This document shows, piece after piece, positions 1-64,000 of a stretch of 64,000 nt of DNA. The notes beneath the pieces are model-generated. The model was not told where the DNA came from. It did no database searches and saw only the letters and a list, made by a program, of their open reading frames with translations. Origin of the DNA: Raillietiella orientalis. Lineage: Eukaryota. Where the stretch lies: positions 1 through 64,000 of the forward strand of contig JAYWIR010000022.1 in assembly GCA_036172245.1 (NCBI GenBank), written 5' to 3'. The position numbers were made by a program, and so were the translations under genes. Within the stretch, counting starts at the first letter, position 1. Every line of letters starts with the position of its first letter.

Positions 1-699
1 TGCAAGAAGCACGGACACGCTAAATGGAGCTGTCCGGACTTCGCAAATTGCAGAAGGATTCGTGGACTCTCTCCTGTGAGAGAGAGGAGTGTGAGGGAGG
101 CGGAACAGCCTCAGAAGATGGCAGGAAGGCCGAAGAAGACGAGGGAAGTCGCCCCGGCATCGGCGGACGGCTTCATAGAAGTCGGAAAGAAGGGGAAGAG
201 GAGGATGCTCGTCAAGGAGCAGGAAGCCTCTCTTACCCCAGAAGTAGCGGAAGAAGGCGAAAAAATGGAGACAGTCCAGGAGGAAGAGAAAGCAGCGAAA
301 GAAGTCACTCCGGTGTCGCAGGAGGCCCTGCAGTCCACCGAGGAGTTGACGAAGCTTTCAGAAGAAGTGATGGAGGTGCAAAGCGGGCCCCAGCAGGTGC
401 AAATCCTGCAGAAGATCTGTGATGCACAGGAAACTGTGAACCAGGTGGTGGAGGTGGCTGAACGAGAGAAGCTGGAGGAACAGCTTCTTGAAGTGAAGGC
501 CAACTTCTGCGCCAAGGTAGAGATAGAGGCTCTATCTCGGAAACTAATAGCGCGAGCCGAACACTCTACAGAAGAGGCGGAAGTAACCGACCTCACTGGG
601 ACGGAGAGTGACGCGGCAAGCGATAAACCCGCTCCTTCTTCAACGTCTGGGAGATCACGCTCTCCCAGACAGAAGAAGCTCAGGAAGGCCAAAAAGTAG
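1..699 (+). CDS. ORF1 (gag-like) C-terminal part, copy A
   Basis: Open frame 1-699 with a CCHC remnant, a Glu/Lys-rich region and a basic tail. Confidence 0.75.
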   Translation, partial: CKKHGHAKWSCPDFANCRRIRGLSPVRERSVREAEQPQKMAGRPKKTREVAPASADGFIEVGKKGKRRMLVKEQEASLTPEVAEEGEKMETVQEEEKAAKEVTPVSQEALQSTEELTKLSEEVMEVQSGPQQVQILQKICDAQETVNQVVEVAEREKLEEQLLEVKANFCAKVEIEALSRKLIARAEHSTEEAEVTDLTGTESDAASDKPAPSSTSGRSRSPRQKKLRKAKK

Positions 700-2105
700 G
701 TCTTCCCCTTTATGGCCTCATACCTATCGACCGCCAGGAGGCTGAACATCGCCTCCTGGAACGTAAACGGTTTGATCGACCAGACCAAGAGGAAGAGAAT
801 CGTGCGGACCATCGCACGACAAGATATCGTCTGCCTGCAGGAGACCCACAAGATGGGCCTCGAGGTGAGTCAGCGGATGGAACGGCGTTTCAATGGGCAG
901 ATGTTTGTCAGCGAGGGAGAACGGAACACGCAGGGTGTGGCGGTCTTAATCAAGAACCATTTGGCCCCCACTATCCTAGAAGTGTTCTGTCCCTTAGCTG
1001 GACGCATCATCGGAGTGCGACTGGCCTGGTCCGCTACTGTTCACCTTATTTTGGTGAGCGTGTACGGACCACACAGGCTAAAACATCGTTGCGCGGAGTC
1101 GCTGCATGCAGCACTCCGGGAAAAGGTCGTGCCCAAGGACGTCGTGATCGTCGCTGGCGATCTGAACATCCTGGACGAGATTACACATTCCCAGGACGCC
1201 AGAGGAAGGTCGGCGTATCGTCGGCTATCCGACGAGTTCGGATTGTTGTGGCGAACAGCAAGCCACAAGCCGATCGATCACGTCCTCCATAGCACGGAAT
1301 TAGGGAATCGTATTCTGGGTTTTCGCGACATACCCACCACCCTGTCCGATCACCCGCTGGTGCGTTTTTCCCTAAGGACGGAGAATCCTCGGCGAAAGCA
1401 AGGCACCAGGGCAGCGCTCATCAGCATGCCCGTCTGGTTCGAAACACATCCTGGACATCAGGAGGTCCTAGAGGCGATTCTCAAAGCGACTACAATCCGA
1501 AGAGTCGCCGACTGGGACAGCCTGAAACACAGGATACACCTGTTTGCGAATATGCAGTTTGGCGATAGACGATTGAGGCAGGAAGCATACCGGGAGCTGA
1601 ACATCAAAGATCGCTCACTCTCCAAGTATTTCGAGGAATACGAGAGTCGGTATGTCTTCCATAATGTAAAAGGGGAAGTCGGCGTGCTGGAGACGAGGAA
1701 TCTGGCAACAGATATCTTCTGCATCCAGTACGCCGATCAAAGTCGGCACACGTCTGAAGATATTGTAGATGCCTTCGAAAGGCACTATACGGAACATTTT
1801 CGACGCGAACACCTGTGTTCGACTGCACAAAACACCTTCCTGGGCTATTTGGAAAAGAAGATCGACGACCTCCAGCGGAAGAGACTGGAGGAGGATATTA
1901 CTGAAGAAGAGGTGAAGACTGCGTTCGGTCAATTACGCAAGGATGTAGCAGCAGGCCCTGAGGATGTTCCCATCTCTCATTATCAGAGGTATCTGCATGC
2001 CTACCTGCGTTTATTCCACCAGTTGACCCTCTGCATCCGACAAGAAGGACGACTGCCGGAGTCCTTCTACGAGAGGAGCGGAGCGATCTGCCGACTGCCA
2101 AGAAG
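1..2105 (+). mobile_element. L1/Tx1-clade non-LTR retrotransposon, divergent family (copy A); runs off the window start and is truncated at the start of the RT domain
   Basis: ORF1 end with partial knuckle CKKHGHAKWSC at 1-33, followed 12 nt after its stop by an APE-type ORF2. Confidence 0.85.
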
Positions 2106-2109
2106 GTGA
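712..2109 (+). CDS. ORF2 N-terminal part (APE endonuclease, linker, start of RT), truncated, copy A
   Basis: Motifs SWNVNGL, LQETH, VYGP, GDLN, IDH, LSDH and ITEEEV..AGPED..LPESF. Confidence 0.85.
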   Translation: MASYLSTARRLNIASWNVNGLIDQTKRKRIVRTIARQDIVCLQETHKMGLEVSQRMERRFNGQMFVSEGERNTQGVAVLIKNHLAPTILEVFCPLAGRIIGVRLAWSATVHLILVSVYGPHRLKHRCAESLHAALREKVVPKDVVIVAGDLNILDEITHSQDARGRSAYRRLSDEFGLLWRTASHKPIDHVLHSTELGNRILGFRDIPTTLSDHPLVRFSLRTENPRRKQGTRAALISMPVWFETHPGHQEVLEAILKATTIRRVADWDSLKHRIHLFANMQFGDRRLRQEAYRELNIKDRSLSKYFEEYESRYVFHNVKGEVGVLETRNLATDIFCIQYADQSRHTSEDIVDAFERHYTEHFRREHLCSTAQNTFLGYLEKKIDDLQRKRLEEDITEEEVKTAFGQLRKDVAAGPEDVPISHYQRYLHAYLRLFHQLTLCIRQEGRLPESFYERSGAICRLPRR

Positions 2110-5100
2110 CTCCGCTGCCTCCATTTAAAGGCGTGGAGAAAGCGACGCTCCTAGAGGCGGCAGGAAAAACTCTGGAGGTTTCCGAGACGAAAGTCGCGGA
2201 AGCGTCCGAAAATCGTGACGGAGAATGGAAGGTTGTGGAGAGGAGTAAAGAAAAATCTCCCAAGAAGGCTTCGCAACCTCAATCCGTTAGCTCTTTGAAG
2301 GCAAAGAACAGCCGCGTGAACAAGAAAACACGCGCGGAGGGTTCTTCTGCCCAGGAAAAAGCCGGCGCCGTCAACGCTTGCAATTCCGCCTCTGTGAGCG
2401 CCGAGAAGACGATTCCGGTGCGATCGGACGGATGCAAACGCACGTCGATCGCGCGAGCATCAGACTCCGTAAAGGAGTCCGATAACGCCGCTGAACGACG
2501 AGTTACTCGCGCTGGAGCGAGCGGCCGCAGGGCTGAAGCCCTGAGGCGTGACACACTCGCCGAGGAACGGCGAGTGCTCACCCCGGAACCCACAGATTCT
2601 GCACCCGGGGAGCACTCAATTACGCGCAGCACGGTGGAGTCCGTTGGCGACCGCGCCCTCCAGCCAGTCGTGTTACTTACTGCCCGCTCGCCGGGTGAGG
2701 CGAGCACCACGGCCTCGCTTTCCCAGCCGTGATGAGGGCTATCGCGTCTTCTCGTCGTGTTGCCGTTGCGTGCTGGAACGTCAACGGTCTCCAACACGAC
2801 GAGAAGAGGTGACTAGTAGCTAACGCTCTGCGCGCCTTCGACTTGACGCTCCTGCAGGAGATTCACAGCATCTCCGAAGACCAGGCTTCCGAAATCGAAC
2901 TGCGTGCGGGCAGAACGCTACATTATAGGTTCGGCGTCGCACGTACATGCGGCGTCGCTTCCCTCGTACGAGGAACTTTGGCGGGAGCAGTGCGCGGCGT
3001 TCGCTTCGACACGGAAGGCCGAGTGGGACAGCTTGTACTCAAGTGGTCCGACTCGATCGACCTTGTCGTAACGAACGTGTACGCGCCCAGCGGTGCTGGA
3101 CGATGGGTCGAAAGGATTGAGTTCTTCGGTACCGTTCAGAGCCAGTGGCTCACTCGTTCTCACCCTACTGTGGCGCATCTCATTGCGGGGGACTTTAACG
3201 TCCACCTGCTGACCGGGAATAGCGCACACAAAAGGAAAAAGTTGCTAGTGGAAGAGATGTACGCGTCCGTGCACGCGTGCAGCTTGTTCGCTAAGGACCC
3301 AGTTATGGCGACATCACCGGACCATGTATTCCTCGATGAACACTTGCTCTCTCGAGTGGGTCGGAGATTTCCCATGCCGTCCGTGCTTTCAGACCACAAC
3401 AGGCTCGAGTTCGAGTTGCTCCCGCCAGGCAAGGGGCCTCCAAACTATGTTTGGAGGATGCCGGCAGACTGGCTAAGTCACCCGGACGCGGCGGAGCATC
3501 TTCTCCAGGACCTCCGCGGCTTCGCCATAAGTGAGCTCGCTAACTGGGACGATGTGAAAAGATCGGTCCGCGAGTTTTGCTGCCGGTTTCCCTTGCACCA
3601 GCTTACGCGCGGCTTCGGAGAGGGTGTAGCCAACAGCAGAGATTTTCTGCAGGCCCGCTCCTACTCCAGGCGCGCGGACGTTGGTCGATTATCCGAGTAC
3701 AAGGCCAAGGCCGAGCGCCAGGTCTGGTAGTCAGGGGCGACAGTTCTGCTCGACGACCAGGACCGGGAATGCTCGGCTCCAGCCGACGTGCGACAGATAG
3801 TCAGGCGCTATTACTCTTCTCTGTATGCAGAGGCACCAACGGTATGCAGTCTCTCCGAGCTGCTTCTGCCGATCGATGCACGTGTTGTAGACGAGGAGGA
3901 ACGCGCGCGTCTGGATGAGCCCTTCACGGCAGAGGAAATTTCCTCGGCCATCTCGGGAATCAAGAGACGACAAGAGCCATGCGAGGACAGACTATCCGCA
4001 GAATTCTTCCAGTGCTTTGCGGCGGAGCTCATCCCAATGGTGCTCCAACTCTCGTCGCTGATGCGAGACGCGGGCGATGTTTCCGCCTCGTTTCGCTCAG
4101 CGAAGGTGCGTCTCCTGCCCAAAGGCGGAGATTTGCGCCAACTGAACAATTGGCGTCCGATCACATTAGTGAATTCGGACGTCAAGTTGTTTTCGAAACT
4201 TTGGGTGGCGCGGATGGGGAGGATCGCGGAGTCTTTGGTAAGTCTGGAGCAGACCTACGCTGTTCCTGGGCGGTCCATGGACGCGAACCTCTTATTCATC
4301 CGCACATGACTGCAATTGCAGCATCGCGTGGCGATAGATCGTCGTTCGGAAGCGATGCCTTCGATCTCTCACCGACGGAGGCGCGGGTCGCAAAGGGAAA
4401 CACCGGGAGCCTTGGCGGTTGCAGTCGATTTGCAGAAAGCTTTCGATTGCGTGAACCAAAAGCTTCTTCTTGAGCTTTTGGAACGTCTGGGTCTTCCGGC
4501 ATCCCTGTTGGCGTACTTGCGCTCCTGCTGGCGCCACGCGATTACATCCATTGTTTTCAGTGGCTGTCACGTGTACGGCGTGCCGGTTAGGCGAGGAATT
4601 CGGCAGGGCGATAGCTTGAGCCCGCTGCTCTTTAGCATCTATTTTGAAATGGTTCTGGAGGCTGAAAGGCTGACGCTAGCCAACCTGCCGAGCTCCTCTT
4701 CAGGTACGCCGGCCGTGGCAGCCTATGCCGACGACCTGCTTCTCCTGCTACCCATGTCCACCCCGGCGACATCGCTTGATGACTTCTTTGAGTTGATTCG
4801 TCGCGGTGCGGGCGTGAGCGTTAACAGGAGTAAGTGTATGGTTGTTCCGGTGGGTGCGACGTGGGAGGGGCAGTCCGACTGGATCGACCTGGGGATCCCC
4901 ACGGGCAGGTACCTCAGGTACCTTGGCGTGCCGTTGGGCGACTTCTGCAACTCAGAAGCGTGGTCGGACTGTCTTCGGAAGGCAGAGCGTGCACTTGGCC
5001 CGTTTTCAGGATGCGAGTTCGTCTTGCCGGAACGGGCCTGCATCTGGAACACCTTCGTTGCCCCCCTCCTCCGCCCCCTGTTTTTTGTTTGTCCACCCCC

Positions 5101-6652
5101 CCAGGAAGTCAAAGTCTGGGCGCAGCGCCTTCTACGCAAAGCGTTGTGGGGCGCTGCAAGATCCCGTGTTAGACTTAAAGACTTGGTGGCGCCGCGTCAG
5201 GATGCAGGCTTGGGCATCCTCGACTTAAACAGCATCGAACTGCAGGTGCAGTTTCGCATGCTGCGGCTCTGTGCCAAGCTGTGGTGTACGCCGTGGTGCT
5301 TACCCGCACGCCTTATACTGAGGCGCTGCACGGGAAGCGAGGGACTGCTTTCGTTGCTACCCCACTTTCGGCACACCAGAATAGGGTTTGGCTTCCCGCT
5401 GAGGCAGCTGTCCTCACTGCTGGAAGCCCAAAGCTGGATCTCCTGCCGCCCCATGAACATTAATGCATGGCGGCAGGAATCTTTTTCATCGTGGGCAGCT
5501 TCCGAAGGAACGCGCCTGGAAGATCTTCGACGCCTGCGACTTCTCCTCAGTCATCAAATGGACGAAGTCATGCAGGACAAGAAGTTGTCCGATCGTCTGG
5601 CCGCCACACCACTCGCCGCAGCGCTGTCTGCCTCCAGGGCAAGCAACGACGGTTGCCTACCGGCGGAATGGGAGTTCTCCTGCAAAATAGCGGGAGTCAG
5701 TAAGCTCCTCGGCAGCTGGACGACAAAGGAGCTGGTGCAAGCCGCCACACCTCGCAATCGGGCGAAGAGACTGCTTCGGTGGAGCGAACATTTAAGTGTG
5801 CCCCCCGGAGAGATAGTGGTTCCCCCCGTTTGTTTGGACAGCTCCGTGTTCCCCCTTAAATGGAAACAAGATGTGCTGCTCTTTTTACATTGTGCATTTC
5901 ACTGTAATAGCAGCGAAGCATCGTTTCCGGGGGAGCTGCTTTGCCAAACTGTTTAAGGTGCGGAGAGATCGAGTCTTTTCCGCACCTTTTGCTGGACTGC
6001 GGTGACCTCCGGGAACTGTGGCGAAGGCTCACTTCGGCCATCATGCCACAAGGAGGCACTGCCATTGATGTGCTGCGGCGCTTCTTCAGCAGAAATGGAC
6101 TTTCGGTTGGCGCGATTGTCGCAACCATGTGTTGCGTTCGCGCCATCGTGAAGGCCCGCTACGCCCTGGAGTTGTCATCGCAGCGAAGGGAGGCTCACCT
6201 GCTTGCAGCTCAATTCATGGAGAAGGCTTCAAGGTGGTCTCATCTTCGTGACAAGGTGAATGAGGACATCACCGGCATACATCGCCGGTTTACACACCTT
6301 TGAGAACGGCGTAATCCGGTGACCCCTGCGACCTCTCGCCCACCCATACCCCGTCCCCGTTCGCTCGGTAAAATTTCCGGTGCCCATGCTTTTATCCCCG
6401 TGTCTTCCAGAGCGATCCCAAAGACCCTTATCCCGTCCTCCTTATTCATTGTTTTTATTTTATTTTGGTTTCTTTGTGTTTCCCGCCCCCCCACACCGTT
6501 CAAGAAACTGTTACTCTGGCCTGCGTGCCAGCAATATTCTCTTCATTCTTGTTCAGTCGTCGGTTGGGAGTTTGGTTCCCAACTGGTTTATTTTGTATAA
6601 TTGCTTTTTTTCGTTATGTTATATGGAATAAACGCCCCGGCGTGACCGGGTG
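2106..6652 (+). mobile_element. 5'-truncated Tx1-like element (copy B): ORF1 C-terminus, disrupted ORF2, 3' UTR and hairpin end
   Basis: ORF1 2106-2732 ends SLSQP with a TGATG overlap; ORF2 pieces 2843-3730, 3788-4309, 4316-5956 and 5941-6303; terminal motif 6627-6652. Confidence 0.9.
2732..6303 (+). pseudogene. ORF2 (APE-RT-Cys/His) of copy B, with stops and frameshifts
   Basis: LQEIH, GDFN, SDH, WRPITLVN, DLQKAFD, GIRQGDSLSP, YADD, YLGV, CLRCGEIESFPHLLLDC. Confidence 0.9.
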
Positions 6653-8545
6653 AGAAATCTCCCGGGCTTGATCTGCGGAGATCACGTGGATCTCCTGCAG
6701 CAGCACCAGGTCGAAGGATGCCAGGGTGGCGGCCACGTCACGCCTCTTGCCGTCGTCGCTTAGCCCGTTCACGTTCCAACAGGCGATCAGAAGACGACGG
6801 CGAGAGGCGATTCCCGGCATTATGGCTGGGAAAGTGGCGTCGCGGCACCTGCCGCGGGGCAGGTGTAGGACAGGTCCATCGGTACGAGGACGGAGGCCTC
6901 TTCAGGCGCCTGGGGTACCTGTTCGGCCTCCATCCTCACCATCCCCTCCGTGTCCGAGCGTGGAATTCTCTCGGGCGACGGGTCCCGGGAGTTTCCCACG
7001 CTCATGGCACCCTCGCTACCGGAAGCCATCTCTTCCCCTTCGTCGCGGGAGACGATCTTCCGGGGCATTGTGGACTTTCGTCCAGCCTTTTTGCGGGGTG
7101 CCGCGGAGATGGATGCTTTGTTTCCGGCCTTCACCTCGGGGTCGGAAGAGGCCGACTCCTGAGGGGAAGCCGGACGCCTGACGGCCTTCTTGCCAGCCTT
7201 GAGGGGAACCGGCTGCAACGAGGCAGCCAGCTCCTCCGCGGCGCGCTCGAAGGCGACGTCATCGAGCGTGGGCTCGATGACGGACGCCGCCGCCTCGCTC
7301 CCCTCCTTGTTGACTTTGTCAACGGAGGGTTGAGCAGGGGCAGCAGCGAGTTCTTTAGCGCCGCATTCGTCGATGGCGGGAATCCGCTCTACAACGACGC
7401 AGCAGCTTTTAATTTTTTCGCGGCGCAGAGCGGTTTCGCTCCGTTTCGCCACGTTCTTTCCCTTCTTATGGGAGTTTTTCTTGGGATCGACCTTCTGCCA
7501 CCCTGGCTCTTGACCCTCGCCCTCGACCTTTTCGGCGTTTTTCGCCGGGGTCTCGGGGCTGGCCTTCGCCTTGGTGGCGGAAGTGACCTCCTTAGCAGCA
7601 GCACGAGCTGCCAGCTTTTTCCTCTTTTTAGCCGCGCGCTTTCTCGCGTTTTTCGCGGACACGACGCGGACTGTGTTTTGGGGGCACACCAGACGGGTGT
7701 GCCCCGCTTGTTTGCATTGCTGGCACTGCACGCTCGGACACCTCATTTTAAGGTGACCAAAGCTGCTGCAGCAGCCGCAAAACTTGGGTTTCCCCACGTA
7801 CCACACGTCAACGGATTCACCGTTGACGGTGAGTTTGTGGGGAACCTCACATCCCTCGCGAACCGTCACTCGCGCTGCACCCAGGCCGCCAAGCAACCCG
7901 TCGTAATCGACAAAAGGAGTAGGCTTTCCCCACAGCGCGTGGACAGTTGCGAATTTTTCCAATTCGTTCCGGACGGCCTCCTTCGTCATCCGGAACGTGA
8001 TACCGGTCAGGTGAATGATCACCGACCGGTCTTCAGTAATTGGGAGAAGCCTCCGGCTGCCCATAATTACGGGGGTTCGCAGAAGTCTCTGCGCAAGAGT
8101 TGCCTCCTTGCAGATAACTTCCACAAATTGACCCCCGCTTCTGACGGACATAGCCAGAAGCTCCTCTTTCTGTACGCCGAGAACGCGCATCGCCTGTGAG
8201 AAGGCGCGCGCGTTCTCGGGAGAATATAGACCGCCTACCTTATATAGAAGGGGTGGGTTATACCCCTCCTCCAGGTAAGCGCGCATTTCCGCCATAGCCG
8301 CTGGCGTAGGTGCCGCAGCCACGGCGTTCCAAGCCCTGGGTAGGGCCGGGGGCGCATCCGTGCTGGCGGGAGCCTCCACTGATGCGGGAGCCCCCACCTC
8401 CATCTGCTCCGGGGGCAATGAGGTCATCGCCCCCGGATCCTCACCGGTGGTGGTATCAGGCATTGCTGCCTAATCCTCCACCCACACCACGCACAAGCAC
8501 CAACGGAAATGGAACTCAGGAGCAACGAAAAGACACGTCCGCTCG
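6653..8545 (-). mobile_element. 5' half of a Tx1-like element (copy C): 5' UTR, intact ORF1 and start of ORF2
   Basis: GCGGACGTGT at 8542-8533; ORF1 8463-6820; ORF2 stub MPGIASRRRLLIACWNVNGL...LQEIH cut by the 3' end of copy B. Confidence 0.9.
6820..8463 (-). CDS. ORF1 gag-like nucleic-acid-binding protein, 547 aa (copy C)
   Basis: Two CX2CX4HX4C knuckles (CGCCSSFGHLKMRC, CQQCKQAGHTRLVC); stop overlaps the ORF2 ATG (TAATG). Confidence 0.9.
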   Translation of the reverse strand: MPDTTTGEDPGAMTSLPPEQMEVGAPASVEAPASTDAPPALPRAWNAVAAAPTPAAMAEMRAYLEEGYNPPLLYKVGGLYSPENARAFSQAMRVLGVQKEELLAMSVRSGGQFVEVICKEATLAQRLLRTPVIMGSRRLLPITEDRSVIIHLTGITFRMTKEAVRNELEKFATVHALWGKPTPFVDYDGLLGGLGAARVTVREGCEVPHKLTVNGESVDVWYVGKPKFCGCCSSFGHLKMRCPSVQCQQCKQAGHTRLVCPQNTVRVVSAKNARKRAAKKRKKLAARAAAKEVTSATKAKASPETPAKNAEKVEGEGQEPGWQKVDPKKNSHKKGKNVAKRSETALRREKIKSCCVVVERIPAIDECGAKELAAAPAQPSVDKVNKEGSEAAASVIEPTLDDVAFERAAEELAASLQPVPLKAGKKAVRRPASPQESASSDPEVKAGNKASISAAPRKKAGRKSTMPRKIVSRDEGEEMASGSEGAMSVGNSRDPSPERIPRSDTEGMVRMEAEQVPQAPEEASVLVPMDLSYTCPAAGAATPLSQP

Positions 8546-11500
8546 ACGCTCCGGAATCTCCAGGACTGGGACCTTTTTAAGGAATCGGTCCGGGAGTTCT
8601 GCGAGCAGTTCCCCCTGGACCGCCTGCCCTCCGGATTCGGCGAGGGTCCTCGCAACCATCGGGCCTATTTACAGGCCCGTAGGTACGAGCGAACCCCTAA
8701 TGTCCGTCGCCTGGCCGAGTACCGCGCCGGGGCCGAACGCCAAGCCTGGCAATCCGGGTCGGCCAGCTTGCTGGACGACCAGGGCCGGGAATGTTCGTCC
8801 CCGGCGTCGGTACGGCATCTCGTGCGGAGTTATTATTCCTCCCTTTACGCCAGGGCGCCCCCGGATCAAGATGCCTCTCGGCTCTTGCTTCCAGATGGTG
8901 CCGCGGCAATAGGGGAGGAGCAGTCGTTAAGCCTCGATGAGACTTTTACCACCGGCGAAATTCTCGCCGGTATGAAAAGGCTCAAGAGGCGGAAAGCCCC
9001 AGGGGAAGACGGCTTGCCCGCGAAGTTCTATTCGCGGAAGAGCTGGCACCCCTGCTGCTTCAGCTGACAAGGCTGATCCGAGACGAAGGCGATGTTCCCG
9101 CCTCGTTTCGGTCAGCCAGAGTGAGGCTCCTTCCGAAAGGGGGAGACCTTAGGAATTTGAACAACTGGCGTGCGATCACGATTGTGAATACGGACGCCAA
9201 GTTGGTTGCCGGGCTATGGGCTTCGCGTCTGGGGCAGGTGGCAGAATCCATAATTAGCCCGGAGCAGACATATGCTGTTCCCGGGCGAAGTATGGATGCC
9301 AACCTCTTCTTCGCGAGCACATGGATGCACGCGCAGAGGTGTCAAAATGAAGGGAAAGGAAAAATCGGCAACCCCACTTTGGGGCCGCCAACAGGGCAGG
9401 GAATGGACTCCCGGGCGTGGAGGGGGCCTTAGCGCTCGCAGTCGATCTCCATAAGGCGTTCCACTTTGTTGACCAGGGGCTTTTGTTGGAGCTCCTGGGT
9501 CGCATGGGCTTCCCACCCTCCTTGATTACCTACCTGAGCTCTTGCTGGCGGAATGCGATTATCTCCATCTTTTTCAGTAGTCAGAAGGTGTATGGCGTGC
9601 CGGTGAGGCGGGGCATCAGGCAGGGCGATAGCCTGAGTCCCCTGCTCTTCAGCACCTACTTTGAGTTGGTGCTGAGAGCCTACAGGGTGACTTTGGCCTC
9701 CTTGCCGAGCTCGTGTCCCGGCACGCCCGCCGTAGCAGCCTATGCCGACGACCTTCTGCTCCTGTTACCTATGTCCACCCCGGCAAAGGCGGTCGGAGAC
9801 TTCTTCGATCTGCTCAGCCGTGGGAGCGGACTGCAGGTCCACAGGGCGAAGTCGTCGGTGGTGCCAGTAGGTGCGGCGTGGGCAGGGCAGCAGGACTGGG
9901 TCCGTCTGGGGATCCCCACGGCGAGGTGCCTCAAGTACCTTGGTGTGCCGTTGGGTGACCACTCCCCTGCGGAAGCGTGGTCCAGCTGTCTTCAAAAAGT
10001 TGAGACGGCGATCGGCCCGTTACTGGAAGGCAAGTTTCACTTGCCGGAACGGGCCGCGGTTTGGTACGCTTTTGCGGCCCCCATCCTCCGCTTCTTGCTT
10101 TTTGTTTGCCCCGCCCCCAGAGAATGCAAAAAGAGGACAAAGGACCTCCTCCGCATAGCCCTTTGGGGCAAGGGGAGGCCCCGAGTCCCTCTGAAGGACT
10201 TGTGCGCTCCACGTCGGGACGGCGGCCTAGGCCTCCTGACGCTGGAGCGCGTGGAAATCCAGCTGCGGTGGCGAACCCTCGCCATCGCAGCGAAGATGTG
10301 GAGCACCCCTTGGTGCGTTCCGGCCCGCCTCCTCGCCAGGCGTGTGTCTCGATGCGAAGGACTCGCGTCGTTTCTTCTGCGCCCTGGCCGGAAGATCCGA
10401 AGATGCGGCCTTATGCTCGGACGCATAGCAACCCTGGCGAAGACGAACGGTTGGATGGTTTGTGGCCCCGCCAACTCCTCCGCCTGGTTGGAGGAGTCTG
10501 CTGGCACATGGGCTAAGCAGAACCGGAGGAGTGAAAACAATATGAACTGCCTGCGAACCGGCCCATAAGCCAACCGCACCCTGCGGGAAATACTGGAATT
10601 TCCCAGGAGTCGCAGGTGGGCGTTGACGACCCCCCTTACTACGGCGATGCCCTACCTCCTGAGGGCGCTTCAGGATCGCCAGAAGCCGAGGTGGCAAGTC
10701 ACCTGCCAGATCGCAGGCAGGGAGAAGATGTTAAGCGGCTGGACCACAGGAGAACTGGCGGACGCCACGACCCCGAGCGTCCAGCCGCGTGGATTGATGA
10801 GATGAGGCGAGCTGCTTGCCATCCCTACGGATGTGCTGAAGTGGCCCCCGGTACTGAAGGAATCCAGGATCCTGCCCCTTAAGTGGCAAGAGTCGGCGTT
10901 GCTACTGTTGCACTGGGGTTTACCCTGCAACGCACGCCGCTTCCACTGGACAAGGGGAGCTGTGGATCCTGAGTGTGTCAGGTGCGGAGAGCGGGAATCG
11001 CTCTCCCACCTTATTGTGGACTGTGCTGCCATCCGACCCCTCTGGGAACGGTTCGGGGCGACCCTCGGGCTCCCTACGGGCAGCACCCCCAGAGACGTTC
11101 TTCGGTCCCTCTTCGTGAAGGACGCACTGCAGCCAGCCGCAGCCATCGCAGCCTTTTAGCTGTGTCTGTGGCATCGTGACGGCATGGAGCGACGCCAATA
11201 ACGAAGGAGTGGGTCCACACGCGAGGGATGTCATCCCATACGCCCAACGCTTCATGCGGAGAGCTGCCGGATGGCCCCAACTGGGGAATATACGAACGGA
11301 CCTCGAGGGCTTCCTTCAACGGATGGGCCCTCCTCACAGCGTTTAGTGATCCCTTCCCTGCCCTCCAACTTCTTTTTGTCTGTTTATTTTTTATTTTTCT
11401 TTTTGTTTTATCCCCATCCCTCTTCGCTGCTGAGGAACGCTACGCTGGGCTGCGTCCCGGCGTCCTGGCAGGTCCAGTGTATATGGCCGTGAGCGGGGCC

Positions 11501-11547
11501 TTGTACCGCGGATGTAGAGTTTTAACAATAAACGCCCCGGGCGTACC
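8546..11547 (+). mobile_element. 3' part of a Tx1-like element (copy D): disrupted ORF2, 3' UTR and hairpin end
   Basis: RT motifs in 9121-10568 (DLHKAF, GIRQGDSLSP, YADD); CVRCGERESLSHLIVDC; terminal motif 11527-11543. Confidence 0.9.
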
Positions 11548-14500
11548 CGGGTGTAAACCTCCAAGGCTAACAAAAAGGCAGTTAGGCGTCCGGCCTCCAC
11601 CGAGGGGTCCGTAACTTCCGACCCCGAAGGGCAGGCCGGAAACCAAGTTTCCATCTCCGCGGCACCCCGCCGGAAGGCCGGAAGGAAGTCCAGCAAACCC
11701 TGGAAAGCCCCTCTCCAGGCCGAAGGCGTGGAGATGACTTCCGACTGCGAGGGTGCCATGAGCGTGGGAGAATCCCGGGAATCGTCACCCGAGAGACCAC
11801 CACGCACAGACACGGAGGAGATGGAGGGGGTTGAAGCCAGAAAGGTACCCAAGGTGCCTGAGGAGGCCGAAACCCTAATGGTCATCTCACCCGCCTCGGA
11901 AGAGGCGGGTTCCCCCACACCGTCATCTTCCCGGCAGTAATGCCGGGAATCTGCTCCCGCCGTCGTCTGCGCATCGCCGTTTGGAACGTTCGTCTGAATC
12001 CGGATGGGCCGAATCACGAGCGGGACCTGGTCAACGAGGTGTGCGCGGCGGTGCACACCTGTAATTTGTTGGCCAGTGTACCAGGGATGGAGGACAACAT
12101 CGATCACGTGTTCCTTGACGAGCATCTGTGCACTCGTGTGGGCAGGCGCTGCAAGTTACCGTGCGAGTTGTCCGACCATCGACCAATCGTGATTGAAATC
12201 CTTCCGCGCGACAAGGGACCGCCCTCGTCAGCGTGGCGTTTGCCAGGGGACTGGCTGAAGCTCCCGGACGCGACGGAACATCTCCGCACGTTTATACGGA
12301 GCTTCAGGATGCAGACACTCCAGGATTGGGACCGCTTCAAACGGTCGGTCCAGGAGTTCTGCGACCAGTTCCCTCTGCACCGGCTACCTGCGAGATTTGG
12401 GGACGGGGTACGTAACGAACGAGCCTATCTGCAGGCTCGCCGTTACGCCAGGACCCCCGACATCCGCAGACTGGCGGAATACAAAGCGGGAGCCGAGAGG
12501 CAAGCCTGGCAGTCAGGATCGTCCAGCTTGCTGGACGATCAGGGCCAGGAGCATTCGGCACCCGCTCAGATCTGCGGTCTCCTGCGGCGTTTTTACTCCT
12601 CCCTGTACGCAAGAACGCCTCCCGAGCGGGATTTCTCACGACTCCTGCTTCCGAAAGGCGCTCCTGCGATCGGGGAAGAGGAGAAAAAGTCCCTCGACGA
12701 GCCTTTCACGATGGGCGAAATCATCTCGGCCATCGGAAAGCTCAAGAGGCGCAAGGCTCCAGAGGAGGGCGGCCTGTCCGCGGAGTTTTATCAAACTTTC
12801 GCGGCTGAGCTAACCCCCCTGGTACATCAACTCACCTTGCTGATACGCGAGACAGGTGACGTTCCCGCCTCGTTTCGTTCGGCAAAGGTGCGGCTTCTCC
12901 CTAAGGGAGGAGATCTGAGGAGCATGAACAACTGGCGTCCCATCACTATAGTGAATGCGGATGCCAAGTTGATAGCTAAGGTTTGGGCTGAGCGCTTGGG
13001 ACGGGTTGCAAACGCCTTCATCAGCCCGGAACAGACGTATGCTGTTCCGGGGCGAAGCATGGAGGCGAACCTGTTCCACGCTTCCATCTGGCTAGAGCTC
13101 CAACACGAAAGGGGCTTGATGCGCACCGGGAATTCTGGTGAGTCCGTCAGCCATGCGACGGATGGTCGGATGGGGGAGGCAGCACTTGCGGTCGCTGTGG
13201 AATTGCGTAAAGCATTCGACAGCGTCGACCAGAATCTCCTGCTGGAGCTTTTGGAACGCTTGGGCTTCCCGGCCTCATTATTGGCCTATCTGCGCTCTAG
13301 CTGGCGCGATTCACAAATCAATGTTACTTTCAGCGGGCATACAGTTGACGGCGTGCCGGTGCCACGTGGGATCCGGCAGGGAGACAGCCTGAGCCCCTTG
13401 CTCTTCAGTACCTACTTTGAGTTGGTACTGAGAGCGTACAGGGAAACTCTGGCGCACCTGCCGCATGAATGCGCCGGAACGCCTGCGGTTTCAGCATATG
13501 CGGACGACCTTCTGCTACTGCTCCCTATGTGCACCCCGGCTTCGGCGGTCGAGTTCTTCGACCTGCTGAATCGAGGAACCGGGCTTACGGTAAACAGGGC
13601 GAAGTCGTCCGTGATGCCAGTTGGTGCGGCGTAATCAGGGCAGCAGGACTGGGTCCGTTTAGGGAACCCCACGGTGAGGTACTTCAAGTACCTTGGTGTG
13701 CCGTTGGGGGACTACTCCTTTGCGGAAGCGTGGTCCGGCTGCCTTCAAAAAGTGGAGACGGCTATCGGCCCGTTCCGAGGCGGCAGGTTTTTCCTGCCTG
13801 AACGGGCTGCGGTTTGGAACATGTTCGCGGCTCCTCTCCTCCGTTCCCTGCTTTTTGTTTGCCCCCCCACAGAGAGGATCAAAAAGCGGACGAAGGACCT
13901 CCTCCGTATCGCCTTTTGGGGCAACGGGAGGGCCCGATTCCGCTTAAAGGACTTGTGCGTTCCGAGTCGGGACGGTGGTCTCGGCCTCCTGACACTGGGG
14001 CGGCTGGAGCTGCAGCTCCATTTCCGGATTTTGGCACTTGTGCCGGAGATTTGGTGCACCTGTTGGTGCGTCCCTGCACGTCTCCTCCTTCAGCAAACCA
14101 CCGGCAAGACGGGAGTTACGTCGTTTCTTGCACTCTATCGAAGCCGCATCAACCGATGTGGGCTTCAGCTACGGAGGGTGGCTGCGCTGGCAAGGAAAAA
14201 TCAAGGATGGATCACCTGTCTCCCCGCGAACGGTAGTGCCTGGTTGCAGGAAACCGTTCGTACGTGGGGACAGTTCGGTATGCAACCCTCCCATCAGGAA
14301 CGAAGGTTCCTGTTTGGGTGTTACAGAAGTTGCACGCTCCGTGAGATCCTGAAGGATCCTAAGAAGAAAGCGTGGTCAGGAAGAACCCCCCTCGCTGCTG
14401 CGCTGGACTCCCTAGTGGAACATCAGGACAGCGATGTTGCGGCGAAGTGGGAGGTTACAATAAAAATCTCCGGTAAGGAGAAGAAGCAGAGAGAGTGTAA

Positions 14501-15311
14501 GACGGGCCAGCTAACTGATGCTGCGACCCCGAGTACGCCTCCTAATGGACTTCTGCTCTGGGGAGCGCTGCTGGGTGTTCCGATTGAACATCTGAAGTGG
14601 CCCCCGGTTCTTATGGACACTTTGATCCTCCCCCTTAAATGGCAAGAGTCGGCATTCCTGTTGCAGCACTGGGGAGTCCCCTGCAACGCCCGTCGACACC
14701 ACTGGACCTGGGGAGCGGTGGATCCCAATTGTGTAAGGTGCGAGGAACGGGAGTCCCTCCCCCACCTCCTAGTGGATTGTGTTGCCCTTCGGCTCCTTTG
14801 GTTCCGCTTTGTCGCGGTCATAGGTATCCCTTGCGGCAACCCCAGGGACGCACTGAAAGCCTTCTTCGTTGCCGACGCCCTCCGGCCAGCGTCCTCGATA
14901 GCAGCCTTGTGTTGCCTTCGTGGGATCTTTGCCGCATGGAGCACGGCGACGGGAGGACCTAGCGATCAGGACGCCATCCAGTGCGCCTCCCAATTCCTAA
15001 GGAGGGCGTCGCGATGGCCCCACCTGGATGTTCACAACAAACAAGAGCTTGCCAGAATCCTGAGAGGGATGATGCGGCCCCAGCAGCATCAGTGATCCCT
15101 TCCCGTTCCCTCCCACCCTTTGTTTCTTTTTGTTTAGTTTTTTGTTTTCCTTCTTTCCCCTGCTGCCTTGGTGGACCGTACCGGTTTAGAAACCGGTAAA
15201 TTGGCAGGCTCCGTGGTTCTTCGCTTCTGGCTGGAGCATTGCAACAGCCAGAAATAATTTGTTTATCAAGTTTATTTTTTAATAAACGACCCGGAGAAAT
15301 CCGGGTGAAAA
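11548..15311 (+). mobile_element. Tx1-like element (copy I): ORF1 C-terminus, ORF2 with in-frame APE deletion and a premature stop, hairpin end
   Basis: TAATG at 11938-11942; ORFs 11940-13634 and 13674-15095; terminal motif 15281-15307. Confidence 0.9.
15281..15307 (+). terminator. Conserved 3'-terminal AATAAA plus hairpin motif of the Tx1-like family
   Basis: AATAAACG-ACCCGGA-GAAA-TCCGGGT-G; homologues at 6627, 11527, 18434 (-), 24508, 33147 and 35749. Confidence 0.75.
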
Positions 15312-15570
15312 TCGAATGCTTTCCGCAAGTCGATTGCGACCGCAAGGGCTCCCTCCCCCACTCGACCATCCGACGCCTTGCCGGCGCACGGTCCGGAATT
15401 TCGGCTGCGCACCAAGCTCCTTTCTTGTTGGTGCTCTAGCCAGGTGGAAGCGTGGAACAGGTTCGCCTCCATGCTTGGCCCGGGAACGGCATATGTCTGT
15501 TCCGGGCTGATGAAGATGATAGCAACCCGTCCCAACCTCTCTGCCGAAACCTTAGCTAGCAACTTGGCGT
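15312..15570 (-). mobile_element. Internal RT fragment of a Tx1-like element (copy J)
   Basis: AKLLAKVSAERLG...SPEQTYAVPG...AIDLRKAFD on the minus strand. Confidence 0.85.
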
Positions 15571-15580
15571 GCGGACGTGT
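15571..15580 (+). promoter_or_regulatory. Conserved 5'-terminal motif GCGGACGTGT (DPE-like internal promoter element)
   Basis: Recurs at 8542-8533 (-), 19068-19077 (as TCAGACGTGT), 26814-26823 and 33199-33208, always ~70-95 nt before ORF1. Confidence 0.65.
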
Positions 15581-15735
15581 TTTTTCCGCGCTCCTCTGCG
15601 CCTGTTGTAATGCGTTCCTTCGTTAGTGTTTGTGTGTGGACCATCTGCTGTGTCCAATAACAGAAATGCCTGAGGACACCGCGATGGAAGTCGGCGGGGG
15701 AGAGGATTGTTCCTCTCCCCATCCCATTGAGGTGG

Positions 15736-15870
15736 GGGCAACCACACCCTTGAAAAAGAGGGCAACCGCCCTCGTGGAAAAGGCAGCAACCACACCCTTG
15801 AAAAAGGGGACTACCGCCGCCTTGGAAAAGGGCGCAACCGCCCCCTTGAAAAAGAGGGCAACCGCGTCCC
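15736..15870 (+). repeat. 24-bp tandem repeat (~5.5 units) in ORF1 of copy G
   Basis: Encodes ATTPLKKR/ATALVEKA/ATTPLKKG/TTAALEKG/ATAPLKKR. Confidence 0.8.
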
Positions 15871-18402
15871 TGGATCCACCTGCTCCATCCACGAACACCT
15901 GGAGCTTCGTGACTGCAGCGCCATCTCCTGCAGCCTTAGCAGAACAACGGGCCTACCTGGAACAAGGATACAAGCCGTCCTTGATTTCCAAGGTAGGAAA
16001 TCTGTTTGTGGGGAACACCGCTCGTAACTTTGAAAGAGAGTTACAGCGGTTGGATGTCAAAGAGGAAGACATGGAAGGTCTCTCCGTGATGAGTGGGGGC
16101 CAGCGGGTGGAGCTGACTTGCAAAAATGCAAGTCTGGCTCAACGCCTGCTGAACAATCCCATCATTCTGGAAGGCCGAAAGGTCTTCCCTGTAACGGAGG
16201 ACCGATCCATTGTTGCCCACCTTACCGGTGTAACTCTGCGCATGACAAAAGCTGGCGTGCAGGAAGAGTTGCAGAAACATGGTACGGTGCACGCGCTCTG
16301 AACCAAGCCCAACGTCTTCCAAACATACGGAAGACTGTTCAGTCGCATGGCTGCAGCGCGTGTGACCGTCCACGAAAACGGTGGGCTGCCCCACAAACTG
16401 GACGTCGGCAACGAGGTCGTCAACGTCTGGTACGTGGGCAAGCCCAAGTACTGTGGGCAATGTGATGCAACAGGGCACCTGAAAAAACGGTACCCTCACA
16501 TCCAGTGTTTCCACTGCGGCGAGAAGGGCCACGTCCGAAAAGTGTGCCCAAAGCGGGAACCTCCAGCGCCCTCTGCCTTGAAAAAAGGTAAGGGGAAACG
16601 CCTGGAGAAAACAAGCGAGCCATAAGAAGCAAAGGAAAGGGCAAGCAAAAAGCCAGAGTCCGAATGCTCCCAGCAAACGGCGGTCGAGAAAACTCCAGAC
16701 GACGCTGGTGACAACGAGGACTGGCGGACAGCGAAGCCGAAAACTAAAAAAATCCGAAAAACCGAAGAACCGACAGCAGATCCCGCGAAAACTTCTTTAA
16801 ATAGAAGGCAACGCCGCGCTTTGCTCCGCGAATGTTCGGTCGCTTTGGAGCGCGTGGAGATCCCCGAGACCTCCACCAGGGGAGATATCTCCCGCCTCGT
16901 TGACGCCGAAGCCGCGATCGAGGAAGGCGAACCCTCTGTGCAAACAGAGGGGGAGCCGAGCGACGCGCTCGCCGTAATCGAGGACGCCGCCTTCCAGCAG
17001 GCAGCGGAAGAGCTCGCGGCCGAACTCGCGGAGCGTGAGAACGGCGCACGAAAGGCCTTGCGAAGGCCGGCAGCGAGCAAGGCACCTCCGACAGGTGACC
17101 ATGAACCGGATGCCGGAAGTGCGTCCTCCTCCGCGGAGGCGCCTTCGAAGACTGGACGGAAGTCCAAAAATCCAGAGGCGCATCCCGACGAAGAAGGAGG
17201 GGGAAGCACCGGCAACCGAGGGGAAAGCTGGCAGCGTGGGAACGGAGGGAGGGATGTTCCCACCCTCCGCTACCGAGCAGCTGGCGAACCCCATGAAGGA
17301 GGGGGATAAGGTGAGTGATTGCCGCCCCCTCCCAACGGTGGAACCTGTTCAGGAGATAGCCATGGAGGAGGGGGAGCAGACAGCTGACAACCGCTCTCCC
17401 CTGCCGTCCAGAGCAGTCGACGAATCGGCCCCCATGGAAGAGGGGGAGTAGGTGCGTGAAACCCGCCCCCTTCAACCGTTGCGGTCCGCCGTGGAATCGG
17501 CCCCCATGGAGGCGGGAGAACCGGTGAACGGTGATCCCATTCCTCCATCCGTCCCGCCCGACCAGGTGACGGGCGCCCCATTGTCGCTTTCCCAGGAGTA
17601 ACACCTTGGCTCGCCTATCGCCGTCGATTACGCGTGGCCTGCTGGAACGTGAACCGGCTGCGCGACGACGGCAACAGACGGGACACGGCCGCCACCCTGC
17701 GTGACTTCGACCTGGCGCTCCTGCAGGAGATCCACGTGATCACCGCGGAGAACGCCCAGGAGATCGAAAGCATCGCAGGGGGGCGGCTAATGTGGCAATG
17801 CGGCACCCGATACACCTGCGGCGTCGCGTTTTTCATGAAGCCGGCGGTCGACGCAGCTGTGAAGGGCGTGCGCTTCGACGAAGCCGGTCGTGTCGGCCAG
17901 CTGATTCTCAGGTGGTCCGACACGATCGACCTCGTCGTAACAAATGTGTACGCTCCGAGCGGTCCTACCAGGTACCAGGAACGTAAGGCGTTCCTGGAAC
18001 CCCTGAAGCGCGACTGGCTGGTGGAAGCGAACGTGCGCGTGGCTCACCTGATAGCGGAAGACTTTAATCTCCGCCTGCTATCAGGTGAGCCACACGCAAA
18101 GGAACGGACGGCTAACGAGTTGTGCGCCGCCATGCGCACGCGCAACTTGTTAAGGGGATCTTTCGGAAATGGTCAACAGCATCGACCACGTCTTCCTGGA
18201 TGTCGACCTGTGTTCTCGGGTCGGCAAACGGGGGAAAGTTGCGTCGGAGCTGTCTGACCATTTCCGGTTGATATTCGAGGTGTGCCCGCGCGACAAGGGC
18301 CCCCCATCCAGGGCGTGGCGTCTGCCTTGGGACTGGACGCGCCTCTCAGATGCGAAGAAACACCTTCGCGAATTCCTGAGAGGCGTCACCCTCCGCAATC
18401 TC

Positions 18403-19065
18403 GCTTGAAACCCGGGTGCGCCGGGACGTTTATTCTCACGAATAAACCTATATAATCTGTAACTGGACCAGTAGTCCAGCCACGCCCTGGAAAGATATGC
18501 TTGCCGGGCTACCGGTGCGCAGACCGGCGCGGTCGACCTCGGCAGCAGAGGGGAGGGGGAACGAAACAAAAAAAAAACAAAAAAATAAACAAAAATCAGG
18601 GAGGGAGCAGGAAGGGATCACAGTCTGCTGGGAGGGTCCGTCATCCTCTGGAGGATGCCGGCAAGCTGTTTCTGCATGTGTGGTTCTAGATGGGGCCATC
18701 GCGTCGCCATCCTGAGGAAACGGGCGGCATACACGTTGGCATCCCTGTCGCTGGATCCTCCCGTCTCTTTGCTCCATGCCACGACGATCCCGCGTAGGCA
18801 GCACAGGGCTGCAAGCGAGGCCGCTGGAGGCAGGGCGTCACGGACGAAGAGGGGGCGCAAAGCGTCCCTGGGGTTGCCTCCGGGGATCCCCAGGGCTGCG
18901 GCAAAGCGTTCCCACAAGGGACGGAGTGCAACACAATCCACTAACAGGTGGGGGAGGTATTCCCTCTCCCCGCACCTGACACAATTAGGGTTGACACCCC
19001 CCCGCGTCCAGTGGTGTCGGCGGGCGTTGCAAGGAAGCCCCCAATGCAACACCAGCAGTGCCGAC
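18403..19065 (-). mobile_element. 3' end of Tx1-like copy F (Cys/His domain, 3' UTR, hairpin end)
   Basis: LHWGLPCNARR...CVRCGEREYLPHLLVDC on the minus strand; AATAAACGTCCCGGCGCACCCGGGTT at 18434-18409. Confidence 0.9.
19054..19065. repeat. Left target-site duplication of copy E
   Basis: AGCAGTGCCGAC, identical to 24538-24549. Confidence 0.9.
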
Positions 19066-19140
19066 GGTCAGACGTGTTCTCTGCGCGCTCCTGACTCGCT
19101 CGACTTTATTGGTGTAGTGCGGTGCATCAGTGGTCGGGGG

Positions 19141-20742
19141 ATGGCAGAAATGCCTGATCCCGCCACTAGTGAATGTGGGGTGGGGGCCGGACGAACGTCC
19201 CCCGTACTTATGGAGATAGGGGCACCTGCCCCGAAAGCTTCGTCCCCCGCGCCGGCGAGGGACTACAGCGCCGCGGTCGCCGCGCCATCTGCAGCGGCCA
19301 TCGCCGAGGCCCAGGCCTACAAGGCCTACAACTACAACCCGAGTCTGCTGTATAAGGTAGGCCGGGTGTTTGATGACCGTGTGGCGCGCTCCTTCGAGAA
19401 GGAGCTCCACCGTTTGAATGTTAACAAGGAGGATCTGCTGGGTCTCTCCATCCGCAGCGGGGGACAGCATGTCGAGTTGACCTGCAAAGAAGCAGGGTTG
19501 GCGCAAAGACTGCTGCGAACCCCCGTCAGGGTCGAGGGCCGCCAGATCTTCCCTGTCCCGGTGGACAACTCAATAGTTGTCCACCTCCGTGGAATCACCG
19601 TGCGGATGTCACCGAGCGCCGTTAGGGCTGAACTCAGCAAATTCGGCACCGTACACGCGCTGTGGCTGAAGCCCAACAGGTTCCGTACTTATGACGGACT
19701 CCTGAGCGGACTCGCCGCGGCACGTGTGACTGTGAATAAGGACATTGGGGTTCCCCATAAACTAGTAGTCGACGGAGATTCTGTCGACATCTGGTATCTG
19801 GGGAAACCCAAATACTGTGCGTTTTGTGATGGTACGGGGCACGTGAAGAAACGCTGCCCCAACATCACCTGCCGCAAGTGCGAGGCAATCGGGCACACGG
19901 AAGAAGTGTGCCCCAAAAAGACTTCGCGCGCGCCGGCTGCTGCCGTGAGCGGCACGAACGCGAGCAAGAAGCTTGGCAAGACGAGGCCGCCGTCTAAAAA
20001 TACGGTTGACCCGGAGCCAGCCAAAAAGGGCATCCCGACCACCCCGTCTGCAGAAACGCAGGCAACCGAGGTGGAAGGAGAAGAGCCTGGCTGGCAAAAG
20101 GTCAGTCCAAAGAAAAAGACAGAAAAAAAGGACGTAAATAATAAAAATAAAGTCCCTGCAAAAACCGCGAAACCCGCGAAAAAGCAGGGACTGAAAAAAT
20201 GCACGGTCGCACTGGAGCGCCTTGCAGACGCCGAAGTGCCGTGCGAACAGGACGTTGCCGTGTGCAACAACGCTGACAGCCCCGTCGCTGTGCAAACAGC
20301 GTCCGAGGGCTGCGGCGAGGGGGAGAGCCGCGATGACGTGGGCTTTGCAAAAGCCGCCGCCGAGCTCGCCGCCAGTCAGCAGCCTCCCGCAAAGGTCGGG
20401 AAGAAGGCCGTTCGACGTCCGGCCGAGAGGAGGGGCACCGGGACCTCGGACTCGGACCCGGAGACCGGACACGCACCATCCGCATCTGCACCCCCGAGGA
20501 AGACCGGAAGGAAAATCCGTAACCCGAGGAGGATCGTCTCCTCCGAGGAAGGGGAATCCTCCGGAAACGAGGGTGCGGCGAGCGTGGGAGAGATGGACAC
20601 GAGTCCTGAACTCCCACGATCGGTCGAGACGGAGCCGATGGAGACGGAGGGGGTCGTCGAGCCGCCCCCCACCGCACAGGAGAAAGCCGGCGTCCCACCC
20701 CTAGGTGAGGCGGGAGACGCAGCATCACTTTCCCAGCAGTAA
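19141..20742 (+). CDS. ORF1 gag-like protein, 533 aa (copy E)
   Basis: ATG at 19141 (MAEMPD); knuckles CAFCDGTGHVKKRC and CRKCEAIGHTEEVC; TAATG overlap with ORF2. Confidence 0.9.
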   Translation: MAEMPDPATSECGVGAGRTSPVLMEIGAPAPKASSPAPARDYSAAVAAPSAAAIAEAQAYKAYNYNPSLLYKVGRVFDDRVARSFEKELHRLNVNKEDLLGLSIRSGGQHVELTCKEAGLAQRLLRTPVRVEGRQIFPVPVDNSIVVHLRGITVRMSPSAVRAELSKFGTVHALWLKPNRFRTYDGLLSGLAAARVTVNKDIGVPHKLVVDGDSVDIWYLGKPKYCAFCDGTGHVKKRCPNITCRKCEAIGHTEEVCPKKTSRAPAAAVSGTNASKKLGKTRPPSKNTVDPEPAKKGIPTTPSAETQATEVEGEEPGWQKVSPKKKTEKKDVNNKNKVPAKTAKPAKKQGLKKCTVALERLADAEVPCEQDVAVCNNADSPVAVQTASEGCGEGESRDDVGFAKAAAELAASQQPPAKVGKKAVRRPAERRGTGTSDSDPETGHAPSASAPPRKTGRKIRNPRRIVSSEEGESSGNEGAASVGEMDTSPELPRSVETEPMETEGVVEPPPTAQEKAGVPPLGEAGDAASLSQQ

Positions 20743-23700
20743 TGCCGGGACTCGCCACCTGCCGTCAAATACGCATCGCCAGCTGGAACGTCAACGGGCT
20801 TTACGATGACGGCAGGAGACGAGACATAGCTGCCACCTTGCAAGCCTTCGACCTCGTGCTGCTGCAGGAGATCCATGAGATTTCCGCAGAACATGCGCGG
20901 GAGATCGAATGGATAGCAGGTGGTCAGCTTATGTGGCGATGCGGCCACCGCCGTACGCGCGGGGTCGCTTTCCTTCTGAAGCCTGCCTTACAACGCGCGG
21001 TGCGGAAAGTTCGTTTCGATGAGGCAGGTCGGGTAGGGCAAATCACCTTCAGGTGGTCCGACTCCATCAATCTTGTCGTCACGAACGTGTACGCGCCGAG
21101 CGGCGGTCACGCGCGCGTGGCACGGACGGCGTTTTTCCGTGCGTTCAAGCGCGACTGGCTGTCGGAGGCAGGCGCGCGCACGGCGCACCTGATAGCCGGC
21201 GATTTTAATATTCGCCTGCTATCAGGTGCGGCGAGGACAGAGGCCACCCCGGTTAACGAGATGTGCGCTGCGGTGCACGCATCCAACTTGTTAGCCGGGG
21301 ATACCGGGATGGAACGCAGCGTGGACCACGTCTTCCTCGACGATCACCTGCGCTGTCGCGTGGGCAGGCGAGGTAAGATACAGTCCGCAGTCTCCGACCA
21401 CTCCCGTGTGGAACTCGTCATTCGCCCGCGCGACAGGGGGCCCCCCGCGCAGGCGTGGCGTCTACCGGGGGACTGGCTGACCAAGCCAGGCGCAGCGGAA
21501 CACCTCCGCGCGTTCTTGCGAGGTTTCAGCCTGCAGACGCTCGACGACTGGGACGATTTGAAAGTCTCGGTGCGAGAGTTCTGCCAACAGTTCCCCATGG
21601 ACCGTCTCCCGAAAGGATTTGGAGAAGGTGTTCGGAACGATAGGGCTTACCTGCAGGCCCGTCGTTACTCCCGAACACCAGACGTCCGAAGACTGGCGGA
21701 ATTTAAAGCCGGGGCCGAGCGGCAGGCCTGGCAATCGGGGTCGCCCAGCCTGCTGGACGACGAAGCCCAAGAGCACTCGGCCCCGGCAGAGGTGAGTAGC
21801 CTAGTGCACGGCTATTATTCTTCCCTGTACACCAGGGTGCCTCCGGACCGGGAATTTTCCCAATTTTTGCTTCCGGACGGTGCCCCGGCGATCGGGGAAG
21901 AAGAGAGAGTACGCCTGGACGAGCCTTTCACGATGGGTGAAATCATCACCGCAATCGGGAAGCTCAAAAGGCGGAAGTCACCGGGGGAAGACGGCCTGCC
22001 CGCGGAGTTTTTTCAGTGCTTCGCGGCGGAGCTGGCTCCCCTGGTGCAGCGGCTAACGCTGCTGATCCGGGAGACAGGAGACGTTCCCGCCTCCTTCCGA
22101 TCGGCACGTATGCGTCTCCTACCGAAAGGAGGAGACTTACAGAACCTCGGCAAATGGCGTCCGATTACCGTACTAAACGCGGACGCCAAGCTGGTTGCGA
22201 AGCTATGGTCGGAGCGAATGGGGCGGATGGCGGAAAGCTTCATCAGCCCGGAGCAGACCTACGCTGTTCCCGGGCGAAGCATGGACGCCAACCTGCTCTT
22301 CGCGAACACCTGGTTCGAACTTCAAAGAACCAGAATGAATGGCAGCCCGATTTGCGGGACGTCCGCTGGTGGTTCGCGGGATAGTCGGGAGAGAGAAGGG
22401 GCCCTCGCGGTCGCTGTCGATTTGCGGAAAGCATTCGACAGTGTCGACCAGGAGCTCCTGCTGGAGCTTCTGGAGCGCTTGGGCTTCCCGGCCTCCTTAT
22501 TGGCCTTTCTGCGCTCTTGCTGGCGCGACGCGCTGAACAACATTTCTTTCAGGGGAAGGAACGTGTTCGGTGTGCCGGTGCGCCGCGGGATACGGCAGGG
22601 TGATAGCTTGAGCCCCTTGCTCTTCAGCACCTACTTCGAGTTGGTGCTGAGGGCATTCAGGGAGACTCTTGGTCGCCTGCCGCGCGTGCCCAGGTACAAC
22701 GGCCTTGGCGGCGTATGCGGACGATCTTCTGCTGCTGCTCCCCATGTCCACCCCGGCGTCGGCGGTCGAAAACTTTTTCGAGCTGCTGCGTCGCGGGACA
22801 GGACTGGAGGTGAACAGAGCAAAGTCGTCCGTTGTTGCAATCGGTTCCTCGTGGGCAGGGCAGCTAGACTGGTCTCGCTTGGGGATCCCCACGGTACGGT
22901 ACCTTAAGTACCTCGGTGTGCCGTTGGGGGACTACTCCCCAGCGGAACAATGGTCTTGCTGCCTCCAAAAGGCCGAGAGAGCGATCGGCCCGTTCCTGGA
23001 TGGCAAGTTCTTCTTGCCGGAACGGGCCGCGCTGTGGAACACTTTCGTGGCCCCCCTGTTTCGCTCCTTGCTTTTTGTTTGTCCCCCACCCCGTGGTGTG
23101 AGAACACGTACAAAGGACCTCCTCAGAATCGCCATCTGGGGCAGAGGAAGGCCCCGCGCGCGTTGGAAGAACTTGTGCGCCCCTCGTCGCGATGGGGGCC
23201 TTGGCCTCCTCACGCTGGAGCGCCTCGAACTGCAGCTGCAGTTCCGAACAATCGCCCTAGTGGCGAAGTTGTGGAGCGCCAGCTGGTGCGAGCCTGCACG
23301 ATGCCTGGTTCAGCGAGTCGGCGGCTGCGCGGGACTGTCTACCTTCCTAGCGCGCCGCAAACGCAGGTACCTGTTCCACTGCGGACTGGCTCTACGGCGA
23401 GTGGCGAAGCTGACCAGGAAGAACACCTGGATCTCCTGCCGGCCCGCGAACGGCACTTCCTGGTTGCAGGAAAGCCTTCGCACGTGGGCCCAGATCGAGG
23501 AAGCGAGCCCGGAGTTGCGGCAGCGAATGCTGCACTCCTATCATAAGAGCCGCTCGCTGCAGGACATCATCGTGCAGCCCGCCTTGAGTGCGTGGGCTGA
23601 GAAGACCTCCCTTGCCACAGCTCTGTCTCACCTCAAAGAACATCTGGGCAGTAGCCAGCCGGCCATGTGGGAGGTCCGGTGTACGATCAGGGACACTGAG

Positions 23701-24291
23701 AAAGAACAAGGTGGTTGGACCACGGGTCAGCTTGCTGATGCCGCGATCCCAAGTTCCCCACCGAGAGGACTGTTGCGCTGGGGCGAGCTGCTGTGCATCC
23801 CGCGGGATGAACTCGAGTGGCCCCCAGTGCTGAGGAATACTCGGGCCCTTCCCCTAAAGTGGCAGGAGTCGGCGTTCCTGGTGTTGCACTGGGGACTCCC
23901 CAGCAACGCCCGCCGCTCTCATTGGACGAGGGGGGTTGTGGACCCAAACTGTGTCAGGTGCGGGGAACGAGAAACTCTCCCGCACCTGCTCGTTGACTGT
24001 GTTGCCCTCCGGCCCCTGTGGTTGCGCTTTGCAACAGCCGTTGGTGTACCCTTGCACGCTCCCAGAGACGTTTTAAAGCGCCTCTTCGTGCGCGACGCCC
24101 TTTCGCCTGCCGCAGCCCTTGCAGCCCTCTGCTGCCTACGAGGGATTGTAGCGGCTTGGAGCACCGCCACTGGTGGACCGAACGATAGGGACATCTTGTG
24201 CTACGCCCTGCGCTTCCTGAGGACGGCAGCCAGATGGACCCATCTGGGACACATGCAGTTTGAACTTGCCGGCATCCTGCAAAGGATGTAG
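20742..24291 (+). CDS. ORF2 APE-RT polyprotein of copy E, with one apparent frameshift near 22685
   Basis: ORF 20742-22907 (APE and RT up to GDSLSP) continues in ORF 22669-24291 (YADD, YLGV, Cys/His motif). Confidence 0.9.
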
Positions 24292-24537
24292 AGGACGTCT
24301 CCAGCGGAACGTGATCCCTTCCCCAACCCCTCCCTGCTTTTGTAAATAGTGTTTTCTTTTTGTTTTTTTCTATTTGTCCCTTTCCCCTCCGCTGCCGAGT
24401 CGACCTTGGGAGCCTGCGTGCTGCCCACTCGGCGAGTTCAGAAGAACATGTTCTGAACACTGTAGGGGCGATAGCCCTACACTTGCTTGTTTATTTTTTA
24501 TTAAAGAAATAAACGCCCCTGCGCAGCCGGGTGTAAA

Positions 24538-24549
24538 AGCAGTGCCGAC
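24538..24549. repeat. Right target-site duplication of copy E
   Basis: AGCAGTGCCGAC; removing copy E restores the host ORF2 reading KWQQSALLVLHWG. Confidence 0.9.
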
Positions 24550-26796
24550 TGTTGCCACTTCATGGGGAGGGTGCGCGAGTCCATGAGCAGTGGGGGCCAC
24601 TCGAGATGTTCCTCTGCAACATCCAGTAGCTCTCACAAGCGCAACAGTCCATTTGGGGTGGTCCTCGGGATCGCAGCGTTGGTGAGCTGACCCGTTCTCC
24701 AATCCCCGATCTTCTTTGCCCTTCTGGCGATCTTGACAGTAACCTCCCATTGTGCCGCGACGTCGCTGCCCAGATGTTCCCGTAGGGTAGGCAGTACCGC
24801 AGCAAGGGAGGTTCTTTGCGCCCACGCTCTCCTTCGGGGATCCTCGATGATTTCTCGGAGCGTGCGGTGGGCATGCGGCCCGAACAAAGCTATTCGCTCG
24901 TGTTGCGGGCTCTGCTCCTGAATCATCGCCCACGCGCGCACGGTTTCCTGCAGCCAGGCAGGACCGTTCGCGGGGCGTACGAGGATCCGCGCCGAGTTGT
25001 TCTTGACGAGCTTCGCCGCCCTCCGAAGTTGAAGTCCGCAGTGGCAGATGGGGCTTCGGAGTGCAAAGTAGGACGAGAGTCCCGCATTGCCGGTGGCCCG
25101 CTCGACGAGGAGACGTGCAGGGAGGCACCAAGGGGTGCACCAATTTTCTGCCATAAAGGCAACAACTCGGAACTGGAGCTGTAGCTCCAGCCGCTCCAAC
25201 GTCAGGAGGCCCAGACCACCATCCCGACGAGGAGCGCACAAGTCCGAAAGACGGACTCGGGGCCTCCCTCTGCCCCGAAGGGCGATCCTCAGGAGGTCCT
25301 TCGTCCTCTTCTTTGACTCCGCTGAGGGGGGGCAAACAAAAAGCAAGGGGCGAAGGAGGGGTGCCGCAAACGCGTTCCACGCCGTAGCCCGTTCCTGCAA
25401 GTAGAACCTGCCGTCCTGGAACGGGCCGATCGCCGCCTGAGCCTTCTGAAGGCAGCCGGACCACGCTTCCGCAGGGGAGTAGTCCCCCAACGGCACACCA
25501 ACGTACTTCAAGTACCTCACCGTGGAGATCCCCAAACGGACCCAGTCCTGCTGCCCTGCCCACGCCGCTCCGACTGGCATTACGGACGACTTCGCCCTGT
25601 TCACCGTCAGTCCTGTTCCACGACTCAGCAGGTCGAAGAAGTCCTCGACCGCCGAGGCCGGGGTGTACATAGGCAGCAGCAGCAGAAGATCGTCCGCGTA
25701 CACCGAAACCGCAGGCGTACCGGGACAATCGCACGGCAGGTGTGCCAGAGTCTCCCTGTACGCTCTCAGCACCAATTCGAAATAGGCGCTGAAGAGCAAG
25801 GGGCTGAGGCTGTCTCCCTGCCGTATGCCGCGTCGCACCGGTACGCCGTACACGGTGGATCCACTAAGAAAAACGTTAATAAGCGCGTCGCGCCAGCTGG
25901 AGCGCATGTAGGCCAGCAAAGAGGCCGGGAAACCCAAGCGTTCCAGAAGCTCCAAAAGGAGATTCTGGTCGACGCAATCGAATGCTTTATGCAAATCGAC
26001 TGCGACTGCGAGAGCTCCTCTCCCCTCCCGACCATTTCGTCCCCCACCGACGGACGCACCGGAATTCCGGTTGCTTATTATGCTCCTTCCTTGTTGGAGC
26101 TCTAACCATGTGGAAGCGTGGAACAGGTTCGCCTCCATGCTTCGCCCCGGAACAGCATACGTCTGTTCCGGGCTGAAGGCGTTTGCAACCCGTCCCAAGC
26201 GCTCAGCCCAAACCTTAGCTATCAACTTGGCATCCGCATTCACTATAGTGATGGGACGCCAGTTGTTCATGCTCCTCAGATCTCCTCCCTTAGGGAGGAG
26301 CCGCACCTTTGCTGAACGAAACGAGGTGGGAACGTCACCTGTTTCGCGGATCAGCAAGGTGAGCTGATGTACCAGGGGAGTAAGCTCTGCCGCGAAAGTT
26401 TGATAAAACTCCGCAGGCAAGCCGTCCTCCCCTGGAGCCTTTCGCCTCTTGAGCTTTCCGATGGCCGAGAGGATCTCGCCCATCGTGAAAGGCTCGTCGA
26501 GGTTCCTTTTCTCCTCCTCCCCAATTGCTGGAGCACCTTCCGGAAGCAGGAGTCGTGAGACAGCCTGCTCCGGAGGCGCCCTGGCGTACAGGAAGGAGTA
26601 AAATTTCCTCACTATCCCGCGTTTCTGAGCGGGAACCGAGTGCTCCCGGCCCTGGTCGTCCAGCAAACTGGCCGACCCGGATTGCCAGGCTTGCCTCTCG
26701 GCTCCCGCTCGAAACTCTGCTAACCTGCGCATGTCGGGGGTTCTCGCGTAACGTTGGGCCTGAAGATAGCATCTTTCGTTACGCGGCCCCTCCCCA
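24538..26796 (-). mobile_element. RT-containing middle part of Tx1-like copy F
   Basis: 699-aa ORF 26732-24633 with WRPITIVN, DLHKAFD, GIRQGDSLSP, YADD. Confidence 0.9.
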
Positions 26797-29700
26797 ACTC
26801 CCTCTCCTCGAGAGCGGACGTGTTGTTCCGGCGCTCCGCCAACGAGCAGCGGAAAGCGGTTTTTTTGGGTTCAGTGTGTGCTTTTTCACATCGTTGGTGT
26901 CCGATGGCATCGCTGCCAGAGGACACCACGATGGAGGTAGGCGTGAGCGAGGCTAGCCCCCCCCACGACCTACAGAATCAGGGGCATCCGCCCCGGAATC
27001 GCCCTTGTCGCCCAAGACGAGGAGCTGGAGCGCCATGGTCGCCGCGCCGAGCGCGGAAACCTTGGCTGAGCAAGCGGCCTACAGGGCCTCCGGATATAAA
27101 CCATCCCTGGTTTATAAGGTAGGAAACCTCTTCGACGGTCGCACCGCGCGTGCCTTTAGCAAGGCACTACAGGAATTCCCCGTGCGTGAGGAGGATCTTG
27201 ACGGCCTCGCCGTACTCAGCGGGGGGCAACGCCTGGAGGTCGTCTGCAAAGACGTAGCCCTAGCGCAGCGCCTCATCAACACCCCGCTGAATGTGGCTGG
27301 CCGAAAGATCCTACCCGTTAGCATGGACCGCTCCGTAGTGGTCCATCAAACGGGGATCACGAACCGCATGACGCGCTCTGCGGTGAAAGCGGAATTGAGG
27401 AAATACGGAGATGTGCACGCGCTGTGGCCAAAGCCAACCATTTTTGACGGCTATAACAGCCTCTTTGGTGGCCAGGCAGCAGCGCGTGTCACTGTGAACG
27501 AGGGTGCTGGGTTACCCCACAAACTGGAGATCAAGAAGGAGCCCGTCGACCTCTGGTACGTGGGGAAACCCCGCTATTGTGGCTACTGCGATACAGTAGG
27601 GCATGTGCGCAGGCGGTGCCCGAATATCGAGTGCCACTTGTGCGGGGAAAAGGGACACGTCCGTCGTGTGTGCCCTAAACGCCCCACCCCGGTGCCACCT
27701 GCTGCCAAAAAGGCACAGGCGAAAAAGATGAATAAGGTCGAAAGACCTCATCGCGAGAATGGCCGGCCCCAGCAGCCTTCTCCTCCTCCTCCAACCGAGG
27801 CGGCGGCGGAAAAAACCGCGAAAGACGCGGGCGAGGAAGAAGGATGGACCCTGGTAAAGGCCAGAAAAGAACCCAAAAAGGGTTCACAAGAGAAGGCGGA
27901 GAAAAAGACGGTCGCGAAGGCGGAAAAACCTGTCCCGCGATCTAAAACTCTCCGCGAGTGCTCGGTAGCACTGGAGCGCATCAGCGTTCCCGAGGCTGCC
28001 ACTCGGGGCGACGAGCCTCCCTTCGCCGTTTCCGCCGCGCCCGAGGTTCGCTACGGCGAACCCTCTGTTTGCACAGAGGGTGAGACGCGCGACGCGCTCG
28101 CCGCCGGCGAGGACGCCGCCTCCGCGAAGGCGGCGGAGGAGCTCGCGGCCACGCTGGCTGAGCGTGAGAACCCCTCGCGCAAGGCCGTGCGAAGGCCGGC
28201 TCCAGTAAAGAAGGCCCCCGCAGGTGAGTTAGAACTGGGGGCCGGAAGTACATCCTCCTCCTCGGAGGCACCCCCCGGAAGACGGGACGCAAGTCCCAAA
28301 AGCCGAGGAAGCGCCTCCCCTCCACGAGCGAGGAGAAGCAGGAAGTCGCCGGCAGCGTGGGAATCCCGGAGGGGGAGCTCCCACGCGCGGAAGCCGTCGA
28401 GCAGGACACCCCCATGGAGGAGGGTGAGCAGGGGGGCGAAATCCTCCCTGCCGTCGCGAATCCTGAAGACCCCACCCTATGGAGGAGGGCCAGCAGGTAG
28501 GCGCGACCCCACCTGAGGGTGAACCGCCCGACGCGCCGTCGCCGATGGAAGAGGGTGGCCAGGTGCTAGAGGCACCTGTCCCTCCTCCTCCACCTAGCGT
28601 CCCGCCCCAACAGGTGGCGGACGCCGCACAGCCGATTTCCCAGGAATAACACCTGGGCTCGCCTGTCGCCGTCGAATCCGCGTGGCCAGTTGGAACGTCA
28701 ACGGGCTGCGCGACGACGGCAACAGACGAGATACGGCCGACACCCTGCGTGACTTCGACCTGGCCCTGCTGCAGGAGATCCACGTGATCACCTCGGCAGA
28801 CGTCCAGGAGATCGAGGCGATCGCGGGGGGTCGACTGTATTGGCGATGCGGCGCCCGCAACACCTGCGGGGTCGCGTTCTTCGTCAAGCCGGCCATCGAC
28901 GCTGCCGTGAAGGGCGTACGCTTTGATGACGACGGTCGGGTCGGTCAGCTGATTCTCAGCTGGTCCGACTCGATCGAATTGATCGTCACGAACGTGTACG
29001 CCCCGAGCGGAAAAGGGGGATACAGCGACCGTACCAGGCTGCTGGAAACCCTGAAGCGCGATTGGCTGGCCGACACGAATGTGCGGAAGGCACACCTGAT
29101 AGCTGGAGACTTCAATCTCCGTCTGCTGTCAGGTGAGCCCGAAGCACAAGAACGCACGGCCAACGAGTTGTGCGCTGCCATGCGCACGCGCAACTTGTTG
29201 GCAGACGCGGAGGGAATGGACCGCAGCATCGACCACTTCTTCCTGGATGTCGACCTGTGCTCGCGGGTCGGCAAACGGGGAAAAGTTGCGTCGACGCTGT
29301 CGGACCATTCCAGGATCATCGCCGAGGTTTGCCCGCGCGACAAAGGACCCCCGTCCAGGGCGTGGCGGCTGCCTGGGGACTGGACGCGGCTCTCAGGTGC
29401 GAAAGAACACCTTCGCGAATTCCTGAGAGGCGTCACCCTCCGCAGTCTCCAAGACTGGGACCTCTTCAAGGCCTCGGTCCGCGAGTTCTGCGAGGAGTTT
29501 CCCCTGCACCGCCTGCCCCCCGGATTCGGGGAGGGGGCTCGGAACCATCGGGCTTATCTACAGGCCCGCCGGTACGAGAGGACCCCGAATGTCCGTCGCC
29601 TCGCGGAATATCGAGCCGGGGCCGAACGCCAAGCCTGGCAATCCGGGTCGGCCAGCTTGCTGGACGACCAGGGCCGGGAGCGATCCGCCCCACCCGCGAT

Positions 29701-32327
29701 CAGGCACCTCGTGCGACGTTATTACTCCTCCCTCTACGCTAGGGCACCCCCAGAGCGGAACGCCTCGCGGCTCCTGCTCCCGGATGGAGCCCCGGCAATA
29801 GGGGAGGAGGAGATCAGCCTCGACGAGCCTTTTTCTACCGGTGAAATTCTCGCCGGTATTAAAAGGCTCAAGAGGCGAAAGGCGCCAGGGGAGGACGGCC
29901 TGCCTGCGGAATTCTTTCAATGTTTCGCGGCAGAGCTGGCACCCCTGGTGCTTCAGTTGACCGGGCTGATCCGAGACGAAGGCGACGTTCCCGCCTCGTT
30001 TCGGTCAGCCCGTGTGAGGCTCCTCCCGAAGGGAGGAGACCTGAGATCCTTGGGCAATTGGCGTCCGATCACAATCGTGAATACGGACGCCAAGCTGATC
30101 GCTGGACTGTGGGCTTCGCGTCTAGGACAGGTGGCAGACTCCATAATTAGCCCGGAGCAGACGTACGCTGTTCCCGGGCGAAGTATGGATGCCAACCTGT
30201 TCTTCGCGAGCACATGGTTCCATGTGCAGCGCTGCCTGAACGACACAGGGGGAAAGATTGGCAACCCCACTTTGGGACCGCCAGCTGGGCTGGGAATGGA
30301 TACCCGGGCTGGGAAGGGAGCCCTAGCGATCGCGGTCGATCTCCACAAGGCGTTCGACTGCGTAGACCAGGAGCTACTGTTGGAGCTCCTGGGTCGCATG
30401 GGCTTCCAACCCTCCCTTCTCTCCTACCTGCGCTCATGCTCGCGCAATGCCATTGTCAACATCGTCTTTTCCAGCCAACAGGTGTACGGCGTGCCGGTGC
30501 GGCGGGGCATACGGCAGGGCGATAGCATCAGTCCCCTGCTCTTCAGCACCTACTTTGAGTTGGTGCTGAGAGCGTACAGGGTGACTTTGGCTGCCCTGCC
30601 CAGCTCGTGCCCCGGCACGCCCGCCGTTGCAGCATACGCCGACGATCTTCTGCTCATGTTGCCCATGTCCGCCCCGGCAGCCGCAGTCGAGGATTTCTTC
30701 GACCTGCTAAGTCGTGGGACTGGACTGCGGGTAAACAAGGCAAAGTCGTCGGTCGTACCGGTGGGTGCGACGTGGGTCGGACGGCCTGACTGGATCCGCT
30801 TGGGGATCCCCACGGCCAGGTACCTGAAGTACCTGGGTGTCGCGTTGGGGGACTTCTGCCTCGCAGAAGCCTGGTCAGGTCGTCTCCAGAAGGTAGAGTT
30901 GGCAATCGGCCCGTTCCTGGAAGGCAAGTTCCTTCTGCCGGAACGGGCCGCGGTGTGGAACGCCTTCGCGGCTCCCATCCTCCGCCCCCTGCTTTTTGTG
31001 TGCCCCGTCCCCCGTGACATTAAAAAGAGGACAAAAGACCTACTCCGCATCGCCCTCTTGGGCAGCGGGAGGCCACGTGTGCCTCTGGATGATTTATGCG
31101 CTCCTCGTCGGGACGGCGGTCTCGGCCTCCTGACGCTGGAGCGCCTGGAAATACAGCTGCGATGGCGCACCCTCGCCATCGCAGCAAAGTCATGGAGCAC
31201 CCCTTGGTGCGTTCCGGCCCGAATCCTCGCCAGCCGTGTGTCCAGGACGCAAGGACTCGCGTCGTACCTTCTGTGCTCCGGCAGGAAGGTGAGAAGATGC
31301 GGCCTTCTTCTTGGGCGCATGGAAGCCCTGGTCAGAGACAACGGCTGGACGGTATGCAGCCCCGCCAACTCCTCCGCCTGGCTGGAGGAATCAGTTGCGA
31401 CTGGGCCAAGCTGAACCTCCAGCCTTCCCCGGAATGGAACCGCCTGCGATTCGGCCCCAACGCCTGCTGAACACTGAGGACTACTATGGAGTGTCCCCCC
31501 AGTAGCACGTGGGCGGAGACTACCCCTCTAGCTTCGACCCTGCCCTTCCTTCGATGGGCTTTAACCAGCGGCCGTACGCCAAAGTGGCAAGTCTCCTGCC
31601 GAATCGCAGGCAAGGAAAAGAAGATGAGCGGTTGGACCATGGGAGAACTGGCAGATGCCACGATCCCGAGTGCCCTCCCGAGTGGACTTCGTAGATGGGG
31701 CGAGCTGCTCGGCATCCCGACGGATAACCTGAAGTGGCCCCCAATATTAATGGGATATAGGCTTCTCCCCCTGAAGTGGCAAGAATCGGCGCTGCTGCTG
31801 TTGCACTGGGGTCTACCCTGCAACGCGCGCCGCTTCCACTGGACGCGGGGAAGTGTAAGGCCTGAGTGTGGCAGGAGTGGGCAGCGGGAATCGCTCACCC
31901 ACCTTCTTGTTGACTGTGCTGCCCTCCGACCCCTGTGGGAACGGTTTGGGACGACCCTAGGGCTCCCTACGGGCAGCGCGCCCAGTAACGTTTTCCGCCT
32001 CCTCTTCGTGCGGGGCGCCCTGCAGCCAGCCGCAGCCGTGGCAGCATTATGCTGCACCCGTGGCATCCTGGCGGCGTGGAGTGATACACGCGACGAAGAT
32101 GTGGACCAGAACGAAAGGGACGTCATACCGTATGCTGTTCGCTTCCTGACGAGAGCTTCTGGATGGCCCCAGCTGGGTACAATTCGGATGGACTTAAAGA
32201 GCTTCCTTCGAAGGATGGGCTCTCCTCCCAGTGCAGAGTGATCCCTTCCCAGCCCACCAACTTCTTTTTGTTTTCCTTACTTTTTATTTTTCTTTTTGTT
32301 TTCTCCCCCATCCCTTCCACTGCCGAG
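26797..32327 (+). mobile_element. Near-full-length Tx1-like element (copy H) with truncated 3' UTR
   Basis: 5' motif 26814-26823; frameshifted ORF1 26904-28649; ORF2 28682-31414 plus 31486-32241. Confidence 0.9.
28649..32241 (+). pseudogene. ORF2 of copy H; APE-RT open for 910 codons, disrupted near 31400-31470, no AUG at the homologous start
   Basis: All APE and RT motifs present; ACA occupies the position of ATG in other copies. Confidence 0.85.
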
Positions 32328-32818
32328 GCTGCGTCCGTTAGCTCCCAAGTCGTCCACGCCTTTAATGGTTTTCTCCTGCCTCGGATGAGGCACGACACTT
32401 CCCACGATGCCCGCTCGTTGCTGCTCCTAATGTTTTTCAGGGAGGACAGAACGGGGGCAAGGGGGGTAAAAGAAGCCCACAGAAACTTCCGGGGCGTGTT
32501 GATAATCTCCTGCAGCCCTATCGAGCGTACGGTCCTCGACGTAGGCAGTTGTATTCCGCCTCGCTCGTGCCGTTGACCTTAGCCCACGCGGAGACTGACT
32601 CCTGAAGCCAGGCAGTGCAGTTCGCGGGGAGGCAGGAGATCCATATATTCTCCCTCATGAGGGCGACCTTCTGGCGCAGATGGAAGCCAGACTTGTTGCA
32701 GAGGCTGCGCTGGTAGGCCACGAGGATCGAGGACAATCCTTCGCAGTCGGTCGCTCTTCTGGCGAGGAGCCGAGTCGGTACGCGCCATGGCGTCATCCAT
32801 AAGTTAGCCGCTAGGGCT
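32328..32818 (-). mobile_element. Inverted ORF2 C-terminal fragment (copy K)
   Basis: TPWRVPTRLLARR...WISCLPANCTAWLQES...WTTWELTDAA, homologous to the post-RT region. Confidence 0.8.
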
Positions 32819-32819
32819 A

Positions 32820-33178
32820 GCTTCCGAAATGTAATTTGAGAGGGACGTCATCCAGCACGCAGTACACTTCTTGCGGAGAGCTGCCCGATGGCCCCATCTG
32901 GGAAGTATGCGGACAGACCTCGAGGGCTTCCTTCGACGGATGGGCCCTCCTCACAGCGTCCGGTGATCCCTTCGCTGCCCTCCAAACTCTTTTTGTTTGT
33001 TTATCTCTTTTATTTTTCCTTTTGTTTTTCCCCCATCCCCTATCGCTTTCGGGGAGTGCAACGCCGGGCTGCGTCCCGGTGTCCCGACAGGTACCGTGTC
33101 TAAGGCCGCAGTGGGTCCTTATACCACGAATTATAGAGTTTTTTCGAATAAACGCACCGGGCGTACCCGGGTGGCAAC
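32820..33178 (+). mobile_element. 3'-terminal fragment of a Tx1-like element (copy L)
   Basis: Similar to 11220-11543; terminal motif 33147-33173. Confidence 0.85.
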
Positions 33179-33179
33179 G

Positions 33180-35776
33180 CAAATCCCTCTTGTGGTGAGC
33201 GGACGTGTTTTTCCTTCGCTCCGCCTGCGTGGCAAGAGGAGCGTTCCTTATTTGTGTGTTCTGTGCGTTCACATCGTCGGTGTCCGATGGCTGCGCTGCC
33301 AGAGGACACCGCGATGGAAGTAGGCGTGGAGGACGCTAGTTCGCCCCTACAACCTACTGGATCAGGGGCATCCGCCCCAGAATCGTCCCCGCTGTTACAG
33401 ACGAGGACTTCGAGTTCCATGGTGGCAGCGCCTAGCGCCGAAGCCCTGGCGGAACAAATGGCCTACCGGGCAGCAGGGTATAAACCCTCGCTGATATATA
33501 AGGTAGGACCATTATTTGATGGGCGGACTGCACGCGCCTTCTCGAAGGCGCTGCAGAACGCAAATATTCGGGAGCATGATCTTGACGGCCTCTCCGTCCT
33601 CAGCGGGGTCAGCGGGTCGAAGTGGTATGCAAAGATATCACCTTGACCCAACGCCTGATCACCGACCCGCTGATCGTTGATGGTCGGAAGATCTTGCCGG
33701 TGATGATGGACCGCTCTGTAGTGGTCCATCTCACCGGGATCACCAGCCGCATGACGCGGTCTGCGGTTGGTGAAGAATTGAAGTTCGGGGAGGTACACGC
33801 GCTGTGGCCAAAGGCCAGTCTTCGACGGCTACAATAGCCTTTTCGGGGGGCAGGCCGCCGCGTGTGTGACCGTGAACGAGGGTGGAGCGCTACCTCACAA
33901 GCTGGACGTCTGCCAAGAGCCGGTAGACCTCTGGTACGTGGGTAAACCCCAATTTTGTGGATACTGAAATGCAGTAGTGCACCTTCGAAAGATGTGCCCG
34001 AATATATTGTGCCACCTATGCGGAGAAAAGGGCCACGTGAGACGCGTATGCCCGAAGCGCCCCATCCTGGTGCCACCTGCTGCCAAAAAGGCGCAGGTGA
34101 AAAAGGCGAAGGTCGCAAGACCGAAAGTTGAAAGTGGCCAGCGGAAGCTGCCAGGACCTCAACCTCCGGCGAAAAAGTCGGAGGAACAACCCTCCGAAGT
34201 GATGGAGGGGGAGGAGGGCTGGCAGCTTGTAAAGGCCCGTAAAGAGCGGAAGGTTCCTCACGAGGAACCAGAGAAAGCGGAGAAAAAGAAGAGCCGAAGC
34301 CGAAAAAACCCGGTCCGCGATCGAAAACTCTCCGCGAGTGCACGGTGGCACTGCAATGCATCGTCGTTTCCGAAGCTGCCATCCGGGGCGACGAGCCTCC
34401 CCTCGCCGTTTCCGCTGAGCCCGAGGTTCGCGACGGCGAACCCTCTGTTTGCTCAGAGGGTGAGCCGCGCGACGCGCAAGCCGACAGTAAGGACGCCGCG
34501 TTCGCGCAGGCGACGAAGGAGCTCGCAGCCACGCTGGCCGAGCGTGAGAACCCCTCGCGCAAGGCCGTGCGAAGGCCGGCTACGGCAAAAAAGGCCCCCA
34601 CAGGTGAGTGCGACCTGAGCTCATCCTCCTCCGCGAACGCACCCCCCAGGAAGTCGGGACGCAAGTCCCATAAGCCCAGGAAGCGCTTCCCCTCCACCAG
34701 CGAGAAGACGGAAGTCGTCACCGGCGTGGGAATCCCGGAGGGGGAGCTCCCACGCTCGGATGTCGTCGAGCCGGCCACCCCCATGGAGGAGGGTGAGCAG
34801 GGAGGCGAAGTCATCCCTGCAGTCGCCGATCCTGAACAGCCCGTCCCCATGGAGGGCCACCAGGTAGGCGCGACCGCACCTTAAGGTGACCTGCCCGACG
34901 CGCCACAACCAATGGAGGGGGACCAGGTGCCCTCAGCACCCCCCTCCTCCACCTAGCGTCCCGCCCCAGCAGGTGGCGGACGCCGCACCCCCAATTTCCC
35001 AGGATTAGCACCTGGGCTCGCCAGTTGCCGTCGGATTCGCGCGGCCTGTTGGAATATCCACGGGCTGCGCGAAGACGGCAACAGGCGAGATACAGCCGAC
35101 ATTCTGCGTGAGCTTGACCTGGCAAGAGTCGTCGTTCCTACTATTGCACTGAGGTTTATCCTGCAACGCACGCCGCTTCCGCTGGACGAGGGGAGCTGTG
35201 GATCCTGAGTGTGCCAGGAGTGGGCAGCGGAAATCGCTCACCTACCTTATTGTGGACTTTGCTGCCCTCCGACCCCTGTCGGAACGGTTCGGGACGACCT
35301 TCTAGCTCCCTACGGGCAGTACCCCCAGAGGCGTTCTCCGGCTCCTCTTCGTGAGGGACGCCCTGCAGCCCTTGCAGCCCCGTGCTGCGTACGAGGCATA
35401 GTGGCGGCCTGGAGCGACGCCAACAGCGAAGATCGGGACATGAACGAGAGGGAAGTCATCCCGTATGCAGTAAGCTTCATGCGGAGAGCTGCGAGATGGC
35501 CCCAACTGGGAAGCATGCAGAAGGACCTCAAGGACTTCCTCCGACGGATGGGCCCTCCTCGCAGTGATCTGTGATCCCTTCCCCTCCCTCCAAACACTTT
35601 TTGTATTTTTGATCTTTTCTTTTTCTTTTTTTGTTTTGTCCTCCATCCCTTTTCCCTGCTGAGGAGTGCTACGCCGGGCTGCGTCCCGGCAGGTCCCGTG
35701 TAAATGGCCGTGAGTGGAGCCTTGTACCACGTATTGTAGAGTTTTTACAATGCCCCGAGCGTACCCGGGTGGCAAC
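33180..35776 (+). mobile_element. Internally deleted Tx1-like element (copy M) retaining both ends
   Basis: 5' motif 33199-33208; decayed ORF1 33287-35008; ORF2 jumps from the APE start to WQES near 35120; degenerate hairpin 35749-35771. Confidence 0.85.
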
Positions 35777-38425
35777 CCCGAGGCCTAGCAGCGAGATTCC
35801 CAAAGCAGGAAAAATTGTGCTGAAGACCGAAAAACCTCCTACTATCGGCATCGCGACCCATAAGCCTCGTACCACGGCCTCGTGAAACGGCGAGGAATGC
35901 GGTCGCTAACCCGATACGGGAAAATCGCGTCCGCGGGCAAAGAACTCCGCGCCGTCTGAACCTACCGCGGCCAAGGTTCCCCAGGCGCCGAGTGCCGCGA
36001 CGAAACAGCCTGCGAACCCGCAACCCTCGCGCGCAGACGCAGCGCCTACCGCGCCCACGGAGGAAACTGCTACGGCAAGCACAACCGCTACAGCAGCGTC
36101 ACTAACCGTCGTAAGGGATACGCGCGAATTCTCCGATCAGGAAGTGGCAGCGCCTCTCGAGATCGCTAAGGGAGTCGCTTAAGCCTGCGCGGAGGCAGCA
36201 CTGCAAGAGGCAGCTAAGGCAACGCCTCTTACATCCGCGGACGCAGCGTCATCTCAGGAGGGCAAAGATAACTGCGACGCGAAGGAAGACGGCTGGATGC
36301 AGGTGAGAAAGGGAATTAAAAAGAAACCGTAAAGGTCCTCGCAGCTCTGTGTGAAGGTGAGTGGGCGAAAGAAACCCACGAAACCTTCCCAAAAGAAGAT
36401 TGCGATCCTTTCCTCCTGCGCAGTCGTCCTCTCGTGGAAGGAGAGGGAAGCTGCTGCCGCGGCTAAAAGGATGAAAATCCCAGCCGCAGTAGCAGAAAGC
36501 GCTGAGAAACAGGCAGTGAATGATTTCCCTTATTCGGAGAAACAGAAGCGCCTGGCTTGCGCCCGACTCTCAGATTCCGATCCAGAGTCCGACAGAATGA
36601 GCACACAGCGCGACATTTGCTCGAAACCGCACAATCGCCTCCCGAAGACCCGCGAGCGCGTGGTTGCCGAGGAGGAACTGTTGCCGGGGAGCTAAGAGGA
36701 AGGGATGAACCTCACATATAAGCTACCGGAAACAAGCAGTGCGGCTTCGAAATACGATGTCCAATCTACGAGACCTGTCACTCTGTTTCGTGGCCACTTG
36801 CGCGCGTGTGGCACGCAGTACTGGCGAGAAGGCTCTGCACAATCGTGCTGAGTCGGGTTTCTCGTTAATAGTAGGATGGCGGGAGCGGTACCTAGCGTTC
36901 GATTCGACCAGCAAAGGCAAATCGGCAAACTTGTACTCAAATGGTCAGATTCAATCCACCTCGTCGTGGCGAACGTCTACGTGCCGAGCGGCTATCAGCG
37001 GCACTCCGAAAGAGTGGAGTTCTTTGACGTGCTGGAAAGCCGTAGGCTCAGGAACTCCAGAACTAGAGTGACCCATCCCGACGCAGGGGACTTCGAACCT
37101 TCCCCTGCTTTCCAACGAGACAAGGTCCCTGGCGGAACGGTTGCGGGTGGAAGAGGCATGCGCGTCGGTGCACGCGAGTAACTTGGAAGCCGGCGAGCCT
37201 GGACTGGAAAGATGCGTGGATCACGTCTACCTCGATGAACACCTACTCTCACGAGTGGGAAGGAGAGGCAGGGTGCCGTCCACGTTATCGGACCATAATA
37301 GGCTGGAGTTCGAGCTACTCCCGCCGGGCAAGGGACCTCTGAACAATGTTTGGAGGATGCCGGCGGATTGGCTCAGTCACACGGAGGCGGCGGAGCATCT
37401 TCGCCAGTTTCTTCGCGGCTTTGCCATCCGGCAACTCGTAGACTGGGACCATCTTCAAAGATCGGTTCGCGAGTTTTGCGACCGGTTCCCACTGCACCTG
37501 CTATCGCGTAGCTTCGGGGAAGGCGTGGCCAATAGCAGAGAATTTCTGCCAACGTGAAACGGAAGACGCCAGGTGAGGACGGGCTGCCCGCGGAGTTCTA
37601 TCAGAGCTTCGCGGCGGATCTCGCCCCACTGGTGCTCAGACTCTCGACGCTGATGAGAGTGACGGGCGATGTCCCTTCTTCCTTCCGCTCAGCGAGGGTG
37701 CGTCTCCTTCCGAAAGGAGATCTGCGCCATCTCAACAACTGGCGTCCGATCACGTTAGTGAATACGGACGTGAACTTGTTTTCCAAGCTGTGGGTCACGC
37801 GCCTAGGGAAAGTCGCGGAGTCCGTGGTAAGCCCGGAGCAGTCTTACGCTGTACCGGGTAGATCCAAGGATTCGAACCTTCTTTTGGCGCGCACCTGGTG
37901 GCAGCTGCATGAGCGCGTTGCGGCGGACAGCCGAACAGCGGCTAGACCTGCCGACTGCGAGCGCCAGTGCGGACGGACGGGAGAAGGCCGGGAGCCTTGG
38001 CAGTAGCAGTAGATTTGCATAAAGCATTCGACTGCATCAACCAGGAACTCCTCTTGGAACTCCTGCAGCGTCTTGGGCTTCCGAACCAACTCCTCCTGTA
38101 CTTGCGCTCCTGCTGGCGCTACGCGCTTATCAACTTTAATTTCAGCGGCTATCGCGTGTGCGGCGGCGTCGTGCGCATTCGTCAGGCGGAGCGACAGCTT
38201 TAAGTCCGTTCCTCTTCAGGATATACTTTGAGTTGGTGCTGAAGGGTACAGGCTGATGCTGGCCGTCCTGCCCAGCGCCTCTCCCTGTACGCCGTCCGTG
38301 GATGCATATGCCAACGACCTTCTGCTTATGTTGTCCATGTCCATCCCGGCAGCGTCACTTGCAGATTTCTGAGTTGATCCGTCGCGCAGCAGGCGTGAAC
38401 TTCAACAAAAGCAAGTGCACGGAGT
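35777..38425 (+). mobile_element. Decayed Tx1-like element related to copy B (copy N)
   Basis: ORF1-like tail; APE remnants (NVYVPSG, DHVYLD, LSDH); RT remnants (WRPITLVN, DLHKAFD). Confidence 0.8.
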
Positions 38426-38929
38426 AGCCGATGTGCGCCGCGCCGCGCGACTCCTCTCACATCGGCATGGCAGAATCCAGCAATATTTAAATCATCCTCG
38501 ACGAGCTGATCCCGTGCGAGCAACCTTCCGTCTACATAGCCGCCAATAACACGCTTCCCGAACGGTAGGCCATCACCGCACCATACTTGAATATCTTTTT
38601 CATCTTAATTTTTTTCTTCAATTTATTGATAAAGAAAATTCACAATAAAATGGTATAATCAAGTGACAGGAAAATCTGAATGTTTTTAGAAGAATTTGGA
38701 TTTTGTACTTATGGATACCACTGTAACTTTGTCCTTCATTATAATAAAGCTACATTCTGAAGCATATCATCCATGCTTGATTATATCATAGGGGTGAATA
38801 TAGAAATAAAAAGAGCTATGGAATAACACCCTCATTATATGTCCACTAGATGGATCAATGGAACAGAAGGCGTGTTACATCTATAAATAGAGCAATCAGA
38901 GGTTTTGGCAAGGATTGATTAAGAAATAC

Positions 38930-40480
38930 CACACGATATCCTCCACCCAACATAAAAAATTTGCGTGCGTTTACGCGATGCGGCGGAAGACTCACGCCTT
39001 TGGGACAGAGGGCGTGTACAGTGGGCGAGTAGGTGCACGCGTGTCGATACGCTAAAGGATTCAACTTCCCCACAAATTCCAAATCGGCAATGAGTTTCTC
39101 GACACTTGGTATATGGGGAAGTCAAAATTCTGCGGCAAATGCAAGACGTTCGGACACCCGAAAAAGCGCTGCCCGGACGCAGTTCGCCCACGTGCGGCGC
39201 GAAGGGCCACATCAAAGTGGTGTGCAGAATGAACGTCCCTCCAACGCCTGAGATTCCGAGAAAAACGGAAGATGGAAGAAAAAATAAATAAAAAAACAAA
39301 GGGGGAACAGCCGCCGGCAGCTGAAAAAGTAGTGCAGCAACTAACCGACTCGGTTAAAGAGATCCTGCGAAAGACTGCCGACGAGGAAGGCTGGCAACTG
39401 GTCACCCGAAAAATTAAAATTATATGAAAATCTGCACCCGCCCCTGCGAAAATAGCTAAAGGTAAGGCCAAGGCCGCACCTCGTGAAATTGTCAAGAAGT
39501 GCAGCGTGAACATCAGACGCGTGCCGGCGTTCGAGAACCGATCCATAAGAAACTGGATATCGGGTGACGTCAAGCCAGAGGAACCCGCCGTCGCGCATGC
39601 GTCCACGCGGCGACAAAGTCGCAAACCGAACTCAAGCAGACACGACCGGGATTTCCAGAAAGCGGCGGAAAAACTGGTGGCCATGTTCCAGCAGCCACCC
39701 AAGGCCGAGAAAAAGGTCTTTAGCCCAGCAGCTGTGCCAAAAGGACCGCAGACTGCCGAGTCAGAAGCCGAAGCCGGCAACGCTCCTTCTACCGCTCTTC
39801 CAAAACGAAAGGCAGGCCAAAAGGTAGGCAACCGGCGGCGCACCGCTCCTTCTCAGGCGGGTTACAGAATGCGCTCGGACGACGAGGAGGCGATGTCCGC
39901 GAGATCTCGCGACTCCTAGCCGGAAGTGGCACAACCAAAGCCCGTTGCTATTACATCCATCGATGGAACGCCTCCATGCGAGGCAAAACCGGTCCAGATG
40001 GACACAACACAACCGCCTCCTGAACAGATGCAAACCACAACGCCATTAACATAAATACACCGTTGTGTGGACTCTCCCCTTGCCGGCAGATGCGCATAAT
40101 CTGTTGGAATGTCAACGGGTTGTGCGACGACGGCAAGAGAGGAATAGCCGCCACCCTACGAGACTTCGATCTGGCGCTCCTGCAGGAGATCCACGTGATC
40201 ACCGCAAGAAACGTCCAGGAGATCGAGAGGATCGCAGGGGGTCCGTTGTATTGGAGATGCAGCGACCGCAACACCAATACAAGTCGTGCAATTCGACGGG
40301 AAGGTCAAGTTGGGCAGCTTGTGATCAAGTAATCCGACGCGATCGACCTCGTGATTAGGAACTTGTACGCGCCATGGGATAGCCACAGCCCCGCAGAACG
40401 CACTGCGTTCTTCGATGGCCTGCAGTGAGATTGGCTGGTTCAGACATTCGAAGGGCGCACCTGATTGCTGGGGATTTTAA
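38930..40480 (+). mobile_element. Decayed Tx1-like ORF1 and APE start (copy O)
   Basis: Knuckle remnant CGAKGHIKVVC; EEGWQLV motif; CWNVNGL...LQEIH at 40080-40200. Confidence 0.75.
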
Positions 40481-40484
40481 AGAG

Positions 40485-41600
40485 GGGTGCGAAAGTGCTC
40501 TTCCGTCGCTCTTGGAATCACGCTTTAGTCTGCTTCATCTTGGTGTTGTGCGTCCTAAAGACGATGACGACCTCCCCTGAAGCTATAGAAATTGAAGGAG
40601 CCAGGTCGGGATCTGCATACGCGGAACCTAAGGCCGCCTCCGCTTCGTCTTCCTCGCCAACGGCGAGAAGTTTTGCTTCCGTTACTGCAGTCGCTGCCGT
40701 CAAAGGGGCCCCCTATGAAGCTAAGTTGAAGGCTTACATAGCCCAAGGCTACAAACCCTCACTCCGTTATCAGGTGAGTGGGTTTCTTTCTACTTGCGAC
40801 TGAAGTCAATTCAACGACGAATTCACCCGCATAGGCGTGTGGGAGGAAGACCATCTCGCCATCATGCCCGTTAAGGGCTTAGGATACTACAAGGTGTGGT
40901 GCAAGAACGGAGCAATTCTGCAGCGCTTGCTACGCACCCCAGTGTGCATCCGTAGGAAGGTTTTCCCGACCCCCATGGGTAATTCTTTCGTCGTGGTGAT
41001 GTGCGACGTAAGGTCGCACATCTCAGACCTCGACCTAAGAGACGCGTTGGCAAAGTTTCCCAACGTCCACGCGCAGTGAACGGTTCGGAGCACCCTCAAG
41101 GACTTTCCGCCCCTACACAGCGGAATCGCCGCAGTTCGGGTCACCATGGCGAACCACGGATCGTTACCCGCAAAGCTAAAGGTGAAAGACAGGATCCTTC
41201 ACCTTTGGTACGCAGGGAAGCCTCGCGCGTGCAAGGAATGCGGTGAAGAGGGGCAGCGGATCGGAAAATGCCTTTGGTAACTGCCGATACTGCAAGTTAC
41301 CAGGGCACGACTTGAGCAAGTTTCGAGAACTTCACGGGAATAAGGTGGCCGCGAAACTTACAAGGTGTAAGGAGATCGCAGAAAGAAGAAAAGGCCGCGC
41401 AAAACGCCAGGAACGCGCAGAAGGAATCCCGTAAGCAAGCGGAAGGGGCCACGGTCTTCAACTGCGAAACCCCGTGCGGACGATCACCCGACGGAGAAAC
41501 CGCGGATAAAATGCGCCTAAGGGTTTCGAACGCCCAGCAGCCGTAGCGGGGGTACAGCGCGGAATCCCGTTAAGAGCATTCCCTTTCCGAAGCAGCAAAA
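40485..41600 (+). mobile_element. Decayed divergent Tx1-like ORF1 (copy P)
   Basis: AYIAQGYKPSL, LQRLLRTPV, WYAGKPRACKECGEEG and CRYCKLPGHD, similar to ORF1 of other copies. Confidence 0.7.
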
Positions 41601-42084
41601 GGTTTACCAACTGCAAACGTCTACTGTTCCAAGCAAGATTCACCGCCATGGACTCACGGAGATCCCCAAGAACAAGACGAGCATTCTTACGAGAACAAGG
41701 TATACAAAAAAAAATTTACTGACAGAATATTCGCTCTCTTCACTCGGTTGAATCACTGAACCGATCTTTGCTTCGCCGGCGCTTCGTGCCATCTTGCAAA
41801 CCAAACGAAATTCCATTATTGTGAATCACAGAACCGATCTTTGTTCTGTCGTTGCGAAGCATGACAAAAGAAAGCAATACCCATTCTGCTTACCTGATGA
41901 ACTCTCGCGCTTCGCGCTAGCATTCTGAAAAATGCAAATTAACCAACGGAGCTAATTTGCATTTCCATTATCATTACAGATAGAGCCACAGAAAAATACA
42001 TAATGCAATATCACACAAGATTCTATGCACGTAACATGAATTTAGTCAAAGAATGCTTCAGGCAACTTCACGACACATCACTTT

Positions 42085-42418
42085 CATCGTTTCCACGACA
42101 ACGGACGTGTGCGCCAACGTGTGGGACGTGTTGTCAAGTGGTCCGTGTCCATCGACCTCGTTGTCACGAACGTCTGCGCGCCAAGTGGCCCTCGCTACAT
42201 CGAAGAGAGAATAGCTTTCTTTAACAAGGTGCAGAGCCACTGGATCAACATCTCGGTCCCCAAGTGGTGCACCTCATTGAAGGGGACTGCTACGTGCGTC
42301 TACTGTCTGACGACTGCACATGCCCGAGGGAACGCACGCTGCTCATTAAGGTGTGCGTGTCAGTGTACGCTGCCAACTTGATGGTCAGTGTATCTGAGAT
42401 GGAAAGATCGTTCGATCC
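42085..42418 (+). mobile_element. Tx1-like APE fragment (Q)
   Basis: VVKWSVSIDLVVTNVCAPSG...HLIEGD...EMERSFD. Confidence 0.7.
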
Positions 42419-42554
42419 CTTTGAGAAGCGCGACTCTTGCTCCTAAGGGTGTGCCTGCGCAATCATAGCCGTATACACAACGGCAACTAATCACTTTTTC
42501 TCATTTATGAACTGGTCTGTGATTTATCTAATAAAGCTCAATTACAGCGAAAGA

Positions 42555-43020
42555 ATGTCTGAGCAATCCGATATGGAAGCTGAGACAAACTACAATCGCT
42601 TCTCTGCCTTGTTGCCTGACCTAGATGGAAACATCGAAGTCGGATTAACGACAGGTACAGACGTGGCATTACTGGAGGATAGAAAACTACCAGTCTACCT
42701 GGCCTTAGATGCTAGTCTCCATCAAAAACGTTACTGCGTCTGCAGTGGGGTGGCTGTACAATACAAAAGCATGGAAGGACCCAGCTTAACGTTGATTATC
42801 AACGGAATATATGCCTTATTCACATATGGACTGATCCGGTACAGAAAAGTAAATGAAGTTTTGATTCCGGATGGCGATTGGAAGGAGTCTGGGAAGCAGT
42901 TTCAAATAGCAACCCGCACAGAGTATCCGACTTAGCACTCATGAACAAATAGCCACAAATTGCATGGTCTTTGTGGTAGCGACTAAGGTATCATGCTGGC
43001 TCAGGAAATCACCATGTAGG
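42555..43020 (+). pseudogene. Endogenous viral element: N-terminal part of a probable qinvirus-like (negative-strand RNA virus) nucleoprotein, copy 1
   Basis: Clear paralogy to 49467-50685 (SALLPDLDGNIEVGLTTGTD identical); frameshifted; family call from recalled motifs. Confidence 0.6.
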
Positions 43021-43037
43021 CTTTTCCGCTAAAAAAA

Positions 43038-43342
43038 CTGGAAGATGTAGGGGACTGGTTTAGCCATCCGGACGCGGCGGAGCATCCCCGCGAACACCTC
43101 CGGGACTTCGCCATTCAAGAACTCGCGGAATGCGACGATCTCAAAACATGTTCGCGAGTTCTGATGCCAATTCCCCTTGCAATGGCTTCCGCGCGGTTTC
43201 GGAGAAGGCGTGGCCAACAGCAGAGCTTTTCTGCAGGCCCGCACGTTTCCAAACGCGCGCACGTCGCAGGTCTTGCAGAGTACAAAGCGAGGGCTGAGCA
43301 CCAGGTCTGGCAGTACGGAGCAGCTTCCCTGGTTGACGACAA
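43038..43342 (+). mobile_element. Tx1-like ORF2 linker fragment (R), collinear with fragment Q
   Basis: DWFSHPDAAEH...LPRGFGEGVANSRAFLQAR...LAEYKARAEHQVWQ. Confidence 0.75.
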
Positions 43343-44265
43343 TTCTTAGTCCAATTTTGTACAAAGATCACCGCCGATCACACATCATCGCCGCTTGAAG
43401 ACAGTGTTCCAAAAGGACTGAACATTTTTTGCTCCCATTGACTTCTTGCAGCAGATGAACTATCAAATGAGGTCTCAACATTATCTACAATTTTGACTTG
43501 TTTGCAGCAGTGAATCATTTGAAGTACCAAAAACATTTCACAGGAAGAAAAAAATGGCGATTTTTTTAAAGTTCACTACGAGAACATTTTTCTGAACTGC
43601 AAATCCGTATTTTTTGGTGACGGTGCTCTGACTCGGAGTTTACTTCGCAATATGAGCAGTTTGTGTTTATAAGTGCTAAAGAAATGCAAACTCAACACTA
43701 AAATGTACAGTTGTTTAAGCTGATTCTCAATAACAATGCATATAAGTGTCCTTAATTCATACTGAGTCACATGGAAACAAAGCTTCTTTAACGACTGAGT
43801 GTGCCACATGAAAAAACATGACAAGCATCGTCCCTGAAACAATCACTTTCTTTCACAATCCTTTCAGCAGTAATGTCAACTCGCTAAGAAGTTCTTTACA
43901 TTCCACTGACAGTCCTCCTTGGAGCACTTCATTTTTCAGACAAAATATTTCAATAACACGAAACCTTAAATTGTGAGAAGAAATGAGACCGAATGTGACG
44001 TGCATTGATTAGAAAATATTTTTTTCGAACTTCAAACTCAAGAGTGCATTCTTTTTTATACATTCGCATAGCACTTGTACCTTATAATCAGAAAACGTTC
44101 TTGGAAATAGCAGAGGACATGGAAACACGACAGGAACTCATGATATCAAGCGTCATTATCCTGCACTCGCACTGGTTCAGGAATGCAGACTACGAATATG
44201 CAGTTCACATCGGAGACATCAAAACATCTCTGGCGTTGCGATGGAAGGACGTCTTTCGGCTAAAC

Positions 44266-45080
44266 ATGCCTTACGGTCTCTTTCACAACTGGTGCGTAAC
44301 CCTTAATAACTACACTCTCAATGATATCGTAATCAAAATTAGGTGCCGCATCCATTGCAACTACGCCATCATCGCCAAAGAAACAGGAGCATCAGGCACT
44401 CCGCATATCCAAGGATATGTTCAAGTATCCGATGCATGCTCACTACCGGGAATGGGGAGACCTGCGTTCGAAAGAGCACACCTTGAGAAGGCTAATGGAA
44501 GTGCGCAATGCAACCACAGATATTGCACCAAACAGGACAAGGGAGCATGGATATTCGGAACAATCTCAGAAAACAGCAACCAGACATACGAAAACCAAGT
44601 AAGCTACATTAATACTATTCTCTTTATTTTTCTTCAAGATCTTACAACTCATCAAAACGGGCTCGGACGAGCGATACATCCTTGAAAATCACACCTAATT
44701 CTACGCCAGAAACATTCCCTTTATTAAGGAGTGTTTTAGAATCTACCGAAACCAAACAGCCAAGAATCCCCTTGCTACACGACGTTTACGCAGGTGGCAA
44801 ATGGATCTGCTTGACCAGCTTGGAAAAGATCCACACGACCGAAATGTATACTGGTACAGGTACTCAAGAGGCAACGCAGGCAAGACCACCTTCGCCAATT
44901 ACCTCTTCCTGAAAAAAGACGCCATCTACATGAAATCATGCAAGAAAGCAGACGCGGTCCATTGGTACAACGGAGAGATTATTATCATCTATTTCACAAG
45001 AGACAACCGAGACCTCGTCCAATATAGCTTCATAGAGACTGAAGAATGGTATCCTCTTCGATCCTAGGTACCAAGGTAAT
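44266..45080 (+). pseudogene. rep: Endogenous CRESS-DNA virus replication protein (HUH endonuclease plus SF3 helicase), putative intron 44599-44638
   Basis: Motif I WCVTLNN, motif II TPHIQGYV, motif III RYCTK, LRRWQ, Walker A GNAGKTT, LKNG. Confidence 0.85.
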
Positions 45081-45099
45081 CGGTAATCGTCTCGAGCCA

Positions 45100-46490
45100 C
45101 ACGATTGATCCTCGACGGTACCCCGATAAGATATCAAGCCAGTCCTGAGAAAGCAAGAGAATATTTCACTAAAATCTTCGCCGCTAAGCCAGGCTTCCAT
45201 CCCGTATCCTGGGACCCCGTGAGTGGTTCGATTGAAGAACAAATTAATATGTCCCCCATTGACCCTCGCGAAATCGTCAGCTGCTTGCAGCAATGCGAAG
45301 ACTGCCCCTGGCGCGGACGGAATCCCATACTCCGCGTTTCGACGCATAGATCCCGAATGTCGCTTTCTTAAAGCAATATTCAATATTTGCCGAGCACATA
45401 GATGCATACCTCCAGAATGGAAGGAATCCAGAACGCTGATCCCTAAAGCTCAAGCCGAACAGTCCGAAGACTTATCAGTTTCGCCCCATTGCAGTCAGCC
45501 GAACAATCGGCAAAATATTTTCAAAATGCCTCGCCTACAGGTTACGTGATTGGATTACTCTCAATCACATCCTTGGCCGGCATCAAAATGGCTTTCTCCC
45601 GTATGATGGTGTGTTGGAACACAACTTTATGCTCCGGCATCTGATGGACGTTTGCATCTATATCGCACTCACAATTATTGAGCACCCTTCAGAGTGCTAA
45701 CGCTGGCGATGGCTTTATTGAGCTCATCTGCCACATGTACTCCGAAAACACCACCCAGGTCCTCACGACCAAAAGGCTAACACCACCTATCCCTGTGGCG
45801 AGGGGAGCCAAGCAAGGGTGTCCACTATCAGGGCTTTTATTTAATATTACTTTAGAGCCTCTTTGCGTGTGCATTAAGCACCAGATCCCTGGAGCCAGAA
45901 TCCTGGTTTACGCGGATGACTTGGTCATCCTAGCGAAAGATGTCACCACCTTCCAGAAAGCACTTGATTGCGCAAGTGCAATGGCCTTAAGACTTGGGCT
46001 ATCGATGAATGCCAGAAAATGCGCATCATTCCAATACGATCCGCAGACCCCACGAACCATAGGTACTCAACGATTCCGAGTGGCAGGTGAGCTCATGCCT
46101 GCCCTCACGGACGTTGGTACTTACAGCTACTTGGGGAAACCCGTCGGGTTTGATGCGATACATAGCGATGCTTTAGACACAGACATCCTTTCCAGTGTCG
46201 TAAGTTTTAGAGGCGCCTTTAGCACCCTGGCAAAAAATTGACGCCTTAAAAACTTATTTTTCCATCCTTTACGTACGCTTTGCTTATGGGCTCTAAACCC
46301 AAAACTTTTTGGAGCGGGCTCGATAACATCATCAAGAAGGCCTTAAAGGAAGAAATACTTCCTCTTACACAAGCCTCATCCACAGAGTACCTGTATGGTA
46401 CCTTGGCTGGAGGTAGTTTAGGTCTATTGCTACTCGCGGAGGAAGCCGACATAATGGCAATTGAGCGCCAACTTAGAATACAAGTTACAT
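45100..46490 (+). mobile_element. RT fragment of an R2-superfamily (RLE-type, NeSL/Utopia-like) non-LTR retrotransposon, frameshifted
   Basis: APGADGIPY, IPPEWKESRT, GFLPYDGVLEHNF, GAKQGCPLSGLLFN, YADDLV, YLGKPVGF, LAPWQKIDALKT. Confidence 0.85.
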
Positions 46491-46897
46491 TGTGCGACAG
46501 ATCCAGCAAGCCGAACAAGTGACACTTCGATCAAGACACCACAAATAGTAGTATGGAGTAAATGGTCCACCATCCTCCCCTTCATTTTCCTCCCTTCCTT
46601 TCCCCGACCTCTCAGTACCTCGCATATTCCAGATAACCTTTGCCCGATAGGAAAGATACGGAAAGACAAAGACAAAAGGTTTACAATGAATAAAAGAGGA
46701 ATAAAAGAGGCGCATCTCGCGCTTCTCGAATTCCCAAGGACTAAATTCATTAGCTCTGAGAAAGCATTCTCTCGAGTTAGGTGCTAAGGTGCCGAAGTGC
46801 GAGCTATAAAGCGTTAATAGCACGGACCACCTATTAGTCCTTTAAGATATGACCGAATATAAAGGTTAATGCTGTTCCGACTTACGGCGTTATAGAG

Positions 46898-47784
46898 ATG
46901 GAAGACGCCCCAGTTGCTACGAAGAGGCAACGAGTAAGCGAGGACGCCGGAGCGGAAGTCCCGAGCGCAATCCCTTACATTAGCGCGACAACCAGGATAA
47001 CTTCGTACTCGGCCCCAAGAGCGCAGTACGAGAGTGATTAACTCAGAAAAGGCAGCGAAACAGATAATAGGGCCCAATCCTATCGGTATGCCCGAGGAGA
47101 TCGTACCCCTATGGTCTAATGCCATGCCATTCTTTGCCTTTACATACGATACCCTCATCGGAGTTATGTATGAAGACGGTTCAATATACAGTGAGCTGAT
47201 CACCCAAGAGAGGTTTCTCTTGGTGTGCCGATACCTATATATTTGCCGGATACAAACGGTTTACCAGAAATACACCGGAGTGAGAGTAACGGGACGAATC
47301 CGCTTCCCCTCCGAGTACCGGATGCCTATGTGCATTTCGATCATAATCAATACCTACGGAGTAGTAAATATGAATCAGCCGTAGTGTAGTTTACCAACAA
47401 ACAGAAGAGCCACTGGCCGATAAAGAGCAGGAAGAAGCCCTGCAGCTCAAGAATAAAGATCTAAAGGACTTTACCCTTTTCGTGAAGACTTTAGAGTTGC
47501 GGAATATCATTCGAACACGAACTTTGAGTTCGTTAATGAATGGTACGCCCGCCTGGCTTCTTGGTGCTTGGCGATTAATGGACAAGGCGACCAATGCGAA
47601 TGTAAGCACTCGCTCGATCACTGTCGTTTGCTCCCACCCAGACTTCGCCCCAATAGACGCTTTTCTTAGTGCCCTTATGGTGAATCAACAGCCTGGAACT
47701 CTATTCAACAGCCTTATTCAATGTGAATTCAATACGATCGGGGAAATGATTAGTATAAGAACACAATTTGTAATAAATGCTTGA
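46898..47784 (+). pseudogene. Endogenous viral element: probable partiti-like (dsRNA) virus capsid gene with two frameshifts
   Basis: MEDAPVATKRQR start; FLLVCRYL..RI..VY...G.R..GRI; LSSLMNGTPAWLL; FAPIDAFLSALM; resembles invertebrate partiti-like capsids as recalled. Confidence 0.55.
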
Positions 47785-49466
47785 AAAGAGAGACACCCAT
47801 TTATTCAACTCTCAGTTACCTGAGGTGAAAGAGATGGTTTCTGAAGTAGTTCAGATACATGATAGTGTGAAGTTTATGAGTGTGAGAAGTGTTCTTGATG
47901 TGTTCATGAAGTCTTTAAACTTCTTCATTGTTTTGACAGTTGTAAACGCAAAAGAAAAATAAGTTTATCCCACTGCAAGGACTAGAGAAAACCTGGAGAC
48001 CCATACAAAGATTCCTTATACTGTGGAAACTATTCTGGTCAGCACTATCCAAGGTACAAAGCCAACAGCCGATTTCTACACATGCAATTCAGGTTAAATA
48101 GCTAGAAGCAAGGCATACATGGAGAACTGGAATACCAACCGGCTGAAACTACGAAGAAACCAAAAGGGGAAGCAGACAAAATATAGTGCATGACTAGGTT
48201 TCCGGAGAAACAAGATTGCAAAAACAAATACCTTCCACGTAATGAATAGGAAAATAAGCGCTGAAAACTATTATAAGAAAGCTTGCAAAAGAAACACACC
48301 GCAAGGGAGATTCGACTTTTCAACTGTCGAATAAGATAATTTCCACGGCAATACTTGCTTCGGTTGCTCGGCTTAAATCCTGTATTAGAAGAGAAGCTTC
48401 ACGCAAGCATGAAAACATGAACCCTACTCATTTCTTTGTGCTGAAATCTGCTTGCATGACATGCTTGAATGGAAGCATTGAATGGAAACCATTTTTAAGC
48501 ATATATCTGCGAGCCTACATGAAATTGCAAGCAATATCTACAGGTCTTTCCACGAGAGATCATTGCATGTTTCTGGTGAGAAGGGATAATACTTATACAA
48601 AAAATTTGCTGGTTTGGAAAAATGCTTTATCATGGACTTCAGAATCATTCATTCTAGAAAACGAAAAATTGGGCGCGTTTCCTTTACAAATTAAATTACA
48701 TACCGAGCATGTCCATACTGCACCCAATATAAGGATCAACGCAATGTCGTTATTATTGATTACATGACATAAGTTGATGTTCGATCGGTGGTACATAAAA
48801 TGTTCATCATTAAGTGCCAATTCGCATAACCCATTGTTCCTAATTGGGCAATATATAACATGGTTACTTATTAAGAACCATCATCTCTCAGGTCAGTACT
48901 GCATCTTACAAAACTTTCTACCTTCCCCCCTCCATATATACCAAGACAGAATTTGGAGAACACCAACCTTCAAGCATTGCACTCCATACCTAATGATTGA
49001 ACTATGAAAATCTATGCCTAAAACAAGTCCATCAAAATTATCATTTCTGGTGGTTGCATCGTTTTCTTGTTTTGCTATTTTCCCAAAGTTTCCATTAATA
49101 TTTGCCATATCACATACTCCGATTCCAATACTGTTACAGTATAAAAATTGTAGTTGCAAGAAAATGCTATTTGAATTTAATAAAAAGAACTGTTGATCTT
49201 TCAAAACAGAAAACAGAAAACGAATTCCATTATTTGTTGAATGAAACTACATTTCCTGTGTGCTTACATGCAAAACCAGCAATGGAATATAAAGAAACAA
49301 GTGCTTTTCGATAATTATTAAACACCATGCACTCAAAAAGTAGAATTATGCCATGTCTTCAGTGAATAATGGGACTTATAAATTTGCACGCCTTTTTCCT
49401 AGCAATTACACTGCTACCTCTTTATGGAAAATTAGAATTAGAATTCATTACAATAAATTACAATTA

Positions 49467-50685
49467 GAATCTGATATGGAAACTAACTACGACGGCTTGT
49501 CCGCATTGTTACCAGATCTCGATGGAAACATCGAGGTTGGGTTAACTACTGGCACAGACATTGAGCTACCGGAAGACTGGAAATTGCCAGTATACCTCCC
49601 ATCGGACGCCCGAGTGACAATCAAGAATGCGACCGCTTCAGCCGTAGGATGGCTGCATAATACCAAGGCTTGGAAGGATACGGTGCTCACTTTGATGAAA
49701 AATGGCATCTACACGTTGTTTACGTATGACCTTATTCGTTACCGCAAAGTGAATGATACCTTAGTACCTGACGGAGACTGGAAGGAATCAGAGAAAAGGT
49801 ACGAGATGAGCAACCCACAACGTGTGGAGGGACTTGCGCTGATGAATAAGCAGACCACAGTCAACTGCATGGTGTTAGTGGTAGCCACCAACGTCTTCTG
49901 GTGGCTAACTAATCACCACGTTGGTGTTAGAAGGGACCAGACCAAAGGTGCAGGGTTCCCATTAAAAGTTTGGAAGGCCCTCTTCAACAAATTAGCCATT
50001 CCCGAAGACCGAGAAATGGAAACTGCACATAAACTCGGTCACTACTGTAGCATGTTGGGAACACAACGAGATCGTACCCAATCAACACGGTAGTACCTCC
50101 GTCACAAGTTATGACCATCACACAAGATGCAATGATGTGGTTCTTTTCACCTCCAGCTGGAACGCACCGGCACACAGTTGCATTCCAAGCCTTCAAACGA
50201 CTATTAAATTGGACACAAGCCAGTAATTGCCCTTCAATTGCAAACATGGTACTCCTCGGAGTCTTATGCAGAAATTATGCTACGACCTGAACATTATCAT
50301 ATTGGGGCAAGATACATAACTGGGACAGCAAGAGAAGCTTTCAATGATGCGGACGCTGATGTAACATTGGGTCGCCTTGGATTATTTATGACAAACGTAT
50401 ACCCCCGATCGACACTATGCCTGTCACCACACATGGCCTGTGCTGCTATCGAATCAGGAGGGTAATGTTCCAGAGTGGGATGCTTTCTTTGTGAACATTC
50501 CCAAGGAAGTGTCCATTTCAGCTGTCAAGGTAGCACTCACAAGAACACCTTATGAAGTAATAGCAGAATTTAGAACCAGTTTGTATAGAGCCACTATACA
50601 GTTTGAAGAAACTAGACCAGCTCCAATCAACTACCCAGAGGAGCATCCAAGTGAGATTATTCCTGCTGCCGAGCCAAATTTGTAA
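49467..50685 (+). pseudogene. Endogenous viral element: near-complete probable qinvirus-like nucleoprotein, copy 2, about three frameshifts
   Basis: WWLTNHHVG, HKLGHY, PAGTHR..VAF.AFKRL, YHIGARYITG, LGRLG, STLCLSPH across ORFs 49353-50093, 50238-50465 and 50440-50685. Confidence 0.65.
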
Positions 50686-52799
50686 TTTCCCAATTATTAA
50701 GTGCATTAACTATTCAAATGTGATAGCTGGTTGTGATACCTATGTTTGATCTCAAGTGTTATGTTGACAATAAAGCTATTTTTGTTGTATTGGAGATGTT
50801 TTGTATTACTTATGTAACAATGTCATCCCAAACCAATACATGGACAAATTTGCTCAGTCTAATTCTCAATGCTTGCAAATATAACACACACAGAACATTT
50901 CCACATAAATCAAGGGCAGTTCTTCTCCAAATAAATCATACATTATTTTGCAACTGGCTAAAGTTTCACAGTACTTTTATAGTCAAACAGTGAAAGCACA
51001 AAACCCTTTCAAATGCTTTGGGTGTCACACACAACACAAACAGTACAGACAAATTGCACTTACCATGCCAAGGCAAATAACAATAGAGAAAAACAGTTGC
51101 ATCTACCAACCTCAAATCCAGTACAAGACTAAATCTCCAGCAATTCCATAACAAATTCTCACCTTCATTCAATGAAACTGTCAAATTCATGCCTTACCAT
51201 GGGCACAGATACCATTATCTTGCACTCCGCTACAATATGCTTTTGTAGGAGCTTCTTAAGCCATTCCTTATTTTCACTCTATCTAACATTCCACGTTTAA
51301 CTCAGAAATCCATATTACGAAGGCAAAGTTCATTTTTTTGGGTGAAATTGATTGCGATCGACAAAGATAGTGTGCTTCGGCGAAGCTGGGCGACCTTTTT
51401 GGTCCTCAATCTATTTCACCCAACACATGCATAAGTACTTTGTATTCCTAACCAACCTTGCCCGAGACTAGGCAGGTTATCGACTAGTTATTTCGCTAGT
51501 TATCGACTGCAAAAGAATTCTCGTCTGCCGTGATGCTCTTGCTGCGTGTTTTGAGCTACTTGCCGATCAAGCTGCAAATTTCTTTCACAAGCCTTAATCG
51601 CACTGTTCAATACATTTGAACCACACAACATGATGCTGAACTTCTTGCAATTTCCGTTCCGTTGCTGAAATCTTCGAAAGCTGTCGCTAGCACACAGGCA
51701 CGTCGCAACGCTTTGGGCACGTGCAGCACGCACTTCCTGCCGCTTTCGCGTGCGAAGGCTTGCCGCTTTCGTCCGTGCCTTATCTCTGTACGAGAGAACA
51801 AGAAGTTTGAATTAGAACTGCGGGGATGTTTCTACATTGCCAAATTTTCCTGAGAAATAAGAAACAGCAGAGTAAATGAATATGATGTTCATATTATGTT
51901 GGAATCTGGAAACTAATGAAATACAAGACTTCCACTGACCATGCACAGCTATCAGTCAGTTATCCCTATTATTTATGTACATTCTGAACTCTTATATGAT
52001 TCCAGACAGTTTATGACTCATCTGCCTCCGTGGTGCTTCTTGTTCATATTAGAAATTCCTCTCAAATTAGTACATGGATTCTCACGGATCCTCTGAATTC
52101 AGAATCCTCTCTAGCATGGGAAGGAGAATGTGTTGTTTTGAATTTGTCTGTGGATTCTCATTTTCAGTGTTTTTTGTACCCTCAAAGAATTCATGGAGAT
52201 GCAATTTCAATCGCTATTATGGCAATTGATCTCTGTTCCAAATCGCACTTTCTGTACTTTGCTTCCGAAGTGACACCAGCTGCCTTTTTTTGCTCCTCAT
52301 CCTCTCCGATACCGGCATCTCGAAAGGTTCCTTGTTCTCTGCCTGTGGAAACATCCTTGTCCTTCCATTTGTGTTGTGATGTGGGCTTTTTTTTCTCCCT
52401 TTTTTAAGGAATGGCTCGGCGCAATTGAGTGAATATCCAATGAGACTTTCCGAGTACACGAGTTGGAACGGTGATTCTTGCAGGATATTCCTTCTTCTAG
52501 ATGCCTTACTAAAAGACGCAGAATTGCTTGGGTGAATCCAGATCAAGCCAGGAGGTAGCACCAGCAGGAAGGTCACCGCGCAGTTTCCCGCAAGGCACTT
52601 GTGGAAAGTCCTCGACCATGCAGGCGTTCGGTGATGACCGTTAAGAAACTCGGATTAGGTTTTTGCGTACATCGAAAGCGAATTCTTGGGAATTTCCTTA
52701 ACAGGAAAACCGTCGGGTGTCGCATGTGATGATGATGCACGGCTCCCGAGGTGCACTGGATTCCCAAAGAATACATTTCGATATACGCTTTTTCGATGA

Positions 52800-55700
52800 G
52801 CGATGAAGGAAGATAGACCGATACTTTTAAGAACAGTACCACCAGCTTCCCTGCCATTTGCGAATGACAGAGCACAGATGAATGCGTATAGTCAATATGA
52901 GGATGCAATGGTGATGAAAGTAAGCATTGCCAAAGTTCCCAACAAACGAATAAGGCCTTCATCCAGTTATGTCTGGGCACTTATCCCAAAAGGAAAATAC
53001 ACAGACGTGGAAGAGTTCTTCTGAAAGGAAGAAGAGAAGCATAGGGGAAAAAAGGGACAGAAACAGAGGACAACCGAGAAGACTCACTAATTGCAATCAG
53101 CTCCAGGAACTGTTCATAGCAGTCGTGGTTAAGGGACAGGGAATGAATGAATTCATTTTTGGATGGAAAGGGACGAGAAAAACCGGTTCGCTGTTTCATT
53201 TCCACAGCTTCCGCATTACGATGGCGGTCGTTATCTTTTTTGCACGAGCTGGGTCCACCCACGTGTCTTCTCGGTGCAGATGGCAGGAATGCAGATGACC
53301 TCCTGTTTTATCTGGAAAACCTCAGCGAACGGAAGCCCGTGAGGGTGCTGAGGACGCATGATAAAGTCGCAGGCACAGCAGTAGACGAGAAACCGTCTGG
53401 CCAAAAGAATCGACATACTAGTTCATCGGGCGAGCTTTGGATGGAGGAGCGCCGCCGCAACACTCCCTCATATGGAACAGAGGACGTCTTCGTTCTAAGG
53501 GGAAAGCGGCTTCCCCCCCGAGATGTCATGCAGGGCAGCGGAGTCTCCCGCAGCGCCGCAGGATTTTCAGGCCAAGATGGACGACCTGAGCTCAGAAGTG
53601 ACGGAGGCCGCAAAGGAATAGCAGCGGGTCGCTCATTCGAGAATGCGGAGGAGCTGCAGGGGAAGTCGGGAAGAAGTTCTCTCACCGCCGGCGGTGAAAA
53701 TCCTGGACAACCAGATACACAGAACCCCCTCCTTCTTGGTCCTCCCGGATGAGGACTGCAAGAAAAATGAGGATTCCTCGGCCATTCGCGACAGCGACGT
53801 CACTTTGCCGATCACCATCAACAAGGAGGGTGGCGAGTCGCCTCGCCTTGGAAGAGGCGAGTCCCGCAATGGAAGCTGCGAAGAGGCAAGAGAGCTGCAC
53901 CCAAAAAAATATCAGTACAGCGGCTCAGGAAGAAAAGAAACTTGGTGCAGACCGCCAAAGTACCCCAAAGTCGGCAGCAAATGGCTCAGCTGCTGTTGTC
54001 CACACGGAAGACACAGGTCTCATCCTGAAACGTCCACGTATGCAAACATTCTTAAGAGGGAAGGCATCTGGAGTAGCTTTTGCGACGGGAAACCCTCGCA
54101 TTGACCACCAGGAACAGCGTGAGCTCACACAACACATGGCCAGCGACCTTCCACGTAAACAGCGTTAAGTACAACAGGTCGCCATGGTAAAGAACGCTAC
54201 CTCATCAGCCATCATCCTGTAAGTTTACCACAGATGGAGCATCCGCTTCCTGGGCCTCAGGAGGGCGTTGTCCGGTCGTGATGAATGTGTACGGACTACA
54301 CGGAAACAAGGCCTTCTTCCTGGCTCTAGCTCAAGGGCAGGGTGGCATCGGAGTACGTGATCCTCCTTCTGATGACCTGAACATCGACCTCGAGCCGAGG
54401 CGCTACCCATATGTGCAAATAGTCAACATATACTGACGGAAGAGCTCCTCCTCTAGTGGATGCAGTGGGCTCCACGGCGATGACTATGCCCTACACTCTC
54501 ACACCTTTACGAACAGCATGAAGGGGCTCCGGGAACTGTCCATCGAACTCTTGGACCACCCTCCGTCGTGGTTACGGATGCACGTTGCGTCCTCCTTTCT
54601 CAGGGTGACTGGTACGAGCAAAGGGCAGCTCAATTCTTCTGGTGCCAGGCTGGTACGAGCTTCAGCAGAAACGTCAGTGCGTCGTGGAGACCATCGTCTT
54701 CACGGCCTACATTCTGCGCGCGAACGACTGGGATCGTCCCCAGCATGCTTCCTACCTATTCTGAGAGATGAGATACAGCAGCGGGAACCTGAGAGAAAAG
54801 GCGTGTCTGGAGGTGCACGAATAACGCCCTTCGCACTGCGTGTACTGGGAAGAGTGCCCGAGGATGTACCTACACTGGGGCGCGAAGAAGGAGTCGGGAT
54901 GCAGGAGAAGGAAAATCTCTCCATGGACATCTTTCGCATCCACTACCGAGACGCTAACTGCCGAACCTCGGAACAGATGTGGACGCTCTCCACCTTTCCC
55001 GCTCGGAGCCGCTCGAGGCGAGGAATCTGGACGGCGGGGTCAAGCAGCGATTCCTTCGCTGTGGCGAAGCGAGTAGACGCCCAGCAGTCAGCAGAGATGG
55101 AAGCGGAATCCACAAACGAGGAGATCGAAACGGCGTGCCCGTCACCCACTCCCAGCAGTATCCGGTGGCCTACCAGCGATTGTTTTTTTTTTTTTTTTCA
55201 CAGGATTGTCCCCAGTCCGACCAGCGGAGGGGTGAATTTATCTAACAACAACAGGGGTACAATTACAACAGTATCAACAACTCGCACTCATTCGGTTACA
55301 TTCTATTTGTGGATTCTCACAGTTCGCTGTTTTGCACGCGTAGTGTCCTTTTTGGATGCACCGTCTGAGTTGTTTCCTTTGGAGAGGATCACTGGAAGCG
55401 ATTGTTTCGTCAGCTGCTGGTCCTAGTGCAGCGTGAACTGGAAAGACTGCCACCTCCTTCCATAGGAGATGGATGCGGTCACTCCCGAAGGGTTGAATCA
55501 ACCTCCATTGCATCGCCCAGTGGAGGCCGATCTCTGTTCTCGACTCCGATACGAAGTTGATAGCCAAGATTTGGACCAATCGGGTGAGGAAGCTCCTCGA
55601 GTCTCTGGTTTCCCCACGCAGATGTACACCGTTCCAAGCAAGCACATGTGAGATACCTTAAAGTGTGGTTAAGACCTCCCAGGATACAACAGTATCCTGG

Positions 55701-57600
55701 GTAACGGCCGAGTGTTGGGTCTTCGACTGAGTGGATGCGCCATGCTGCTGAAGATCCCCGGGAAGCTGGGCTTCCCAGACAAGTTCCTAACGCACGTAAG
55801 AGTCTGTCTGCAAGAGGCAAAATTTACTATCAAGATCAACGGCCTGGCATCACCGGATACAGAATAGGGAAGAGGATTCCGACATTCTGATCCCTATGCT
55901 CTTCGTTCTCATCACAGACTCAGTGTCGTCCTACGTGACGAAGACGAGTGGTTCAAGGGACTCACCCTTGGAAAGGAGGACATCACCCACTTGGTGTAAG
56001 CTGACCATCTGTTCTTCTCCATGGAGGACGAGCAGGATCAATGGGTGTTTACGAACATCTCAGAGGCCATGGAAACTGGAATAGGTCTTAGGATTAACTC
56101 CCGAAAATCGCACATCATTAAGATTGTCATCCCGGACGTCACGCTTCTACAATCCTGCAGATTCAGGATAGCAACCGAGTCAAAATACCTGAGAGTCCAC
56201 ATCGGAGGCGTTAAAACATCACTGGCATCCCAATGGCAGGACATAGTGTGAAGATTTGCGAAGGGAACGCTAGGCTACCAAAGGACGAACTTCTTCCTGA
56301 AGAAGGAGACCAGCCTATGGAATGCGATGTTCGCACCCAACTTCCTTTTCGGGATGGCCTCATTCAGCACGTCTAAGAAAACAGGCAAACAATTGGTCAA
56401 CGTCTAACAACAGTTGGCATGGAATGGACGAAAACCAAGGATCGGACTAAGGAATGTGAACCGATCACGCCGCGAAGCAGGCATATGCTTCCTGACGCGC
56501 ACCATTCAACTCCAGGATCTGAGGCAGATCATCTGACACGTGGACGCTTGGGAGGACGGGCTCGACCGGAGCACACTCAAGGTGGCTTAACGCAACCCAT
56601 AGGCTTGATGCCTGACCTGTCCGGATCAATAAGATGGTGACGCCTGATAGACCCCACTCGAAAGAGAAAACAAAATTCGGAAAAAAGCAAAAAATCAACA
56701 GATGTCTCTCAAGGGAATTCTAGGTGAAGGAGCTAGCCACAGTCATGCAGCTGTATATCAGCGTGCCGTTGGCCATGCAAAACTGGCTCCAGAGCAGGAA
56801 TAATTCGTCCGTAGCAGAATGTTAGTTACCAGTGGAAATTCTGGAGTTTGGCGAGTGTTCGAGTAGAGGTGGTTCCAGCTGCAAACTTGGATGACCACTG
56901 ATACTCGCAAACTCTGGAAGACCAGAACTCTCAATGAGTCAACCCTCGAGCGCCGGAGGGGCACTTTCAGCAGAAGACCACCGCAGGAGCTGTCTAAACA
57001 ACGTATAGAAGGCTTGCACGAACACCTCTGAACCTTCGGCTCATAGAGGTCGTTCCTTTGAAGATCCAAGCTGCCAGAGATCGAGGACTCTTTCTTGATT
57101 CTGTATCATGGTGGGATCCTCCCGTGCAGCACAATGATTCGAATCGGACCGGAGACCCGGACGACGGGACCTCCTGTATGAAGGGAGGTAACTCCACTTG
57201 TCCCTTTGCAGAACCACTTCCAAAGACTGGAAAGTGATCGAGCAAGCGATGAATCTGCAAAACCGGTCTAGACTGGAGATCTTCAGAGGACTTCTTCAAG
57301 GAAAGGGAGTAGTTCCCTTGTGCAACCCCATGTTAAGGGTTATTCTTGCCTTTTTCATTCGGAGCACCCTCACCAGAAGGAGAGAGTGTGTAGGTACCCA
57401 GCTATCCTAATCCTGATATGACTCCTCCGGGAGGAAATGGGCATTCGTAACTGCGGTAGCGCTTCAACATTGACTCCCAGGTACACCCTACAAAGAATAC
57501 AGGAAGAAGAACAACAAGCCTGGCAAGGCTGAATGCCGTATGCTCAGAGAATAAATTCCTCCCACCCACCCCTTTCGCCCCAGTGCTTCCCTTCCTCCCA
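52800..57600 (+). mobile_element. Old, heavily decayed L1-clade element (boundaries approximate)
   Basis: RT remnants STNEEIETA, WRPISVLDSDTKLIAKIW, GFPDKF, GLRINSRKS, KYLRVHI at 55.1-56.3 kb. Confidence 0.6.
55186..55396 (-). mobile_element. Short poly(A)-tailed retroposed insertion (SINE-like or 5'-truncated LINE end) with an 11-bp TSD
   Basis: T run at 55183-55198; AGCGATTGTTT at 55175-55185 and 55397-55407. Confidence 0.8.
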
Positions 57601-60600
57601 CATGTACATCTGACCCTAACTTCCTACTCCTCACAAAGGGCAAAAGAGTCGTGACCTAAAGGTACTACAAACTCTGTTGAAAAAGAGTATAGGATACCAA
57701 AAGACTTTTTTGAACGGTTGTAACCATTGGATAGATATTTGTTAAAGGAAAGAATTTAATTTACTCCATTGCTAGTTAAATTGAGGAAAACGTAAATAAG
57801 TATAAGATTCAAATGTGAGTGAATTATATTAAGAGTACGTGGGAGTGTTTGAGGTATACGGTCATTTATAGTTTTCTAATATAAAGATAAATGTATATTG
57901 GAAAGACAAAATTAGATTCTCTTCGATTTGTGAATGTCATAAGTATACAGAATATTAATACATCTATTAATGTATATAATGCATAACATAGTAAGGACTG
58001 GGGAAATAAAAATACACTCAAGAGTTGTCAAAAATAGAATGAGGTAGAAGTAAAAGTGTGCTTGAGAGCTTAAATTTTTGTATATGATTTAATATTGAAG
58101 CAGAGAGAAAACACGAGTTTGTAGTCTTTAATTGCAAAATAGAGTGTTGTAAAGTAATACTGTGGGCAAATTGTTAGATTCCCTATACGTTACTCATTTG
58201 ATAATGAGGATTTGTTTTTGAGTCAACAACACAGTAATTGCAAGCCAATTCCTTTCCATGAAGGTGATTCTTGACTGTTCGTATGTATCACTGCTGAAAC
58301 CTCTGGTGAGGATATGCAACAGCAACAAAACACAGCCTCAATTGACTCTATGCTTTGTTCCATCGAGGAAATGAGATTTAAGGGCAGCGAAGAGCAAGAT
58401 GTAACGAAATTGTTTCCAGGTTTTCTTGTTAAGCTAAGGAATCAATAATTGATACTGATCACTCAGAATATCAGAAAAAAGCAAAAAAATTTTTCTTTCA
58501 AGTTTCACACTGTGCCACTTGTTATTCATTTTATTTTTCCAGTAGCTCGTCTTAATCCCTATGGGCTTGGTAGAAAATTTGCTGCATTCCGACGAGATGG
58601 TCCTGGAAAAGCTTTCAGTTTGAATTAATTGTCAGAAACTTTACATTCGACTTCACATGATTTCCGATTTTTGTACGCTTTGGCTGCAACTCACGCGTTG
58701 ACCAGGTCACAGTCTTACTAGGTTACACTGGAGCGTTATCAACAAAAGTAAGCATATAACTGTGGAAAATGAGTTCCTGCTACGAACAAAAGTTTATTCG
58801 GGATGGACCTTTGTGTTCAGCGAATCTGCATACAGAGATCGAGAGGAAGAGGGAAAGGGACTCAGTGAAAAAAGAAAAGAGAGGAAAGGGATCTTTTGTT
58901 TTAGCTACTCCGAGCCTTCTGTGGACTGAGATACACCCTATTTGCGGATTTTTCTACAAAGGTGGTCCACCTCGCCACATTCTTCATCAGCGAAGTTACT
59001 TTGAGAGGGGCATTTCTTGGCTACTGGTGAGTTTCACTCTCGTAGAGGACCGTCACAGTGCCACGGACGCAGCACAAGGTCGTGGTCTCAGTGGCAGACG
59101 AGTCCTCTTCTCATGAAGAAAAATCCCGAGGGATGTCCTGCGGATGCAAGAGCGCTGTCACTAGGCGTGTCCATCTGCAACAGAATGTGCTGAATTCCAT
59201 CAGCAGCTATGGAAACTATTCGATCGTCCCGCACTTAATGCAGTTAGAAGCGATGTTCTCCCCAAATATTAGGTGTTGGCGTTGTTTACACCGGGGATCC
59301 AGGGTAAAAAAAAGCATCACCTCAGAACGCCAGCTGGGAAGAACCACAGAGGCGTCTAAATACAGGGAGGGGACCATAAGTTCCTCTGGAAGCACACAAG
59401 AAGCCACATGAATGTGAACAACTTTTTCGCAATATCTTAAGACTTGATTGTTTACCAATGTCTGCTGAAATGGTGAAGAGATTTTCCCGGAAACTGATTA
59501 TTCTCGAAATCATACTGACTCTGTAATACGCAAATAACGTCTTTTCAACCTGCTGTTTCATTTAAGACAGTTGTTACTTGGGCTTTCGTCTTCCGTGATC
59601 GAAAACAAGTTTCCCAGTCAAAAATTTTCCTATTTCTCGGCATGTGTCTGCTTCTACAGGTGTACGGTTGATGTCAGAAGTTCTCCATAATAAGGATCTG
59701 CTAGTCCATTGACAGTCTTCGGTGAAAAGACAATAGGAAATTCTGTTGGAAGAAACACCAGTGGAACCGGGGTGCTGATTTGACTCGTTTGTACTTTGCC
59801 ATACTTTGGCTGTTTTGCAAGTCTGCCCTATATGCCACCCCCATGCTACAGACTGATCGAATCTCGGGCAGGGATGCAGCTTGAGAGAGGCATGTGCCAC
59901 ACCTCTCTTTGACTGGGAAATGCCATGCAGACGTCGGACCCTTCCGAGAACGAGGGCTCTTTGACTTCCAGTTCGCTGCTGATCGTTGATGCTGGCGGAG
60001 GATCGCCGTGATGAACTTGGAATCTATGTGTTGCCGTCTGTTTGTTCCAATGAAGTACGAATGGCTGATACAAATGTTCCTCAACGACATCTTTGGCTGC
60101 AGAGAATTAATTATCATACAAAGTTAAAGCTTTCCAGGAATTACGTAAGAATGGCTTGTTCGTTGTTGTTGTTTTTTTCATCTTAGAGTGAGAGGAGTGT
60201 AGTTTGTTTTCTCAAGCATGGGTCGGAAGACATGGTTCATTCATTTTTTTTTTAAAAAAAAGGAAATCCTGGCAAAAAAAAAAAAAGCTCAGATTCAAAC
60301 AAAAACTATTTGGACTCGTGAAGTGTTGCTTTCAATTTATAGACTTTCCCAGTTTTATGAAACTTTCAACATGAACAAACTATGAATTGTCAAAACTTCA
60401 TGTCGTACCAATTATTAGTTTAAATATATGGATGCATGTGCAGCTCTCTATAGCTGTGTTTTGTAGGGGAGGAAGAAAAAAAAAAAAAACAGTAGTTGAG
60501 GGATGGAATGCAACTGGTAATCGATTAGGTATCATAAAATTCATCTCACTAGCCTTAATGCATTCAAGTTATATCTTTGCATGTTCATGTTATGTAGTGA

Positions 60601-61330
60601 ACACAAGTATGTTACATCAGTTTTGTACCTGCAGGTGTTTTTACAAGATGTTCAGTTCATTCAAGGAGTTGACTGAAGTTTGATGTATGTAAAAGGAAAA
60701 GTCTTTGATTTAGTCAAAACACCCAAATGGTGTTTCAAGTTTAGTGCAGCTTGATGCAAATTTAATTAGTCTTTGTAAAAAGTGCCACATGCAACGCAAA
60801 AAGAAAAGAAACTCCATCGAAAAGAACTACTTTCGTAATCATAAGAAAGAAAAAGTCCAAAGTTGATGCCAAGAGTTTGTGTAAAAGCTCTGCACATGTT
60901 TTTCCTGATAACTGAGGAGCAAAACAAGACCATGAACTTCAAGAAATTAGAAATGTAAAGATTGCACCCAAATAATAATCACATTCATCCATTCAATTCC
61001 TGAATTTGTAAGGCATGATTGTTTTATGAGCTTTATAAAACTCACCTTAAGGAACACACTGAATTTGCTACTATGTGAAATGTACAAAAGGGGACAGAAT
61101 CCATTTTCGTTTCTTAATGAAATGAAGTTACGTTTCCTAGATGTAGTCTATTGAAATGGTGCAATTCCTTGTTCTCAAATGGTTTCTGGTTGACATGGTG
61201 TACTTTTGACTACAATAGAATAGAATTGTTTGTATACTACCAGTGGTCTTTGAGAAGTTGCATTTGCAGACAATAATTAATTTGATCCATATGCTTAGAT
61301 TTCATTCATTGTATTTCTTTTTTGTTGCAG

Positions 61331-61471
61331 ATCTTTGGAAGAGGAAGAAACTGTAAATATGTGGGTCCTATAAGCAACTATACATATTTGTCCTTAAAGA
61401 GTGGTTTTGTTTCCAGAATTCATTGTGCTTTGACTGTTTCAGAACAGGATGTATTGTTAAGTGATCTTGGT
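61331..61471 (+). CDS. Host gene exon: N-terminal half of an FHA domain
   Basis: IFGRG...VSRIHC...SDLG; polypyrimidine-CAG acceptor and GTAAGT donor. Confidence 0.8.
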
Positions 61472-61603
61472 GTAAGTAAATGGTATATTTCTATTCTTCT
61501 TAATGAAATGGATTTTATTTTATTCATCTCCGAAGTTTTTGAAAGACAGGCATTCATTTAGCTATAACATGATAAAGGTCAATCCAATTTTAATTTTAAG
61601 CAG

Positions 61604-61765
61604 AGCCTGAATGGTACATGGGTTGATGGAAAGAAGATCAAGCCTCACGTAGCTGTTCAGTTGAGTTTGGGAAATCAGATTGGCATAGGTGTCCCCAACA
61701 ATCATGCTGACATTCAAACCTGTTACTATATCTATGTTGTTCGAAGTCGATCACAGCTCATCCAG
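61604..61765 (+). CDS. Host gene exon: C-terminal half of an FHA domain (RNF8-like spacing)
   Basis: SLNGTWVDGKKIKPHVAVQLSLGNQIGIGVP; phase-0 AG/GT boundaries. Confidence 0.8.
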
Positions 61766-61817
61766 GTAGAAAATTGTATTTAAGTTTGCATCTTGACTGG
61801 CATTGGTCATTCTTCAG

Positions 61818-63326
61818 CAAGAAAGTGCTGATTCATCTACTGAGAAATATGAGTCTCCGGAATTGTTAGATCTTTTAGATGATGGAGAAAATGCCAGTGA
61901 ACAAATAAGGAAGATACTAGTGCAAGAACTTTATAGCAGCATCAAGTGGAACCTGCAAGCACAGCATACCACATCTACCCATCAGAATGGTGAAACTTGT
62001 CTTTCTGGACAGTGCTCACCCAAAGAGGTGCAACCTTGCTCAGAAATTCATAACTCATGTGTAACTGATAAAACAAAGAGCCAAGATGATTTGAAGCATG
62101 GTGTTTTTAAAGGAAAGAGAAGGAACTTGATTTGTTCTCAGAAGCAGGGTGCTTGCAAAACTGAAGTCCAGAACCATAGTGAAAAACGAAAGAAATTTGT
62201 TGCTACTCCTTCCTTAAGTACAATGAATTTTTCTTGCTTAGGAAAGCATGTGTCATGCTTATCAGGAAGGACTAGCACAGGAGATCTTAAAGAAATACCG
62301 GAATGCAGCAAGAAAGATGCATCACATCTTGAGACAGAAGCCAAAAAGCATAAACATCTTAATAATGATTACTTTAAGGTATCCAGTGATGTTAAGAAGC
62401 AGAATAAAGAAAAGCCTTTGCAATCAGCAGAACAGGAGGCAAAAATGAATGTTATTGGTATCCCACCTGGAGATCAAGAAAAACCAGTGGCAGTCATGCT
62501 TGATGTTCCAGTGGTATCCTACAATAGGAAAGTCAGTGATTGTTCGAAACTCTCATTTGGTGTGCGTAGCAGTATACTGTGTCATGCAGATGGTAAATGT
62601 GAGTCAGACAATAGAAAAAAAAAATCCAATAAAATTAGTGATACGAAGTTGAGTGCTTTTCATCATCCCCAGCGAGATTATATTCAGAGCAAAAATAATC
62701 ACTTTAGTGAAATGAAAAGTGTGAAGGTAAGAAAGTGTGACCCCCGGACAGCAGCAGTGGAAGAGCCCCTAAAAAAGTGTGTTCGCACCAGAGATCAAAG
62801 AAGAAATGAAATGGTCCATTTGGTTTCTACAAACGAAAAGGTTAATCATTCGGATGGTTTTATCCAAGAAATAGAAGAACCTTTGTATTGTGATAATGAA
62901 AATGCCTTGGGGTCCACATGTTGCATTACTGACAGAATTGCTCCAGAGGTGAATCATAGGATGGACTGCAAGACCCAAAGCTTGTATCTGGATACAAGGA
63001 GCAGCTCAAGAAAGTGTAAAAACAGGAAATCGTACTCAAAGAAGATCAGGCCATTCCAGCCCCTGTTGTCATCCAAAGATATAAATATAGATCCTAGGAT
63101 TGTAGGAAACAGTTGTGATGCAGAAGAATCAACCAGTATGATCAGTTCAGTCAGTGCATTATGTAATGATGCTCTCAGCTCTAAACCTTGCATCCAATTG
63201 CAGAGATTTTCATGGGAATGTGCTTTCAAAAGGGGTCAATATGGGCACATGGGGAATTCTCAGAACAACTCTGAAAAAAAAGAAAAAATGAGAAACTGCA
63301 TGCAGACAGAATTGATGAGACAGTGA
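61818..63326 (+). CDS. Host gene long exon (low-complexity, Lys/Ser-rich) of the FHA-domain protein; 3' boundary uncertain
   Basis: In frame after a 52-nt GT-AG intron (61766-61817); ~500 open codons; possible donor GTGAGT at 63323. Confidence 0.7.
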   Translation, partial: QESADSSTEKYESPELLDLLDDGENASEQIRKILVQELYSSIKWNLQAQHTTSTHQNGETCLSGQCSPKEVQPCSEIHNSCVTDKTKSQDDLKHGVFKGKRRNLICSQKQGACKTEVQNHSEKRKKFVATPSLSTMNFSCLGKHVSCLSGRTSTGDLKEIPECSKKDASHLETEAKKHKHLNNDYFKVSSDVKKQNKEKPLQSAEQEAKMNVIGIPPGDQEKPVAVMLDVPVVSYNRKVSDCSKLSFGVRSSILCHADGKCESDNRKKKSNKISDTKLSAFHHPQRDYIQSKNNHFSEMKSVKVRKCDPRTAAVEEPLKKCVRTRDQRRNEMVHLVSTNEKVNHSDGFIQEIEEPLYCDNENALGSTCCITDRIAPEVNHRMDCKTQSLYLDTRSSSRKCKNRKSYSKKIRPFQPLLSSKDINIDPRIVGNSCDAEESTSMISSVSALCNDALSSKPCIQLQRFSWECAFKRGQYGHMGNSQNNSEKKEKMRNCMQTELMRQ

Positions 63327-64000
63327 GTGGAGGTATGTTACACTACTTGGTTACTGGCGTTGACCATACTTCAATATCCTTGTTTTCACCCAATGCAAGG
63401 AAACACATGAAATTGCATGAGCTACACCTGAACACATTTGTACCAGTGATTCTCTTGGAAGCAAGTATGCAGAAAACAGCAGTTACAGTAAAGTGAGAAT
63501 GAAACACTAGTATTGTGCTGGGATTTTTACATGAATCAGTAGCACATGTGGCTGACTGAATTATCTCAGATTAATGGTGCCCAAATAACTTTTGTTTTTT
63601 TTTGTTGAATGTATTTCTATTAATGGAGTTTTTCCAGCCAGCAGTAAGTTGACCTCACACCAATGGGCTGAAAACTCTGTAAAGAAATCAGCTAAATTAA
63701 AGGCGGGATTTTAAATTTTAGCAAATTTGATTTGTTGCAATTAGATTTATTTTTCTTTAACAGTCAGACATGTTCATCTGTGTGCACGCTGATAATTAGA
63801 AGAATTACGAAAGCTGCCGCCCGTTTGAAGTAAATTATCTGTATCTCATAAACAAAGCATCAGAATACATTAGGACCTTAACCTACACAAAATCTTATAT
63901 GGAACAACTGCAATTATCGACACGGTGTTAAAAATGTTTATAGTATGAAGCCAGCTTTTCTGATGAGCATTATCAATCTTATCGTGCGAGCGATCGTTGT

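Follow-up and report, generated by a model that had tools for sequence, protein, structure and literature searches.

Two modes have been described by which reverse transcriptases (RTs) of the L1 type may choose a template and a start site, a relaxed reading of poly(A) and a stringent reading of a stem-loop. In LINEs of the stringent type, ORF2 binds a stem-loop at the 3' end that these elements cannot do without (PMC4176376). Within the L1 clade itself, the 3' end of a maize and sorghum lineage forms a conserved hairpin that shows compensatory changes and keeps its loop and flank bases, which was interpreted as stringent recognition inside this clade, and in Chlamydomonas the elements L1-1_CR and SINEX-3_CR provide a case of a common LINE/SINE tail (both in the passages of PMC3747384 on these elements). 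In addition, the part of PMC10830416 on template binding describes human L1 ORF2p as gripping a template stem-loop that adjoins the poly(A) tract. In view of these plant, algal and human cases, the premise of an earlier note on the present DNA, that 3' stem-loops are known mainly from clades other than L1, is dated.

The window analyzed here, a 64-kb stretch of Raillietiella orientalis DNA (contig JAYWIR010000022.1), contains seven LINE copies with a preserved 3' end, belonging to about five lineages and lying in a single 36-kb cluster (Table 1). Copy D, on the minus strand, is interrupted by copy E, and copy G is internally deleted. ORF2 encodes an APE endonuclease and an RT (PF03372 with E values of 4e-18, 1e-14 and 1.8e-12; PF00078 up to 1.8e-21). 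In copy E it reads as APE-RT-Cys/His domain with one frameshift, next to an ORF1 with two CCHC knuckles. Of the four ORF1 copies read, three have two CX2CX4HX4C knuckles and the remaining one has a single knuckle, while the C-terminal CX2CX7HX4C of ORF2 is readable in A, B, C, D and E and degraded in F and G; the zf-RVT matches (23.0 and 20.9 bits) stay below the Pfam cut-off of 27.5. The Transposase_22-type ORF1p (PF02994), the mark of vertebrate-type L1, gave no match at E<=0.1. The closest solved structure to ORF2 is human L1 ORF2p (E 2.8e-46, versus 1.5e-14 for R2), and the nearest named proteins are 22-28% identical to the ORF2 studied here, the best being from turtle (27-28%). In an exhaustive protein search, identities above 37% were reached only by the unnamed fragments P0001 (68%) and P0019 (71% over 132 aa), and the protein atlas matches were generic APE-RT clusters. 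Judged by its domains and sequence, the element is an L1-like LINE, probably of the L1/Tx1 group in the broad sense. A Zepp-like green-algal centromere cluster was considered and rejected, given a flank with 39% GC and a CpG o/e of 0.51 and the lack of any algal protein match. A 509-aa ORF at 61797-63326 had no homologue in the protein searches, and the tRNA and Rfam searches found nothing.

Table 1. Positions of the LINE copies, their 3' termini and the hairpins of their 3' UTRs within the 64-kb window
Feature	Position	Strand	Description
Copy A, element	about 2694-6656	+	target homology from 6657
Copy A, SL1 homologue	6513-6534	+	
Copy A, 3' terminus	6627..6656	+	AATAAACG, stem CCCGG/CCGGG, loop CGUGA, UG, tail AGAA
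Copy B, element	about 8546-11557	+	5'-truncated
Copy B, SL1	11442..11463	+	ACGCUGGG-CUGCGU-CCCGGCGU
Copy B, 3' terminus	11527..11557	+	stem CCCGGG/CCCGGG, loop CGUA, UG, TAAA
Copy C, element	about 11560-15311	+	
Copy C, SL1 homologue	15178-15199	+	
Copy C, 3' terminus	15281..15311	+	stem ACCCGGA/UCCGGGU, loop GAAA, G, AAAA
Copy D, SL1 homologue	18509-18530	-	
Copy D, 3' terminus	18405..18434	-	stem CCCGG/CCGGG, GGGUU replaces GGGUG, tail UCAA
Copy E, full-length element	19066..24537	+	5472 bp: 5' UTR, ORF1, ORF2, structured 3' UTR
Copy E, 5' copy of TSD	19054..19065	+	AGCAGTGCCGAC
Copy E, SL1 homologue	24406-24427		
Copy E, SL2a, SL2b, SL3	24437..24514	+	SL3: GUUUAUU... pairs with ...AAUAAAC
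Copy E, 3' terminus	24508..24537	+	inner stem broken by G-to-T (CCCCTG); GGGTGTAAA abuts TSD
Copy E, 3' copy of TSD	24538..24549	+	AGCAGTGCCGAC
F2, element	32838-33177	+	340 bp, 5'-truncated
F2, SL1 homologue	33061-33082		
F2, 3' terminus	33147..33177	+	tail GCAA
Copy G, SL1 homologue	35671 to about 35690		read by eye; alignment gap truncates at 35687
Copy G, 3' terminus	35749..35775	+	AATAAACG reduced to AATG, stem A-C mismatch, tail GCAA

All seven preserved ends of the family in the window are built of AATAAACG, a GC hairpin, GGGT(G/T) and NNAA, since an nhmmer profile of these ends recovers exactly the same seven sites and no others at E<1 in the 64 kb. The hexamer is degraded in copy G only. 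The earlier note had reported a shared motif at seven ends, and it is indeed present at 6627, 11527, 15281, 18434 (minus strand), 24508 and 33147 and in degenerate form at 35749; its end point for copy B, 11543, had to be moved to 11553 (end of GGGTG) or 11557 (end of the tail). The string AATAAACGNNCC has six exact matches in the window, whereas 100 shuffles average 0.11 matches and none of them reaches six. A looser 14-mer with up to two mismatches gives eight matches where 4.5 are expected and, with 13 of 100 shuffles reaching eight, is non-significant on its own. The 3' UTRs share a layout in which a C-rich/T-rich polypyrimidine tract is followed by AATAAA. AAUAAA lies 2 nt before the terminal hairpin and the element stops 4-6 nt past the stem, the hairpin filling the exact spacer between this signal and the element end. 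Counted from the start of AATAAA to the last base, the distance is 29-30 nt in all five tabulated elements with an intact terminal hexamer, and F2, which is not among these five, is spaced alike judging from its coordinates (33147 to 33177). The CG and GGGU flanks of the terminal block are invariant or nearly so across the copies.

The termini were delimited most sharply in copy E, the youngest one by its perfect 12-bp TSD (AGCAGTGCCGAC), which ends in GGGTG-TAAA (GGGTGTAAA). The flanks of the remaining copies are LINE fragments, and therefore their start was set by alignment to intact copies. On this basis, the tails measure 2-8 nt in the five copies with a tightly defined junction (A to E), with AGAA in A, TAAA in B (at most 8 nt), AA to AAAA in C and TCAA(GC) in D. 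The tail of F2 is at most 12 nt (GCAAC...), and copy G, whose flank is undefined, is excluded from the tail lengths. None of the seven ends has more than four consecutive A, so that the poly(A) tail characteristic of the L1 clade is absent. This agrees with the previous description of only a few bases after the hairpin, both in the TSD-bounded copy E and in A to D, whose flanks begin within 2-8 nt. At the five defined junctions the nicked strands end in ...GAT, ...AGG, ...CGA, ...CTC and ...GCT, none of them T-rich, and the microhomology between tail and target is 0-1 nt. The five insertion sites differ in position and sequence, which is not the single specific target of the Tx1 type. However, all five fall within members of this one LINE family. 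Short contigs of mixed identity from one sequencing run, in which 0.19 of the sampled words occur, bridge the junction of copy A and yielded no usable extra 3' ends. A common hairpin end without poly(A) suggests that the copying enzyme may recognize a structured RNA tail.

The terminal 31 nt are 74% identical between lineages, versus 41% in the remainder of the UTR and 23% in the flanks. Between the same lineages, dS ranges from 0.46 to 5.5 (at least 0.9 in nine of the ten pairs) with dN/dS of 0.06-0.22, and pS is 0.53-0.75 in nine of the ten pairs, meaning that synonymous sites are saturated. By these substitution rates, the lineages diverged while active. As the terminal identity of 74% persists despite saturated synonymous sites, and is 41% elsewhere in the UTR, the block is under selection. 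Could the block be functionless, its presence in all copies being due to recent common descent or to one 3' module having passed between lineages by recombination or template switching? Exchange of UTR modules is known among L1 lineages, and every copy studied comes from one cluster. However, the saturation of synonymous sites concerns these very copies, a recent swap would have carried along the neighboring bases instead of leaving 41% identity beside a block at 74% with invariant cores, and the loop and tail differ between lineages, so that we regard this explanation as highly improbable. A cis signal for RT recognition or for 3'-end formation, as proposed in the earlier note, would be the natural reading of such a conserved terminal block. 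The selective conservation, the position at the extreme end of the element and the absent poly(A) uphold that proposal, while the covariation argument brought forward for it is thin.

This can be seen in the seven pairs of the terminal hairpin, where three are invariant, three depart solely through unpaired cells and one shows a double change in one copy. The latter (columns 214-219) is G-C in four copies and A-U in copy C, and alongside it the loop changes from CGUA to GAAA. The compensatory closing pair noted before is thus real, but it is a single pair, changed in copy C only, and the stem contains a mismatch in copy E (G to T) and another in copy G (G to A). The terminal segments of 27-31 nt fold at -8 to -13.9 kcal/mol, and copy C, with a z of -3.95, is the sole one of the seven to do better than its dinucleotide shuffles, the remaining z values lying between -0.2 and -1.8. 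With one covarying pair and one significant fold in seven, conservation of the structure and conservation at the sequence level are inseparable for the terminal hairpin. The block might accordingly be kept as primary sequence, with AATAAACG, the CC run and CCGGGT being read as single-stranded RNA or DNA (e.g., by ORF1p/ORF2p or in second-strand synthesis) and the CCCGGG palindrome being incidental. The three invariant pairs, the near-invariant CG and GGGU flanks, the tolerated mismatches in E and G, the slipped registers that the C/G runs permit in the stem and the six segments folding no better than shuffles would all fit such a case. Nevertheless, copy C, altered in both arms and in the loop, still forms a perfect stem of 7 bp capped by GAAA and has the best fold, and every copy retains either a GC helix of at least 5 bp or an alternative outer helix, ACGCCC/GGGUGU. 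We therefore consider conservation as mere sequence quite improbable, also because the adjoining hairpins clearly evolve as structures.

These adjoining hairpins lie upstream in the 3' UTR. The first of them, SL1, combines a conserved CUGCGU loop with a covarying stem, in which seven of the eight pairs have changed on both sides. Over the entire structure tested, 81.6% of the cells are paired, versus 33-55% when the partners are slid by one to three columns, and its covariation score was reached by none of 500 shuffles. The tails of 135 nt fold better than shuffles in A (z -3.3), C (-4.8), D (-2.5) and E (-4.5), and no significant structure relative to shuffles was found in those of B, F2 and G (-0.9, -1.0 and -1.6). 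Since the MAFFT alignment does not bring SL2 and SL3 into register, per-copy folds replaced a formal pair count for them; in A, C and D these folds show hairpins at equivalent positions whose sequences are unrelated. In four of the seven copies, AAUAAAC is paired with an upstream GUUUAUU in the MFE fold, which is odd for a freely accessible poly(A) signal. The description of these 3' UTRs as otherwise divergent does not extend to their structure, as a C/T-rich tract and covarying upstream hairpins are common to them. The structural evidence thus appears stronger upstream, in SL1, than in the terminal hairpin, and the covariation indicates that RNA structure is selected in this LINE 3' UTR.

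To explain these ends, we put forward a structured 3' tail of the "stringent type", in which AAUAAA would set the RNA end ~23 nt further on and RT would initiate beside the hairpin, and we give it about half of our confidence. Pol II transcripts would be cleaved, and probably polyadenylated, ~23 nt past AAUAAA, at a point that follows the terminal GC hairpin by 2-4 nt. ORF2p would bind this tail, i.e., the terminal hairpin with its CG...GGGU flanks and probably SL1 with its CUGCGU loop as well. While bound, it would initiate target-primed reverse transcription at a constant distance, a few nucleotides, on the 3' side of the hairpin, without poly(A) annealing to a T-rich nick. Owing to the fixed initiation point, the DNA copies would end in ...GGGUG-NN-AA, with at most four A. 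ORF2p binding, the initiation point and RNA polyadenylation are steps that we infer. Counting against the structured-tail reading are the scant terminal covariation, the stem mismatches of E and G, the weak terminal folds, the 135-nt tails of B, F2 and G that lack significant structure, the paired AAUAAAC of four copies and the small sample from one cluster. A further-reaching version, in which a lineage of the L1 superfamily kept or regained fully stringent recognition through a four-hairpin module, with one fixed start nucleotide independent of poly(A) length and target complementarity, is, in our view, rather doubtful.

The hairpin could also be mainly an element of 3'-end formation or stability, with RT starting at whatever RNA 3' end exists. 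It would then fix the cleavage site with no help from downstream elements in flanking DNA, or protect a short-tailed or non-adenylated end in a histone-like manner. The fixed spacing of hexamer and element end, with the hairpin filling the spacer, speaks for this, and, to our knowledge, a LINE is unable to depend on flanking downstream elements. Histone mRNAs end 4-6 nt past their stem, and the end of the present element resembles them. However, a relation with the histone mRNA stem-loop was rejected, as the ends have no Rfam match, to this stem-loop or to another family, at E<=5 or at gathering score. Moreover, a normal spacing of 23 nt can be bridged without a 17-nt hairpin, the covarying and conserved upstream hairpins are left unexplained, and, if the RNA is normally polyadenylated, the copying of its tail by RT still must be blocked. 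We hold a role restricted to the RNA end to be unlikely; it would be of less interest, and still useful for annotating elements without an A tail.

Relatives and partners of the family were searched for at several levels. No SINE partner with a shared tail was found in the 64-kb window, where nhmmer recovers only the seven LINE ends, and a pattern scan of a collection of genome contigs gave 31 matches, none of them a relative. In metagenome contigs, the ORF2 C-terminal protein pattern had 80 matches, none of them a relative, and the DNA motif 33 loci, none with LINE homology by tblastn. We judged these 33 loci to be unrelated chance matches, since their 3' UTR similarity is limited to the searched motif itself. 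In the contig collections scanned, no copy beyond those of the window came to light. A 5' terminal motif, GCGGACGTGTT, was tried as a pairing partner of the 3' motif and rejected, as pairing extends over just 5-6 nt by eye and was judged chance.

Compared with known systems, the family shares with the stringent LINEs (UnaL2 of eel and ZfL2-1/ZfL2-2 of zebrafish in the L2 clade; R2; SART1) a stem-loop at the extreme 3' end, the lack of a long poly(A), the absence of T-rich target dependence and a conserved loop on a variable stem, here in SL1, as far as these are covered in the respective sections of PMC4176376 and PMC3747384. Those LINEs belong to other clades, have no AAUAAA by the hairpin in the accounts given there and end in short tandem repeats, e.g., TGTAA (PMC3747384), whereas the present family is L1-like, with AAUAAA 2 nt before the hairpin and a non-repeated NNAA end. 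In addition, binding and requirement are demonstrated by experiment for the stringent LINEs. If the fully stringent reading were true, the present lineage would stand as a natural intermediate between them and the poly(A)-reading mammalian L1, and give a direct handle on the choice of initiation site by L1-type enzymes.

In human L1, according to the structural description in PMC10830416, the C-terminal segment holds a hairpin next to the initiation region, and this hairpin contributes to setting the start site. The stem is separated from the active site by ~15 nt of single-stranded poly(A), which the enzyme reads, and a long A tract is required. The DNA copies of the present family have only 4-6 nt after the stem, so that they must differ from human L1 either in geometry or in the end of their RNA. 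The family would be a natural test case for the shift between poly(A)- and stem-loop-reading modes, for the question of why L1, unlike the stringent LINEs, mobilizes cellular mRNAs, and for RTs with a defined start nucleotide. The L1 3' UTRs of lizard, frog and fish have, like those studied here, C-rich/T-rich polypyrimidine tracts followed by AATAAA; in all species studied in the vertebrate comparison of PMC5381506 a poly-A tail comes next, whereas here it is a hairpin with two to four A. The maize/sorghum lineage and L1-1_CR belong to the L1 clade and have a conserved end (their last ~45-80 nt, in the passages of PMC3747384 on them). L1-1_CR and most plant L1-clade LINEs end in poly(A) repeats, with known SINE partners, by the same account, unlike the ends without poly(A) found here. 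The present family has no sequence relationship with these plant and algal LINEs, the identity to any protein other than the two unnamed fragments being at most 37%. Hairpin tails are thus already known for L1-clade LINEs of plants and algae, as that source describes them, and the present family appears to add another form.

A nested pile of a single LINE family fills bases 1 to ~43,000 of the window, with ~60% GC and a CpG observed/expected ratio (o/e) of 0.91-1.10, against 39-48% GC in the AT-richer remainder, where CpG o/e drops to 0.51 between 57 and 64 kb. The break at ~43000 is sharp (flank 39% GC, CpG o/e 0.51, TG/CA excess). The LINE copies either escaped CpG decay or predate it too little, and the low flank ratio suggests a CpG-methylating host, probably an animal. 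ORF2 combines an APE endonuclease, an RT and a CX2CX7HX4C motif, and ORF1 has two CCHC knuckles in three of the four copies read. Among solved structures, the best match of ORF2 is human L1 ORF2p (2.8e-46; R2 at 1.5e-14). The family is isolated: among 33,269 matches of an exhaustive protein search, no more than two unnamed fragments exceeded 37% identity. Pattern and motif scans of metagenome and genome contigs recovered no family copies outside the window, and the 3'-end sample is seven copies (A, B, C, D, E, F2 and G), all from one cluster. Full-length copies also share a 5'-terminal motif, G(C/T)(G/C)GACGTGTT...CGCTCC, which in copy E begins 5 nt past the target site duplication (TSD) and may be a promoter or initiation element.

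Features of the window (LINE boundaries resolved by tblastn and self-blastn)
Feature	Position	Strand	Remark
Element 1	~2694-6656	+	bears end A
M1	~6657-8545	-	
Copy B	8546-11557		5'-truncated
Copy C	11560-15311		
5' part of one more copy	~15570-18402		
Copy D	18405-19053, 24538-26801	-	interrupted by E
Copy E	19066-24537		full-length
Copy F	26802-32328		3' end lost
Copy F2	32838-33177		
Copy G	33180-35775		internally deleted
More divergent LINE fragments	up to ~43 kb		
Self-insertion junctions	6657, 15311, 18402, 19054-19065, 26801		new element antisense to target
5'-terminal motif	19066-19085, 26802-26830, 33199-33215, 15570-15590		
5'-terminal motif	8528-8545	-	
24/48-bp tandem repeat	15734-15865		5.5 copies
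AAUAAAC/GUUUAUU pairing (examples)	15254-15287, 24491-24514		
AAUAAAC/GUUUAUU pairing (example)	18428-18447	-	
Viral_Rep ORF	43999-45067	+	PF02407, E 2.6e-15
RT fragment	45223-46241	+	PF00078, E 4.9e-16
ORF2 C-terminus relic	58790-59398	-	26% identity
509-codon open frame	61797-63326	+	35-38% GC DNA

All seven preserved 3' ends consist of AATAAACG, a 16-17-nt GC hairpin (the terminal hairpin), GGGT(G/T) and NNAA; AATAAACGNNCC occurs six times in the window versus 0.11 expected, and a profile built from these ends found no further such sites there. Copy E, flanked by a perfect 12-bp TSD on both sides, terminates in GGGTGTAAA. Given that the flanks of the other copies are themselves LINE fragments, the start of target DNA was set by aligning them to intact copies, which gave as tails AGAA for A, TAAA for B, AA to AAAA for C, TCAA(GC) for D and no more than 12 nt for F2. 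No copy with a preserved 3' end has a poly(A) tail. The common AATAAA and GC hairpin ends lacking poly(A), proposed in an earlier note from sequence reading, are thus borne out by the motif in every end, its excess over expectation and the TSD-bounded end of E, with one correction: copy B ends at 11553/11557 and not at 11543.

Five tabulated elements keep the terminal hexamer intact, and in each it begins 29-30 nt from the final base; the element therefore ends 23-24 nt past AAUAAA, the usual distance from a poly(A) signal to its cleavage site. The bases immediately 5' of the invariant AA are UA, CA, GA or AA, compatible with cleavage after an A and copying of only 1-3 tail residues. A role of the hairpin mainly in 3'-end formation or stability is an unlikely explanation of such ends. 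None of the nicked strands at the five defined junctions is T-rich, and they have at most 1 nt in common with the tail; priming is probably independent of poly(A) pairing with oligo(T). The most economical reading, to which we give about even credence, is that this L1-like element has a 3' tail of the stringent type, with reverse transcription beginning on a recognised structured tail: AAUAAA would set the RNA end just beyond the terminal hairpin, and ORF2p would recognise the structured tail and start cDNA close to the stem, a few nucleotides on its 3' side.

The family stacks into itself over ~43 kb with no common target sequence; as the insertion sites are all different, there is no Tx1-like single target. 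The five insertions that have a family copy as target are all antisense to it, save that B sits at the 5' edge of its target. Antisense placement is seen for A in M1, C beside a minus-strand RT fragment, D in the copy at 15.6-18.4 kb, and both E and F in D. The copy starting at ~15570 carries, in its 5' region or ORF1 N-terminus, a tandem repeat coding for a repeated TTPLKK-like peptide.

Between-copy dN/dS of ORF2 is 0.06-0.22, with dS of at least 0.9 in nine of ten pairs, each copy has one or a few lesions and CpG is not depleted in the LINE copies; this makes the copies fairly young insertions, derived from several old lineages that were active concurrently, and their differences passed through selection. 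Between lineages, identity is 74% in the last 31 alignment columns (the block), 41% in the remaining 3' UTR, 23% in the flanks and 53% in the last 300 nt of ORF2, which makes the block the most conserved nucleotide stretch at the 3' end. Pure descent or module swapping could also produce a shared end, but is very improbable, because saturated synonymous sites adjoin the 74% identical block.

A GC stem of 5-7 bp with a loop of 4-5 nt is possible in every copy, at -8 to -13.9 kcal/mol; short GC-rich sequences fold regardless, and the terminal fold is better than shuffles only in copy C (z -3.95; the other six, -0.2 to -1.8). Of seven terminal pairs scored on alignment A1, three are invariant, three depart via unpaired cells only (copies E, G and A) and one changes on both sides. 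The compensatory change claimed before is real (G-C to A-U in C, with loop CGUA to GAAA), but is a single event in one copy. In addition, C/G runs permit a slipped outer helix, ACGCCC/GGGUGU, pairing the invariant CG with the invariant UG. That the block is read as sequence is a rather doubtful alternative, which we rank slightly below a role in 3'-end formation.

The 3' UTRs, previously described as otherwise divergent, share an architecture that had been overlooked, of which the terminal hairpin is the last element. After a conserved start (UGAUCCCUUCC) come C-rich tracts, T-rich ones, an outer helix (P0) surrounding hairpin SL1, and one or two more hairpins (SL2) whose positions correspond between copies but whose sequences are unrelated; copies A, C, D and E next have a helix (SL3) of GUUUAUU with AAUAAAC. 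The SL1 loop is conserved (CUGCGU in five copies, CUGCGC in D, UAGA in C), and seven of its eight stem pairs show double-sided changes (for example CUGGC/GCCAG, GCCGGG/CCCGGC, UACCGGUU/AACCGGUA, GGGAGC/GCU-G-CCC). Taken jointly, P0, SL1 and the terminal hairpin have a covariation score that none of 500 shuffles reached, and 81.6% of cells are paired versus 33-55% in slid controls. Folding of the 135-nt tails gave z of -3.3 for A, -4.8 for C, -2.5 for D and -4.5 for E, and did not reach significance in B, F2 and G. The AAUAAAC/GUUUAUU pairing, in the MFE fold of four of seven copies and missing from the B/F2/G lineage, would make the presumed poly(A) signal inaccessible. Downstream of a distantly related, older and CpG-poor ORF2 relic come a C/T-rich UTR, then CCGAATAAAC and a weak hairpin of 4 bp (GTTC...GAAC); the tail layout may thus predate the GC-rich lineages.

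Adjoining the cluster, an ORF matching the circovirus-type Viral_Rep family, followed by one with a P-loop-like GNAGKTT, resembles an endogenous relic of a CRESS-DNA-virus Rep, and next to it lies an RT fragment of a different, AT-richer non-LTR element. The 509-codon frame, unlikely by chance, had neither a Pfam match nor, in two protein searches, a homologue; it may represent a large exon from a host gene as yet unsampled.

Hairpin-bearing, apparently stringent tails are standard in the L2, CR1, RTE and R2 clades. Stringent-like hairpin tails are already known inside the L1 clade as well, with apparent cases described in maize/sorghum and Chlamydomonas (PMC3747384), and protein-bound LINE tails are reported to combine a conserved loop with a covarying stem, as in SL1 (PMC3747384, PMC4176376). 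Vertebrate L1s reportedly always terminate in AATAAA and poly(A) (PMC5381506), a rule which the window family breaks. In human L1, as described, a C-terminal segment grips a template stem-loop and ~15 nt of poly(A) reach the active site (PMC10830416), whereas here just 4-6 nt lie beyond the stem, implying either a different protein-RNA geometry, a non-polyadenylated RNA or a very short tail. Hairpin-tail LINEs, as far as the cited descriptions extend, either retain poly(A) or terminate in short repeats, and have no adjacent AAUAAA, unlike the window family, in which AAUAAA adjoins the hairpin.

What the first reader, a model, noticed from the sequence alone, without database searches (positions are those of the whole stretch)
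6653..26800. Self-nesting with strong antisense bias: seven of seven element ends landing in a family ORF2 are in opposite orientation
Junctions seen: B-3' into C (6653), C-5' into D (8545), I-3' into J (15311), G-5' into J (15571), F-3' into G (18403), E into F (both ends, with TSD) and H-5' into F (26797). All are antisense. The same-sense junctions (11547 and ~35777) fall in ORF1, and no host DNA is evident for ~38 kb. Possible causes are self-targeted insertion, a strand-biased nick preference, or selection for dsRNA/antisense-producing arrangements. Only E has both flanks verified, so some junctions may come from later deletions. The divergent copy P near 40485 may be a same-sense exception.
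Basis: partly seen in the sequence, partly recalled or inferred. Interest (0 to 1): 0.7.

Follow-up and report, generated by a model that had tools for sequence, protein, structure and literature searches.

The report
Nested LINE pile, antisense run unproven
A 38-kb stretch made almost wholly of copies of one L1-like jumping-gene family inserted into each other; the run of opposite-strand junctions is real, but it rests on too few independent events to show a true orientation preference.

Summary
All seven listed junctions exist at the stated coordinates and orientations. 95% of 2680-41308 is family DNA. The family is an L1-like non-LTR element. ORF1 has CCHC knuckles and ORF2 has APE and RT domains. 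The 3' end is AATAAA plus a hairpin with no poly(A), and the 5' end carries GAGCGGACGTGT. There are four subfamilies.

Two insertions have target-site duplications:
- E in F, 11/11 bp.
- A minus-strand element F+C in a plus-strand element G+D, 13/15 bp. Its halves lie in permuted order (C-D left of G-F), so junctions 8545 and 18403 are one event or one hot spot, not two independent events.

Counter-examples are P 5' into N ORF2 (same sense, 40485), two same-sense landings in ORF1, and one head-to-tail pair.

Binomial tests give 7/7 p=0.016, 7/8 p=0.07 and 7/10 p=0.34. An absolute plus-strand bias fits about as well: 12 of 15 elements (p=0.035, my arithmetic) and 8 of 9 inserts.

I found no shared target motif and no strand asymmetry that explains the pattern. 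A genome-wide tally was impossible.

Verdict: an ordinary, rearranged transposon graveyard. The antisense bias is suggestive but unproven.

The parts
700..2109 (+). A: 5' half of ORF2 (APE endonuclease) of a different, distant LINE. The truncated 5' end of B abuts it in the same sense.
   Evidence: Pfam Exo_endo_phos E=4e-18. 25% aa identity to H ORF2 residues 14-468.
2680..6653 (+). B: subfamily B copy, 5'-truncated at the ORF2 start (E 1625), with a canonical 3' end.
   Evidence: nhmmer; 3' motif at 6627-6651; tree B+M support 100.
6657..8545 (-). C: 5' end, ORF1 and the first ~66 codons of ORF2 (E 5-1841) of a subfamily I element; probably the 5' part of F.
   Evidence: 5' motif at 8533; groups with I' at support 99.
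8546..11557 (+). D: subfamily H, ORF2 from about aa 280 (E 2463) to a canonical 3' end; probably the 3' part of G. Its first 15 bp (8546-8560) form the TSD copy ACGCTCCGGAATCTC.
11558..15311 (+). I: subfamily I copy starting in ORF1 (E 1310), with an internal deletion E 1727-2163 at 11990/12006 and a canonical 3' end.
15312..15570 (-). J: 259-bp ORF2 fragment (E 3114-3391) of subfamily I, lying between the I 3' end and the G 5' end.
   Evidence: (84% identity to I, 81% to F).
15571..18402 (+). G: subfamily H, 5' end through ORF2 aa 284 (E 2477). Its last 15 bp (18388-18402) form the TSD copy ACCCTCCGCAATCTC.
18403..19065 (-). F, 3' part (E 4803 to the 3' end), subfamily I, with a canonical 3' end at 18410-18434.
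19066..24538 (+). E: full-length copy and sole member of subfamily E, flanked by a perfect 11-bp TSD (19055-19065 and 24539-24549). ORF2 carries one frameshift.
24539..26796 (-). F, middle part (E 2548-4823), 85% identical to I.
26797..32327 (+). H: subfamily H copy with a full 5' end and an open 519-aa ORF1. ORF2 is open for 938 aa, then frameshifted. The copy is cut at E 5337, so it has no 3' end.
32328..32837 (-). K: old ORF2 fragment (E 4080-4678), only about 61% identical to every other copy.
32838..33178 (+). X: 341-bp 5'-truncated subfamily H 3' end. It is 78.5% identical to the matching part of H, so it is a separate copy.
33179..35777 (+). L: subfamily H copy, head-to-tail behind X. 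It has a full 5' end and a gap in element coordinates from E 1789 to E 4792 at about 35120.
35778..38464 (+). M: subfamily B copy running from the ORF1 tail to E 3817.
38951..40484 (+). N: diverged copy (E 568-2143), broken after the GDF motif of ORF2.
40485..41308 (+). P: diverged 5' end and ORF1 start. This is the same-sense landing in N ORF2.

Best explanation
The region is a graveyard nest of an L1-like non-LTR retrotransposon family. Copies of four subfamilies inserted by target-primed reverse transcription into earlier copies. The inferred order is:
- J(-) received I(+) and G/D(+).
- G/D(+) received F/C(-).
- F/C(-) received E(+), H(+) and B(+).
- K(-) received X(+).

The pile was later reshaped by at least one duplication of the composite and by several deletions. 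The run of antisense junctions is a small-sample feature of this history. It rests on at most six or seven independent events, and only two of them are verified by TSDs. It is not evidence of an orientation rule.

Shown: the element anatomy, the junctions, the TSDs and the subfamilies. Inferred: the order of events, and the duplication that placed C-D to the left of G-F.
For: Family identity:
- APE plus RT domains in ORF2 (Pfam).
- The best solved relative is human LINE-1 ORF2p, E=2.8e-46, against 1.5e-14 for R2.
- Two CCHC knuckles are readable in ORF1.
- Conserved termini.

Nesting:
- E in F has an 11/11 TSD.
- G ends and D starts on the same 15 bp, matching 13/15. The F 3' end lies on G and the C 5' end lies on D.
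- C groups with I' and F with I in subfamily I. G and D group with H in subfamily H.
- C and F cover non-overlapping parts of the element (E 5-1841 and E 2548-5465).

Rearrangement:
- The order C-D ... G-F is permuted.
- H lacks its 3' end.
- X and the matching part of H are only 78.5% identical.

Counter-examples to an antisense rule in the same window:
- P into N ORF2, same sense.
- D into I ORF1 and L into M ORF1, both same sense.
- X|L head-to-tail.

Statistics: 7/8 p=0.07, 7/10 p=0.34.

No shared target motif was found.

Precedents in print:
- Tandem multiplication of a nested composite that carries the same insertion at the same position (PMC2672092, passages).
- Nested insertions in opposite orientation and tail-to-internal junctions in fly non-LTR families (PMC5932611, passages).
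Against:
- Minus-strand family DNA is only about 5.6 kb of about 38 kb now, yet it received 6 of the 9 plus-strand inserts.
- The split between ORF1 (2 of 2 same sense) and ORF2 (7 of 8 antisense) is suggestive.
- Two site recurrences hint at non-random targeting. The first is the 15-bp site used at both 8545 and 18403. The second is one Logan contig of run X1 that joins a G-like stretch ending at 17764 to an F-like inverted 3' end, with 31 other letters between (table 5c). Base 17764 is homologous to C's break at 6657.
- The duplication needed to explain the permuted order is inferred, not seen.
Confidence: 0.55

Rival explanations
1. A real insertion-time antisense bias. The endonuclease or reverse-transcription step prefers the sense strand of family ORF2 as the primer strand. 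One way this could arise is if target copies are transcribed, as with the bias of human L1 against sense insertion in transcribed genes. Another is a small number of preferred sites that lie on the antisense side of ORF2.
For: - 7 of 8 canonical ends in ORF2 are antisense.
- The 15-bp site is used at both 8545 and 18403.
- An X1 contig shows another inverted 3' end at the base homologous to the B|C break.
- B and F flanks begin GAAATC and GAGATT.
- L1 shows an insertion-time bias against sense orientation in transcribed genes (PMC5717806, abstract).
Against: - A transcription-coupled bias should hold in ORF1 too, but 2 of 2 ORF1 landings are same sense. P into N ORF2 is also same sense.
- GARATY is not enriched on the ORF2 antisense strand. 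In the six ORF2 segments counted it occurs 28 times on the sense strand and 18 on the antisense strand.
- The antisense sites show no consistent local A/T bias.
- The other copies that span the 15-bp site (B, I, E, H) are not interrupted there.
Confidence: 0.17
2. A regional absolute-strand bias rather than a bias relative to the target. Almost all insertions retained in this region are on the plus strand, as in a uni-strand small-RNA cluster or under a replication-direction effect. They look antisense only because the old scaffold elements (J, F/C, K) happen to be minus.
For: - 12 family elements are plus (B, G/D, I, E, H, X, L, M, N, P and the fragments at 42133-42407 and 43049-43346). 3 are minus (F/C, J, K). 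The two-sided binomial is about 0.035, my arithmetic; one search gives 0.021 for 13/16 when the doubtful fragment at 54856 is included.
- 8 of 9 inferred inserts are plus (p=0.039).
- The same-sense cases are all plus-into-plus.
Against: - F/C is a minus-strand insert.
- It does not explain why plus inserts hit the small minus fraction so often.
- This grouping is also post hoc.
- No RNA data were available.
Confidence: 0.15
3. Survivorship. Same-sense nested copies form direct repeats and are erased or fused by recombination, whereas inverted ones persist. On this view old nests become enriched in antisense arrangements with no bias at insertion.
For: Same-sense copies show gaps in element coordinates that could be scars: L jumps from E 1789 to E 4792, I from E 1727 to E 2163, and M from E 2575 to E 2891.
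Against: Most nested pairs come from different subfamilies that are only 63-75% identical. That is too diverged for homologous recombination even at the time of insertion. The gaps join non-homologous positions.
Confidence: 0.06
4. The permuted order of the split elements, and so part of the pattern, is an assembly error in a repeat-rich region.
For: C-D lies about 7 kb to the left of G-F, although one insertion should give G-F...C-D. No long read or contig spanning the region was available; the X1 contigs shown are about 260-390 bp (table 8).
Against: Copies in the window are only 72-85% identical, so collapse or mis-joining among them is unlikely. Every junction on the path D|I|J|G sits at a canonical element end.
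Confidence: 0.07

Closest known systems
Zepp / ZeppL clusters of L1-type LINEs in green algae (Coccomyxa, Chlamydomonas)
   Same: These are clusters made almost only of one LINE family, GC-richer than their surroundings and built by insertion into existing copies. Zepp elements are 61% GC against a 53% genome (PMC3446292, passages; PMC8226300, passages). Here the nest is about 60% GC against 35-46% in the right flank, and 95% of it is family DNA.
   Different: Zepp arrays are described as tandem arrays made mostly of 3' ends, because of 5' truncation (PMC8226300). Here at least five copies keep full 5' ends and the orientations are mixed. The elements have no poly(A) tail. Clade membership, the one-cluster-per-chromosome pattern and a centromere link were not testable. 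The original Zepp papers were not held.
Orientation bias of human L1 against sense insertion in transcribed genes
   Same: It is an antisense excess of a LINE relative to a transcription unit, attributed in part to the insertion process (PMC5717806, abstract).
   Different: The target there is a host gene, not a family copy, and the bias is established on large data sets. Here there are at most 9 events, and the ORF1 landings go the other way.
Heterochromatic transposon nests and tandem or nested junction classes in Drosophila
   Same: [quoted passage not shown] A nested composite can be multiplied so that the same insertion recurs at the same position (PMC2672092, passage). That fits X|L, D|I and the shared 15-bp site.
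   Different: No periodic array is visible inside this window, and the duplication is inferred from one permuted pair only.
Site-specific LINEs (R1, R2, Tx1 group; recalled, not from a call)
   Same: They have a fixed site and a fixed orientation relative to the target, which would explain two breaks at one 15-bp site.
   Different: The seven 3' junctions lie at different positions and share no motif. Four other copies carry the 15-bp site uninterrupted.

Membership tests
APE-type non-LTR retrotransposon, L1-like | ORF2 with an N-terminal APE endonuclease followed by a reverse transcriptase | tested here: met
   PF03372 at 47.9-66.4 bits and PF00078 at 53.6-77.2 bits, both above their cut-offs, in several copies. 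Human L1 ORF2p is the best solved relative, E=2.8e-46.
APE-type non-LTR retrotransposon, L1-like | ORF1 nucleic-acid-binding protein (here of the CCHC-knuckle type) | tested here: inconclusive
   PF00098 scores 20.0 bits against a cut-off of 20.8. Two CX2CX4HX4C motifs are readable in the translation. The only PDB hits are weak knuckle proteins.
APE-type non-LTR retrotransposon, L1-like | Target-site duplications and frequent 5' truncation | tested here: met
   TSDs of 11 bp (11/11) and 15 bp (13/15). B, I and X are 5'-truncated.
APE-type non-LTR retrotransposon, L1-like | Poly(A) or A-rich 3' tail | tested here: not met
   The ends are AATAAACG, a CCCGG..CCGGG hairpin, and a 2-11 nt variable tail (GA, GAAAA, GTAAAA, GTAAAC, GGCAAC, TTCAAGC).
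APE-type non-LTR retrotransposon, L1-like | C-terminal zinc-binding motif of ORF2 | tested here: inconclusive
   PF13966 scores 20.9 and 23.0 bits against a cut-off of 27.5.
Zepp-type self-nesting LINE cluster | Cluster composed almost only of the family, with copies inserted in copies | tested here: met
   95.1% coverage of 2680-41308. E in F and F/C in G/D both carry TSDs.
Zepp-type self-nesting LINE cluster | Tandem arrays made mostly of 3' ends | tested here: not met
   Five full 5' ends (C, G, E, H, L) are present, and element orientations are mixed, 12 plus and 3 minus. Only X|L is head-to-tail.
Zepp-type self-nesting LINE cluster | One cluster per chromosome, or a centromeric location | not testable with these tools
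   No genome is held.
Site-specific LINE | One defined target sequence and a fixed orientation | tested here: not met
   The seven 3' flanks differ. The sites lie at E 1310, 1841, 2477, 3391 and 4813, at the L 5' end, and in the M ORF1 tail.
Uni-strand small-RNA (piRNA-type) cluster | Strand-biased transposon fragments together with strand-specific small RNAs | not testable with these tools
   The strand bias of 12 plus to 3 minus was seen. No RNA run was found: the only holder is one DNA run kept as contigs.

The most novel reading that the evidence does not exclude
The family, or at least its subfamily I, preferentially inserts into the antisense side of its relatives' ORF2 at a few recurrent sites (E 1841 and E 2463-2477). 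One subfamily would then disrupt another while building inverted-repeat nests that could feed double-stranded RNA silencing. This would be a LINE whose preferred target is its own kin, in a fixed orientation.
Probability: 0.13. Interest if true: 0.65.

Novelty: new member of a known kind. Interest (0 to 1): 0.3.

Why it matters
If the bias were real, it would show that a LINE can sense the strand of its own relatives. That would bear on how transposon-only centromere-like or small-RNA-producing islands are built. As it stands, the window gives three things:
- A well-resolved example of a self-nested pile of a previously unrecorded L1-like family. Its closest database protein is 68% identical and comes from one metagenome contig. 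All other hits are 25% identical or less.
- A caution that junction counts in a nest overstate the number of independent events.
- A concrete pair of sites to look for genome-wide.

Tried and rejected
Routes that gave no usable data:
- Genome-wide tally: no genome is held.
- The earlier-findings index had nothing on this genome, this sequence or these words.
- The metagenome scan gave 7 loci, all 35% identical or less over short stretches and none of this family. I did not use them.
- One DNA run (X1, share 0.19) was laid on 7001-27000 at 80% likeness. 730 contigs were laid and those shown are about 260-390 bp. The 15 joints shown (of 40) are skips or go-backs between the same element positions of different copies. 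None changes strand, and 25 joints and 507 loose ends were not shown. No orientation tally was possible.
- Host identification: the 509-aa ORF at 61797-63326 had no homologue. Rfam found nothing. The protein atlas gave only generic LINE clusters.

Explanations tested and rejected:
- Twin priming as the cause of inverted neighbours. C (subfamily I) and D (subfamily H) belong to different subfamilies, and K is about 61% identical to everything.
- H and X being one element with a long duplication. The two repeats are only 78.5% identical.
- A large duplication visible inside the window. The left 2.8 kb has no non-family match elsewhere in the window.
- An A-rich target preference that switches with the AT skew. 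The ORF1 sense strand is A-rich (skew +0.12 to +0.33) and both ORF1 landings are same sense. But ORF2 skew is about 0, and the four antisense 3' sites have A minus T counts of -1, -2, +1 and -1 over 20 nt.
- A GARATY target motif.
- CpG decay as an age ranking. CpG observed/expected is 0.86-1.15 in all copies, so it is uninformative.

Papers not held: the two original Zepp papers. No supplements were opened.


Full report
WHAT THE REGION IS

The first ~41 kb of the window is 54-66% GC. The rest is 35-53% GC.

The long open frames in the GC-rich part carry an APE-type endonuclease (PF03372) followed by a reverse transcriptase (PF00078). They are preceded by a second frame with zinc knuckles. 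Two CX2CX4HX4C motifs can be read in the ORF1 translation.

Among solved structures, ORF2 is by far closest to human LINE-1 ORF2p (E=2.8e-46, against 1.5e-14 for R2). In the large protein collection, the only close relative is one 619-aa protein at 68% identity from a 2.9-kb metagenome contig. Everything else is 25% identical or less (fish, Xenopus, nematode LINE proteins). So this is an L1-like family that is poorly represented in public data.

No whole genome is held for the window.

ELEMENT ANATOMY

Five plus-strand copies and one minus-strand copy end in AATAAACG, a CCCGG..CCGGG hairpin and a short variable tail. There is no poly(A). A pattern search found 5 exact matches against 0 expected. 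E carries the same end with one base changed.

Five copies begin with GAGCGGACGTGT or a close variant: C, G, E, H and L.

E (19066-24538) is full length and flanked by a perfect 11-bp duplication, GCAGTGCCGAC. I used it as the coordinate system, written "E n". The nhmmer query was 19066-24531.

MAP (with 26, 42, 49)

- B: 2680-6653, plus, E 1625 to the 3' end.
- C: 6657-8545, minus, 5' end to E 1841.
- D: 8546-11557, plus, E 2463 to the 3' end.
- I: 11558-15311, plus, E 1310 to the 3' end, with a deletion of E 1727-2163.
- J: 15312-15570, minus, E 3114-3391.
- G: 15571-18402, plus, 5' end to E 2477.
- F: 18403-19065 and 24539-26796, minus, E 2548 to the 3' end.
- E: 19066-24538, plus, lying inside F.
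- H: 26797-32327, plus, 5' end to E 5337.
- K: 32328-32837, minus, E 4080-4678.
- X: 32838-33178, plus, E 5118 to the 3' end.
- L: 33179-35777, plus.
- M: 35778-38464, plus.
- N: 38951-40484, plus.
- P: 40485-41308, plus.
- Two small plus fragments at 42133-42407 and 43049-43346.

Family hits cover 95.1% of 2680-41308. The only gap that is not an untranslated region or an ORF1 tail is 38465-38950.

Trees of three element regions give four subfamilies:
- Subfamily I: I, F, J, C and the ORF1 piece of I.
- Subfamily H: H, D, G, L, X.
- Subfamily E: E alone.
- Subfamily B: B and M.
- N and P are more distant.

CHECKING THE OBSERVATION

Each is a canonical 5' or 3' terminus abutting the ORF2 of a copy on the other strand. 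The two same-sense junctions lie in ORF1. The D 3' end meets I at E 1310. The L 3' end meets the lysine- and alanine-rich tail of M's ORF1, which carries the EDGW motif that H ORF1 also shows. The absence of host DNA over ~38 kb is also correct. As a description, the finding holds.

WHY SEVEN IS NOT SEVEN

First, E supplies two of the ends.

Second, G stops and D starts on the same 15 bases of ORF2: ACCCTCCGCAATCTC against ACGCTCCGGAATCTC, 13 of 15 matching. H reads ACCCTCCGCAGTCTC at the same place. The 3' end of minus-strand F sits on G, and the 5' end of minus-strand C sits on D.

C and F are both subfamily I and cover non-overlapping parts of the element. G and D are both subfamily H, and each is about 83-84% identical to H in the segments flanking the site. 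This is what one minus-strand element (F+C) inserted with a 15-bp TSD into one plus-strand element (G+D) looks like.

One thing does not fit: C-D lies to the left of G-F, whereas a single insertion predicts G-F...C-D. Two readings are possible:
- The composite was duplicated after the insertion, and the window shows the tail of one copy and the head of the next. A fly nest with the same insertion at the same position in each unit of a multiplied composite is a published precedent (PMC2672092, passage).
- This site is a recurrent target.

My estimate is about 50% duplication, 30% hot spot and 20% assembly error or something else. Under either of the first two readings, 8545 and 18403 are not independent trials.

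COUNTER-EXAMPLES AND FURTHER JUNCTIONS

P's diverged 5' end at 40485 lands in N's ORF2, directly after the GDF motif (aa ~173), in the same sense.

X and L are head-to-tail. B's truncated 5' end abuts a different LINE (A) in the same sense.

On the antisense side there is one more junction. The 5'-truncated X abuts K, an old minus fragment that is only about 61% identical to all other copies. The H|K junction is not at an element end (H stops at E 5337) and must be a deletion scar.

STATISTICS (two-sided binomial)

- 7/7: 0.016
- 6/6: 0.031
- 7/8: 0.070
- 7/10: 0.34
- 7/11: 0.55
- The two TSD-verified events alone, 2/2: 0.5

The ORF2-only framing was chosen after seeing the data.

A different framing is about as strong. 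12 family elements are plus and 3 are minus (about 0.035, my arithmetic; 13/16 gives 0.021 if the doubtful fragment at 54856 is counted). 8 of 9 inferred inserts are plus (0.039). So [quoted passage not shown] fits about as well as "inserts go antisense".

Against pure chance, the minus DNA is a small part of the family DNA and yet received six of the nine plus inserts.

LOOKING FOR A MECHANISM

The sequences just past the seven 3' ends are:
- GAAATCTCC
- CTCCAAGGC
- TCGAATGCT
- GAGATTGCG
- GCAGTGCCG
- GCAAATCCC
- CCGAGGCCT

They share no motif. A tentative GARATY, taken from B and F, occurs 28 times on the sense strand and 18 times on the antisense strand of the six ORF2 segments counted. That is the wrong direction for an antisense preference.

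The ORF1 sense strand is strongly A-rich (AT skew +0.12 to +0.33, and up to +0.53 locally). Both ORF1 landings are same sense and in A-rich tracts. That would fit an A-rich target preference. But ORF2 skew is about zero, and the four antisense 3' sites have A minus T counts of -1, -2, +1 and -1 in 20 nt. Composition therefore does not explain the ORF2 pattern.

A transcription-coupled bias like that of human L1 in genes (PMC5717806, abstract) would predict antisense landings in ORF1 as well. That is not seen.

Loss of same-sense nests by recombination is unlikely. Most insert-target pairs come from subfamilies that are only 63-75% identical.

Twin priming is excluded for C|D (different subfamilies) and for K|X.

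WHAT THE ONE PUBLIC RUN ADDS

Run X1 (DNA, Logan contigs) holds part of the stretch (share 0.19). Laid at 80% likeness, 730 contigs fit: 41 at 99% or more and 436 under 90%. So the family has further copies in that organism. The contigs shown are about 260-390 bp. The 15 joints shown (of 40) are switches between paralogues at matching element positions.

One row is different. A contig at depth 4.3 runs along G to 17764 and continues, after 31 other letters, at 18410 in the inverted 3' end of F (table 5c). Base 17764 aligns with 6657, the exact base at which C is broken by B's 3' end. The 31 letters do not look like B's end read in reverse. This is either another inverted 3' end at the same ORF2 position in another locus or a structural variant of this locus. 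It is a single contig, and I treat it as a lead only.

COMPARISON WITH KNOWN SYSTEMS

The closest analogue in behaviour is the Zepp/ZeppL group of L1-type LINEs. These form GC-rich clusters of nested copies, thought to be centromeric, by targeting existing copies (PMC3446292 and PMC8226300, passages). Those arrays are described as tandem and made mostly of 3' ends. This nest keeps many full-length 5' ends and mixes orientations. Clade membership was not tested, and the original Zepp papers were not held.

My three literature searches for an orientation rule of LINE-in-LINE insertion listed no paper reporting one. That is a statement about those searches only.

VERDICT

As evidence for an orientation preference it is weak: at most 6-7 independent events, 2 of them verified, at least 3 same-sense cases in the same window, a post hoc category, and an equally good absolute-strand reading.

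The most likely account is an old, self-nested and rearranged LINE pile. A real antisense or site-preferring behaviour is not excluded; I put it at about 13-17%. It is cheaply testable once the genome is in hand.

Noticed in passing
window 43999-45067 (+): An ORF matching the replication protein of circular ssDNA viruses (PF02407 Viral_Rep, E=2.6e-15). The next frame (44699-45067) holds a GNAGKT P-loop-like motif. It looks like an integrated, degraded Rep gene in the AT-richer flank.
   Followed up: partly
window 42447-42935 and 49344-50093 (+): Two ORFs share a long conserved stretch (..SALLPDLDGNIEVGLTTGTD..GIY.LFTY.LIRYRKVN..PDGDWKES..) and have no Pfam match. This is an unidentified repeated gene or element.
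   Followed up: no
window 45645-46241 (+): A reverse-transcriptase fragment of a different retroelement (PF00078, E=4.9e-16; YADD motif) that does not belong to the nested family.
   Followed up: no
window 700-2109 (+), possibly also 54856-55642: A second, distant LINE (A) with an APE domain, 25% identical to the family's ORF2. A weak DNA match links 1670-1924 to 54885-55136.
   Followed up: partly
window 15738-15865: A 48-bp tandem duplication in the 5' untranslated region of G (80 bp at 83.75% identity between 15738-15817 and 15786-15865).
   Followed up: no
window 18114-18402: An X1 contig of 300 letters (depth 16, about 85% alike) fits exactly from 18114 to the G|F break at 18402. Four contigs have loose ends just before 18114. 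So this 289-bp piece of ORF2 may exist as a separately repeated unit (tables 7 and 8).
   Followed up: no
window 61797-63326 (+): A 509-aa open frame rich in K, S and E, in 35-38% GC DNA. It has no homologue among longer proteins and no convincing Pfam match. It may be a host exon or a chance frame.
   Followed up: partly
window 1-41308 versus 42000-64000: CpG observed/expected is 0.86-1.15 in all family copies, against 0.69-0.85 in the AT-richer flank. So the nest shows no CpG decay.
   Followed up: no
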